Source: Eledone cirrhosa (Eukaryota). Taken from it: a DNA stretch of 64,000 nt. Below are positions 1 through 64,000 of this stretch, piece by piece (the stretch's first letter is position 1; each line of letters begins with the position of its first letter). A program made the position numbers and the translations under genes. The stretch lies in the NCBI GenBank assembly GCA_964016885.1, contig OZ024742.1, positions 329,468,001-329,532,000 on the forward strand. Direction: 5' to 3'. The notes under the pieces were generated by a model. The model was not told the origin of the DNA. It was given only the letters and a program-made list of their open reading frames with translations, and searched no databases.

Positions 1-186
1 GTTAGAAAGATATGTGGAGAACTACACTTTTAATCTAAAGAGAAAATGATTTATAGAGATTTTAGAAGTCGTATATCAAAGAAAGAAACATTAAAGATGG
101 CTGCAAGATTGCCTACAACCACAAAACACGCCCGTACAGCTACACAACAAATATAGGCATGTATATATTTACACAAACCCACCAAT

Positions 187-261
187 ATATGTATATATAT
201 ATATATTAATATATATATATATATACACATACATATATATATATATATGTGTTTGTGTGTA

Positions 262-357
<96 letters not shown>

Positions 358-375
358 TGTATGTGTGTGTGTGTG
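187..375. repeat. (TA)n/(TG)n compound microsatellite
   Basis: Dinucleotide runs read directly; explains the HT/CV-repeat ORFs. Confidence 0.97.
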
Positions 376-1079
376 TATTTGTGTGCGTTTGTTTGTAGGC
401 CCGATATGGTTGTGATTATGTTTGTCTCTGTGTTTCTCCGCTCGTAAGCGCAAATCGTACAAAAGTATCTCTATCCAGTTCTCAGTGTATAAACACGTAG
501 GCTTATGTGTAAGAACCTTACATAAACATTTACATGCATACATTTGAGATTGTATGTAAATATGTATGTAAGTGTGAATGTATGCCTGCATGTATGTATA
601 AATGCATGTATGTATAATGCATGTAAGAATGATATACACACGTAGTTACGCATTTTCACATGGCCGTATATAAACACATCGCTCTCAAACACTTTCTTTC
701 TCTCTCTTTCTCTCTCTCTCTTTCTTGGTGGTTTCATTATAAGCCAGTGTGTGTGAGTACGCATGTGTGTGTGTGTGTATGTGTGTGTGTGTGTGTGGAT
801 GTGTGTGTGTGTGATTGTGTGAATGTACACATATTCGTTAAATAAGTATGAGATGGATAGGTTGAAATGAACGTATAACATTTCATGAATGCAAAAGCAT
901 GTAATATAGCGTAACTGACGCACATATACATATATGTCCACGTTTATATATATATGTAGGGTTGTATATAGGTTTGTATATAAAAACATATATTATATGT
1001 TTGTATGCAATATACATATTCGAGACTCGCTATCAAAGGAAAATGATTTATGGTTCATTAAAAAAAAAAAAATTCTTCT

Positions 1080-2050
1080 CTTTACTCTGTGATCCTGTCA
1101 CAGAATCTGTGGTAGTCACCGCTGTTTCAAGTTTCGTTAATATCTCATCCATGACATTCACTCAACAGGTACCGGCATGACTAGAATAGACTAGAATCTA
1201 TATAGATCATTCGTGAAGAAATGCGGGATAGTGCATGTGTGTTGGAAATCCTCCTCGCGCTGATCGCTGTCACATCCATACATGGGTCTTTTTTAAGGTC
1301 GGGGAGCAAACGGCCTTGATTCCTGGATGACCGCATGTCACGCGTGTGTATGCATCCTACGCTTATTTTAAATTTCCCTGTTAAGCTGAATGAATTACGT
1401 TAGAAACAAGGAATCTACTAAAACTTCAGGTGTTGTTGCAGATCGTGTGGTTCGACCTCCATATGTGATTATGTCTTATAGCATTTTAAAGCCAACTGGA
1501 GGCTTGTACATTCGGCATTCCACGTTGTATGGGGGTTGTTCCTAATATTTCTTTATGTCTCGAGAGACATAGATACCACCAGAAGCATTTATGGAATCAT
1601 CACTTTCAATATTTCTAATTCTTCATTGGCTGTCAGATTCATGATTAGCACCAATTCGGTGACGTCATCGATGTTGCTGTATACGTTTTCTTTTTGTAGG
1701 TAGTTGTGGTTGCGATAGTGTCGGCGGCTGTGGTTGGCAGCAACGGAGCTCTGTAGTTCCCTGCTGTATTCTGTTGAGGGAATTAAGCTCTTATGTTGAT
1801 GTTATCAAACCATAGATGGCATCGATGCGTGTTATCTTCAACGACATCATGTAGGTCCACACTACTAGGATTATGAATTAAATCCGGGATTTCATACTGC
1901 TCTTCCTGTTATATATGTAGGGGTATCACCAAACTAATCACAGACCATATTTCTGTTCAGGTTATTTTTATATGAGGGTTCCGTTACACTCCATGACAAC
2001 ACAGGCCAGCATCCTCAAGATATTCACATCTGGTGTGATCCGGGAAATCT
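1080..2050 (-). mobile_element. Highly decayed Gypsy-like pol/integrase remnant
   Basis: Minus-strand translation gives GHPGIKA (~1310-1335, integrase HHCC region) followed by IYID....SCRYLL, like HIDLVGP..YLL; many stops and frameshifts. Confidence 0.35.
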
Positions 2051-2078
2051 TAATTTCTCTCGTTCTTCTCCCTTAAGT

Positions 2079-2221
2079 AGCATTACAGGTGCTTTATTTT
2101 ATGGAGCCCGTGGGAATGAAAGGCAAAGTTAACCTCGATGAGTTTTATACTCAGACCATAACGGGCAGCAACTCTATGCTGCAAAGCATAGCCTCCGAAC
2201 CTCTACTGATTCTGCCAGTTC
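2079..2221 (-). mobile_element. SINE family A, degenerate copy
   Basis: Matches the other copies (atgaaaggcaaagttaacctcg...actcaga...ctgcca). Confidence 0.8.
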
Positions 2222-2849
2222 AAATAATAACAATGATAATATATCGCTGTTTGAGTGGTTGTTCGTGTATGTACACATGTATCAGTGTATGGAGAGAGAC
2301 AGAGAGAGAGAGAGAGAGAGGGGGGGGAGTATATAGAAATATGGGGAGGAAAACGATAAAATATTATAAAATGAAGGAGATTGATTGAGACAAGTAAGAA
2401 GTTAAAATTGGTCATATAACGTTGTGCCCGCTTTAAAAAGCCTGGTTTTACATCTCAGAACATTCTACATATGCATACCTAGTATTGACTTACTTAATGT
2501 TGAAGTTATATTAGTCATGACGTTTACTATAATTGTATTTTACTCTGGCGTCTACAGTCCTTAAATATCAACAAATGTTATCTTTACGTATATTCCGTAA
2601 AGAAGCATAGAGACTATTATAAAACTGTTTTATGCTTTGAGCTACATAACCTCGAGGCGGCGAATTGGTAGAAATCGTAGAAACTACGTAACCTAGAAGT
2701 CCGTCGGTTTCGGCTTGTGAAATTAAAGTGCAAGTGGCTATGCATTCCACATGCACACATACATGACCTAATTTCTCAGGGATATTCAGCCTATGCCATG
2801 GTGGGGCAATGTTAGACATATGATGTATGTGTACTATTTATTTTTACCA

Positions 2850-2973
2850 CTAGAGTGGACTGGAACGAGTGGAATATAAACGTTGCTGAATGACACATCG
2901 TGCCACCGGTAATCTAACTCACAGCTTTAATTTTGTGAGATTAGGACCCTAAACACTAAACCATACGCCTTCA
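2850..2973 (-). mobile_element. SINE family B (tRNA-head), degenerate
   Basis: Reverse complement starts tgaaggcgtatggtttagtg, homologous to 59023-59140. Confidence 0.6.
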
Positions 2974-3560
2974 TAGATAGTAGGACAAAAGTTATTGCTG
3001 AATATGTTATGCGTCTTCCCGGTTTGAGTTCAAATCAGGCAGTTTTTCAAAGAACTAAAATGCTTCAATAAACGTTTATAATAGTAAATTGTCATTTAAG
3101 CAACTGAAATATAAGATATATACATATCTGCACATGACGGAGATACGTCAATGTGTTTTTAAATATACACATGAATATGTAAACATGTAAACATTTCAAT
3201 TTACCTATTTATCTGTCGATTGAAAACATGCTTAATCGATTTTTGACCGTCATGGTCTCACCAAATCTATGTGAATGCTTAATCAACTACAAAGAAATAC
3301 GTAACTAATGATCGTATAACACCAGCGAAATATAGGGATATCCTGAAATGTATGTACACTATACAAAGAGATATGTATATATCGTGAAAGCACGGAGATT
3401 AGGGGCTAGGGTGTTCTTCTAAAGACCGCCAGGTCTCCTTGAGATGACGAAACGAGAACTAGCAGCAACTGGGCCCCTATAATTTAAATAACCCTATACG
3501 TCTCATATTAGACGCAAACTGATTGGAACCATCTGAAACTTATACAGGTGTGCTACATAT

Positions 3561-3826
3561 CATGTGATTGATGGTTCGAATCCCGGGCCGGGCGCTGCGC
3601 TGTGTCTTTTAACAAGTCACTTTATTTCACGTTGAAAAAAAGGTGTTGTGACGTCACTGGTGCCATATTTTCCTTTCCCTTGGACAACATTGGTGTCATC
3701 GAAGAGGAGTCTAGCAAAGTGTGCCGATTGATGATCTTACCCAATAACACCTTGCTCGGGCTTGTGCCTCGGAGGGGATCTTTCCAGTTGCAAATCCCAA
3801 ACTTATTCTTAACCAAAGAGTTTCTT
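3561..3826 (+). mobile_element. SINE family B, 5'-truncated
   Basis: B-box ggttcgaatccc followed by gtgtcttttaacaagtcactttatttcacg, homologous to tgtccttgagcaagacactgtatttcacg at ~59106. Confidence 0.7.
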
Positions 3827-3956
3827 TAATTTGTTATTCAGTTAATTGTTAACATAACTCATCTTATGTTATATCTAAGGAGTACGAAGTGGGTTTGGCT
3901 CCTCAATATGTTTCTTGTAAATTATTATCTAGTCAGTTGATATTACTTATTTATCA

Positions 3957-4020
3957 CGGGGTCGATAAAATAAAGTACCAGTAATTCACTGGGCCTTGTG
4001 CCAAAAGTAGAAACAATTAT
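3957..4020 (+). mobile_element. SINE family A 3' fragment
   Basis: cggggtcgataaaataaagtaccagt...ggccttgtgccaaaagtagaaacaattat. Confidence 0.8.
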
Positions 4021-5912
4021 GTACTTAAAACCAAGTTTGTGAATTGACATGTAAATGCTTAAGTATTGGACAGCTACGAGTACCGTTTACGTAATTTTCA
4101 AACAAATTAGCCTGACGCAATTTGTGACGAGATTGGTCCCTTGAATTTTCCTTTCTTTCGATCGTATAATTAGTAGTTTTTACGAATATTTACACATTCC
4201 CAAGAGTAATCTAATAATTTTATCAAAATCATCCCGCATGGAGAATGTATTAACAAATATAGTTATTTGCTCTTGTAGTGAGGAAACGTGCTCGTATTTT
4301 TTCGGCAGAGTAAAAATGTATTAATTATAGTCCTATCTTTCGTTCATGAAATATTGTCGATCGCAGTTACATATGTATATATTTTTCTTTTTTATCGCTA
4401 GTATATATGATAAAATTATGAATATCGATACTTCAAAATATTTTTAAAAAATTACTGCATATAACGAGAAAATGGAAAAAAAAATATCTTGCCACACGTT
4501 AATAAAATTACTAGATTACCTCTTGGGAAAGTTCTAAAATTCGTAAAATTACTAGTTAGACAAAAAACGAAATACGGAAAAAATAATTTCATTAACAAAA
4601 ATTAAGTAGTGCACGTTGCGTTAACTGTCACACCGGGAAGTGTCAATATGGAAATTTATGAATATTTTGCTTCATGTTGATGAAATTACGAGACTACCTC
4701 GCAGGAATGTACCAATATTCATAAAATTACTTGTTATAACGTCGTGAAAATGGAGAAAATTGATTTTTCAACATAACTTCAATATTACACTTGCTGCAAA
4801 TTGCCGTTCACTTCTTTATATTGTTGCCTATTAGTTTACAACAACCCTTAGAGAAAGAAAATTAGGGATGTTGTACTCAACTGTAAGGTACATAAATATG
4901 ATAGAATGAGGATTTGTGAGGGACTTATCGCAGCATGTAAATATGTGTCCTCGATGTAAATTAGCTAATCAAAGAGTTAAAGGTTGTTTCTAGTCGACGG
5001 TGAGGAGCATAAAATGAACATTCCCTTGATAGATATGTTGAAAGAATTTCACAAAATTAATTCTAACAGCATTGCATCTGTTAAATTTGGCAAGGGAGTG
5101 GAAACATGCATGTGTACATCTCCATGAGGCAAAGTGGCATGTTACCAAATATTGCAAGGGTTTCCGGTTGAGGCAAAAATGGCAAGATATAGATTAGGCT
5201 CAAATTAAAAAGAATGTCAGTAATCAAGCGCACATATTACGTACACATGTACACTAAACCCAATTCTGAAGGACTGATGGCCAGCATCCCGCTAAATCTG
5301 TATGTCAAGGTCTTTAACTATCTCTCTCTCTCTCTCTCTCTCACTCTCAATCTCTCTCACTCTCTCTCTATCTCACGGTCTCTCTCCACACACGCATATA
5401 TATATCAGTGTGTAGAGGAGGGGGGGGGGGGGCGTTAAGAAACTGCGTATTTAAAATTGTTGAAAACTGTATTAATCATCGGCTGATTTCATAATTCATA
5501 AAAAGTTATATTATAAACACTAAAATGGTAGAATTAGTGTTAACATTCTACATAGGCACCGGTATTGTCTACCAGTGTTTTTACTCATCTGGGTACTCAG
5601 GAACTCAGGCAGTGAAGCGGTCACTACCTAAGAAATGCGTTTATCCAAATGAGTCCAAAGTTTTTGATTTGGGACTATAAGTATTTTCCTTCATCCAGCC
5701 CTACATGAAAACCTGCAAGGCCTAGTCAGTGATTCTTGCTGGGTGTTCATGTCGACATTCAACGTGGAAATTGGATATCAAACGACTTACGGATAGTACG
5801 TGCATAATGAAGAGGGAGCCCAAATTGCATGAATATGAGATCATTGATATTGCCCCAAGTGGTCTCAGTGGCCAAGCTATGAGATAATTTAAATAGGAAG
5901 TTTCCTTCCACC

Positions 5913-6213
<301 letters not shown>

Positions 6214-6242
6214 AAATGTGTGTAATCCTTGGTACAGTTAGG

Positions 6243-6377
6243 TATATTAAGACAGGGGGGAAGAAAAAAATGGCTTCACTTGTGCTTTCAACAAATTTCT
6301 TTTGGATTTTGTGAAGAAAATAAATTTGTTGAAAGCACAAGTGAAGCCATTTTTTTCTTCCCCCCTGTCTTAATATA
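6243..6377. repeat. Perfect 56-bp inverted repeat with 23-nt spacer
   Basis: 6243-6298 is the exact reverse complement of 6322-6377; 6209-6298 is also homologous to the reverse complement of 28233-28319. Confidence 0.92.
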
Positions 6378-6656
6378 AAATATATTATACGGAAAAAATG
6401 AAACGAAATTTCATTTCTCAATATTAGTACGACTGTTACTTAAATATAAGTATGTATACGTACGTACATATATGTATACAGACGTACAGTAGTATGTATA
6501 TATATATATATACATGCACACATATATATATTGTACGTATGGATTCACCGAACATTTATTATAATGCTCGGTGTGTTTGTAAACAAACATTCCGAATTAA
6601 GCCGTACAGTGTCTAGCAACCACCGTTGCTCATTTGTTCAACACTGACAAAGGAAT

Positions 6657-6695
6657 GCTGTAATAGTTTCAAGCTTTTTAGCTATCGTCAGCAAC
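6657..6695 (-). ncRNA. Minimal type I hammerhead ribozyme motif
   Basis: gttg-CTGACGA-t-agct-aaaa-agct-t-GAAA-ctat-TA-cagc; stem I gttg/cagc, stem II agct/agct; stem III has a mismatch. Confidence 0.7.
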
Positions 6696-7048
6696 GTATA
6701 CCTTCCTGCCAGATGGGTGAACGTCTGAAAGTATGAACTTTCCTTATGCATATTAACGGCTGAGCAGCCTAATTTGCATATCGTGTGAGTTAATCGGTCG
6801 GGGTACCGAAAACGATAAACGGAAATAATGAAACGAAATTTCATTTCTCACTCTTAGTTCGGCTGTTACTTAAATATAGTATGTATACGTACATACATAT
6901 ATGTATACAGACGTACAGTAGTATGAATGTATACTAATGTATATCGCCGATTAACTCACTCGATATGCTAATTAGGCTGCTCAGTCGTTAATATACATAA
7001 GGAATGTTTATACGTTCAGACGTTCAACCATCTGGCAGGAAGGTATAC

Positions 7049-7087
7049 GTTGCTGACGATAGCTAATAAGCTTTAAACTAGTACAGC
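7049..7087 (+). ncRNA. Minimal hammerhead motif (GAAA mutated to TAAA)
   Basis: gttg-CTGACGA-tagctaataagctt-TAAA-ctag-TA-cagc; palindromic stem III ACTAGT. Confidence 0.65.
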
Positions 7088-7220
7088 CTTCCTTTGTCAG
7101 GGTTGAACAAATGACCAACGATGGTTGCTAGACACTGTAGCGCTTAATTCGGGATGTTTGTTTACAAACACAACGGGCATTATAATAAATGTTCGGTGAA
7201 TGCATACGTACATATATAAT

Positions 7221-7409
7221 TGTTTCTACTGTTGGCACAAGGCCAGCAAATACCCAGTGCATTACTGGTACTTTATTTGATCGACCCCGTAGGGATGAAA
7301 GGCAAAGTCAACCTCGGCGGGATTTGAACTTAGATCGTAAAGGGACATAACTATGCTGGAAAGCATGGTGTCCGATCCTCTACCGATACTGCCAATCCAC
7401 CGCCAATCC
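7221..7409 (-). mobile_element. SINE family A, near full length, inside retrozyme array 1
   Basis: Reverse complement has A-box-like tggcagtatcgg, B-box-like aagttcaaatccc, central gcctttcatccctacggggtcgat, tail agtagaaacaattat. Confidence 0.9.
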
Positions 7410-7784
7410 ACAAATGAGCAACGATGGTTGCTAGGTACTGTAGGGCTTAATTCGGGATGTTTGTTTATAAACACACCGAGCATTATAATAAATGTTCGCT
7501 GAATCCATACGTACATACATAATGTGTGTATGTATGTATATATATATATATACATACTACTGTACGTCTGTATACATATATGTATGTACGTATACATACT
7601 TATATTTAAGTAACAGCCGTACTAAGAGTGAGAAATGAAATTTCATTTCATTTTTTTCCGTTTATCGTTTTCAGTACCCCGGCCGATTAACTCACTCGAT
7701 ATGCAAATTAGGCAGCTCAGCCGTAAATATGCATCAGGAAATTTTATACTTTCAGACGTTCAACCATCTGGCAGGAAGGTATAC

Positions 7785-7822
7785 ATTGCTGAGATAGCTA
7801 ATAAGCTTGAAACTATTACAGC
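7785..7822 (+). ncRNA. Minimal hammerhead motif (1-nt core deletion)
   Basis: attg-CTGA-GA-tagctaataagctt-GAAA-ctat-TA-cagc. Confidence 0.6.
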
Positions 7823-9159
7823 ATTCCTTTGTCAGGGTTGAACAAATGAGCAACGATGGTTGCTAGGCACTGTACGGCTTAATTCGGGATGTTTGTTTAC
7901 AAACACACCGAGCATTATAATAAATGTTCGCTGAATCCATACGTACATATATATATGTGTGCATGTATGTATATATATATATACATACTACTGTACGTCC
8001 GTATACATATATGTATGTACGTATACATACTTATATATATATGTATGTATATGTATGGATAATTGTCCAATTTGCTTATTGATGCATTCGTTATATATAT
8101 ATGCATCTCTTAATGCTCTTTGCGTATCAAGTCATTGCTAGATGTTTCAGTTGCCTTATATAGTATAGTTACCAGCATATGTTAGGAACTTGCGTGTTTT
8201 TCACAAACCATACCTATTTGAAAGAGAAAATAATTTCATATACGATTAATAGAATTAATTTCCTATATAGTTTCATAATATATAATATTGATAAATTGAT
8301 AATTGTTGTGGACAATTGTCGACGTGCCTTTTGCCAGAATAATATGTAATTATATCAGATGTGAAGTGGTGTATCTAATCGAGAAACTTATACATGTCCG
8401 TTTTATCACTGTGTAATCTAGATGTTGATTAAATTGAAAGATATAAAATCTAATCTATTGTCACCCGCTTGCATGACTAATATCGGAATTGAGATTATTA
8501 AACTTACAAATGTTAAATCCTTAAACATACAACGGTGCCTTAATCTATCTTAATATTGCATTAAATCAACCAAACAATTGACAAGCAGTTAATATCATCT
8601 GTATTGTGGCTGTAATAATCATTAAAATAGTATATCGGAGTTTCCGTTAGCTTCAGTAATGATATTCAACTTATATTCATTTGTTAGTTTGCCCCAAGTC
8701 TACATGACTTGGTAAAGGAGCATTATATCAATGTCAATACTTCGTTGGGTTATTTATATAGATCCAGAAAATCAATTTTGATGTTGATGAGATTTGAACT
8801 CAATGTTCTCTCATTCTGAAAACACTACAATTTGTTTTATAAGCCATTTTACTCCTCTTCTGGCTAAATAACATGATTAACATGTGAGAGAAACAAATCA
8901 ACGTATATATATTATTATACATTACAGTAGTAGAGAATCACTAGAACAATTGCCAGTTTCCAGAACAAAACGCCTAATAACAAAACGCCAACATGACTGT
9001 TGCATTACCTCTATAGCAAATAACACTTTGGTGGGCTGCATCCAGTAATACATAAACCATATTTTAGAAAGGAATGAGAAGAGAAATTGATTAATGCAAC
9101 TGCATCCAATCAAATTGGATTGTAACAATACGCTTTATTTCACATTGCTCCAGTTAGCT

Positions 9160-9555
9160 CAGACTCTGACTCAGAAGATCCCGCGTCTTGCGACGCATGA
9201 GGCAATCATAGTGTTCCACCGCGTTCGGTCAGCAGCCAGTTGCACAGCGTCCCGCCATTGTCTGTTTGTCGCTCGCAGGTCCTTCTCAACTGTCTGGTGC
9301 CAGTTCAATTTGGCTCACCCTCTCCGTCTGCTTCCCAGGGTTCCATTTAAGTACTTGGTTCGCCAGTCTCTCCGGGGGAAGTCTCAAAGCGTGCCCAAAC
9401 TAGCCCAGGCGCCGCTTGCAGATGGCCGAAGAGACTAGCTGCTGGTTGGTGCGGTTCCTGACTTCCTGGTTTGTTACATGGTCACTCCATTTAATCCCCA
9501 GGATCTTTCGCAGACACCTGGAATCGAATGCGTCCAACTTCTTCGCTTGGCTGGT
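9160..9555 (-). mobile_element. RTE-clade LINE 3' fragment
   Basis: KKLDAFDSRCLRKILGIKWSDHVTNQEV...RRLG*FGHALR, a typical RTE post-RT C-terminus, ending in a short tgagtc-type tail. Confidence 0.85.
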
Positions 9556-11614
9556 AAAAATGAATTCTACCTCTAAATCAAAGTTCAACCTTATCACACA
9601 CGGGGTCAGGTTTAATCCCCTTGAGGAATATGTTGCGACTGTATGTCTCTGCTGAATAGTTAATTGCACTAAATACTATGATCCGGCGTTTCTGTTATCC
9701 AAAATTGGCGTCGAAACCTTTGGAGATTCAACCCAAGTTTGATTATATGTCTACCCAGTCTAAGATCACTCGCGGTTAAATAACAAATGCAAATAAGATA
9801 CCTGAAATTCCTGATCTTAATGTATACTATCAGAAAGAAGACGTGATATATAAACATGCAGAAATAAAGTAGATTGTGTAAATATCCACATAGAATTTCT
9901 CGTATAAAGTGATAACATTTAACATTATTGGCACTTTACATTTCTCATGAATTATAATCTAATCGGTTAAAAGGGATAATCTGGCAAAAGTCGGAAATCA
10001 AGGATGACGAAATAACAGTGATATACATGTAACAACATTTTGTAAGATAATCATGTGTGGAAACCGATAAATCAATGCTAGAGCTAACAATTATTCATAA
10101 ATGAGGATGGAAACTTTACACATCTGGTCAATGAATCGTAATTGGTATATTGCATGGAAAGGATTACACACGGAAATGATAAAAGACAAATGGAGTATCC
10201 TTTCCGAGATAGAATTTCTAATGGAATACATTCTATTTGTGTTACTTAATGAATAATTTTCAGGGGGTTATTAAAGATATTAATTAATCCATTACTATTA
10301 AGATTGTGTAAATATCTACATAGCATTTCTCGTATAGAAAGGTTCTTAAGAAAGGTTCTTATATGAAACTAAATCAGACGGTTTTAATCTAAATAATTTG
10401 ATTTGTTTCATAGAACTAGAAAAGGTTTTCATTTTGTTCATATTAAAGGGGTGAAACACACCATTTCAATTTTTGTCGTCTGGTCATAAATGCAATGATC
10501 CCACAGCGCCTCAAGGAAAGTATGCATTGCAACATTACTCCGTGACTTTCTCCAGAGATTTAACAGTCATTACTTCTAGAAATGAAATATGTGCTGTAAA
10601 GTTCATAACGTTGACGAGTGAGACTGTTTGACATGAATGAATTTAATTTGTTCTGATAGGGTATCAATCTCTAGATGCTATCAAAGACTTACAACATTGG
10701 ATCATAGCAACTGTACCTCATTCTTGTTATTTCCACCACGAATGTGATTAACACTTGCGCACTGGGTTTTGATGAGAGAATCCATAACGCAAACAAACGA
10801 CTTCAACATAAATGTAACATTAGGAAAGTTTTAAATCAACCCGAATGAAAGAGTACACGAAACTACACCAGCTGTCATTGACTATTACATTCAGTAATTG
10901 CCATTTCTACATATACTAAGTATCATTCAGTTTTAATATCACGTCTCTACTTAGATGCCTAATTAAATGATTAGTAAGTATTGTCATTCCTTGTAACGTT
11001 TAAAACAATTCATATCATCTCACGAAAAATAATTTCCCATTACAGTATGGAAAAAGCACCATGATATGGATGAGTACCAGTCCTCTATGTTCAATCCTAC
11101 TCAATGCTGATGAAGGTAAATGTGAACTCGCTCATGTAGGGAGATAAACAGAGATGAAGCAATTATATCTAAAGTTCGTTAAGCAGGAGAATTACACTAA
11201 GAAATTATATTCCTGTCCTCACAAAAAAAGTATTATGCGTTAGTTTTATAACACGATAAATATATATATATATAGTATATAAATGTAAAGTTAACACTAA
11301 GGACTCAATTTATTCATATATAGGAGCTACCTCTAACAAAGGTAAGATTTAATACACACAAACATAGTTTTAAAAATGCCGCACTAGCTAATACATCTCT
11401 AGCTGAAATAATAAATAGTTATAGAAAGAGGAATATAGAATATGACCTGACCTGGAGTGTGCTCAAAAGGGCCACCACTTATCAAAATAGTAGAAATGAA
11501 TGTAGATTATGTTCCCAAGAACTTTTTGAAATAATGAAATCTAAGGATATCCTATTAAATAAGCGAGAGGAATTAATAATATCGTGCAATCATAAACTGA
11601 GAAAAACCTTTAAA

Positions 11615-11836
11615 TATTATAAACCTAATTAATATACACTTTAGAAATTAATTTATAAATTATTTTTAATTTAGTTAACCTATAATTAATATTCTACTAC
11701 TGATGAACTACATAATTCTGCTTTAAAAATTATAAACCTAATTAATATACACTTTTGAAATTAATATATAAACTATTTTTAATTTAGTTAACCTATAATT
11801 AATATTCTACTACTGATGAACTACATAATTTTGCTT
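11615..11836 (+). repeat. ~116-bp tandem duplication in the PLE 3' UTR
   Basis: attataaacctaattaatatacactt...ctactgatgaactacataatt occurs twice. Confidence 0.9.
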
Positions 11837-12051
11837 TCCTTCTTACAAATATCATTTCCTAAAACTGATACCATTAAGTAAACATATATAATGCTTTAAC
11901 TTCAGGTTATGACTCTATGTTCCTTGAAAACTATATATATTTACTATTTCTCACTAATAAATTTAATCCCCCCCCAATAATTATATGTATATATAAGTGT
12001 ATATGTGTGTGTATATGTATGTGTATGTATATATATATGCATGTATATATC

Positions 12052-12096
<45 letters not shown>

Positions 12097-12113
12097 ATAT
12101 ATATAGGTATATG

Positions 12114-12148
<35 letters not shown>

Positions 12149-12182
12149 GTGTATATATATGTATATATATGTATATATATGA

Positions 12183-12252
<70 letters not shown>

Positions 12253-12933
12253 ATGTGTATATATATGTATATATATATATGTATAAGTATATATATATTA
12301 TTTTTATATTCTTTTAATTTCCCCTCATCTTTAACAGCACTTTTCAACTGCATCTAACTCTTATTTATCATATCTATATGTATTAGTATAATTTTATCAA
12401 TATAAATATACCCATCAATTAAATTAATTTATATTCTTTTCATAGATGTATTTTTTTCACTAACATTCTTATCTTAAAACTTTAGTCACCTTAGATATTT
12501 GTATTGGCATTACTATTTTATAACAGCAACTGCTTGTATACCTTTTACTGACCACCTGACCTATTTTCACCCCTAAAATAAGCTTCACTTACTACTATTT
12601 TACCATTTGGCCAATTATTAACTTTCTATTGGTTAATTCTAAACCTCTTACCAAACAGACAGAACATATTAGATCTGTGTTGGTTTTATTCAATGAAAAA
12701 ATAAAATTATTACTTAGGTCAGCATAAGACCTATTTCTTCCCTAAAATAATCCTTCATTCATAATATTCTTTTCCATCCAAAACTGAAATCTACCTTCCT
12801 CTACCCATAATTTAAGGTTCTTCTACTACTATATTATTATCCTCACCCTCACTATCTCTCTATTGGTCAATTCAAAACCTGTTCCCAAACAGACCTATTG
12901 TATTGAATCTTTGTTTTTTTCAATAAACAAATA

Positions 12934-13075
12934 TCATTATTTCTGAAGACAGCATATATATGTGTAGGTATGTATATTCCCTCTGATAGTTTGTATACAT
13001 ATTGTACATAGATCTATAGAATATGCATACCAACTCTAACACATATATATCCTAGAAACGATCGTAAAATGATGA
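12934..13075 (+). ncRNA. Hammerhead ribozyme with a ~105-nt extended stem II
   Basis: Stem I tcattattt/aaatgatga (9 bp); CTGAAGA 12943-12949; GAAA 13055-13058; palindromic stem III ACGATCGT; GUA triplet. Confidence 0.75.
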
Positions 13076-13366
13076 ATTTTTTTAATATAAGGAACTATTT
13101 CTTTGTTTATTCATTATTTTCTTAATTTATCTTGACTCTGTTTTCCGTTTATTTTTCACCGAAAGTAGTTTTTGAATGCATCTTCTCTTTTCATGATATC
13201 CGGATTACATTGAGTTCTTCATACGGATTGGACACTACCGTAAACTTTTGGTAGATGTATCTACATATATATATATATATATAAATATATAAATATATAT
13301 ATATATAATAATGTATACACAGACACCCATACGCACACACAGAGACGTATATATATATATATATAT

Positions 13367-13429
<63 letters not shown>

Positions 13430-13441
13430 TTTATGTATGTA

Positions 13442-13486
<45 letters not shown>

Positions 13487-14425
13487 GCGTGTGTGTGTGT
13501 GACCGCGTGCGTGTGTTCTTGTGTGTGCGCGTGTGTCTGCAGTGTTAGTGGAAAATTACGTTGAACATTGGGAATGCGGGATATATATCTAGATAATCCG
13601 TTACTTAAAATCAAAACGATGATTCTTAACGCAGGTTAGTCAATCGAGAAGAAATTTCAGCCAAGCTTTCCCCAATCACACATTACAATCATAAATACAA
13701 GGCGATGAAGACACAATTTTCACTCTGGTATGTAATGGTAGGAATATCATTTTGAATAATGTTAGGAAGATGATTTTGAATAATGGATCTGAATATGATA
13801 TCCATTTTATCTCATATTCCATAATACAAGAAATAAAAAAGAACTCGAAAAATGTCCTCCTTAATCTGAATCAACCTGAACATAAAAGTTTCGAGTGAGG
13901 TTCCTTCTCTTTATTATTTCCACAAAAGAAGCATGTGTTTGGCTGTTTCTTTTCTACTACCCTCGAACTGCAAAGTCTTGGGCCTGCTCCTGTTTTCACT
14001 AAATCCTACCAACTTTTATTTTAACTGAAATCCATGATAGCTTACCTCATTCTATAAAACGGACCAACCAACAAACACCTAATTATTCGTACATCAAACA
14101 TCGGTTATTAGAAAGTCAACAATTCGAAACGAAAATCTCTTATGACATGCCAGCCTTATTTTTGTATTCACTGATATGTCATAATGACTCCGGTTATACA
14201 GTCTCATGATGATGCTGCTTTAGAACTATAACGCTATCCTGTTTACTGAAAAAAAAAAATAATAATAATTTGAACCAGTGCCCTACATTGTCTCACCTTC
14301 TACAACAAAACATCCGCTCTTTTTGTCTAAAATCTTTCCTGCTCGCTTGCAGCTGTCGCAATTTACCACTTTGTAGTCAAGCGTTTTCGTGTAGTAAGTG
14401 TAGCAAACATTTTTATCAATATCAC

Positions 14426-15970
14426 GGCCGCTCTGAACGTTTGGTATCTAGATGATGCTACATTGGGCGGGCCGGTACGGACGGTCTGCCAAGACCTTCA
14501 ATCGGTGATTCCTGCCCTGGTGGGAATCGGCCTCCAGGTCAACTCGGCCAAGTTGGAGGTGGTGAACGTCAGCCTCGATGCTGCGAGATTTGCAGCCTCC
14601 GACTTGGACGTGCGGTCCATTCTCCGCCAGGTTCAGGTGACCCCTAAAGAGGATGTCCTCATCCTCGTGTCACCGATCCACCCGCCGGCCATCCGCTCCA
14701 CCATCAGGTCCAGGCTTCAACAGCTCCAGACTCTCATGAGCCGACTGGGCTTGATTGACGGCCACCCTGCTCTCTTTCTGCTGAGGAACTGCTTCGCCAT
14801 GCCGAAGCTCCTCTATACACTCCGCAGCGCTCCATGCTACACCCAGACATCTGTCCTCGCTGACCTCGATACTTGTATCCGAGCAGCAGCCGAGGGGATA
14901 TGCACCGTAAAGTTTGACGACATAGGGTGGCAACAGGCTACTTTACCGGTCAGGTATGGCGGCCTAGGCCTCCGATCCCTGATCTCACTAGCTTTGCCGG
15001 CGTATCTTTCGTCGGTAACCTCGTGCCGCGTCCTCGTCAACAGGGTTCTTCAAAACACAACAGAACCCCCTGTGTTCAGAGAACGTGAGGCCGCCTGTGA
15101 GACGTGGGACCGGCTGGGACATAGCCCAGTAGACGTCCCTCCTCCTTCTTCCCCTGTTGACGTCAAGTCCCCCCAAGGCACTTGGGATGCCATCCAGTGC
15201 AGCCTGGCCTCAGACAGGCTCACGCGCCAGCTCGACCAGCACCGCCTTGATTTTTTTCGTGCGGCCTCCAAACTCCACAGTGGTGCCTGGCTCCATGCTC
15301 TGCCCTCCTTCTCCACTGGCACGCAGCTAGAGAACCATAGCCTGCGAATCGGCGTTTCCCTGAGGCTCGGCCTCCCGATCTGCCAGCCACACCAATGTCG
15401 CTGCGGTTCCACCGTGGACTCTTTCGGCCTCCACCCGCTTTCCTGTCGCCACAGTGCCGGCCGTATTCCACGCCATACTGCCCTCAACGAGGTCATTAAG
15501 CATGGCTTGGACCCTGCAGGCTTCCCTTCCCAGCTCGAGCCGGTGGGGCTGGATCGAGGGGACCGCAAAAGGCCAGATAGCATGACCATCTTCCCGTTCC
15601 GCTGTGGCAAACCCCTCGTCTGAGATGCCACTTGCACCGATACATTTTGCAGCCGCAACCTGGTGCAGTCTGCGACTGACCCAAGTTCTGCTGCACGTCG
15701 GGCTGAGGGGGCCAAACTCCTCAAATACCTGTCGCACTCCGACAGGTTTGCGGCGTTCCCCTGGCAGTGGAAACTTCTGGTGTCCTCGGCCCCAGGGCTA
15801 CCTCCTTACTCACCACCATAGGCGCTGAGCTGGCTAGCAGCAGGTGTGAGCTCCGTGAGTTGGAGTGGCATTTCCAGCGCGTCTCCCTTGCCGTCCTCCT
15901 GGAAACGCCTTCTCCATTCTGTCCGCCGGGGCTGTGGGTAGGCCCCATCGCGTACCAATACATTAGTTAA
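14426..15970 (+). mobile_element. CRE-like non-LTR retrotransposon, 5'-truncated (RT C-terminal half, CCHC knuckle, restriction-like endonuclease)
   Basis: WYLDDATLGG; QATLPVRYGGLG; CRCG..VD..GLHPLSC..RH..N; EPVGLDRGDRKRPD; ETSGVLG; FQRVSLAV; GC-rich island; premature stop at 15621 and frameshifts. Confidence 0.9.
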
Positions 15971-17079
15971 ATACCATTCTTTCATCGTTACAACTTATAT
16001 CCACATTAATGACGTATTATATTGGTTGCTTTTGCATTAAATTTGATCTGTCTCGAAAAAAAAAAAAAATCATAAGAAATAAATGTTTCTTGTATTTTTT
16101 TATTGCCCATGATATTTCATCAGGTATCTATCAACGTTTTTAATAAATGAAGACGTACTATGACAATATGCATTTCAGGTAATCCTAGAAGTTGGAAAGG
16201 GGATAATGATGTTAAAGTCCGGCTGCAGGCAAAGTATTATGAGGAAACTAGATGGCAAATATATATCTTTATTATTTGATGCAAATCTATTGTGGACGAA
16301 TTTGACAAAGCAGATGATAGTAATTTAGGAGTAAAATTGGGGAAGGAGAAAAACAGTGGAGATTATAAATATATTGATTGTAAAGAGATCCTGGTGAACA
16401 ACAGAAAGGAGCTGATCGTTTAGATCGCACATATACGTTCAAATATTGAAAAGCATCTTCTCCGACTTCTTAACAATTCCCTAGTTACCTGTCCCTGTTT
16501 CAGGTATATTCGCGGATCTCCAGTTAAGGACGACCTTGCATTAGGTATAAAGTTAAAAGCCATAACAATATAAATGTATAGGCATCTTTGAAAATGAAAC
16601 CTAATTAGAGACACAGAACATGAGGCAAGAGATGTGGTGACGTATTAAATTGATAGAGACGATGTCTGTCACAGTGATCGCAGGGACTGGCAGAGCACAT
16701 CCGTGTCAATTCTATTATTTGCTTATATTTTGGCGTCATCTAGAAATTGAATACATAATCTGTGTGAATTAGAGCTGATGACTTCACTACATGTCTTGCG
16801 TCATAATGTGATGATGTAAGCCTGGTAGCCATAGAAAAACGTATTGTGATTTTTCGTAATGTTAGAGGAATACTTGTTATCCGGTCTGTTTTTTCCCCTG
16901 AAGTATTGCACTCCCTTTCTGCAACAGCCACAAAATGCCACACCAACGATGTATGATACGCACATCTTTGAGGGCTTTTTCTTAATCCATCAAGTCTGCT
17001 CTTCATTAAGTTTAGTTTAACCCATTAGTTAAACCATCCAAAATAAATGGCAGTTAGATAGATTGACACATAGATAGAT

Positions 17080-17354
<275 letters not shown>

Positions 17355-17771
17355 GAACTAGATTAGTAGATTTAATCCCAGCGTTTCACCACAAAATTCA
17401 CTATGTGAAACTAAATAATAAGCCAGCATCATATCAGTTCACTACGGAACTTCACCTATAATAAAACTGGCATCGTATCAAAAAATGGTATACAATATTT
17501 TTTATACTTCATATCCAACGGCGTCACAAAGTCTTCATCCATATATAAAACTTAAATGCTATAAAGAGTTCAATCAATATAAACCAACAATAGGAATTAA
17601 AAGAATTTGGCGCTGTTAATAAGAAACAGGTAAAAAAAGAGAAAATAACTATTCTGGAAAGACTATGAGAAACATAGTCGATAAGATTTTATGCTGCTGA
17701 GTAGTTGCGGAAAATTCAAACTGGCTAATTTGTGAAAATATTAGGAGTGATATTTACGTACGTACATATAT

Positions 17772-17825
<54 letters not shown>

Positions 17826-17833
17826 CACGCACG

Positions 17834-17915
<82 letters not shown>

Positions 17916-18038
17916 TACACACACACATATACATATATATATATATGCGTGTTTGTATGTGTGTGTGTATGTTTATCAGTAGCAGGCAGAATATCGATAG
18001 TTTTAGTAAATACTGTATTTAATAAGACGCAAATACCT

Positions 18039-18101
<63 letters not shown>

Positions 18102-18179
18102 TGTCTTACTGGAGAAATGTTGGGAGATCAGCAACATTAGTTACAATCATATGATAGGATTATATTCGCGACCGATAGG

Positions 18180-18310
18180 GCATTGAGCTGCCAGAATTAT
18201 TTGCTCGTCGGACAGAAGGCGTTGCGATACATTTTCTGTCCTTTATGTTCTGAGGTCATATTTCACCGATTTCAACTTTGCCTTCCATCATTTCAGGTGT
18301 TATAAATAAA
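18180..18310 (+). mobile_element. Degenerate SINE related to family A
   Basis: ctttatgttctgaggtcatatttcaccga..aactttgccttccatc resembles the family A core. Confidence 0.6.
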
Positions 18311-18739
18311 CAAGGAATTCAGTCCTTGGTCTGATTCTTTCTCTAGATTTCATACTTATTTCTTCTGTCTCCTTGAATATTAAAAAGAATGAATACAATA
18401 ATGTATTTTCGATACGAGTACAGTTTTTTTGTGCCCATATGTTATTAAATTTCTATTGAACTTTCGTTGTTTCTGACATTGATTTCTAGTTGTATGGTCG
18501 ATGCAAGGACTTCTTTGCTAAATTAAAGTCTAAGAATCTGAGCATTCCACAGTAACCAGTACCATTCCTGAAAATTTCAGTATGTTTCAGCGAAACTAGG
18601 TGTTTCGAAACACTATCTCATTTGAATTAAAGGTAGGTACATTTAATGTTTACCAAGTGGGTAGTTTGAAACTGCATGAAATGAATTGATTGCTCAAGTT
18701 GAATAATTCATTATGCTTATGCCCCTTGAAAGAATATTT

Positions 18740-19150
18740 TGACGTGTTTGTTCACAGATGCAGCTCAATAAGGTCACTAGGTAGTTTGTTTGTATGTCGA
18801 TGATATATGTTTGTAAAATATTAGCTGAAAAATAATGGTATTGTTTGATTAAGAATAAACGAAGTCAAACTAATTTTTAATGTATAAGCTGGATTGAATT
18901 CGCGGACATCATCGAGGATCGAAAGATTTTATATAAAGTCAATTTCACTATTGCATGCTGCAGTGATGCGATCTGACCAAGGTTCTCGATGCACGTGAAG
19001 AAGTGCGTCAAACTTTCGGAGAAAGGATGATTCGGTAGAATGTTCTTGATACAATCAAATGCTATGTTAGTATCATTGAATAATGAATTGATTTTGCCAT
19101 ATTTGACCAATATGAATTTGCTTCTCCAGCAGATCTAATGCAATGAAGCT
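18740..19150 (+). mobile_element. Possible decayed hAT transposase remnant
   Basis: Fragments TDAAQ (cf. TDGA), LLHAAVMR (cf. LL.H..VRW), VLDAREEV and NLLLQ occur in the expected order, with frameshifts. Confidence 0.35.
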
Positions 19151-20612
19151 GTACTAAGACGAAATATCTTAAATCTTTGTTTCTATAGCGTGAAATATTA
19201 TATATATAGCTGTAATTACGTATATGATTTATATCTAATATGCACTGTGTCTGTACTTCAGTGCGTTAATCCGCGCTGCTAAATTATCAGAACTGAACGA
19301 GTAACATTTGGTCTACCTGAGAGTGCTTCAACTTTTCAATATGTTTTGTAGGCAATCAGTTTGAAATATCTGTGAAGATGGATGACCCATGAATCAAAGC
19401 TGATCGTTATCCCTGCCTAGTTTGAGATATGTAGTTAATCTCAGGTTCGATTTACAAAGCGGGTCTTACCATATGTTTATTACATATACGGTTTTTACAT
19501 CGATGACGCATGTAGATTTTAAATACGGTTTGCTTCAGTTAATGCACAAACAAACACATGCACGTTCATATATGTATGCCTATGTTATATGTGCATGCAT
19601 TGATATATGCGTTATATTTTATATGTTAGGGTTTACCCTTGAATGAATATGTATGTAAAGTATAAATTGCGTTTAAAACTTTGTATTTTATAAATTGTGA
19701 TGTACAGGTATTCGTGGGTGTGACTGGCAAAACGGGAGACTAGTAAAGGGGATATTATGGCGTCACTGAATACTTACATCTTGAAAGCTGTCAACTCGAA
19801 TAAACCTGTCCGTAAGATTAGTAATATCCGACCCTACATATACACATAAAAAACTCACTCATAATAGCGAGCGCAAACGCACACACACGTACACACACAC
19901 ACACACAATAAATATATATATATAAATATATATATGTTTGTATGTGCGTGCGTGAGTGTGCGTATCTATGTGCATACATATATACATACACATACATATA
20001 AATATATAGACATAGCAAGGGTAAAAATACATAACTCTATTTGGATGTAGAAAGCAATGTAGGAGATAATATAATTGCAATATCTAATTATCTATCTACT
20101 TACTTCTCACAAATGTATATACCCAATAACATAACAAAATAACCAAGAGAGTAGAAGGAAAACTCTAATAATACATGAAACAATTAAAAGTCCGTAACAA
20201 AAGGAGACTATAACTTTCCTAACCATACAAAAGGCGAACAAACGACAATGCATACACCGCAGTTGCATCGCGTGATGCATTAGAAACTGGCAAGAATCTA
20301 GTGTAGAAAAAGGACAAATATTTCATCAGTAGCAGCATCACCAACAACAACGACAACACCATGAACAGTTCATCCCGCGATACGGCTGATGACCGCTATC
20401 CAACATCTGAGCAAAGTGCTGCTGAAAATATGTTCACATAAACTTGGCCCAAATACTATGGTGCCCGCCTTTTCTGTGCATAAGTTATGGCACCCTATTA
20501 ACAGTTTCTAACACACATTTTAACAATGAATGCTATGCAAACACATGACATTCAACACAAATTACGGAGCAAAACTATACGTGACAACTTGAGATATCAG
20601 TAATAATAATAA

Positions 20613-20799
20613 TAATTGTTTCTTCTTTTGGTACAAGACCAGCAATTAACCTCACTGCATTACTGGTACTTTATTTTATCGATCTCGCAAGGATGAAATG
20701 CAGAACTAACCTCGCCGGCATTTGAACTCAGAATGTAAAGAGCTATAACTCTATGCAGCAAAGCATGGTGACTGATGCTCTTACGATTATTATTGCCAA
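20613..20799 (-). mobile_element. SINE family A
   Basis: tgcattactggtactttattttatcga...ttgaactcaga homology. Confidence 0.85.
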
Positions 20800-20810
20800 A
20801 ATAATAATAA

Positions 20811-21010
20811 GGTGCTCTAGGAATGTAAAAAAAAAATCACGCAGACAAATACAAATTAAAACCCTAGGACTTACAAATATATACAGCATATAGTAGATAG
20901 CACTACTAGGCAATGCACATATCTTATGAAATGTAACAATCAATATAATAGAAACAACATCAGCAAAAACTACATTACTCATACCCAAGGCGCACAGAAA
21001 TGTACTGGCA
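20811..21010 (+). mobile_element. R4/Dong-like LINE extreme 3' fragment
   Basis: GALG...IALLGNAHIL (cf. ALLGTAHILR); AAT-rich repeats on both sides. Confidence 0.5.
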
Positions 21011-23209
21011 ATAAAAATAATAATGGAAATAATAGTAATAATAATAACTGCTTCATCTTTAGCAATATTTCTTTCGTTATTAGAAAAAACAATTGCCATT
21101 GTATTTTTGCATTTTTGAAAGATAGCTCCCCTTTAATAAAAATATCGCACATTTAATTGCTAATGGTTTAAAGTTACGGATTCTTTAGTGTGTAGGCGCC
21201 TTAAATTTGCTTGAAAATGCCTTTTTGTAAAACCATTTGAATAAAAATGTTGAATACATTATAAGCAGAATCTGAATTCCCTTACGTGTATGTAAAACAC
21301 AGCAAGGATATACATAAATAACTTACAATAAAAAACAACAAGGATTTGGTTATCGTGTAATGATTTTCCTCATTATTAATATGGGCTTTCCCACCGCCAT
21401 CATTATGTACATTATAGACATCTTTTTTATTACCATATTCACCACAATCACTATTATCTCAACCAGCACCTTCCTCTACCAAGAGTATGCACAAGTTTGA
21501 TAAATTTGCAGCGTCGTCCCAATAGTCTTCGTTTTTTACCCGTAACTCCTAATGGCATTTTAAAACCATGCATCCCGCAACACTTACTATGTATGAACAC
21601 AATTTCCTTCAGAAAAGAATAGAGTGCATTAGAGAGCATTTTTAAGAAAGATATATTGCGGAAGATTGGAGCTTGTACTGGTAACCATCCTAGAAACGCG
21701 GAACAACAGGTTTGACCTCGGTAAGATATGAACTCAGAGCACTAAGAATTAAAATAAAAAAGAGCAATGTTTCCTAACCGATATTCTAACGAATCTGGAA
21801 ATTCACAACACAATGATATTGTATTTGATAGAATACCTAAAATAATTCTATATATTCACTTTCTTCATTGACTCAGCAAGTCGGAAACCCAATCTATGAA
21901 GTCAAGTTTGAAGAAAGATTGAAGCAATTGGTGATTGATCAGACTTCGAGTAATTATTAAGCTTGACTTGGCCATTGCTTTCAGAAGACTTGTATTTTCG
22001 CGGAAACGAAATTGGACAATAAGAACATATACCTCTATAAGGCAGATATCCGTTTCATACTTCTGTAAAAATTGAGCAGATCTGTCAAATTCCTGAGTTG
22101 CCTTGGAGTTTCAAGTCTCAATGTTTACACCTTAAAAAAAAAAAAAATAGGAAAGCGCGCCATTCAACCACAGGAAATATCATACGTACAATATGTTGTG
22201 GAAGATCAGTAATCACCAGTGCATGTCAAAGAGAAAGGCAATGACCGAGAGATATTGGCACCAGTGCTATTGCAATTGATATTTCCCTGCTACTTGAACT
22301 GGAGAATGAAATATATTATCTTGCGTTATAAAAAAATGGAACAGGATAAAATAAAGTGACTTGCCGAAGGAAAACAATGGAGCGGGATTAAAAAAGGCTT
22401 CAGTCCCGACCTCGAATGGAAATCATTAAGCCACTCTCCTTTGCTGCCATTATTGTATTAATTTTATTCAATTTAACTGTTTTGCGACCATTATCAATAT
22501 TAGGTATTTGTGTGCATATATGTCGAACTTGGCAGGAGAGTTTATCATCATCATCATATTAAACATCATCTTCATAATAGTCATATTTAACATATTTATC
22601 CTCATCTGCTGTAACGTACTATTTCTGCTATGGAATAATTTTAATGTATGCTCTTGTATACTCACACACACAAACAACATGCACGCATGCACAATCACAC
22701 ACACATACACACACATATACGTACACACACACTCCAACAAACACACGCTAACTTCCTCTTTCTCTCACACACACACACTTATATAAATATGTGTGTGTCT
22801 ATATATGTGTGTGATTCTGTGTGTGTAAGAGTGAGTATATGTCGTCATGCGTTGTGTTATCTTATTCAAATTGCTTATGCCATAGACACTTTAGAAATCC
22901 ATGCCTCTAATGTCTCTTTTTCTCGTGAGACCAATTTATTTTTGATTTTTACCAATAGTCTCCAATTTAGACATAGACCCAACAATTTGTGGGAAAGGAA
23001 AATTGATGAAATAAGACGTATGTACCTAAATTGAACTTTATTTTATCTACTTCTGAAGGATGAAAAGTAGTTGACCACGATATTACTTGAACTAAGATCG
23101 TAATCAACCAATATAAATACGACAAATCGTTTTGTTGGTCATTGCTTGGTCAATTGAAATGGTTTAAACGTAACATTTGCAGATTAAATTATGGAATTTC
23201 AGCTTTAAA

Positions 23210-23545
23210 TAATACAAACACACAGATATCTGTACACACATTTACGCACACAAACAAACACTCACATGCCAGTACACAAACACACGCAAACACGCAAACA
23301 GTACACGTACGCACACAAACACACACATATGCCAGTACACACACGAACGCACACAAACCAACACACATGTCAGTATACACACGTACGCACACAAACACAC
23401 ATATTACAGCACAAACACATACGCACACAAACACACACACATTCCACATATACGTACGGACACAAACACACACATATGCCAGTAAAAATACGCAAGCACA
23501 CAAACACACATACTTGCCAGTGCAGACTTACATACGCACACTAAC
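23210..23545. repeat. Degenerate CA-rich minisatellite
   Basis: Recurring acgtacgcacacaaacacacacatatgccagta motif. Confidence 0.85.
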
Positions 23546-23688
23546 ACTGCGTGTATACAACTATAAATACAATTCTCCATATAATAAACGCTGCATCGTG
23601 ACTGATAAAATCATGAGTAGAAAAGTAAATGGAAAAGAAGGATATGAACAGCAATCCAGAGATGATCATGTTAGAATGGGTGAAATAA

Positions 23689-23690
<2 letters not shown>

Positions 23691-23781
<91 letters not shown>

Positions 23782-23884
23782 TAGTATAGTATTAGTAGTA
23801 CTAGTAGTAGTGGTGGTGGTAGTGGTAGTAGTAGTAGCAACAGCAGCAGCAGCAGTAGTAGTAGTAGTAGTATTGGCGGTGGTG

Positions 23885-23930
<46 letters not shown>

Positions 23931-23989
23931 CAGAAGCAGCAATACTACTACTGCCACTGCTACTACCACCACTACTACTACTGCTGCTG

Positions 23990-24022
<33 letters not shown>
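23691..24022. repeat. (GTA)n followed by the complementary (CTA)n trinucleotide tract
   Basis: Read directly. Confidence 0.95.
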
Positions 24023-25479
24023 ATGCTTGGTGTTTTCGTTTTGTTGCTGGTATTCATCTGATATACCAATTACTCAGAGATACAAGTCAGACAACGACTG
24101 TCACTTGCAGTCTTACAATACAAGCTACAACAACAGAAAAAATCAACAACAAATACATCAAAGACACCAGCAGCAATATTAACAGCATCACTAACCCCAC
24201 CACCACTATCAACAACAACACCTATACTAACAGAAACACGTGACAAAAAACCTCAAATTCAATAGAAAACAACAAAGATAACAACACCATCATCCGCAAA
24301 GCAACAAAAACGAGAAACAATGACAAAAGGAAGAACTAAATAACACCAACAACAAAACATCTAAAACATCTACCACTATGATGAACAACATAAACAAGAT
24401 AGACAACAGTAGTCAGTTTTTTGAGGAGAAAGCCGATGATTGATTTCATTCTTAAAAATATATTAGATGACAATAATAGTTTTACTGAGTAAAGTCAATC
24501 TATGTCTAGATTTGGGTTAGAGGTTAGAGATATTATCCGATATCATAAATTATATATGCAATATTTTGTAGGAAAAAGTAGGGGTCCGGTGCCAAATTCG
24601 AGAATATGGTTAGAGATACACTGGTAGATAGCCTCCCATATAATACAAAATAAATATAGTTACATAAGCAAGACCTACGCCTGAGTGTGGCTGTATACAC
24701 AATATATCTGAGAAATGAAAACAACAACAACAACGAAAAGGAGGAAGAAAAAAGTAATTTCGCCCTATAAGGAAGAAATAGTTTCAGCTTATATACAACA
24801 ATTGTTACAGCGCATTGTTGGCAAACAATTCGCTAAAGCCACACTGATCAAAAACCATATACTCACTTCTCTTAGTCAACAGTAAAAGTAGTTTGGCAAG
24901 AGTGGGTATTGAATTGCATATGTGTTATCATTTAAATGTGATAGATTTAAAGAGCTCTATTTGCGTTCTTAGAAGAAAATGTGACATAAAGTTGTGTTCA
25001 AACTACTCATGAGTTGAAAAGTAATTGGATTGCGGAAATCTAGAATATTCCTAAACTATATAACACATAATATATCGTAGAATAATGAATTTATAAATTT
25101 AATGAAGAAATACGGTTTTATATATTCCAGTTCAGTATATTCTCTTACAGCGCAGGCGATATGTACATTTTAAAGGCATTAATATGTCTCTGAAATGTTA
25201 TTTCATGCGTCCTCGTCAGTCAAGTGCTGAAAATGTAAACAATATTCTAGTTTTGATTTTGGCATTTGATAAGACCGTGATCGAATGATTGTTGTGCATT
25301 CAGATTACAACAGGGCTCTGATGGTCAAAGTTATCTATATACATATGTACATATATATACATACTCACAATTACACACATACATACATATATGAATGCAT
25401 ATATATACATATGCATGTTTGTGTGAGGCTATGTATTTTATGGATATATACATATACACACACACACACACACATATAA

Positions 25480-25543
<64 letters not shown>

Positions 25544-25621
25544 AGATACAAATATATTATGAATAAACTATATTATATGTACGTTCATAAATGTGAATGG
25601 AATATATTATAAATATGACAA

Positions 25622-25808
25622 GGGCGGTGGATTGGCAGTATCTGTAGAGAGTCGGACACCATGCTTTGAAGCATAGAATTACGCCCCTTTATGATCTGAG
25701 TTCAAATCCCGTCGTGGTTAACTTTGCCTTTCATCCCTACGGAGTAGATAAAATAAAGTACCAGTAGTACACTGGATATTTGCTGGCCTTATTCCAAGAG
25801 TAGAAACA
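25622..25808 (+). mobile_element. SINE family A, full length, with 16-bp TSD
   Basis: gggcggtggattggcag head, B-box gagttcaaatccc; TSD attataaata(t/c)gacaa at 25606-25621 and 25809-25824. Confidence 0.92.
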
Positions 25809-25903
25809 ATTATAAATACGACAACGAGAATAAAATCGAATTGATTTTGAAAGAACTTCCTTTTATAACCAAGTAACATCGCCTTGTGTATCGAGAGGAC
25901 CAC

Positions 25904-25936
<33 letters not shown>

Positions 25937-26287
25937 ATATATGATGATTATCATCATCATATATATATATATATATACAATTGATGATGATGATGATGAT
26001 GATGATGATAATGATGATGATGATGGTGGACTCTCCCGTCCATACCGACGTATGAGAAACGAACAACCGATTTAGTTCATTCAGCTCGGACATGACGTTT
26101 TGAGTCTGCCAAGTATTTGCAAAGAATTTCACAGATCGTGCAAGAATGGAATTTACTGGATAATTTTGCTTGTATATGTGATAATGTTTTCGTTTCGTAA
26201 GGTATATTACTTGTTCAAAGATTACTTTTTGCCTTTGTACGTTTGTGTCAAGGCTGTGTACCCTTTCTCCATCCATCATCAAACTGG

Positions 26288-26350
<63 letters not shown>

Positions 26351-26693
26351 TATATAAATATATATTTATTAAAATAATTATTATTACTATATATAAATAT
26401 ATATATTTATGTGTGTTTGTATAATATGTATATATGTGTTTGGTGTATGTATATATATATATATGTGTATATATATAGTATATATATATATATCGTATGT
26501 GTATATATGTGTATAAAATATATATAAAATGTGTGTGTGTATATGTGTCTGTATATGTATGTGTGTGTATATATGTGTGTATGAATGTGTACGTATATGT
26601 GTATATATATATATGTATATATATATATGTATATATGTATATGTGGGTGTGTATATCTGTATATATATATATGGGTGTGTATGTGTATGTATG

Positions 26694-26766
<73 letters not shown>

Positions 26767-26768
<2 letters not shown>

Positions 26769-27410
26769 TCATCATCATCATCATCAACAACATTTAACGT
26801 CCGTGTTCCACGCTTGCATGGGTTTGGACGGGGGTAGTCCCACTTGAGGCAAGAGTGATTGCCTTGCTCGCATAGGACTGTCTGGCAGGTTTTCTACAGT
26901 TGGATGCCCTTCCTAACACCAACCACATTTACAGTGTGGGTCTGGGAGGTTTTTACCGTGTTGCCTACACGGCCACATTACAGCGTGGACTGTGTGTTTT
27001 TTTGTTGTGACACCTACACGATCTCATTTGTTTCGGCCTGGATGGCGCGGCACCAACATAACTTTACATAGAACGGGGTGGTGTGGATGGGGGTGGGACG
27101 GGGTGTATTTTGTTAGAGATGCCTACTGGCTGTAGTAGGTTTTACTATGTATTTAGGTAAGGCGGGTCTTCTCTGTTACTGAGTACCGCCAAAGGTCTCG
27201 GTCCAGTGACATTGTCTTGGAGAGGTGTAAGTGTGTGAGGTCGGAGTTTATCAGCTCGTCCCAGGTTTTTCTAGGTCTGCCTATTCCGTGGCTACCGTCT
27301 ATCTTTATTGCCCTGCACTTTGTTATACAGCTATCGACTTTCATGCGCATCACGTGTCCATACCAACGTAGCCTTCTCTCGAGTAAACAACATCTGATCC
27401 CTCTTATTTT
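26767..27410 (-). mobile_element. RTE-clade LINE 3' end with (ATG)n tail
   Basis: RRLRWYGHVMRM...GRPRKTW...DRDLWR; 3' UTR ends in (gat)n. Confidence 0.88.
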
Positions 27411-27828
27411 ATATATATGTATATCTGTGTTGATATGTGTTTGTATGTAGTATATATGGACTGTAGATATATTTACATATAGGGAAGTGAATATGTGAGC
27501 CAGCATGTCCCCCACACTTCCACCCCCAGACCAATATCAACAACACATATTTGACAAATGTTCCCAAACTATCCTTCATTTTTCTTTTTCCTGTCATCCC
27601 ATTCTTATCAAAACACATGTATCTTACACCTCATTAACACCCAGACAAGCACCGAAATTCATCTTTGATATAGAAATTTGTAGAAGATATTCGTTATGAA
27701 TTAGGAAGAATTGATTCAGCTATGACATTATATACTCATCAAACGTCAGCTAATGAACTAAAGCCAGCAGGAGAGCATATCTATGACCACCTTCTCAAAT
27801 CTTACAACCTCATCATTTTCTGAGTATG

Positions 27829-27935
<107 letters not shown>

Positions 27936-28318
27936 GTGTCTGTACGTGTGTGTGTGTTGTTATGTATATATACTTTAATTCCTCTGGACCTTCATCATCA
28001 TCAACAGTCATTAACACCACATGCCACACCTCAGACACATCCAAATCTCTCTTGTATATATAGTCACACATTTCAACACAACCTGATCTCAGTTTGACAA
28101 TCGCCACAGACAGACGAATGCGAGAAAGTTCTCCAAACCAAGTTAACCAGGAATTTCTAACATACTTCCCACCGAAGGTAACAAAGAACTTACTGGATCT
28201 ACCAACTCATAATATTATAACATTAAATCATAAATTTGTTAACACTACAAGTGAATTCATTCTTTTTCGTTTTTTTCAAATGTACCTAACTGTACCCAAG
28301 GATCTCACACATTTTCCA

Positions 28319-28351
<33 letters not shown>

Positions 28352-28372
28352 GCAATATATATGAAATATGCA

Positions 28373-28401
<29 letters not shown>

Positions 28402-28405
<4 letters not shown>

Positions 28406-28557
28406 ACTACATAAAAACACATATCAACACAGATATACATATATATAAAATAAGAGGGATCAGATGTTGTTTACTCGAGAGAAGGCTACGTTGGTATGGA
28501 CACGTGATGCGCATGAAAGTCGATAGCTGTATAACAAAGTGCAGGGCAATAAAGATA
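28402..28557. repeat. 156-bp inverted duplication of 27300-27455
   Basis: Reverse complement matches with one mismatch and spans the LINE/flank junction. Confidence 0.92.
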
Positions 28558-28559
28558 TA

Positions 28560-30596
28560 TATATGAAATATGCACAGTCACGACTAATAACTCTTCAGAA
28601 ACCTATGTAGGCTCCACTTCTAACTGCTTCAAAATCAGATATAACTCGCACATCCACTCGTTCAAAAAGCACAGCCTAGCCAACTCCACCTCACTTTCTA
28701 GCTACATACACTATCTAAAATCTAAAAATAAACCATACACACTCAAATGGGAAGTGATAGGCAGCGCGACCTCGTACAAACCACCTAATAAATTCTGTAA
28801 CCTCTGTATTCTAGAGACACACAATATTATCTTCTCCAACCGTAACCTACTTAACAAAAAATCTGAGGTGTTTGCAACTTGCCAGCACCGCCTCAGACAT
28901 TCCTTCCAAAACTTTAAGCCCTATATATAGCAATGTCGGACTGGAACCTAACACCACATCTAGCATCAAACACCAGAAACACACCCTATACTACATACCC
29001 AACACTAGCTGATCCATTATAACACAAACAACGACATCCCTCTGGAACCCTTCGCAGGGAAAATACCCATTTATACCTCTACGGCAGGTGTGACAACATC
29101 CACCCACTTGATGGCACTACACCGCTCTAAGGGTAATTTGAGCATGAATTGATCGGTTGGATGGTGTTGGGCAGAGGAAACACCTTCCTTAGACAGATGT
29201 AAAATGATTTAATCGAGTAGCGCTGTTGACCAGTAGGACCGGGCTGCTGAGCGCAGTGAGTGAATGCAATGCAACTGCCGTGCGGGTTGTACGTATATGG
29301 ATGATCTGACGGTCAGAGAGGGGTCGCGAGGACTGCGGATTGACCTTGGCCTGCCTGGGGACGATTATCTTTCGACATCCAATGTAGCAAGCGATGACCC
29401 AGATCTTACCAGAGATCATTGGGTCCTGAAGCAATCCTGCAATCACCGCGCCTGGTCATATGAGCAGACTACAACCACAGAGATCATTAATTTAGAATCC
29501 TCGCTCATCATCTATAATTTCCATTTGTAGCACCTTAAGATGGGTTAATCCACCTTAATAATAATATAAACTACTCTATAGTTAGTACACTTTATGCTTT
29601 AAAAGTCTCTCTTGGAAGGTGCACCTCACCATAGAATTTAGGGTCTATATTGGGACACATTTTAATGGCTAGATATAGAAACCCCAGAGTTACCTCCCCG
29701 CATGCATTAACTCCCCTTAGCCACACACACACTTCCGGTATTCAATGGCGTTTCTCGAAACGTAACATCCCCCTGTATCGAACTAAAGAACACCAGACTA
29801 CGATCTCTTACTGGATTGTCGTGGATTATGTGAAAGGCATATAATCGAAATATACACTCCCTTGACCATGAAAATGCCGAAGTACATGAATTACTTGACA
29901 TCCCTGCGCTGTGCATCTCCAATACTTATAACACTTTTAATGCTTGCACTATCTTTAATGCTTATAATATTTCTCCACACACAGACTATATCAATCATAT
30001 AAAGACTTTGCCACCAGACCTACCAACCTAACACTCTTATTTACCTACCTAAGTGCCTCTACCACACATATCTCTCTGCCACACTATATAAACAAGACGC
30101 ACATGCGTGCCACACATATAACATTTGCACTATATAACCACTTATCTTCATGTTGTACTTTAACCTATATCTTTGATTTTTGATTGTACCTATTAATATA
30201 GTTGTAATCTCGAAGTGTGTACTGCCACTCTAAATTCTGTAATGAATGTTGACCCACAATGTTTGAATATGTATCAATGTTTGAATATGTATTTGGTATG
30301 TCTCTCGGCTGAAAAGGAGGTCATATAACTGTCCATGCATTAATAAATTGCTCCGAAGAATCCAAACCTCGGTTTGGAGGAAACAGCTGTAAGCACAATA
30401 ATGTTTTGAACAGTTCTTTGATTCTTATATTTCATATAACTGCTCTGTAAATCATCTGATGTTTTTACATTGAGCTACTTAACTTACTGGTAATAAGGTA
30501 GTAATACATTACTGCCTACCACTATTTAGGGTGTGTGTAAAATACTTACAACTGCTTAAGGTTTTGTATTTACATAACCATAAATAGTATAACTAA

Positions 30597-30600
<4 letters not shown>
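28560..30600 (+). mobile_element. 5'-truncated Naiad-type Penelope-like element
   Basis: 28601-28921 TYVGSTSNCFKIRYNSH..STSLSSY..LKWEVI..FCNLCILE..LLNKKSEVFATCQH; long 3' UTR; HHR at 30349; ends in (TA)n. Confidence 0.88.
30349..30395 (+). ncRNA. Hammerhead motif with variant core CCGAAGA
   Basis: tgct-CCGAAGA-a-tccaaacc-tc-ggtttgga-g-GAAA-cagctg-TA-agca. Confidence 0.7.
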
Positions 30601-30658
<58 letters not shown>

Positions 30659-30764
30659 CGAACATTTTCGCTCTGCATGGCTGAATACAATAAATGTAAT
30701 CTGAGTTTTTCGAATATTAATAATTACATTTAATTCGTTTGCAATTATGCATACAACCTTCAAT

Positions 30765-30807
30765 CTGCAGACACTAATGTTTCTGGGTTCACCCTTCGTC
30801 AGTACAG
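30765..30807 (-). ncRNA. Minimal type I hammerhead ribozyme, intact core
   Basis: ctgta-CTGACGA-a-ggg-tgaa-ccc-a-GAAA-cattagtg-TC-tgcag; 5-bp stem I, near-palindromic stem III, GUC triplet. Confidence 0.82.
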
Positions 30808-30875
30808 CTCATTGTTCACCTGCCAAACTGTCAGAGCTAGTGAAAATATTTGCTATTTTCAAAATTACACAGGGA

Positions 30876-30974
30876 CTGATCGGCCTGATTTGCATATTAG
30901 CAGACTCGCTGATCAGTCAGATCTGCATATTAGCAGATCCACTGATCAGCCAGATGTGCATATCAGCAGACTGG
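30876..30974. repeat. 33-bp minisatellite x3 carrying an octamer motif
   Basis: ctgatc(g/a)g...gat(t/c/g)tgcatat(t/c)agcaga three times; exact ATTTGCAT at 30888-30895. Confidence 0.88.
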
Positions 30975-31096
30975 CCAGTCACTTTCCTGTGTACGAGCGA
31001 TAAATGGCCGGCTTTGCTAAATTCAAATAAAAAAGAAAATGTTCGCTCTACATGGCTGAATACAATAAATGTAATCTGAGTTGTTCGTATATTAAT

Positions 31097-31278
31097 AATT
31101 GTTTCTACTTTAGGCACAAGGCCAGCAATTACCCAGTGCATTACTGGTACTTTATTTTATCGACCCCGTAGGGATGAAAGGCAAAGTCAACCTCGGCGGG
31201 ATTTGAACTCAGATCGTAAAGGGACGTAACTATGTTGGAAAGCATGGCGTCCGACTCTCTACCGATACTCCCAATCCT
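31097..31278 (-). mobile_element. SINE family A inserted in retrozyme-like element 2
   Basis: Highly similar to 7221-7409. Confidence 0.92.
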
Positions 31279-32727
31279 CGATTCGTTTGCAATTATGCAA
31301 ACAAGCCTCAACTTTACAGCCATGTCAGTAGAATGAACCCTTCAGTCTTGCTCGTGTGTTGGCATGTGAACAGAACATTCTACTGACATGGCTATAACAT
31401 TGAGGCTTGTTTGCATAATTGCAAACGAATCGAATGTTATTAATATTCGAAAATCTCAGATTACATTTATATATATATGATTCCTTTTATTTCAATCAAG
31501 GCATTGTAGAGTTGTTGGATGTGCGTATTTTACACTATATTGGTTGTTAACAACTAACTTGCGAACAACTCATAGAAAGTTGAAGAAAAGCCGGAAAAAT
31601 CAAAATTAAAACTATATACATATATATAAATGTATCGCAAGTATTCATGGTTTGGGACGAGGAAATATACAAAATATAAAAACTAATTACTAACAACTGT
31701 TTCTTTGTAGGCGGCTATCGATTGCAGCGGTGTGGTGGCTTCCCCATTAACTCCGAATTTAGGATGTTTCTAAATTAGGATGATTTATGAGGGCACTTTA
31801 TGAGAAACGAACTTTGGAATCTACTCACTATTTCGCCAAGGATTATTAGATATTTATACAGTGCAGAAAGTTCTTTCAGATTCAATTATCCCAGCTTTCC
31901 AATGTTATTGGTTAACTTTCCTTCTGTTATATACAGATAGTATTTCGCTCTATTCATCTGTCAATATATCCACTTCTATACGACCATGTATGACATCCCT
32001 TTACTTTGTAAAAAATAAATATTTGACTCTAGAAGGGTTTTGTTGGCTTGGCATACGTAAACATTGCTTAGATAAACATTACAGATATATCTATTTATCC
32101 GTTTTATCGTAGGTATCTGCTGAATTGATTTATATCTGTATGTGTACGCATGTATATAGGTCGACTGTGCACAGTATTTGATTGTGTTTGTGTGCATTTC
32201 CATATTTGTGGTTGTGTAAGCCTTCATATTTGTTTAGCGCGGGATATAGAAGATCTTTATAGAATGTGGATCCTTGTGGAACAGCACAATACACTTGAAA
32301 TGACAAGTTCTTATCTCAATAATGAATTTGTGATAATAGAAAATGCATTCCCTTGAACGGAAATATATAAATAAGATGTCAACTCTTCTTTATTTCAAGA
32401 GGATTAAGATTCATATGCCCGAGAATTAAGGCAGTAAGACTTTTAAAGTATGCATGCTTTATAAGTAGTTAACGATAGCTATGTGTATATCATCAAAAGA
32501 GGCACTTACATTGTAGATATATAAAAAGCTACTCATATCACTGCATATATGAGTTGCTTATTTTAGACCTGTAACTCAGCGTGAAATGGTAGTGGCACTT
32601 TATTTTCAAACGGTGTTTCTTGGGCATTTTATGCTGGACATGGACATTTTACGTCTGGACATGGTAGATTTCCTTCAGAGATTGACAGAAAGTGAGAGAG
32701 AGAGAGAAAAATATATGAAGGAAAAAT

Positions 32728-32860
32728 TGATCCCAGCACTAGACTGGTACTTTTTTATTTACCTCGGCGGGATTTGAACTCAGATAGCTGAGAGAAGGAA
32801 TAAATGACACAAAGCATTCGATCTGACGTTCTAACGACTCTGCCAATTCGCCACCTTATA
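32728..32860 (-). mobile_element. SINE family A relative, internally deleted
   Basis: actggtact...acctcggcgggatttgaactcaga...ctgccaattcgccacc. Confidence 0.75.
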
Positions 32861-33099
32861 CTCGAATATTATCTACAGAGACTATTAAATGAAAGCCAAC
32901 CATTGAAATAATTAGAGGTTGTTGTTGTTTTCCTTGTTAATATAATATACTCGATCATTCCAATCATATTTACCAGATAATATCTAAACTCCCATAATAT
33001 TTGCGCGTGATTATGTATACGTGAATGAATATTGTTTTCTCACCATAATCTTCTGATGATTCATTCGAACAAGAAGCCCTTGCAATTATAAGGGAAGCT

Positions 33100-33540
33100 T
33101 CTATATTATTGCCCCATTTAGCAAGATGCTGGCACTCATTACTATCTCTGTCACTGGTTCACGAGAACCAGATGACATTCCAAGTATAGCTTAAACGTCT
33201 CTGTTGGATGCGCCTAAGAACCTGAACCATGCTTTATATGAGTAAAGACCATGTTTTATATGAGTAAAGAAGAGATGCCTCTACATATGTACCATGAACT
33301 GAAATATGTGTTACCAATGTGATAACTTGTTGAGAATCGACACCAGATTTAAGAAACCTCAAGGTCTCAGTTGCTTTGAGACACCGCGCAGATATTTCTT
33401 CATCTAAGCAGAAAAAAAGAAAAAAACAGAATATACTGTTCGGAGAGACGAAACTGTGTATTTCTGTCAGCCTACTAAAATAGTACAACAGTCCGGTCCG
33501 GGCTAATTCAGATTCCTTACACACTCCTGAAATGACAATT
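33100..33540 (-). mobile_element. Decayed RTE-clade LINE fragment
   Basis: LDEEISARCLKA...LLYSYKTW (cf. DDEI..RI.KA; LLYG.ETW). Confidence 0.6.
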
Positions 33541-33862
33541 TAATATCTTCAGTCGCATGTAAATTATGTGCAAAAAAGATATCATGTACAATAAGACTTT
33601 CGAATCAGGTGTATATAATCGGATATTGAAGAGACATCTGGATGCACGGCAGCTGAAAGAATGACCGCATTATGGAGTGCGGATACTGCTCGCATACTTT
33701 CCTTGTCTCGTCTCAGCACCGATGCTTTTTAAAGCACATGGACAAAATATGGTTGTGCGAAAGGACACTTATCTTTATGGCAGTAGGTAAATGCTATTCG
33801 AACATAAAAAAAGTTTGCCAAAACATGCAAAAAACAGTTTTCGTTAATTATGTCGGGCACCT

Positions 33863-34340
33863 CTTGGTGGCGTTATCTGCCAGTGTCATCCATAGCTCTG
33901 GCTTTATAAACGTTTAATTATAACCACATCGTATTTCTTTAGAAATACGGAATTCAAATACATATTTGTATAAAGCTATGTTCGAAGCTAAATTCTTATT
34001 CTATTCCATTTTAAGTTGAGCCAACTTATATAGCTTAATATGCAAATAAGATTAATCACCTCATTTACACCGACGAAAATAACCTATATATTTTCGTCTG
34101 TTTTAAAAGTCCGGCAGTTGCAAGAGCGGGAGAGATCGTCCTGACGAGAACCATTTGAGTTCGCAATGTATAGACGGTTGTCCTTCTTACATTTTGCCGA
34201 GCTCTGCTTGGTGGCGTTAGCTGCCAGTGTCATTCATAGCTATGACTTTCTAAATGTTCATTTATAAATATACCTTATTTCTTTAGAAATACGATATTCA
34301 AATATATATTGGTATGCAGCTATGTTGGAAGTGGAATTCT
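33863..34340 (+). mobile_element. Retrozyme-like element 3: ~345-bp unit, ~1.4 copies
   Basis: cttggtggcgtta(t/g)ctgccagtgtcat...aattct repeated at 33863 and 34208; octamer 34040-34047; decayed HHR at 34135. Confidence 0.7.
34135..34178 (+). ncRNA. Decayed minimal hammerhead
   Basis: atcgtc-CTGACGA-gaac-catttga-gttc-GCAA-tgta-TA-gacggt; 6-bp stem I, 4-bp stem II; GAAA mutated to GCAA; stem III ATGTAT could be CpG-decayed ACGCGT. Confidence 0.68.
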
Positions 34341-35079
34341 AATTATATAATATATTATTTTTACATGTAAAATTTAATATCCAATTTATATTGTTTATAT
34401 ACAGACGTCATGATTCGGCATATTGTAAATCATTAATATAGACAAATATATGTTAAATGAAATATAGTGTATGCAAGTAGTGAATTCGTTTAACGGTCTT
34501 CCTTCCAAATCAAGGAGATGCTGTGACAAAGGTATAAATAAACAGAAGCATATGAAAAACAGAATTTCCCCCTACTGACACAGAAACAAACACACACCCA
34601 TATAGGGAAACATACATATTGACACAAAGACACATAAACGCACATATATTTACATGTGAATTTGTGTGTGGTTGTGCCTATGTGTGTATATCTAAAAAGG
34701 GTGCGTAGTAATTATGATGGTAATATAAATATATGATGTATAAGTCAGTAAATAGATGAGAAACAACTACAGATATATTAAATATAAAAAAAACTCAATT
34801 AAACCAAAACCGATACAAATCTAATTTATCTATTCATAAAATTGGTTGCTGTCAAAGTTTCATGTCCATCATGACCCATTAGAAAAATAAAGAAATTCAA
34901 GCAATATGTAGAATGTTTATCTCAATAAAGTATTTGAAAAGGTGGGGTGGGTATTTTAATATCACGTGGTTCGTGGTGCTCCTTACTACGGTTATTTTAG
35001 TAAAGTACTGACGGCAGTTGCTGGGAATCTGGTAGAAGCAAAATATAGACAAATCTATATGTTCACAAAATGCTTAGCA

Positions 35080-35205
35080 CTCAAGAAAGTGTGAGTTCGA
35101 TAATACAGTGTGGTACCTTACGCAAGCTTTGATCACCATAGTCTGTGGTTGGCCGCTGCTTTGTTAGTGAAATTTGGTCGACCAGACCTGATTAGAAGCC
35201 TGTCA
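35080..35205 (+). mobile_element. Degenerate SINE of a third family
   Basis: B-box-like gagttcgat, then ggtaccttacgcaag...gtgaaatttggtcgac..agaagcctgtc; resembles an abundant octopus SINE (from memory). Confidence 0.5.
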
Positions 35206-36098
35206 GTTTGTACAGAATGTACCTACAATTCAAAGTTCCAGGCTTGCCATAAATGTTACGCTACATATGTCAAACAATAAAAATGGACATTAAATAAAAG
35301 AAAATTATTTTTTTTTAATGTTTAAAATATGGTTAATTTGACCTTCTTTGAAGGGTTTTATAACTGAGCGAAATAGTCTTAAAGCTAAAAACCCAACTAT
35401 GATCTTATTTCAAGACATTTTCATAAACTGGTGAGGTTACTATTAGTATATACTTAGGATGTGAATAAGATACATATAACAATCACAATATATATTTGTT
35501 ATTCTATATTTATTTACTTCCCATCATAACTATACGTTCATATAGATATATATAATTGGCATTACGTAAAATGAATTAAGTATCAATCTGTACATACATA
35601 CCTGCCTATATACGCATGGATGGACACGCACATTCAAAAATGCACGTAAATGCACATCTGGTTTTCAGATTCACATAACGTCCTACAGTACAAAACACAC
35701 ATCTATGACATCCAAACACAAATTTACTAAGAATTTAATAACAAACTGGCTATTTGGCGACAGAGGCGCCAACATCATATCTGCACGGAGGTGACTTTTT
35801 AATCCAGCAACATAATGCAAGACTAAGACTGCACCTCTGGGTATTAACAACACTTGAACATAAAACACATCGGCATAGACGTCTTGGAAAATTGACTGCT
35901 CCCGCTTATACTATATCACGTGAGGTGACAAAAATACGGAAGTTGCAGTATTTTATCGGCGCAAATTCGCTTGACACACCAAAGTTGCAACAACAGGTCT
36001 AATGTCTATATGGTGCCAAAACTTTAACGTTATGTCTTGGTTTCGCTGGAGATAGAGATACTGACAGTTCATAAGATCACCAGAGAGCGAGAGAGTGA

Positions 36099-36198
<100 letters not shown>

Positions 36199-36632
36199 TG
36201 TTTCTAGTATAAAATGACACACGACGCAGGCAAGTTTTGTCTAAACAGAGCAATTTTTTAAAGGAGCAAATACCTCGCCTTTAACCCATCTCGTAACTTA
36301 CAAACATCAACAGAGGAAGTCCCACACCCGGGCTTCGATTAAAAGATTCTAGATGAGGCGCAAGCTATTTGTGGTACTTTAGCAGAGGGTAGATCCTCAG
36401 GCCTACTCAATGATATTTTTTGGACATACATACATAAATATATAAATACGTACATACACTCATTCTCGCACGAATAAAATCGATTAAGTTTGTTGATCAT
36501 TTTCTCTAATTTACTGGGAAATTCGTGTTTTAACAAGTTAACATGCATACATATGAGACATATGCACATATATATATATATATATACACATTGGGGTAGT
36601 CTCGGTTACACACTCTGTATCTACATAAATAT

Positions 36633-37548
<916 letters not shown>

Positions 37549-37561
37549 TTTATATATATAT

Positions 37562-39195
37562 AGTGAAAACTGGGACGGGAACAAAAACAGAGGCAGTACA
37601 AACAAAGGTTTATTAGTTTCACGCTCTTGAGAGTGTGGGCGGGGAACGACGTTTCGGGCATAAGCCCTTCTTCAAGAGAAAAGTGGGTGGGAAGAGAGTT
37701 CTGAAGGTGTTTGGGGGAGTGGCGGAGAGACATTTAGAAAAAAAGTGGGGCAGGGGAGAAAAGGAAGGTAAAACGGTGGAAGAGTACAAATAAAAATAAA
37801 AATAAACATAAAGATAAACAAGTGGTGGAAGAGTATGGGTCGTGTAGGGGTGGTGGCGGGTGGAGTAGGGAGAGCGAGGCGGGGGGTCCTAGCGGGGAGG
37901 GCTGAAGGTGGTGTTTGTGTATATGTGTAGGTGTATGTGCGTGTGTATGTGTATATGTGAATGTGAGATTTGGCGGAAGAACGAGGTTCCATGTTCAGGA
38001 AAAGGTGTGTGTGGGGGGTGGGGTGTAGGTCGGTTTGTGCATGCGTGTATTGGGGAGGAGTCAGAGGGGTGGGGGCTGGAGGATTCCGGAGGCTGAGTGT
38101 GTATATGTGGGGTACGCACGTGTGTTCTGATATTTATACGTGGTGTGGATGTAGGTGGCAAGGTTCGAAAAAAAATTGTCACTGTATGTCCGTGGGTAAG
38201 TTCCTAAGGTAGTTCCGTGGAGTGTGCGATGGGATGCTTGATATTTTTCATATTATGGAGTGGATAGCTGGAACGATGACCGGTGGTGTGTAAGCCGTTG
38301 GTTGTGGTGGTCGGAAGTGGGGATGTGTTGTGCGCGCGCAACAGGAAGTGGTCAGACGGTCAAGGCAGGATGAAGGCATAGCAGTAGAGGAGAATGACAG
38401 GTGGAGAAAGTCAGTGTGTTGTGAGGACTGCGTGTCTGTGTATGCGGAGGTGCGGTGGACAGGGGATGTGATGGGTAGGTGTGAAAGGTAGAGGGGGAGG
38501 TGGTTATGTGGGGGGGTGGGGTGTGTATTAGTAGAGGTGTCAGTGGGATGTGTGTCCGAAGGGGTGTGGGTGGAGCGGGGAGAGGGAGAGGGAGAGAAAC
38601 GGTGTAGCGGACGGTCGTGGGAGTGTAGTGTACTGGTGTGTGTGTGTGTGTGGTAAAGGGGGTCTTAGTGGGTGTTAGTATACTGGTGGTGGGGAAAGGG
38701 TTGAAGGCGGGTGTGTTAGTTGTGGTGTGGGTGTGGGTGGTGTATGTAGGTGTGTGTTGGTGGGAGTGGAGGGTATGTGTTCGTGTGCGTGGGGTCGGGG
38801 GGATGTTAGTGCCATTAGTTGTGGGTTGGCTGGAGTGGATATGTGGGTGAGGGTTAGTGGTGGTAGTAGGGTGTGTGGATAGTGTGAGTGCGTGTATATA
38901 TGTACAGGTGGGTGTGTGCTTGATAGGGGGAGGGGTGGGGATGTTAGCATTGTCAGTTGGGGGAGGGTGGCCGGATGTGGAGTGGGGGTGTTAGTGTTGT
39001 TAGTTCTGGGGGTGGGGAAAGGGGGTGGGTGTTGAAAAGGAGGAGTGTGTCAGTGGTGTTAGTGGGGGATGTGTGGGGGGGGGCAGTGCTGTCGAAGGCT
39101 AAATGAATAGGGGTGGGGAGATCAGACCGGGGGGTCTGTAGGGTGAAGATGGTGCGTTGTTCGACCGTGTGGCGGGTGGCGGGTGTTCCGTAGCG
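37562..39195 (-). mobile_element. 5'-truncated Penelope-like element (Neptune-like EN tail, long C/A-rich 3' UTR, pLTR)
   Basis: RHTVEQRTIFTLQTP.GL at ~39120-39175 (cf. EQ..IF.L.T..P.GLN); HHR-like motif, then AATAAA, then (TA)n. Confidence 0.7.
37643..37680 (-). ncRNA. PLE-type hammerhead-like motif (degenerate)
   Basis: c-TTGAAGA-a-gggc-ttat-gccc-GAAA-cgtcg-TT; stem I not evident. Confidence 0.55.
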
Positions 39196-39392
39196 AAAAT
39201 GTCAAGACCCCGACGACAGAGCTCACGTCGTTTCGACTGCTATTTCTTGACCAGAGAGATAGCCGTCGAAACGGCTTGAGCTCTGCCTTCTGGGTCTTGA
39301 ACATTTTCCTATTACCCACTCTATTACCCTAAGTATTGGGTATTCTGGTGCGTTATGGTCTACCTGGTTCCTTACCACACTTCTTTCGTTAC
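39196..39392 (+). mobile_element. Short TA-anchored fold-back element family F, copy 1
   Basis: Homologous to the reverse complements of 49194-49343 and 60506-60692; 39196-39307 is an imperfect hairpin. Confidence 0.8.
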
Positions 39393-39408
39393 ATATATAT
39401 ACATATAA

Positions 39409-39581
39409 GTTTTTGCCGCATTTTTGACTTGAAATATTTTAGCATGATAGTGGGGTTTAGAACACTCCAAGAAATGGAAAAAATGAGTCTTGACGTGAAT
39501 ACTGAGCCTCTTCTATTTCTTAGAGGGTTCTAAACACCACTATCGGGCTAACATTTCTTTGGTCAAAAATGCGGCGAAAGC
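39409..39581. repeat. Imperfect ~70-bp inverted repeat
   Basis: ttttgccgcatttttgac..gatagtggggtttagaac vs gttctaaacaccactatc..gtcaaaaatgcggcgaaa. Confidence 0.85.
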
Positions 39582-39625
39582 CTTTGGTCCTAATTTCAAA
39601 CTTACTCGCTGTTTCAAAATATACT

Positions 39626-39678
<53 letters not shown>

Positions 39679-39752
39679 TTGTCGAATGCTTCGAATCAGT
39701 TATAAACATATATATTTGTTGAATTACCAACAAATTAAATATCCAGTTTGCG

Positions 39753-39856
<104 letters not shown>

Positions 39857-40129
39857 TATATATAAATATATATATGTGTGTGTGTGGGTGTGTATTGTCC
39901 TCCCATCAGGTGTGAAGTTATGTGATTAAGGCGAGGAATGTTCATATTATCTCGAGGGAAGTTGCAACATGCCGATTAGTGTTTCAAGAATAAAGGAATG
40001 ATTTCCAAAATAATTCCTTAAACCAGCCTGAAATCATACTTTTATGCTTAGACCTATATTAAAAGGCCGCAGAAACAAGGAGACTACGGCTCCAGACACC
40101 GACCTGCCGACACTTCAATAAAATCTAAT

Positions 40130-40309
40130 TGTTTCTACTCTTGGCACAAGGCCAGCAAAATACCTAGTACATTACTGGTACTTTATTTTATCGACCCCGT
40201 AAGGATGAAAGGCAAAGTTAACCTCGGCGGGATTTGAACTCAGAATGACAAGAGTCGTAACTCTATGCGTCAAAGCTTGGCGTCCGACCCTCTACCGATA
40301 CTGCCAATC
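40130..40309 (-). mobile_element. SINE family A with 17-bp TSD
   Basis: cttcaataaaat(c/a)taat at 40113-40129 and 40310-40326. Confidence 0.92.
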
Positions 40310-40472
40310 CTTCAATAAAATATAATAGCAGTGACGTACATTGGAAAAAATATTTCGTTATCTTAAAACAGGCACACACAATCACTGACATACACACTCA
40401 CAGACACAAACACGCTCACACAAACACACTAACATAACCCTTCACGCACGCGCGCGCACACACACACACACG

Positions 40473-40509
<37 letters not shown>

Positions 40510-41017
40510 ACACACACACACATAAATACACACACACACATACATACACACACACACATGTCTGAGTTTGAGCGTGTGAATATCTGTGAGAGTGTGCGAG
40601 TGAATGTATTTATACGTGTGTGTGGTTGGACCTGAGTGTGTTTGAATGTGTGTGTGTGTGTATCTGCGGAAGCCTTAACACAGGTCTGAGATCGCTAATA
40701 TTGAAAGGTAATGTATCGATGTTAATCCCAAATTTATAGATAACTAATCAGTGACAACATTATCTGATTCATCCGTACGTGCTTTAAATTGAGGCATCAG
40801 CTTTCTAAGCCATGTAAATTCATTCATTCATCTATGCCTCACGGGGTTAAATACGTAGGTTGTCTCCCTTGAACTGTGCCTTTTTTTTTTATGTTACATC
40901 AATTTAGGAAGCGAATATGAATTATTAACAGTGTTGTTTATTTATGTCTGTCGTAGATTATTGAAATATCATATTTCCTTTATGTTATTTAATATATATA
41001 TATATAATTATAATAAT

Positions 41018-41191
41018 AATTGTTTCTACTTTTGGCAAAAGGCCAGCAATTTAACCAGTGCATTACTGGTACTTTATTTTATCGACCCCGTATGGATGAA
41101 AGGCAACATTAACCTCGGCGGGATTTGCAATCAGAATGGCAAGGGCCGTAACTCTATGCGTCAAAGCATGACGTCCGACCCTCTACCGATA
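41018..41191 (-). mobile_element. SINE family A
   Basis: Homology to 40130-40309. Confidence 0.9.
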
Positions 41192-41324
41192 GATCTTCGT
41201 TACATTTATTGAGGCGTGACGCACGTTTTGCGATTGATCAGTGTGTGTGTGTGTGTGTATTATTTTATTATATTCAATTAATGAGTCTTTTACGCTGGAG
41301 TTTCACCTGCAGGATCATCATACA

Positions 41325-41374
<50 letters not shown>

Positions 41375-43285
41375 GTCTATATATATATGATATCATATGA
41401 TATCATATATTATGGGTTAAACCTTCGACAGATTGGTGTATCGTCATGTATCTAATTTACGGAACGTAAATAGAGAGACAGACAAGAAATAGTCTGTGAA
41501 CTCCCTATGTATATAAAGGGCAAAGAGAATCTGAGCTTATGAGGTAAATATAATCAAGCCCGCGTACTGTGCTACATAGTTTTGTATGGTATGATAGAAA
41601 ACGGAGGTCTACACGATATATGTAGATGAAGTTGCGTAATTGCAAGAGACATGCAAATATATTTGGTACTATTAAATTTCTGAAAATTTTAGCAGCGGAA
41701 CACATTGACATTTATCAACTGCTTAACATACATATATATATATACACGTGTTCTCACACATGCACATTCATTAATACTTTTATTCGCTTTTAATGTAAAG
41801 TGCCAAACGATATCAGATCTTACTCATTTTGAAATATAGTGAGTAGTAACGGAGTAAATGATGCATGTCAAATTTACTGCTAACCCCGAAACATTCTCCT
41901 TTATCATTTTGGATTGGATAAATAATGTAAACTAGTTAAATTATAATATTTTGCTTCATGATAGATATCTATGGAATTTATTCCATGATATACATTTAAA
42001 TATGAGAGAAAATGGACACAAAAAGAAAATGAGATATCTTATGAATTCAATGCAAAATGAAGCACAATAACTTAGTAGACAGTGATAAAATGAATAGCCA
42101 ATGCTTATAAATGTGAAATATATAAAAATCAGTTCCAGCGATTGATTATTGAATGGAAACAATTCTAGATATATAAGAAGTGAAATTAGGAGATATAAAC
42201 ATAATGTGTTGTAATTTAGTGGTAATGGAAATGTCGATCATATCGACATAGTATTGTATTGGAAATGAAATGTATCGACCTGCGTAGAGAGAAACGCAAA
42301 GTTGACATGGTCGAGATTTGAATTCAGAAGGTGAAAATTGCCGTACATCTTTTACTTTAACGCTCTAAAGATCTCCCTAAGCCATCTCCCTAGAAAACAA
42401 ACCAGAATAAGAAACGCATTTGTTCGAGAATCAATATATCGTGAGATACGAATGAATAAATCATTAAATGATGACCTATCTATAAGCTGTCAATCCAACT
42501 ATGAAATAGGCCCACAATTGCTTTCGGTTAGCTTTTAATGAATATTTGTCAGATCGTAATCATTGTCATTTAACGAACTTTCTAAGAGTTCAAGCAATTG
42601 GGCAAAGTTAAAAGTGTCTTTCTTCAGTCCTTTCAACCTGATCCACGACAGATCTTTCGCTACAACCAGCAAACAGGCAAACTGTAGATATGGCCAGCAT
42701 GGTAGGTAGTAAGTAGCCACGAAAGTACAAGTTTACAGTTTATAGCGGAGGCTCGTTTCAATAGCTTACATACTAATTACTTCGACAATAAGTTAGAAGG
42801 TTCTAGTAATTTCTAAGATGTAGCAAACCCGATCATTTTTTCTTATTGAGATTGTATCATGTTAGTGAATCAAAATATCTCTATAGATATTTCTAGAATA
42901 GTTTATATCCAATGTTCTATTGTTAGATCTAATAATGATATATTTCATATTCAATACATTGAATAGTCATTCCACCATAGTAAACAAATATATTGTTCTT
43001 GATGCATTGCATTCCTGCAGAATCTCGTTTTATCGCATTTTCAATTTTCTTATCTTTAAACACAGATCACGGAAGAAGTCCACAAATATCTGCCACGAAG
43101 CAAACATATCATCATTTTTTTTATTTTACATTATGTATCCAATAAAAATGATTAAAATAAACTGTAGAGATTAGTATTATATTTGGTATGTATTATTTTG
43201 TCTTATCCCTATATTCCAAAAGGTGGGTGGTCAGATACACTAAAACAAAGCAAAGTATTGACTGTGCGTGTGTGTGTGGGGGGTT

Positions 43286-43478
<193 letters not shown>

Positions 43479-43879
43479 ATGTGTATGTGAACATATATAT
43501 AGTTGTGTATAGCAGTTTATATATATGTACGTGCTTGCCAGTTTAAATTTTGAGAAATTTAATATCACGAAAGATTTTAGCATGTCTCTAGCAATTATAT
43601 AACTTCATCTACATATATTATGTATGCCTCCGTTGTCCATAATACATATCAAATATATGTAGCACATAACACTTACTAAATCCTGCATGTCTCATGAAAC
43701 CAAACTCTATTGATTTAATTCTAGATTGTTCTTTTAAATATTTTGGCAATCAATCAACCAATCAATCAACCAATAAATCAATCTATCTATTTATCTATCA
43801 ATCTATCTATCCATCTAATTCATCTATCTATCTATCTATCTATCTCTCTCTCTATATCTCTAACTATCTATCTATCTCT

Positions 43880-46800
43880 CTTTCTGCCTGACGCGTGGAA
43901 CATCGCCGGTAAGATTTTTGTAAATTTATATACGAAAAACAACACAACAAAAACACAAATAACAATACGCATATATCAACACAAACAACAAGAGTTTGAT
44001 GGAGGTCATCTCCCAAAACCCCAAGTTGGAGACGGAGGGCAAAACTTTCGTCAAGGCAGAATCGTCTCCACACCTTAAACTTATAAGTGTTTCTATGGAA
44101 ACCTATAATGTCCTGAAAAATAAATTTTCACAGGACGTGGGCAACCCCTGCCAGAAACCCATCAACCGCGTCCTGTTCAAATGTTTCCCCACCCTACCCA
44201 ACACCCCATACAGCACCCAAATGGAGATTGAACAACCCGATCTCCAGGAAACGAAAAGGTAAGTGCATCTTTCGTCCTTTTTCTCCAACTCTTCTTCACC
44301 AACATGGCTAGTTTACGAGTTGGAAGCGTGAATGTACATGACCTAGGGTTGCCCTGGAAACAGGGCAAACTTTTAAAAGACCTTTGGTCAGACGGTATGG
44401 ATGTCATAGCCATCAATGTGTCCAGGATCCATAACAGGCAGTAACTAACCCCCATCTTCGATGACTTTGAGATCTAGCATCTCTCTGTCAGCGAGGAGGT
44501 GGAGGTGGAGTGGCTGTCATGTTTCGGAAGAACCTGGACATCAAAGTACAGCAAGTACACTTGGACCCGGAGGGTAGACTGGTAGTCCTAGACGTGAACT
44601 GTATTGGAGGTGGAGCCTTTAGACTGGTGGCCGTTTATGCGCCGACCGAGCAATCGCAATCACGGTCAGACTTCTTTAAGCGTCTAGAGACTTTTCAGGG
44701 AACGTCTCGCTCCTTACTTTTAGTGGGGGACTGGAATGGTATCCTAGATGCACGATGGGACTATGTGGGAACATGTCCCAGTAGAGGGGGGTGCAACAGC
44801 CTCAAAACTTTAATCGGCCAATTCCATCTGGCCGACAGGTATCGACTGGATTTTCTGACTGCACAACAGTGGATGTGGGCAAACCGCAACGGGACATCTA
44901 GATCGTATTTAGATAGGTTCTTCATTAGAGAAAGGGACAAGATGTTAAGCTGTCCACGAATGCAGATGGTTGCCTATTCAGATCACAAATTAGTCGTCTG
45001 CTTAGTCAACCGTTATATAACACATAAAGAAGGACCCGGATACTGGAAGCTGAACGTGTCGTTGCCGGCACCTAAAACTTACAGTGAACGGATAAGTAGA
45101 CTAGTCAAGCAACAGTTAACGGGAGACATCGTCAACAATAGATGGTGGTACTCTCTCGAGAAAGCAATTACAATAGAATCGATAGGGATTAGCAGAGAGT
45201 TAGCCTTAGAGAGAAACAAACTAGAAAGAGAACTAGTAGCCAAGTTACAGGAGGCACTTAGAAGTGGTGACGCGACTAGAGTGTTAGCGTTGAGAACGGC
45301 ACTGGACCAGTTCGTCGATGTGAAACACGAAGGCTGCTCTAGGAAACGAAAGAGCGAAAGCTGTCAGCTGGGCCCGAGTGGCGGAGGCAAAATGTAGCAA
45401 CAAGTCCACGATTTGGTCTTTGAAAGACCAAAACGGACGCGTGCTACTTGACCCCAAGCAAATGTGCGGGGCCTTTCACCAGCACTTTGCGCGACTGTTT
45501 GAGCAGAACGACGGTGAGCTGACCGGGGCAATGGACTTTAGTTCATACCTCGACGGCCTGCCGCGCCTCTCGAACACGGACGCCGAGTTCTGCGAAAGTC
45601 TGATCACGGATACTGAAATACGGGACGCTCTGGGCCGCTGCGGGAAACGCAAGTCACCCAGTCTAGATGGTCTACCCTATGAGTTTTACATAGGCATGCC
45701 GGACTTGTTCTCTGGCGTCCTCGAAGCCGTCTACTGCAATTGGCAGCAGAACGGGAGAATTCCCAGTTCTGCAGGCAAGGGCGTAGTGACGCTGATCAGG
45801 AAAGACGAGAACAAGGGGGACAAAATTAACAACTTCAGGCCTATAACTCTGCCCAACACAGAGTTAAAGATTTTGGCCAAGGTGCTAGCGACGAGGTTGG
45901 CGCTTGTCGTCGAGAACGTGGTAGGGAAAGGGCAAACGTGGGCAATCCCGACCAGGTCCATACACGGCAATCTCCACCTCGTGCGATACATCATCGAGGG
46001 GGTGGGTAGTAAACCCGGCTTCGGTGGGGCTCTGATCAATTTGGATCAGTCTAAGGCATTCGATAGGGTAGACCATCGATACGTGGAAGCGGTTCTCAAG
46101 GCGGCCGGTTTCGGTCCCGTGTTCAGAGGCTGGATCGAGGCGATGCGCACCAGCATCTGCTCGAGGATCAAGGTGAACGGCTACCTATCGGAGCCGTTCG
46201 TAATCATGCGTTCCATACGACAGGGGTGCCCTCTCTCCTCCATTCTGTACGTATTGACTCTAGAGCCACTGCTGCGGAAATTGGAGCTGTTGCAGGGCAA
46301 CCCTCTAGAACCGGGACTGCGCAAAGCGGCGGCGTCTTATGCCGACGACTTTACGGTAATGGTGTCGAGAACCTCGCAAATCGGGGTAATTGGCAACTTA
46401 CTGAAAGAATACGAAACGCTGACGGGAGCAAAACTAAACCTGGACAAGTTTGTCGGTTTGCAACACGGTACGTGGAGATGCAAACCGATGACGCCCGACA
46501 GCGTCGTAGGACGCTGGACGGACGGACCGGTGAAATTTCTCGGTGTCTGGTTCGGTCCAGACCTCCAGGTCGAGAAAGACTGGAACGAGGTCACGGCCAA
46601 GGTGTTTGCACTCACCCAGAAGTGGGTAGCGTGCAAACTGTCCTTAAAAGGTCGAGCGGTGTGGCGAACACTTTCATAGAGTCCGTCATCTACTACCGCT
46701 TGACTGTCGTGACTAGTCGCTGTGAACACCTCGCCAAGATGGAACGCATGCTCTTCCAGTTTATGTGGAAGAAGCAGGGTCCGCTGGTGAGGAGATCCGT

Positions 46801-47947
46801 CTGCTGTCAGCACCCTTCCAGCGGAGGGCTGGGAATGCCATGGTGTTGATGCGCAAACATGCGCTGAGGCTGCGGCATCTCCAGGTATTCCTCACCGACT
46901 CCCAACCGGTGTGGGCACCGTTTGTGAGACAGGCTTTCGCACAGCTCGTCTCGCTGACGGAGCTACAGTCCTGGGTCAAGAAAAGACTGAAAACGATACA
47001 TTGAATGCGCTCAGGGGCTCACAGTCCTCTGGAAAGCGGGCGTTGCAATCAGTGGAGATTCCACTTCGACATTCTATAGAGGGATTGTACGTTACAAGGG
47101 CGACGACGTGCTTGGAGAGACTCTGGGTGTCGAAGACGATGAGCTCACCAGTCTGTTTGGTAGGACTTTCCGCCCGGGACCTATGGACAACTTCCAGATG
47201 TCCCTGGCCTCGCAGTGCTACCGAGGAGTTCTACCGGTTCGTAACAAGATTTACAGGCACGGACGCCGCGGAAGTGATCCTTCCAAGAGGACGTGTCGAA
47301 GATGCACGTAGGACATTGAAACAGTCCTGCACGGAATTGTACACTGCCTGGGCGTAACCGACCTGTGGAACTATGCAGAACAACTGCTGTCGCGTTTACG
47401 AGAAATTCAGTTGACTGCCGTGTCTATAGTAAGGATCAAACCGCCAGCCTCTTTCAAAAACATAAGAGAGGCGGTTTTCCTCTGTACGGTGGCTATGGTG
47501 AAAGAAGTTATATGGTGGATGAGATTGAGAGGACTAAGGACAGATGCCTTTCTCTCCGGACAACAATTGATTCCCATCTTTAAGTATCACTTTTAGAAGG
47601 CGAATCAGAGTGGAGAGAGAGGCACTGCACCGCAGTAAATTTACTGATATGTGGGTGAATGAAGCGAGAAGGGCCCAAGTGATTGGGCTTTCTCTGTTTA
47701 TAAGCCTATAGGTTGAAGAAGAGAGCAAAAGGAAGAAAGGAGCACTTGCAGAACACGCTCCTGCAGTTGAGGGTTGTTCTATCGACGGGGTATTAAACAG
47801 CCAAATTTGTGGCGCTTTCCCCCTATTGGGGATTTCGATTGTTGTAATTGTTTGTTTTTATATTTTTAACACGACTGTATGTAAAATCCCCGGCATGTAT
47901 TTCTATTGTCCCCTTTTCTTGTGCGCCCTTGTGGCAAATAAAGAAAT
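43880..47947 (+). mobile_element. Tx1-clade (L1 superfamily) LINE, near full length, ORF1 largely missing
   Basis: ORF2 motifs listed in the next feature; AATAAA at 47936; (TCTA)n on both sides. Confidence 0.92.
44304..47711 (+). pseudogene. Disrupted LINE ORF2: APE endonuclease, reverse transcriptase, C-terminal Cys region
   Basis: MASLRVGSVNV; VYAP; GDWN; SYLDRF; SDH; GPGYWKLN; KSPSLDGL; NFRPITL; LDQSKAFDRV; RQGCPLS; YADD; GGLGMP; CRRC; several stops and frameshifts. Confidence 0.93.
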
Positions 47948-48479
47948 GTATCTATCTATATATCTAAGCTATCGACCTTCTAAAAAAAGATTTCGCTGGC
48001 TTAATTTCACAGTTGCATTGAATGCATATCAATACGACTTTATATATTGATTTAATTATAAGTACCTTCCACTGTGTGGACACCCTGGTTAATCCTTCTT
48101 CTTGAGCATGTATTGTGAGTCAGTCTCTTATCTTCCCTACTGTTATATCTAAAATTGGTTGCTTTGAATGTTCGATAGTTCGATCGCTGGAAAGGTATGC
48201 ATAATTTCCATTTAATGTTCTATTGCATTCTTAACGTATTTTTTGTTCTTTTATTCTTTACACCAATTTTCAGTTATTAAATTACTGACGCAAATCCTTC
48301 AACGGTTATCGTAGTTAATAGTTCGGTACTTATCTTATAGAATTCTATTTTTCAATCTTCTAAGCAACGCGGCATAATCAAACAGCAAAACGTTACATAG
48401 ACAGATAAACACGCACAGACACACACACACACACACAAAGGGTCACACACGCACAAGTGTTTTTATTTATTCATTTATA

Positions 48480-49099
48480 TGTATAAAGACTGCGGTACCG
48501 AGAATGGACAGATCACACATCCAAAGTAGTACTCATAGGAAGGAGCAGAGTGACTATAATGGAAAGTATAAACCCAACCCTGAAGTATACATATATATAC
48601 ATTTTTTCGCGCCATTCTTGGCCTGACTAGCTTGACATTAGTGCGGACTTTTCTTCCTCTTTCTTTCTGTCTTTCTTCTTGTAGCTCGACATTAACGCTG
48701 AATTTTCTTCTTCCTTTTGGTCCCCCTTCTTTCTGTCTTTTTTCGTGTAGCATGATATTAACGCTGACTTATCTTCTTCTCCCTTTCTGTGTTTCTTCTA
48801 TTTGACTGGGAGGGTAGTAGCACACTATAAGCTTTACCCTCCTCACCAGATAGCCTCAAGTAGACCGAATAGCCAGCAATTGAGGGCGACCCGCTAAAGT
48901 GGAAGATGCAAGATCATCGGTCGTCCTCCGGTCTTTGATGTTCAGCCCCATGGATTTTATCTATTACATTCATTTATTATATTTCGAATACCTGATGATA
49001 TCTCCGGATTCATACGGAAACCGGTCATTGAAATGATCATAGTATAATATACCTTTCAAGAATTTACACAAGTCCAGGCTTCTGTCATTTTATTATAGT

Positions 49100-49102
<3 letters not shown>
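48480..49102 (+). mobile_element. Probable PLE 3' remnant
   Basis: IMESINPTLK resembles a GIY-YIG tail; HHR motif near the end; terminates in (TA)n. Confidence 0.5.
48981..49034 (+). ncRNA. Minimal hammerhead motif
   Basis: CTGATGA 48992-48998 ... GAAA-ccgg-TC; palindromic stem III ACCGGT; stems I and II imperfect. Confidence 0.6.
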
Positions 49103-49193
<91 letters not shown>

Positions 49194-49195
<2 letters not shown>

Positions 49196-49339
49196 CGAAG
49201 GAAATATGGTAAGGAACAAGGTGGACCATAACGCACCAAAGTACTCAATACTTAGGGTAGTAGAGTGGGTAATAGGAACGAGTAGTCCAGAATTAGCCGT
49301 CGAAACGGCTTGAGCTCAGCCGTCGGGGTCCTACTCGTT

Positions 49340-49343
<4 letters not shown>
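49194..49343 (-). mobile_element. Fold-back family F, copy 2
   Basis: ggtaaggaac..ggaccataacgcacc..tactcaatacttagggtagtagagtggg; local inverted repeat ataggaacgagtag/ctactcgttcctat; sits inside (TA)n. Confidence 0.82.
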
Positions 49344-49377
<34 letters not shown>

Positions 49378-49380
<3 letters not shown>

Positions 49381-49747
49381 GTAAACGGAATAGAAAATGC
49401 TGACAAATTGTTCACAGTTGAAAAATGGTTTAATTAGGAATAAAAGAATATTAGTGATTGTATGGGTTAGTATTCAGTTGTGGTTTTAAGTTTTTAAGTT
49501 TTTACCGGTTGCGCATTTCTAAATGCTTTTCAAAAATAATTTTGAGACAGAGTGTCCGTGCTGTCACGGACACTCTGTCTCAAAATTATTTTTGAAAAGC
49601 ATTTAGAAATGCGCAACCGGTAAAAACTTAAAAACTTAAAACCACAACTGAATACTAACCCATACAATCACTAATATTCTTTTATTCCTAATTAAACCAT
49701 TTTTCAACTGTGAACAATTTGTCAGCATTTTCTATTCCGTTTACCAA
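49378..49747. repeat. Perfect palindrome: 183-bp arms, 4-nt spacer (ctgt)
   Basis: 49378-49560 is the reverse complement of 49565-49747; starts immediately after a (TA)n tract. Confidence 0.95.
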
Positions 49748-49782
49748 TATATAATAACTTGTGTGTTACACCTCTATTCTTT

Positions 49783-49849
<67 letters not shown>

Positions 49850-49851
<2 letters not shown>

Positions 49852-50945
49852 TTCACATGAATCAAAGTTCTGTTCAAACCATTTATTAGCTTACAATTGT
49901 TTCATCCAAACCGAGGTTTGACGTCTTCGGAGCAATTTTTCAATGTTTGTTTACATACATGACCTCCTTTCCCACACAAGAGACATACATATACATTATA
50001 ATATTTTTGTATGGCAATTTAAATTCAAAAATTGAAATCATATTAAAACAGGATCAAAGCAAAATTAAAGTTAAAATACAACATCGGCAGTTTACGTAGA
50101 TAATGCAAGAGGATAGTTTGTTAGTCAGTTGAAGTAGTTATTGCATGCAATAGTTACACGTGGGGCATGCACGTGTGTCTTATTCATATATGATTATTGT
50201 GCGGCAAGGTGTTATATGCAATACAAGCACTTTAAGCGGGAAATCAAGAGTATTATGGAGGTTGTAGTGGTAAATTATTTTTTGTGTATGATAAAGAAGC
50301 TTGTGTGCAGAGAAATATTATAAATGAGAAGCAAAATAATGTTATGGTTTTTGTATACACCACCATTTTCACAATTCAGGAAACGTAATATATAGTTTAT
50401 ATGTCCTTCACATAACTAACGATGATTCAGTATTGGATGTTTAATGTATTAAGTTAAATTATTACAGCTTTTTGCGGCTCAGTGTACTTAATCCAATTTT
50501 ATAGAGCAGGTTGTTTTTGTTGAGAGAATTTACATCGTTTTATTTTCCGGAAGTATGTGTGTGATTAAGGGGAGTTAATGCGTGAGGGGAGGTAACTAGG
50601 TGATTTCTATAACTAAATTTATTATTCCAATGTACATTAAAAGGTGTATCAATTGAGTCCCTTATATATATGGTTATATACAGTTTCCAAATTTAAGTAT
50701 CCTATCTTTAAATTACAGTCTACTCTATCAAGAAGTACTAAAGGTATCTATATGAGGATGATTACTCCCCATCATAGAGTGCTACAACTGAATATTCCAT
50801 ACGAAGAGTCAGATCTCCATATCAATGTTCTTTGCAAATGTAGACTACTCACAGAACCTGACAGGGTCTTATTAGAACCACGTCTATATATAATCCCTGG
50901 TAAGCTCTGGGTCAGCGTATGGCTGATTGCATGGCAAAGTTAAAT
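49850..50945 (-). mobile_element. 3' UTR/pLTR of the same PLE family as 28560-30600
   Basis: Shared blocks gacccaga..ttaccag, gcattaactcccctta..cacacaca.acttccgg, aaaggaggtcat and the HHR. Confidence 0.82.
49888..49935 (-). ncRNA. Hammerhead motif, variant core CCGAAGA
   Basis: ttgct-CCGAAGA-cgtcaaacc-tc-ggtttggat-GAAA-caattg-TA-agc. Confidence 0.68.
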
Positions 50946-51116
50946 ATCTCTAGGGTATACCAAAGAGCAATTCTCACTTACAATGTCATTAATCTGTCTA
51001 TCAAGTTATACATGTATGTATAACTCACATACCATTTGTACATAATTCATTGTACTCAACATATAGGTTATATAGCTCTTTTATGTTAATAAATAAATCT
51101 TCTATTTATCTGGTCA

Positions 51117-51240
51117 GCCGCAGGTGTGAGCCCCACGAGTTGGAGTGGCTTTTCCAGCGCGTTTCCCTTGCCGTCCTTTGGGGAAACGCCTTCTCCATCT
51201 TGTCCGCCCGGGCTGTGGGGGAGGGGGAGGCATCGCGTAT
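51117..51240 (+). mobile_element. 3' fragment of the CRE-like LINE family
   Basis: ELEWLFQRVSLAVLWGNAFSILSA; similar to ~15836-15955. Confidence 0.88.
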
Positions 51241-51912
51241 CGTTCCATATTTAAGTATGGTCAATGAAAAATATGTGCCAATAGCCGGCTGTGGTTGGAT
51301 TATACGTATATATATCGTCGATATTGTTCTATTTTACTGATCAATTATTTGATCAGTAAAACATTATACAACACTTTATAGTTTTCTTCATGTAAGATGA
51401 AATGGTTGTAACATAGATATCGATTTTTACCTTGGAATTATGTAAACTTTTCATTATGCCCACTTTCAACAAACACTCATCAATCACGCAGCCATGATTG
51501 TACCTATCTGTATTTTAGAACTGTGCTTTTACCCTTTAAACTCTGATCACGCAAGAATACTCCATGGATAGATGCGACAAAACAAATTATTCTTTTTTAT
51601 TTTCTGTAAATTCCATTATTTGACCAAGTACATAGTTTAGATCTTAGTCCATTTGTCATGCATTATTTGGACTGATAAAAAGGAGGTGTTTATACTGTCA
51701 GAGAAACATTTTAAAGCATTTTTTTATTTTGTTACTGATTTTAAATCCATCTGGACTTAACTTTGCCTTTCATCTTTTCGGTGGCCTTGAACCTCATTTA
51801 AAACATATTAAATGTGGCAGGTGCGTTTCAATTCATTACACTATGGGGATCCTCTAATAGCTTTTGAAACTTTCATTGAAAATATATTTTGTTTTGTTTT
51901 ACTGCTTGAATA

Positions 51913-52152
<240 letters not shown>

Positions 52153-54451
52153 AAGCTAAGCATATGTATATGTGCCTATCAGTAGATAAATAAGTAAGTG
52201 TCACGTCATTTTAGATTTTTAGATTCTCAGAAATTCAAAATCAGGAAATATTTTTATACGTCTCTTGCAATTACACATCTTCATTTATATGAATATTATG
52301 TATACCTCCATTTTTCAAAATACATTTCAAATATATGCACATAACACATTAAATGGATATAAGGTCCGTTATCATGTAGCGAGTCTCACTGGTAGAAATC
52401 ACCGATCCCAAACCAAGAAAAGAACATCTTACTGATTAGCAAGAACTTAATTTGAACAGATAACAATTGAGGGAAAACAAAATTCTTTTTGTGAACGCCG
52501 ATCATAACGAATCTTTTGTTTCATATTCGAGAGACGTTACATGGAAATTATTTCACTTTTTCTCCTTTAGATATTTTGCATTACTCTCGCTATTTCTTTG
52601 CAAATATGTGCAATTGGATATTAATAAACATATAGAGTTTCAAACATTGATCAAAGTTTTTATACTTTTAAAACAAATTTTAAGAAATAATATGTTAATT
52701 AGAAAAAAAATGTAAAAACGTTATGGAAACCATGATATGAGTTAATAATTTAGATCGGCGAATTGTTGCAGGTCCATTTCCTAATTGAGGTATAGTTGGT
52801 CAGTGAATTGTTGCTTTAAGGGAATTTGTGGTGTTAGTGAATTGCTGTCGGTGAATTGCTGCTGTCATGGAAATGTTGCTCGCTACATAGCTGCCGTCTG
52901 TGAAATTTCACTCAGGAAATTTGCAGCCATCGTATCTATTCTGCCTGACAAAAAGTTGTTTATAGTCTAAACACTTTTTGATAATAGATTGCATAATGTG
53001 CGCATTGGATTATTTTATGAATTAACAGAGGCAAAATCCACAGTAAAAATATAAATATTAACCGCATAATTTTCAATACAATACACATGATGCAGCTTTT
53101 ACTCAGAGTGACCTTTTGGCTCATGAAATCATAATTGAATATGCAAAGATTGTCTCTATGAAGAGGAATCCCAAGTAATCGTATCGATGTGATCTTGACA
53201 ATATCGTCTTCCAAGCAGCTCACCTATTCAATCATTAGTTATAATAAGGAAATAGTCTAAGTCTTTAACCTCTATAGTAAAGTAACATAAAGAAAGTAAA
53301 ACTTTAAAAATCCCTAGAGTGATAATTCCTGAGGATATTTCCAGGTGAGTCTGCATATATAAAATAGCTAAAACTGTTACACAAAGATTACTATTTCTAT
53401 TCACATTAGAAATAACTGAGTTCATATGTCGTCCATTTCATATTAGCTCCAAATAAGTTCAAACTGAAACAGTTTTTCCACAGTTGAGAGAAAGGTCCTG
53501 CTACACATGCACATATTTTAGACAGAACATCGAGGAAACGCATTGGAATGATTAAACAATATCTCCGTTACTAACGCATTGCAAAAACAGACAAAGGTCC
53601 GAAATGAAAACAAAATATATAGAATACATGGTAGAGATAAACATTATATAAAATAGACCCATCAAACATGATCATTATTACAAGTATGTATGAGTTAATC
53701 AGAACAAAACTAAACTCGGAAACAATAGCTATGCCAACGTACTTGCGTACATATGAACATTTATAAACAAGGGGCCAATACTTATTTAGCATACTGGAAA
53801 AGGAGGATCCCAAAATGAAAACAAATTAAAGAAAAAATACTGGCAAATAAAAATGTGAACGGTCTCCATACTTCCGGGTATGCAAATACGGAGACACGCC
53901 ACCACTGTTTTATGCTAGACCCAATGGATATATCTGATCTTACAACATACATACTAATACAAATGACCCGAGCATGATTCATCAAATATTTTGTCAATAC
54001 AGAATACTACTGATCACAACGGTCACTTATTCAGTGAAATCCAGAAGGCATCTCAGATGCTTCTATGTTGACCTTGATCTCATCTTTCGACTGGATCCGT
54101 AAAGTTTGATCAAAGGAACGATCTGCGAACCCTTGACTGCCATATTTTCACTTAGATATTAAAATCAAGCCCCAGCCATTCTTCGCGGTTTATCATCTAC
54201 TAACGTGGAGTTCTCTCTCTTCTTTTTTTCTGCCCCTTTGTGTTTTCTTCCGAGTCAACGCAGAATGAGCTGTGTTTTAAAGTCCGAAACCTATAACATT
54301 AATAGAAACCCAAGAAAACAGTATTAGTAAAAGAGAAGTTTAAACAAAAACAAAACAACAAATAAATAAATACAAACAGGAAACTGGATAAGTCATTTAA
54401 GAGCTTATTCCAGAATGGAATATAAACATATTTTACTGGAACAATTATATA

Positions 54452-54462
54452 ATACTACTATG

Positions 54463-54518
<56 letters not shown>

Positions 54519-54520
54519 CA

Positions 54521-54573
<53 letters not shown>
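54452..54573. repeat. (CTA)n microsatellite
   Basis: Read directly. Confidence 0.97.
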
Positions 54574-55540
54574 GTTATATATATACATGACAACAATAAT
54601 CAAATGATGTTATACTGAAAATGATGTATGTACAATATAACATCCCAGATGTCAACGAAGTATTGATGAACATTTATAAAAACCGAAATGAACAGAATTA
54701 TAGATAAAGCGGAGATCAAAGCAAGAATTGGTTTTATAATTTATGAAAGAGCTGCGTAAGCTGCCTTCATCTTGACACAAAGTATAATAAAAAAAAGCAA
54801 CATGATTTGTGAGGCATTACTAATAGCATGTGGATAAATAATGCAATACTACATGTACTGACAGTTACGAAAATACACTACTAATATCCAAAATGTTGAT
54901 CATGTCATAGCTATACCATCTAAACATGGGTGCTGAATTCCATCATACAGTCAATGTGTAGCTGTACTATATGCAATGTGTTTTGATTGTTTTAATCCGA
55001 GAGGAGCCCATACCTCTCCAGGTGCCTTAACAACCGATACCTTCCAGAAAAAGAGAAGGCAAGAAAGTGAGAACTACAGGAAGGCAGAGGGAGGTTAAGA
55101 AAGGATTGATCCTAGTAAACTCGTATTATACTTCTCATACTCGAAATGATGAAAGGCAATCAGAGGTATTTTAAACTCAGAGTACATATATTTCCGTGTA
55201 TTTTATTCGGTATTCTAATGTTCTATTCGGCGCCAATGAATAGACAACATATATAAATGTATAAAACGTAAGTAATAAATAACCGAGTGTTAGAAAGTAT
55301 TTGTAAGATCACATATAAAACAGCCTATTGTCAGATTGCACGAAAACACTACTTGTCCATCGGTCTTTTCATTGGTGAAACTATCAGTCAGGTTTAACTC
55401 TTGGCGATGTATCACTGCTATTCCGGAGTAGGAAGCGGAGTTTGTAGACAGAACGAAGAGAGCTGGAACATATATGGCCAAGCCTTCAGTAGTAAAAGGA
55501 GTAGTGTTAGTGATAGTGGTGGTGTTGATGGAAATTGTGA

Positions 55541-55576
<36 letters not shown>

Positions 55577-56206
55577 AACGAATATTAATGTTAAAATTCT
55601 TGACAGAAATTATAATAACGTTAATGGATATCAGAAAATATTGTTGAGAAGGGCGGTTGTAAGGAAATTACGTGGATTATATCCTATTGGAAATAGTAAA
55701 TTACGTTGATATATTTTAATGTAAAGAAATAGAATACTGAAAAGTAAACCGTGATCAGGGTAAATATTAATACCACCATATTCACCAACAACATCAACAA
55801 CATATTGAACAACTTTAATAATGATTAGAGGATATTATCAAATTAGTTACAATTCTTTCATAAATATGTTAATAAGAATACTAACACTATAAATAATAAC
55901 TAATAGGGTCATTATTGAAGTAGTTACTGTTTAGATGTTGCGATTAATATTGATATTATTATTATTATGGGGATAATTATTTGATGATCTATGAAATTAT
56001 TCTGCCGAAGATCATTAAGGGAACTCAGGTTTCATGAGAATTCTATGAAAGGACAGTAAATCTCTTAGACCTTGTGTCATCGACATACTCGGAAATTGTT
56101 GTCGGAGATAAATTGATATAGAGATACACATGTAATCGCAAATGCATATTTGTATGCGTGTGTGGGTATTTTTGTGTTTCTGTGTGTGAGTTTGTATCCT
56201 CCTAAA

Positions 56207-56254
<48 letters not shown>

Positions 56255-56274
56255 AAGGCGGGTAAAATTCCCGA

Positions 56275-56343
<69 letters not shown>

Positions 56344-56959
56344 TGTAGTGTAGTGTTTGTACCAGAGTTTTCAAGTCGCTGGCTGGACTAGAAAGTCACA
56401 CTCCTTCAGCGCATCGGTAGGGGTTCTCCTACATGGATATAAAGTAGTGGCCGTACTCTAAAACGAGTTGGCAGCCACCATGTATGTATGTATTAATGTA
56501 TGTTATTCTGGATTTATAATTTCACTATGTGTGTATGTATGTAGGTATGTATGTATGCTTGTATGCATGTCAGGGCACTTTTGAGCGCTTCTTGTAATAT
56601 GTAGGCCAGTACAAACTGTAACATAGACGAACCGAGCAAAACCCGGCAAGCTTGGTTGTAGAGGAGATTGGATTTTGGACAACCTATGGAATGAAAAACA
56701 AAACCCATCATAATAACGTATATGAATGATAAACGCGAAATACATTCTAACCAGAAAATAGTTACGAGAAGTGGATAATAAAAACCATAAGTAATAAATG
56801 TGATGTATTTAATTTAAAAAAAAAATCTTTAAAGCTGTAGGTAATAGGTATAGAGTCAATAGAGAGTCGTAATATCCAAAACTATTAATTGCATAGAAAA
56901 TATAAAGTATATGCCATAACACATTACACGTAAAGTCATGTCCCGGAAATTGTTGCAGT

Positions 56960-57895
56960 CAGTCGTTGGGGAGCCACTCTAGACGCTTTTGGATTCAGTT
57001 GTCGCCATGGGTCCTTATTCTCCGCCATGCGTAGAAGGTTCTCGATGTTGTGACCTGTCCAGTCTTTGAAGTTGGACCAGAATTTATCATTCTGCCTCTT
57101 CTTTGCCATCTTTCGTCTGTGCCTTGAAGGATGGTTTTGGACAATGAATTATATCGAGATATAAGATATCACCAGGCACGTTTTCGTATTTACCTTGTTT
57201 TACAAGTAGATCCTGTCACCAGGCATATTTGTTAAATTGCTGCCTGATAAAACTGTTTTTGTATGGGATGTGTAACATACCTCTGAAGCAGTTACGTTCA
57301 AATGACTTGTTTCTCAGTCCAGCTCTCACTCCTATATAATAAAATGAAAGTCACCAAAGACTTGTACAGTGTGAGCTTCGTTGGAAAACTGATGCAGGTG
57401 CATTTTCATGACATTCAGCTTCCCATGGCAGAAGTGGCCAAGGTGAGTCTTGTCAAAATCTCCTTTTGAGATCTGCTATCTTATGTTTGAGTGGATCACA
57501 GGTACTTAAATGTGTCTACATCTCGAAGCCTTCGTCCGTTCAAAATGATGTTAGTGTATTCTGATTATTACTGTTAACCAGAATATTGCTTTTTTCTGAG
57601 CTCGTTTCCATTCCATATACTTCTGATACTTCTTCCATTCTGGTAGTGAGTTCTTGAGTTCTGCTTCCTAGCTTCCTAGCAGTTCAATTTCATCAGCAAA
57701 TCACGGGTTGGAACTAGGTCATTCACCTGAGGTGTGGAAGTTTTGTTTTGGAGGAAAGAAACACCTTTAGAATTTTCTCTGTTTTCCTGAAGAATTCTTC
57801 AATGTTGTTATTCAGAAGAACCGCACTGTTTGAGTTGTCACCTAGTGCTTTAAAAACTTGAGGTTAATGTCACAGTTGTAAACCTTCCACAAGCC
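56960..57895 (-). mobile_element. Decayed RTE-clade LINE fragment
   Basis: FADEIELL; VDTFKYL; EILTRLTLATSAM; KLTLYKSLV. Confidence 0.75.
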
Positions 57896-57907
57896 CACAT
57901 ATATTAT

Positions 57908-58071
57908 AATTATTTCTACTTATGGCACAAGGCAAGCAATTACCCCAGTGTAGTACTGATACTTTATTTTATCGTCCCCGTAAGTATGAAAGGCAAAGTT
58001 TACCTTGGCGGGATTTGAAGTCAGATCATAAATGGCCGTAATTCTATGCTGCAATGCATGGCGTCGGACCC
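57908..58071 (-). mobile_element. SINE family A
   Basis: Homology to the other copies. Confidence 0.88.
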
Positions 58072-58293
58072 TATATAATAATATAAGGTTATACAATCAG
58101 GAAAAGTGCATATGTTAATTGGAGAACTACTGCGGCCATGTATGGTTGGATATGTGTCAGAATTTGTATGTTACAGAGCATAAGCACTAAGTGCTGTGTG
58201 TCTCTATACCTATAACACAGTTCTTCAATAATTCCATACTATTTCAATTAAATATATTTACCACATCTAATACTTATTATTATAATTATCCAC

Positions 58294-58477
58294 AAGAGCA
58301 TGGGATTTGCCGCATACAGTTACGGCCCTTTATGATCTGAGTTCAAATCCGGCCGAGGTTAACTGTGCCTTTCATCCTTACAGAGTCGATAAAATAAGGT
58401 ACCAGTCACGCACTGGAGTAAATTTCATCGAGTTTTCTCTCACCCAAAATTGGTGGCCTTGTGCCTAAATAAGAACC
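58294..58477 (+). mobile_element. SINE family A variant with 15-bp TSD
   Basis: attataattatccac at 58279-58293 and 58478-58492. Confidence 0.88.
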
Positions 58478-59022
58478 ATTATAATTATCCACTTTTCGTA
58501 ACTATTTACTTTTTAGAATTTAATTACCTTTTATGATTCCTCAACATTTTATTATTTACAAATGTGATTCTTTCTTACATGTGATGTTGATACTGATATT
58601 ACTATTAGAAGGAGGTATAGCAATGAGCACATGACATGTTTTTCATAGAATAGGGGAGGAAAAAAGGTAAACGACAAAGAACCAGAGATAATTTTTACCC
58701 CTGAAATATTTGATGGTCCTTATATTTCAAATGAAACATGAGTCGTCAAGGAGTTTTGCAATTATCTGCAAACCATCTCCTATGTTTTCTTTCAGTGTAA
58801 ATTGAGAATAAAAGAATGATTTTCACATCAGTTGAAATTCTGACAGCGAGGCTTATATACGGTGGTTATTCCTATATTTAATTTAATACACACACAAACG
58901 TACCCTCATACATACACAAATATATGAATATGTATATATATATATATACAAATAAAGATTCAGCGACTATCACATTTTCGGCGCGGGGGTATATATATAT
59001 ATATATATATATATATGCGTGT

Positions 59023-59237
59023 GAAGGCGTGTGGCTGAGTGGTTAGAGAATTGGATTCTCAATCGTAAGGTTGTGCGTTCGATTCCTGGACCAGGCGATG
59101 CGTTATGTCCTTGAGCAAGACACTGTATTTCACGCTGCTCCTTCCACCTGGAGTTGCGACCGATAGATAGTATTAGCAATTGGAAAGGCCAACGGAAACA
59201 TTGTTCCCTCGGTCCGATTTGACGAAAGTCGATCGTT

Positions 59238-59240
<3 letters not shown>
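59023..59240 (+). mobile_element. SINE family B with tRNA-derived head
   Basis: A-box tggctgagtgg, B-box-like gcgttcgattcc, then tgtccttgagcaagacact (V/CORE-like domain). Confidence 0.8.
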
Positions 59241-59271
<31 letters not shown>

Positions 59272-59273
<2 letters not shown>

Positions 59274-60470
59274 AAAAGATGAATATAAAATGAAAGTGAT
59301 TTTATAAAGGAATTTAGTAGGTATTCACATATGTTTCTGTACCAGACGGAATACCTATGTATCGCTGCTTGCGTAATCATATAATGTTAGCAAGTATTCG
59401 ATAGCAAATATATAATCAGTTGTTACTTCTTCAGAGATATTGGATAAATTGGAAAAAATCAGAAAAATCAAAGTATTTATATTAGTTAACCAGCGTTATG
59501 TAATAACACTCGCAGACAAGGCTTGGCAGCCTCGCGAAAATGTCCAACAATTTAACCTAAAATGGGATATAATAGTTTATGCCCCTGCATATTTCTCAGG
59601 ACAAGAATTTTCTAAATTGTGTAATATGGAAATATTTTGTATTATGAAATCCAAAAATATGTTATTAAATAACAGAATAGAGTGATCGTTATACTGTAAC
59701 CATCGCTTGAAATCTACATTTTAATATTACAGACGCTACCAGGATTGAACGCCAGTCTCCATCTCTGTTTGATTATCAAAAATACATATTAACATTCTCT
59801 ATTAGTCTTAATTCTATCAACTCTTCTATTCTTTACCATGCAATATAAACTGCTATAGATAAAATGAGATTTCTTAATTCAATTCTCTAATGCATATACC
59901 ACCAGGCTACCAGCGTTGATGTTATACATTAGCAGTGAAAATCTCTCTCTTCCTTACTTGAAACTTTATATCTGTAGTAATACTACTACACCAAACGACC
60001 AGCCCTGTTCATTGTTCAACTGGTCAAATATAGATTAAAATAGGCACTCCCAAAAATACTTATTTAGATAAAATAAGCCATATACTCATTGTATTCTCAT
60101 TAAAAACCTTCTATATACTTGTTTACCAGCAAATTGAATTGCCATCTGTCATATACTATCTCTTCTCTTCTTCCTTTCTTGCAACTGATATAAATACTTT
60201 GATTTTTCTGAATTTTTGCAATTTATCCAATATCTCTGAAGAAGTGACAAATGATTATATATTTGCTATCGAATACTTTCTAACATTATATGATTACGCA
60301 AGCAGCGATACATAGGTATTCCGTCTGTTACAGAAACATATGTCAATACCTAATAAATTCCTTTATAAAAGCACTTTCATTTAATATTCATCTTTTCTAC
60401 ATTTTCTCCGGAATATAATTTATACTCGTTTAGCAAACCTACACGTACGCTGTACATCTCTAACGTGACG
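59272..60470 (+). mobile_element. Naiad-type PLE with inverted 5' pLTR
   Basis: 59272-59487 is an inverted copy of 60183-60398; internal LKWDII..KLCNME..LLNNRIE..YCNH. Confidence 0.88.
60229..60350 (+). ncRNA. Hammerhead motif with ~90-nt stem II insert
   Basis: CTGAAGA 60236-60242; stem II base gtgaca/tgttac; GAAA 60333-60336; palindromic ACATATGT; GUC triplet; AATAAA at 60352; stem I weak. Confidence 0.6.
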
Positions 60471-60473
60471 ATA

Positions 60474-60505
<32 letters not shown>

Positions 60506-60507
<2 letters not shown>

Positions 60508-60692
60508 ACAAAGGAATTGTGGTAAGGAACCAGATGGACCATAACGCACCAGAGTACTCAATACTTAGGGTAGTAGAGTGGGAAATAGGAAAAAGTAAGA
60601 CCCCGACGGCAGAGCTCAAGCCGTTTCGATGGCTATTTCTCGAAATACCCGTCGAAAGGGCTTGAGGTCAACCGACGGTTTCTTACTTTTTC
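60506..60692 (-). mobile_element. Fold-back family F, copy 3
   Basis: Homologous to 49194 and 39196; hairpin gaaaaagtaaga...tcttactttttc; sits inside (TA)n. Confidence 0.82.
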
Positions 60693-61598
60693 ATATATAT
60701 ATATATAACGGCGATGAATTAGTTTTGCGAGGTTTTTAATATGAAATCGTGTGTCGAAACAAATATTGTTATATTAAGGGAGGGTCATATTTGTCTAATA
60801 TTGCCAGAATTAATAACAGAACACACTCACTGTTTGGTTGGTTTTCGCTTTTCGCTTCTGTGTCTTTTATATCGGTTAATTGAATTTATTTGGTCCTCAA
60901 TGTTGCCATTGACTGACCAAAGGTAAAAAATACAGATACAATATAGACACAAACACATATATATATAGTCTATCAAAGTTCTCTCGTTGCACATCTGCAA
61001 CACCGTCAGTGGTGCTATTGTTTCCTCCCGTTGCATTGTATGTCTACGCCATCTTTATTTAGTCTGTTTATATATTTATTCATTTGTTTATTTTTTTGTT
61101 TTTATCTTCTTTGCGCATGTGTTTGCGTGTGTGTATAGTGTTTTGTTTGATGTGTGTTCGTGTTTGGGTGACTGTGTATTGGTTAATGTATTCTATATTT
61201 ACTAGTGTGTGTGTTTATATGTGTTTGTTGTTATTGTGCTTGTCTATGTATTTATTTATTTATCTATTTATTTATTTATTTATACTTCTCTTAGGACAGT
61301 GTTGTTTGTTTGGGGGCTGTTGTTATTCCATTCATTGTTTCTGTTTAGCCTTGGCCTTCTAAGTTCTATTTCACTGTCCTCTCTGATTTGCCTATCTGCT
61401 GGGTCATTTCCATTTTTAGATATTATTCTAATTTCTATTATGTCTATGTTACCATCGTGTTGTTGTCTGGCATGTTCGTATAGTACTGAACCGTTTTTTA
61501 GTCCTTTTAGTTCCCCCAGTGTTGGTCTATCCTTTCACCTATGCTACGAGCTGTCTCGCCTATGTATGTTGTTGTCATGTTTCTGCAAGTACCCTCTG

Positions 61599-61851
<253 letters not shown>

Positions 61852-61852
61852 T

Positions 61853-64000
61853 ATCATAGATAGAATATTACCCACTCTTAAATTGAGATCTAGTTTGAGC
61901 TTATGGAAAGATACAAACGAGATCATTGAATGCTACACGAATATTGAAGATAAGAAAAACTATAAATTCATCCGGTTGGATATTACTAGCTACTATTTCT
62001 TCTATAACACCTAACCTTCTAAATAAGGTCCTCTCATATGCTTATAATCATACTGATGTAACCACAAATGAAATAGATATAATTTTAACAACCAGAAGAA
62101 CTCTCATTAACTTAAATAACGAATTTTGGACACGTTCAGATAGAGATTGAAACTTTGATATCACTATGGTGGCATCTGATTCCGCGAAAATCACAGATCT
62201 TCTGGGAATTTTCATATTAAACATGATAAGTAGAAAACTGCCGGAGATTATCGGTGGTTTATATAGCGATGACATTTTATTTACTGTGGTCAAACACAAC
62301 TATATAGAATTAAATAGAGTTAAGAAAAGTATAATATAATTCTTTAAAACAAACGACCTTAAATTAGAAGTAGAAAATGGTACCAAAATAGTTTAATTTC
62401 CTTGACGTTACCTTTAACTTAAACACTGGCTTCTATTAACCTTTTCATAAGCCTAATGAAAACTTAAATTATGTTAGTAACTATTCAAATCACCCTAGAT
62501 CTGTAAAACAAGCTATAGTAAATAGTGTGCAAAAACGTATTAATAAAATATCTGATAATAAAGATATGTTTGATAAAAATGCTGAATACTACAAAAACGC
62601 ATTAAAAAGAGCAGGATATGAATAATATAGAATATGTAGATAATAACAATCCAAGTATTATTCCTAATAATAATACTAAAAATAATAATAACATATATAA
62701 GAGTAACTCTAATAATTATAACTCAAACACACATACGCTAAATAAATCGAGAATACGAACTAGATCTAAACCAGTCATATGGTTTGCACCCCCTGCTCCG
62801 GTCGCAGTTAAAACACCAATTACAAAACTATTCTTTAAAACTCTTGACACCTCTTTCCCTACTCAATATAAATACCCTTCCATTTTTAATAGACTTGCCA
62901 TTAAATTCGCAAATTCTACAACCAGTAACATGCCCCAAAACATCGCCAAATTAAACGCCAATATGCTAAAACCAAACCAACATAATGATCATAATAATAG
63001 AGTTAACATTAATGATACTAAACAAAATGTAATTGTAGAAATAAAAATAATTGCCCATTGCAAAATAATTGTTTAGATAGTAATTTGGTTTATAAATGCA
63101 CCGTAAAAACTGACCACAAAACATACAATTACATTGGATCAACCTCGTTCACATTCAAGGTTCGTTTCGCGAATCATAAATGCTCATCTCGAATTCTAAG
63201 GAGAAATCATCCACGTCTTTATCACAGCTCATATGGTCTTTAAAAGAGAAGAATTTAGAATACTCCATTCTTTTGAGAAAACCTCGGAACTGTGGAATTT
63301 ACCGCAACTCTAGTATATAAAATAACTGCCCGCTCTGTACAATGGAGACCCTGTTCATTATTAATAATTATGAGACCCTAATTAACAAAGAAAGTGAATT
63401 ATTCTCTAGTTGCCTCCATAAAGCTACGTCCACTTTTTTAGCCTCACATAAAACGAGAAAGAAATAACCAATAACAACTCGGTTACCAGGAATATATAAT
63501 CAACAGTAAAAAACATCAATGGCCTTTAATATTGCTTTATTTTATAACTATCTATAGAAAAAACAACGTTAAAATGAATGACAATATTTCAATTAACATG
63601 TCTAAACATTGATACACACAACACTATTCGTTAAATTTGATCAACACCAAAATTTATTTATCTCATTATGTCTATCTATAATTTAGTACAATACCTAATC
63701 CTTACATATTTATGGAATTTATTTATCTGTGAATTGTTAATACATTTGTGATCTCTTTTAAATTTTAGTTTAATACCCAATCCATAAATGTTTATGAAAC
63801 TTATCTATAACTCCACATTTTAATGAGTTTTTTTATGTATTATTTAAAGTATAATGTAGCATATATTTCTTTTAAATATACTTACTGCACTATAAAATCT
63901 AAATTTTGAGACGGATTCAAACTTATATATAAATGTGAATTTTTCGCTGTACTTTCGATCTCTTATTTATTTATTTATAATATAATGTATTATAATATAT
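61853..64000 (+). mobile_element. Naiad-type Penelope-like element: disrupted RT + GIY-YIG ORF (61853-~63467) and 3' UTR running off the window
   Basis: KFIRLDITSYY; FDITMVASD; GGLYSDD; FLDVTFNL; SNHP; VIWFAPP; CNCRNKNNCPLQNNCL..VYKC..YIGST; CPLC..E; LINKESE..C.H. Confidence 0.92.

Follow-up and report, generated by a model that had tools for sequence, protein, structure and literature searches.

Background

[quoted passage not shown] Newt satellite 2 reportedly has an snRNA-type promoter with an octamer, and the promoter of the Schistosoma Sm-alpha repeats is SINE-like, being tRNA-derived and gene-internal. Sm-alpha is described as needing a tandem arrangement for propagation because cleavage splits the promoter from the body of the repeat (PMC6765202). 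For retrozymes, one review describes units that seem to be without promoters, with strong expression left to read-through (PMC7761336). Penelope elements are characterized by partial tandems, inverted 5' copies, a tail at one end and (TA)n targets (PMC4209133, PMC8557442), and the minimal hammerhead of Penelope-like elements (PLE) is given as having no or minimal helix III, a helix II of 7-8 bp, a helix I of 4-5 bp and a poor loop 1 (PMC4209133).

Three hammerhead repeats in the window

We analysed a window of 64,000 nucleotides from Eledone cirrhosa (contig OZ024742.1). A sequence-only reading had described three unrelated repeat families in it, each with an octamer upstream of a hammerhead, and had proposed that they are self-promoting retrozymes. 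The motifs lie where it placed them: the octamer ATGCAAAT at 6772-6779 (minus), 7701-7708 (plus), 30888-30895 (minus) and 34040-34047 (plus), and CTGACGA at 6685-6691 (minus), 7053-7059 (plus), 30796-30802 (minus) and 34141-34147 (plus). The octamer-to-core gaps were re-measured at the same 80, 85 and 93 nt, and GGCAG is found 14, 17 and 23 nt upstream of the core. The loci consist of the following parts.

6389..6933, minus: family A arm of about 1.3 units, in an insertion inverted head to head; terminates at the longer of two fixed 3' ends
6645..6710, minus: family A type I hammerhead, core intact (CTGACGA 6685-6691, GAAA); predicted cut after 6661
6706-6710, minus: GGCAG, helix I 5' strand of the family A hammerhead
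6769..6780, minus: family A 12-nt element TATGCAAATTAG with octamer core, identical to the host U6/tRNA-Sec upstream element; TATA box of this copy decayed
6946..8036, plus: family A arm, about 2 units of 429 bp, SINE-interrupted; shorter fixed 3' end, in a TA-rich tract
6964..6975, plus: variant element TATGCTAATTAG, family A; same variant present in the host U6 array
7034..7099, plus: family A hammerhead with broken core, TAAA replacing GAAA
7212..7404, minus (strand inferred from a B-box-like motif): inserted high-copy SINE, foreign to the family A unit
7700..7711, plus: 12-nt element of family A, its TATA decayed here
7770..7834, plus: family A hammerhead behind the 7701 octamer, CUGANGA box minus one base
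30657..31470, minus: family B insertion, unit 438 bp, with short inverted 5' arm, putative promoter region, hammerhead, ~63-nt deletion and 3' end in (TA)29
30765..30824, minus: family B hammerhead, core intact (30796-30802), helix III 3 bp
30875..30972, minus: octamer-containing element of family B, in three tandem copies of 33 bp
30885-30896, minus: proximal copy of the family B element, TATGCAAATCAG
31086-31277: SINE within the family B insertion, the same SINE as in locus A
33863..34348, plus: family C, about 1.4 units of 341 bp in partial tandem
34039..34050, plus: family C element, one mismatch from the family's TATGCAAATGAG
34085..34090, plus: TATA box, family C, 45 nt from octamer start (family majority 43)
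34113..34206, plus: family C hammerhead, core 34141-34147, GCAA replacing GAAA
34113-34117, plus: GGCAG opening helix I of the family C hammerhead

Unit lengths of 432, 375 and 345 bp had been proposed. The first and last are near the 429 and 341 bp of families A and C, but the family B unit is 438 bp; it had been measured as 375 bp because the window copy carries a ~63-nt deletion, which also accounts for the missing distal partner of helix I in this copy. Locus A had been taken for a partial tandem and is instead a head-to-head inversion (6389-6933 minus, 6946-8036 plus) that a SINE interrupts. The core is unbroken at only two of the four CTGACGA sites (6691 and 30802). Loop 3 of the hammerhead at 6645..6710 (minus) is altered relative to the family A palindrome, and the TATA boxes of the A and B copies in the window are decayed.

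Families, kinship and ribozymes

The repeats belong to high-copy families, A, B and C, and have relatives in families D (unit 466 bp), E (~350 bp) and F (308 bp). We sampled the best matches to a near-unit query, with 1.5-kb flanks, yielding 28 loci of A, 30 of B and 30 of C. The majority sequences of A, B and C keep an intact hammerhead core, and type I hammerheads are likewise intact in those of D and E; among the sampled loci, CTGANGA..GAAA occurs in 26/28 of A, 28/30 of B and 16/30 of C. These ribozymes had been called minimal. With a long helix I (up to ~20 predicted pairs), a helix II of 4-5 bp and a helix III that is present, they are canonical type I hammerheads and differ in all three helices from the Penelope minimal form. 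In A, C and D, helix III is 1 bp with a palindromic loop, and in family A the base of helix II contains a U-U mismatch. GGCAG, previously listed as a separate conserved block, is the 5' strand of the long helix I. Compensatory changes were found in helices I and II, both between C subfamilies and within D. Scanning with a hammerhead descriptor gave 75 matches in 1.4 Mb of genomic blocks vs 0, 1 and 0 in three shuffles; a search of the window with the Rfam models returned 134 matches at E ≤ 1, none of them to a hammerhead family.

The three families had been thought unrelated. Alignments of full-length monomers nevertheless score above every one of 200 shuffles for the pairs A-B, A-C and B-C (z of 7.4, 6.7 and 8.8; 56-62% identity), and another shuffle set gave z of 9.6, 4.8 and 9.3, with its best shuffle above the A-C score. 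When promoter and ribozyme were removed, only A-D, C-F and B-C exceeded all 200 shuffles; E-F and C-E were reached by 1/200, A-B and A-F by 2, and A-C by 5. Families A-E are 55-62% identical in their alignable parts. Judged from these alignments, the families are homologous, not convergent. Unit GC is 0.35-0.39, and the predicted circular monomer folds of A-D have z of -9.3, -11.0, -4.2 and -14.0 relative to 40 shuffles per family. On the antisense strand, A and B are overlapped by stop-to-stop frames of 119 and 124 aa, and no Penelope-protein match was found inside or adjoining units in the sampled loci. Their non-coding tandem units and majority sequences with intact type I hammerheads agree with the retrozyme identity first proposed, and we classify the repeats, from sequence, as one related group of non-LTR retrozymes, an already known kind.

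A host U6-type element with a TATA box

A 12-nt element with the octamer as its core occurs in the host U6, U6atac, RNase MRP and tRNA-Sec genes, where the element lies at -76 to -79 and a TATA box at -30/-31. We found both in three independent U6 promoters, in the one RNase MRP gene (1/1), in 2/2 full-score tRNA-Sec genes and, with a variant element, in 1/5 U6atac loci; the octamer was absent upstream of 12 U1, 3 U2 and 1 RNase P loci. The identity of the repeats' element with this host U6/U6atac/MRP/tRNA-Sec upstream DNA is what is new here. In the majority sequences of A-E, the TATA box follows the octamer at 42, 43, 43, 41 and 42 nt. It is this distance that is constant, not the octamer-to-core spacing of the layout first described; the TATA-to-helix distance varies, one A subfamily having an 8-nt deletion.

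A promoter matrix was built from five host promoters, with the lowest family score as its threshold. The A-D elements score at a background frequency of 6-9 × 10−6 per position, and 24 of the 25 sites at or above threshold in 1.4 Mb of fixed-position DNA fall inside these repeats (16 of the 25 in family A). With a genome of 36% GC and a motif initially chosen after the fact, a chance match in AT-rich DNA had to be considered; the octamer occurs at 85 per Mb on both strands of 1.4 Mb of genomic DNA, and its chance in a given 14-nt range is ~6 × 10−4. This explanation is largely refuted, and we give it hardly any probability, by the matrix background frequency, by a TATA box at the same distance, and by the recurrence of the 12-nt element in 3/3 copies of family D, a family recovered solely through the shape of its ribozyme. 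The families share ancestry and are therefore not independent replicates of the element-TATA pairing.

These observations suggest that the repeats likely drive their own transcription through an internal U6-type promoter. It is also conceivable, though quite unlikely, that they are ordinary retrozymes read through from host promoters, the octamer being a POU-factor site or part of a conserved RNA hairpin and the TATA a hairpin loop. Both element and TATA do sit in predicted hairpins, that of the TATA being AT-rich, and the TATA may be RNA structure; family F spreads without the element; and the review cited above (PMC7761336) holds that retrozymes seem promoterless. Read-through does not, however, readily explain a match to host Pol III promoters that runs to 12 nt with a fixed-distance TATA in five families, nor the near absence of such sites outside these repeats.

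The polymerase is a separate matter. In the snRNA genes of flies and plants, spacing decides the polymerase. The element-to-TATA distance is 46-48 nt in each of the seven Pol III promoters of the host, a range which does not overlap the 41-43 of the repeats and is found in none of the five families. We regard it as unlikely, but worth weighing, that the same retrozymes use their internal snRNA-type promoter with Pol II, the shorter spacing switching the polymerase and the T runs being non-terminating. The spacing lies between the host U1/U2 geometry (~33-35, same register) and the U6 class, T5-T6 runs occur inside A, B and D units, and newt satellite transcripts are described as apparently Pol II products (PMC6765202). 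On the other hand, the letters of the element are those of the Pol III class, absent upstream of the U1 and U2 loci, and family F is not significant on the U1/U2 matrix. The T5-T6 runs of A, B and D lie upstream of the element (the C majority has none there), and most Pol III read-through in A, B and D would therefore stop.

Family F is homologous to the others and the youngest (copies 97-99% identical), with arrays of at least 10 units; contrary to a prediction set beforehand, it has no octamer. The octamer is kept across A-E but not in F. The idea of an internal promoter, proposed at the outset, gains support from the host type 3 Pol III element and its pairing with TATA, the element not being universal; within families it is no more conserved than the spacer. 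Against the host U1/U2 matrix, F positions align at a background fraction of 0.02 with the core model and 0.18 with the wide model, a relative, L056, reaches 0.004 on the core, and host leave-one-out core values are ≤ 8 × 10−4. The idea of a U1/U2-type promoter in family F gains no significant support from these scores of 0.02 and 0.18.

Insertion architecture

More than one unit was present in 78 of the 88 sampled loci (27/28 A, 24/30 B, 27/30 C). An inverted 5' arm was seen in 12/28, 13/30 and 12/30 loci, and (TA)n at the 3' end in 18/28, 25/30 and 11/30, respectively. Each family has two fixed 3' ends, 37-56 nt apart. Insertions often end in (TA)n, in which target-site duplications would be hidden. 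The A, B and C loci show all four of the Penelope traits named above, and this Penelope-style architecture supports the suggested re-insertion as partial tandems. In A and B a T6 run adjoins the longer 3' end, where C has none; termination by Pol III could account for the fixed 3' end in A and B but not in C.

The same architecture, being of Penelope type, could indicate that the repeats derive from autonomous Penelope-like elements, as solo pseudo-LTRs or as deletion products, and that the ORF-bearing parents lie outside the sample, which comprised ~90 best-matching loci with 1.5-kb flanks plus 1.4 Mb, when Penelope 3' regions run to 1.4-2.9 kb. Long Penelope-like ORFs are present in the genome, with 3' regions that can span this range. 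[quoted passage not shown] Penelope-protein matches are not enriched at the repeats, however (10/88 of the 3.3-kb loci vs 41/420 background windows), and none adjoins a unit in the 10 loci inspected. In fixed blocks, such a match lies within 3 kb upstream of the ribozyme in 0/21 A, 0/1 B and 0/1 C copies; one of two D copies has a match 2.6 kb away, with another ribozyme class between. No flanking RT plus GIY-YIG ORF was found in the sampled loci, nor a Penelope partner sharing sequence with the units in the sampled DNA. With units head to tail and nothing between them, and ribozymes that are canonical rather than of the Penelope minimal type, we consider a pseudo-LTR origin decidedly unlikely; the first reading had named constant attachment to PLE coding sequence, as in plain solo pLTRs, as evidence that would count against it, and no Penelope ORF is attached in the sampled loci.

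Proposed mechanism and significance

The explanation we prefer, which holds about half of our confidence, is that these related hammerhead retrozymes use a host U6-type element and TATA as an internal promoter, most likely for Pol III, and that their transcripts would self-cleave to unit RNAs or circles that are likely re-inserted by a Penelope-like RT. Promoter activity, polymerase, cleavage and circles are all predictions from sequence. Host snRNA-promoter factors would bind the element and TATA, and by the host rule (start ~30 nt past TATA) transcription would start in the helix I 5' strand, ~8-29 nt before the catalytic core. The promoter would lie upstream of the start and so be copied only when transcription runs on into a second unit, and we propose that partial tandems are therefore the minimal transmissible form. 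The hammerheads would cut at unit intervals, A, C and D likely as dimers because of their 1-bp helix III and palindromic loop, and B possibly as a monomer. Circles would be closed by a host ligase, and a Penelope-type RT/GIY-YIG protein would start 135-275 nt beyond the cut, at a fixed site, and insert at (TA)n.

A broader version falls somewhat short of an even chance in our estimation. A retrozyme superfamily of tens of thousands of loci would have captured a host U6-class promoter inside a circular RNA unit and would be the first ribozyme-bearing retroelement to possess a type 3 Pol III promoter; together, self-cleavage and Penelope tandem insertion would overcome the loss of an upstream promoter, the 5-nt shorter spacing would be a third snRNA-promoter geometry, and the sister family F would have swapped or lost the element.

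A testable answer is thereby offered to how retrozymes get transcribed, in the form of a defined element and TATA box together with a predicted start site. The repeats scatter tens of thousands of U6-class motifs through the genome and account for almost every strong match in the sampled DNA, and the comparison yields the likely U6/MRP/tRNA-Sec promoter anatomy of the host, useful for guide-RNA expression. In the open-access literature we found no paper on cephalopod retrozymes or on an snRNA/Pol III promoter in retrozymes, though the supplement of PMC7229834 may list other invertebrates; the newt and schistosome hammerhead-repeat promoters are precedents that limit the novelty.

Comparison with known systems

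Like metazoan non-LTR retrozymes as described from coral, mussel and axolotl (PMC7229834), the repeats combine a type I hammerhead with non-coding units, a few hundred bp long and arranged in tandem, a GC content under 50%, a highly self-paired predicted circle and Penelope elements alongside; the family A U-U mismatch is also seen in axolotl HHR_Amex2 (PMC7229834). Unlike them, and with F as the exception, they mostly form insertions of 1-3 units that show inversions of the Penelope style, in place of long arrays, and they carry a host U6-class element and TATA. Newt/salamander satellite 2 shares the canonical hammerhead, 1-bp helix III, palindromic loop, 330-430 bp repeat and a proposed promoter of its own, but is reported as a Pol II transcript (PMC6765202), whereas the element here is of the host Pol III class. 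In Schistosoma Sm-alpha a promoter likewise precedes the hammerhead and transcription is by Pol III (PMC6765202), which is only putative here, and our repeats differ in their upstream-type U6-class element with TATA. Penelope pseudo-LTRs have the same partial tandems, inverted 5' copies, one-end tail and (TA)n targets (PMC4209133, PMC8557442), but the present units are without an attached ORF and their ribozyme is canonical, not minimal. Finally, the repeats resemble host type 3 Pol III promoters in the same 12-nt element, on the same strand and followed by TATA, and differ from them in a spacing of 41-43 rather than 46-48 nt and in lying inside a mobile repeat.

Hammerhead repeat loci in the window

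The coordinates, motifs and gaps that the sequence-only reading gave for hammerhead repeat families A (6389-8036), B (30657-31470) and C (33863-34340) were all present in the window. The partial tandem described at locus A held in that the family A unit repeats there, but the locus is a head-to-head inversion and not a plain tandem:

6389-6933, minus strand: locus A minus arm, family A, half of the head-to-head inversion
6946-8036, plus strand: locus A plus arm, family A, with a SINE within

Locus B carries a short inverted arm, a SINE identical in kind to that of locus A and a ~63-nt deletion. This deletion explains the apparent 375-bp period of the window copy, and the proposed unit of ~375 bp gives way to a majority unit of 438 bp. 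Locus C is about 1.4 units long. The CTGACGA hammerheads reported in the window exist as sites, but among the five ribozyme sites there the core is unbroken in only two, at 6691(-) and 30802(-); an Rfam scan of the window did not detect the ribozyme sites.

Long inverted repeats, probably inverted transposon arms, lie in four places in the window: 49372-49753 (189 nt, 99%), 59272-60398 (216 nt, 95%), 27300-28557 (182 nt, 95%) and 6232-6387, an arm pair of ~70 nt adjoining locus A. A broken LINE-like element (44471-47596) contains an RVT_1 domain (Pfam, in 45324-46679), preceded by what we read as an endonuclease-like ORF. A 430-aa ORF (14331-15623) without a Pfam match reads like the C-terminal part of a non-LTR retrotransposon, and a 113-bp tandem (11608-11837) has CTGATGA and lacks a complete ribozyme.

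Copy number and relatedness of the families

Searches of the 3.0-Gb assembly, in which several chromosomes span about 380-440 Mb, yielded 3381 (A), 2333 (B) and 2241 (C) candidates. We also sampled the seven largest contigs in 140 blocks, each 10 kb long and placed at a fixed round position; these blocks held 17, 3 and 4 loci, a rough genome-wide extrapolation of 36,000, 6,000 and 9,000 from small counts on large chromosomes only. Majority sequences were built from the best-matching 28 (A, two overlapping loci dropped), 30 (B) and 30 (C) loci, resulting in units of 429, 438 and 341 bp; the hammerhead core is intact in all three, as the sequence-only reading expected. The best genomic copies are about 95% (A), 94% (B) and 85% (C) identical to the window copies. 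Among loci L137 and L254, one A subfamily has lost 8 nt between TATA and helix I, giving a 422-bp unit, and another has five tandem units of ~466 bp, units 1-3 being identical. Two further related families also carry a hammerhead, a TATA box and the element, a 12-nt upstream motif with an octamer core:

Family D, L189:6900-7730, L236 and L121: 466-bp unit
Family E, L220 and L276-L288: unit of about 350 bp, ~80% identity, older; majority sequence (8 loci) with intact ribozyme and TATA at 42 nt

The families had been described as unrelated. Instead, the monomers of A-E and a sixth family, F, form a connected homology network, with alignment z of 26.6 (A-D), 11.0 (C-F), 10.2 (C-E), 8.8 (B-C), 7.4 (A-B), 7.3 (E-F), 6.7 (A-C) and 5.5 (C-D); B-D and B-E were at background level. 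When promoter and ribozyme were removed, A-D, C-F and B-C were still clear and A-B and A-C were weak. A hairpin 70-112 nt past the cut site is common to all six. The common layout is therefore inherited under constraint rather than convergent.

Ribozyme structure

In A-C, helix I is long and opens at GGCAG, which pairs with a downstream TGCC/TGTC block; the GGCAG noted before the core is thus present, its reading corrected to the 5' strand of helix I. Helix II has 4-5 bp. In A and C, helix III is a single base pair with a palindromic loop; in B it has 3 bp. By the definitions in the part of PMC4209133 consulted, these are canonical metazoan hammerheads and not the minimal, Penelope-type ribozyme originally proposed. 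Subfamilies of C differ by two-sided pair changes (position 5 of helix I; positions 1-3 of helix II), which also occur within family D, and across families the letters of the helices differ while pairing is kept. Numerous changes private to single copies disrupt pairs, as decay of copies would lead one to expect.

A hammerhead descriptor hit the blocks 75 times, against 0, 1 and 0 in shuffles. Over all sampled sequence its 172 hits formed 19 clusters, with the octamer in 4 (A, B, C and the new family D) and absent from 15. Predicted circular monomer folds of A-D lie 4-14 standard deviations below shuffles. The hammerhead-like motif of cluster 5 occurs in six places, among them L151 (near 6987, minus strand), and the flank on its 5' side is the reverse complement of the motif; one copy sits 1.9 kb past a Penelope-like ORF.

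An element shared with host small-RNA promoters

In the majority sequences, the octamer lies 69-71 nt and a TATA box 27-28 nt upstream of GGCAG. For comparison, we found 48 host U6 loci and fetched 20. The octamer is at -76/-77 in two single U6 genes, a one-base variant is at -77/-78 in 10 of 16 fetched loci of a U6 array (G000 contig C19; L093-L103, L106-L110), and two dispersed copies among the 20 lack it. In 6/16 array loci, the SINE of window 7212-7404 lies between element and TATA, which would break promoter spacing. RNase MRP (octamer at -77), U6atac (variant at -77 in 1/5 loci, the other four of which look like retrocopies) and tRNA-Sec (octamer at -79 in 2/2 full-score genes) have TATA at -30/-31. 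The octamer was absent upstream of U1 (0/12, 300 nt searched), U2 (0/3) and RNase P (0/1, 130 nt searched); these genes (L111-L122, L270-L272, L129) have a common TCAGT motif, located between -58 and -56 or, in RNase P, at -66. Also common to them are an AT-rich box lying ~33 nt upstream and, near -30, a TATA-like box, the RNase P motifs grouping with Pol II snRNA genes and not with U6.

The repeat/host match spans 12 nt, TATGCAAAT-T/G/C-AG. On a matrix built from five host promoters (cut-off, lowest family score), the A-D elements have a background frequency of 6-9e-6. The 1.4 Mb held 25 sites at or above the cut-off, 24 of them in these repeats (16 in family A), and three led to family E. 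Set beside these counts, a chance octamer match is scarcely credible.

Several observations bear against the promoter reading. Of the octamer-core spacing first noted as shared, the octamer-to-TATA part is conserved (41-43 nt in A-E) and the TATA-to-helix I distance varies; the host element-to-TATA spacing is 46-48, so the repeats depart from host promoter geometry. Family F (L290-L299) came to light through its ribozyme shape in sequence truncated upstream; the element, predicted in advance, proved absent there. Element and TATA both fall in predicted hairpins. We consider it quite unlikely that the repeats are transcribed by read-through only. Units of families A, B and D contain T5-T6 runs that would limit Pol III read-through. 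Transcription of the same promoter by Pol II is unlikely.

The match of family F to a U1/U2-type host promoter pattern was not significant. This family has a 308-310 bp unit and low copy number (13 candidates), with most copies 97-99% identical and near-perfect arrays of at least 10 units, often with inverted arms (e.g. L297). Judged by sequence, it is the best candidate among the repeats for a currently active retrozyme.

Mobility and proposed mechanism

Copies have ragged 5' ends and, in each family, two fixed 3' ends (219/275 nt past the cut in A, 143/180 in B, about 135-143/184 in C). Most loci exceed one unit (A 27/28, B 24/30, C 27/30), and many have an inverted 5' arm (12/28, 13/30, 12/30) or a terminal (TA)n (18/28, 25/30, 11/30). 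The part of PMC8557442 consulted ascribes these same insertion traits to Penelope-like elements, a tail at just one end among them.

Penelope-like ORFs in the blocks reach 821 aa, with sub-threshold Pfam support. Attachment of the units to Penelope coding sequence, which the sequence-only reading had weighed against its own proposal, was not seen: Penelope-like proteins match 10/88 family loci versus 41/420 background windows, and the match adjoins the unit in 0/10. Membership among Penelope pseudo-LTRs failed on these counts and, the shared insertion traits notwithstanding, it is very unlikely that the repeats are solo pseudo-LTRs. With neither enrichment nor adjacency, the units are therefore non-autonomous, and their mobilisation in trans is likely. 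Penelope-like ORF fragments with GIY-YIG-like ends lie in the window at 11324-11632, 28553-28930 and 62606-63076.

In the mechanism that we propose, element and TATA would recruit the host snRNA-promoter machinery, probably Pol III, with transcription starting within the 5' strand of helix I. Read-through into the following unit would copy the promoter. Hammerheads would then cut the transcript at unit intervals, and a host ligase may circularise the products, by analogy with other retrozymes, for which the part of PMC7229834 consulted reports ligase circularisation in vitro. A Penelope-type enzyme would put partial tandems back into the genome. We give this whole mechanism an even chance of being right.

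Comparison with known systems

On all sequence-testable criteria checked, the repeats agree with metazoan non-LTR retrozymes; as type 3 Pol III promoters they fail on host spacing. The promoter of the newt hammerhead repeats contains an octamer. Precedents for promoters within hammerhead repeats, as described in the part of PMC6765202 consulted, are a SINE-like Pol III promoter in schistosomes and a Pol II promoter in newts. A U6-class element within a retrozyme was not found in the open-access literature searched.

Follow-up and report, generated by a model that had tools for sequence, protein, structure and literature searches.

A probable decayed retrozyme insertion with a Penelope-type layout in the genome of Eledone cirrhosa

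Structure of the repeat locus

The window, that is, the whole 64-kb stretch of DNA analysed here, is animal DNA rich in microsatellites and contains several LINE and Penelope-like element (PLE) remnants. Among the LINE-type sequences, 44471-47357 holds an endonuclease-like ORF with an RVT_1 domain (E 2.9e-24) after it, and 14331-15623 is an ORF piece whose 430-aa frame at 14331 had no Pfam match. At 6389-8036, and nowhere else in the window, lies a repeat family with a unit of 430-432 bp, which self-BLAST and alignment resolved into two arms of one unit, with five pieces in all (A, B, C, D and E). The parts of the locus are as follows:

6389..6933, minus strand: inverted arm of 1.27 units, partial unit B and then full unit A, with its 5' end at the junction and its 3' end at 6389
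6389..6443, minus strand: one-sided 3' extension (tail) of 55 nt, on the left arm only; the right arm ends at 8036
6926..6945, no strand: head-to-head junction, with about 12-20 nt of degenerate TA-rich filler and a repeated 7-nt word
6946..7215, plus strand: partial unit C (0.63 unit), with a one-mismatch octamer at 6965-6972
7216..7404, minus strand: tRNA-like SINE of 189 nt, with a B-box-like word near 7321-7330 and an AT-rich 3' end
7410..8036, plus strand: tandem part of the plus arm, 1.45 units, D and then E
8037..8060, no strand: TA-rich right flank, likely the target

The preliminary description had proposed a 432-bp array with an internal strand switch, and self-BLAST recovered this tandem-plus-inverted layout and added the SINE and a phase jump. 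The measured period is 430 in the minus arm (6386-6504 versus 6816-6933, offset 430) and 432 in the plus arm (7410-7608 versus 7842-8039, 95%, offset 432), and the minus arm is close to the 1.25 units originally estimated. The arms are 92-94% complementary to each other in BLAST matches of 266 nt and 497 nt (E 0.0), the longer of which pairs 6441-6933 with 8039-7545 at 94.0%. Both 5' ends, in the sense of the hammerhead, face each other at the filler, and sequence and alignment place the head-to-head switch within the interval of about 6925-6945 that had been given for it. The plus arm had been described as about two units; tandem units are present, but the array is interrupted, with the SINE lying between 0.63 and 1.45 units. 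Measured from where C ends, unit D starts again 113 nt earlier in the unit (7107-7220 versus 7410-7523, 91%), a jump that a long duplication, the loss of about 320 nt or template switching could each explain. Pairwise identities are 93.0% for A-E, 91.9% for A-C, 92.3% for C-E and 93.4% for D-E, with the longer pieces at 91-93%, and unit C is 91.9% identical to both E and A over 272 columns. On the left, the insertion ends about 11 AT-rich bases away from a separate hairpin insertion (6210-6377), and no target-site duplication was discernible in the right flank.

Hammerhead motifs and their damage

Three hammerhead motifs lie in the arms:

6644..6711, minus strand: hammerhead A, type I; C3 at 6691, predicted cut after 6661
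7033..7100, plus strand: hammerhead C; C3 at 7053, predicted cut after 7083
7769..7835, plus strand: hammerhead E; C3 at 7789, predicted cut after 7818

Motifs A (6691, minus) and C (7053, plus) were detected by a structural scan, and E (7789, plus) was recognised by alignment to both. Copy A has a stem III 16.2 G>T change (ACTATT), a change at stem I position 1.5 and one altered loop II letter; copy C has lost G12 by a change to T (TAAA) and is also changed at stem I 1.5, while retaining the palindromic stem III ACTAGT; and copy E combines a deletion of N7 with the same stem III 16.2 G>T change (ACTATT) and two stem I changes. Alignment thus reproduced exactly the differing lesions first reported for the three motifs, namely ACTATT in two copies, TAAA with ACTAGT in one and a core deletion in one. 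The core elements CUGANGA, GAAA and NUH, in type I order, are complete in the family majority (see below) and in copy A; C is without G12 and E without N7. In predicted folds, the family majority has five of five proximal stem I pairs, and the local copies have 4, 4 and 3.

Covariance searches with Rfam gave no match at the cut-off across the 64 kb and no hammerhead match for copy C; the best hit, from scans of the damaged copies only, was Hammerhead_HH9 on copy A (11.5 bits, E 3.1, cut-off 52). Low-scoring Rfam matches of miRNA type on TA-rich hairpins were regarded as chance. The bare CTGANGA..GAAA pattern is not above chance in frequency (5 found versus 2.6 expected), and hence the case for these ribozymes rests on stems and repetition. 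A 21-nt core pattern had no matches among metagenome contigs.

Family-majority ribozyme from public contigs

Three public contig sets (X1-X3) were aligned to 6540-7510 at 85% likeness, which leaves out 6389-6539 and 7511-8036 and so covers neither E nor the outer ends. The three sets represent one sample and are counted once; they contain 43% of the window's sampled words and may come from another individual or species. In each set some 96,000 contigs aligned, including those matching the SINE, and most variant sites listed in the unit were covered by tens to more than 100 distinct contigs of this one sample.

We found that the lesions of the local copies are not those of the family. At stem III position 6663, the pairing letter makes up 99.6% of summed depth (73 contigs in X1; 73-76 per set), and at the G12 position (7074), G makes up 99.9% of depth (87 contigs, X1). 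At stem I position 1.5, G accounts for 98.6% (6656) and 96.5% (7088) of depth in X1, with X2 and X3, from the same sample, being alike; this G is gone from all three local copies. In loop II the family depth divides into AATA (62%) and AACA (38%), and the other core positions had no variant among those listed. The intact ancestor that the preliminary description had held to be reconstructable, with a stem III base resting on one copy, is supported by the family majority, which restores G12, the palindromic stem III with its paired base and the fifth stem I pair. An unpaired stem III in the family, named there together with absence of cleavage as the outcome contrary to this proposal, is not what the contigs show.

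The family-majority helix I has 5 proximal pairs, a 6-nt bulge and then 5 + 4 distal pairs, helix II has 4 bp over a U-U pair, and helix III has 1 bp with a palindromic tetraloop. In canonical metazoan hammerheads, helix II has been described as 4 bp long and helix III as 1-2 bp with a palindromic loop (PMC4209133). As judged from sequence, these data support a family ribozyme of the canonical animal type I hammerhead class, intact and of the dimer type. Its stem III resembles that of axolotl HHR_Amex1 (1-bp helix III with a palindromic tetraloop), and it shares with HHR_Amex2 a U-U at the base of helix II, as both are described in PMC7229834. The family-majority monomer has a most stable predicted fold other than the hammerhead (-16.6 kcal/mol, versus -6.5 for the hammerhead), and the stem III palindrome is predicted to form a 6-bp intermolecular duplex at -6.8 kcal/mol, compared with +2.2 and no duplex for the A/E variant. 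With one stem III pair and a palindromic tetraloop, such a ribozyme should work well only as a dimer. A point against activity is that, according to a preprint (10.64898/2026.07.22.740005), only one of nine predicted Xenopus retrozyme dimers cleaved when tested.

The contigs also bear on whether the strand switch could be an assembly error between two repeat loci, which we regard as very unlikely. In favor of an error, no independent contig among those listed spans the junction, around which the alignment left out 6878-6912; low depth at 6903-6935, considered as a sign of a single-copy junction, was set aside on account of the same gap. An error would fit poorly with a junction that has its own filler, with outer ends that differ by the tail, as at other loci, and with private changes in all five pieces. 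A contig joint between 6633 and 7116 that appeared as "opposite strands" was discounted, being taken for contigs that map partly to copy A and partly to copy C.

SINE within the plus arm

The SINE at 7216-7404 has 11 further BLAST matches in the window (76-96%) and no Rfam tRNA match. Together with the general repeat content, it is reminiscent of octopus genomes. It ends in the contigs as loose ends at 7216 and 7404, and its summed depth is about 10x that of the unit. Two explanations of its position were rejected. Against a recent 113-bp target-site duplication made by the SINE, C and D differ at 10 of 112 columns, as any two units do. Against a fixed SINE-retrozyme chimera, the contigs disagree at the loose ends of the SINE (agreement 0.41-0.46), and the SINE is oriented differently with respect to the ribozyme at the two loci. 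When seven copies were compared in 21 pairs, the copies at 7216-7404 and 31090-31279 were the closest (94.0%; next 90.3%), and both sit within hammerhead repeat insertions; their closeness perhaps reflects just the youth of nested insertions. In each set, 61-69 contigs link the SINE end 7404 back to 7216, which suggests close or tandem SINE copies elsewhere.

Octamer and other hammerhead families

Upstream of hammerheads A and E lies a shared octamer, and two further hammerhead repeats were found in the window:

6772..6779, minus strand: octamer ATGCAAAT, 88 nt before C3 of hammerhead A
7701..7708, plus strand: octamer ATGCAAAT, 88 nt before C3 of hammerhead E
30657-31470, core at 30802, minus strand: second hammerhead repeat, period 375, with an intact core, a GUC site and a 3-bp stem III; tandem plus inverted arm
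33847-34348, core at 34141, plus strand: third hammerhead repeat, period 344, about 1.45 units, with GCAA instead of GAAA

All three hammerhead families carry ATGCAAAT, at 88, 93 and 101 nt before C3. This combination of octamer and hammerhead occurred 3 times versus 0 in 100 shuffles, for a pattern chosen after the alignment had been seen; the octamer was upstream of none of 21 other CTGANGA sites and of 0.26% of all positions. Between octamer and ribozyme, only short blocks are common to the families. The second repeat is unlike the first in sequence save for short blocks, has extra octamer-like 33-bp repeats at 30875-30972 and gave no Rfam hammerhead match. The second and third families are probably distant relatives, given an alignment score of 50 against a shuffle maximum of 33. 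Because the pattern was post hoc and these two families are kin, the octamer shows conservation and not three independent events. A possible fourth retrozyme at 9787-10336 (an octamer with a 36-nt direct repeat, spacing 430) was rejected, as it has no hammerhead and no wider similarity.

The internal promoter of newt satellite 2 reportedly includes an octamer upstream of the ribozyme. By analogy, the octamer found here is a candidate snRNA-type promoter element for retrozyme RNA. Newt satellite 2 has been cited as having an internal snRNA-type Pol II promoter (Coats, Zhang and Epstein 1994, as cited in PMC2220036), and it resembles the present families in being a tandem hammerhead repeat with a weak stem III; it differs in lineage and sequence, and the promoter here is only a candidate.

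Penelope-type anatomy of the insertion

PLE insertions have been described as often holding an inverted, 5'-truncated copy, mostly head-to-head, together with a 30-40-bp tail at one end, and as targeting TA-rich or (TA)n sequence (PMC8557442, PMC3846280). The tail has been attributed to two reverse-transcription start sites at AT-rich nicks (PMC11167929), and in Schistosoma, hammerhead pairs on opposite strands are reported 100-700 bp apart (PMC4209133). The locus at 6389-8036 is like the described insertions of endonuclease-bearing PLEs in its partial tandem, its inverted, 5'-truncated, head-to-head copy, its one-sided extension, comparable to the optional tail there, and its AT-rich or (TA)n target, and, as in PMC4209133, its hammerheads lie on opposite strands a few hundred bases apart. 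It differs from them in that it has no RT or GIY-YIG ORF, its hammerhead is canonical and not minimal, and its tail is 55 nt long, versus the 30-40 nt described. The right end lies in a TA run; at the left end, AT-rich sequence separates the locus from a neighbouring hairpin insertion that is also TA-anchored.

The 16 inverted BLAST matches in the window collapse to 13 inverted structures, one of them 98% identical. In eight of the 13, a (TA)4 or longer run lies no more than 9 nt from an arm, and 5 of the 12 other than the present locus show a TA run at one arm and an extension of 32-77 nt to a TA run at the other; for comparison, a TA run is found within 75 nt to one side of about 12% of randomly chosen positions. 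Four of the 13 have no such TA or extension link. The five structures, at 30690-31470, 39411-39579, 49372-49753, 59272-60398 and 60585-60696, are listed here with the fuller interval of each:

30657-31470, minus-strand core: inverted structure of the second hammerhead repeat, with a 32-33-nt tail and (TA)n at both ends
49372-49786: inverted structure between TA runs, with a 33-nt one-sided extension
59272-60470: inverted structure between TA runs, with a 72-nt one-sided extension
39411-39627: inverted structure between TA runs, with a 48-nt one-sided extension
60508-60696: inverted structure between TA runs, with a 77-nt one-sided extension

Hammerhead scans found none in the last four, and at three other loci of the window the tail is 32-33 nt long. 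The inverted-arm layout is thus common in the window and not special to this locus. The earlier remark that tandem-plus-inverted layouts are typical of Penelope integration agrees with what is described in PMC8557442, PMC3846280 and PMC4209133 and with the same layout at other loci of the window. The insertion adjoining the left end (6210-6377, with its hairpin at 6243-6377) has 61-bp arms that are 98% complementary and a 33-nt one-sided extension to the left (TA)n run, and matches 28232-28318 at 76%. Two likely remnants of Penelope-like ORFs were noted elsewhere in the window: a GIY-YIG remnant at 28553-28930, with a weak Pfam match below the cut-off (E 0.01), and 62606-63076, without an informative Pfam match, which we take to be Penelope-like from its linker motif alone.

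The strand switch would be uninformative about integration if a tandem retrozyme or satellite insertion had been rearranged later as DNA, through fold-back or inverted duplication of D and E. Such a history would account for an inverted arm that matches D and E nearly end to end and for the stem III lesion common to A and E, which makes up 0.4% of family depth, together with a second common change (at a CpG). We consider it quite unlikely: the A-E identity of 93.0% barely exceeds A-C and C-E and is matched by D-E at 93.4%, two letters common to D and E are absent from A, and an inverted arm with a tail recurs at unrelated loci, the second hammerhead element included. Integration of the Penelope type is preferred for these reasons.

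The two arms could also form a long RNA duplex. For a transcript of 6386-8040, the predicted fold pairs 6444-6933 with 7545-8036 over 471 pairs, so that the long dsRNA foreseen for a transcript across the locus stands as a prediction; but it is limited to a read-through transcript, because promoters within the units would fire outwards, giving two RNAs of the same sense, and fold-back would need read-through from outside. Retention of the locus for a function, as a source of long dsRNA or small RNAs or as an A-to-I editing substrate, would be in keeping with this duplex but has very little probability in our estimation, given that the arms now differ by 6-9% and show no compensating changes, palindromes of similar or better quality are frequent in the window, the internal promoters would face outwards and no host exon was identified nearby.

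Assignment to the non-LTR retrozymes

The unit is 430-432 bp long with 35-36% GC and one hammerhead, and no open frame longer than 73 codons was found in six frames of the doubled unit. Folded as a circle, it has a z of -7.7 versus 30 doublet shuffles, part of which is accounted for by a TA-rich hairpin. The stretch from D to E completes a full 432-bp cycle. Of the 24 contig pieces listed, 3, which each differ at 11-16 letters, continue beyond the end of the tail into a following unit, which indicates that other copies are tandem too. The family therefore shows the features by which non-LTR retrozymes, a class that the preliminary description had not named, are recognised: a tandem unit of 150-450 bp, GC below 50%, one type I hammerhead, no ORF and many copies. 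A retrozyme locus is counted as active in the above preprint (10.64898/2026.07.22.740005) when it has two consecutive units with complete hammerheads; at 6389-8036, all three motifs are damaged and the SINE lies between C and E, which speaks against an active copy and not against family membership.

As described in PMC7229834 and the preprint 10.64898/2026.07.22.740005, animal non-LTR retrozymes are likewise short, non-coding tandem units of low GC, with few units per locus and many copies, with one canonical type I hammerhead per unit and with PLEs in the same genome. The present locus is unlike them in its inverted arm and tail and in that all local ribozymes are damaged. The words "inverted" and "opposite" are absent from the main text of PMC7229834, and in the portion of the preprint available to us, "inverted" occurs in one reference title only and no tail is mentioned. 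Within the open literature, that is, leaving aside closed journals, repeat databases and the supplement of PMC7229834, we found no report of cephalopod retrozymes or of inverted retrozyme insertions; the supplement may list such cephalopod families. In the main text of the Octopus vulgaris repeat annotation (PMC13282606), the word "ribozyme" is absent.

An unlikely alternative, to which we give somewhat more weight than to those above, is that the unit is a pseudo-LTR or end piece of an autonomous PLE, in which case the locus would consist of truncated ends and would not be a self-standing retrozyme. Every insertion hallmark is of PLE type, PLE-like remnants occur in the window, and 24 of 57 Xenopus retrozyme families are reported to match PLE ends (preprint 10.64898/2026.07.22.740005). 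Against these points stand the full 432-bp cycle from D to E without an ORF, the diverged contigs that also go from tail into next unit, and a canonical ribozyme, not of the minimal PLE type with long helix II described in PMC4209133; an autonomous PLE at the locus itself would also call for an RT plus GIY-YIG ORF between pLTRs, and no ORF was found there. Taken together, we consider it highly probable that 6389-8036 is a decayed insertion of an animal non-LTR retrozyme with a Penelope-type layout, presumably moved by Penelope-like enzymes.

History and proposed mechanism

Copy A differs from the family majority at about 10 of 276 positions and copy C at about 14 of 273, a divergence which implies that the insertion is old. 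Rare letters are distributed among the pieces as a mosaic, with two common to A and E (one at a CpG), two to D and E, one to C and D, and one to A, C and E. This mosaic is not given by one pass round a single circle; a multi-unit template or later conversion between copies would give the pattern.

In the retrozyme model, intact tandem copies elsewhere would be transcribed, possibly from the octamer-marked internal snRNA-type promoter. Two neighbouring hammerheads in the transcript would pair via the palindrome of stem III and cleave the RNA just 3' of the GUA triplet, and the cleaved monomers may circularise. A Penelope-like reverse transcriptase and GIY-YIG nuclease would then copy RNA of more than unit length into TA-rich DNA, on both target strands, and the outcome would be a tandem arm and a shorter inverted arm joined 5' to 5', with a tail on one side. 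Insertion of the SINE into the plus arm would have come at around this point or afterwards. Each unit would then have drifted about 4-5% from the family majority, with all three ribozymes becoming damaged.

Significance

As a locus, 6389-8036 is a real, ordinary and dead retrozyme insertion with Penelope-type anatomy. The dead copy itself is of little weight; the family to which it belongs adds another retrozyme, apparently one not yet catalogued. That a unit without an ORF shows insertion anatomy of PLE type backs the proposal that PLE enzymes move retrozymes, which is repeated in a review (PMC11722881). The octamer, whose spacing is nearly fixed in the three families, provides a candidate promoter for retrozyme RNA that can be tested, and it is the one lead worth following.

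On this basis we suggest, tentatively and at a little short of even chances, that invertebrate retrozymes share a conserved two-part module in which an octamer-based snRNA-type promoter precedes a type I hammerhead by about 90-100 nt, an arrangement hitherto cited for newt satellite 2 alone, and that they form insertions with the full Penelope signature of inverted 5' arm, one-sided tail and TA target. If this were true, the polymerase system making these circular RNAs would be named, and there would be direct anatomical evidence for the Penelope-driven mobilisation of retrozymes, which in the sources cited here is otherwise backed by co-occurrence and phylogeny only.
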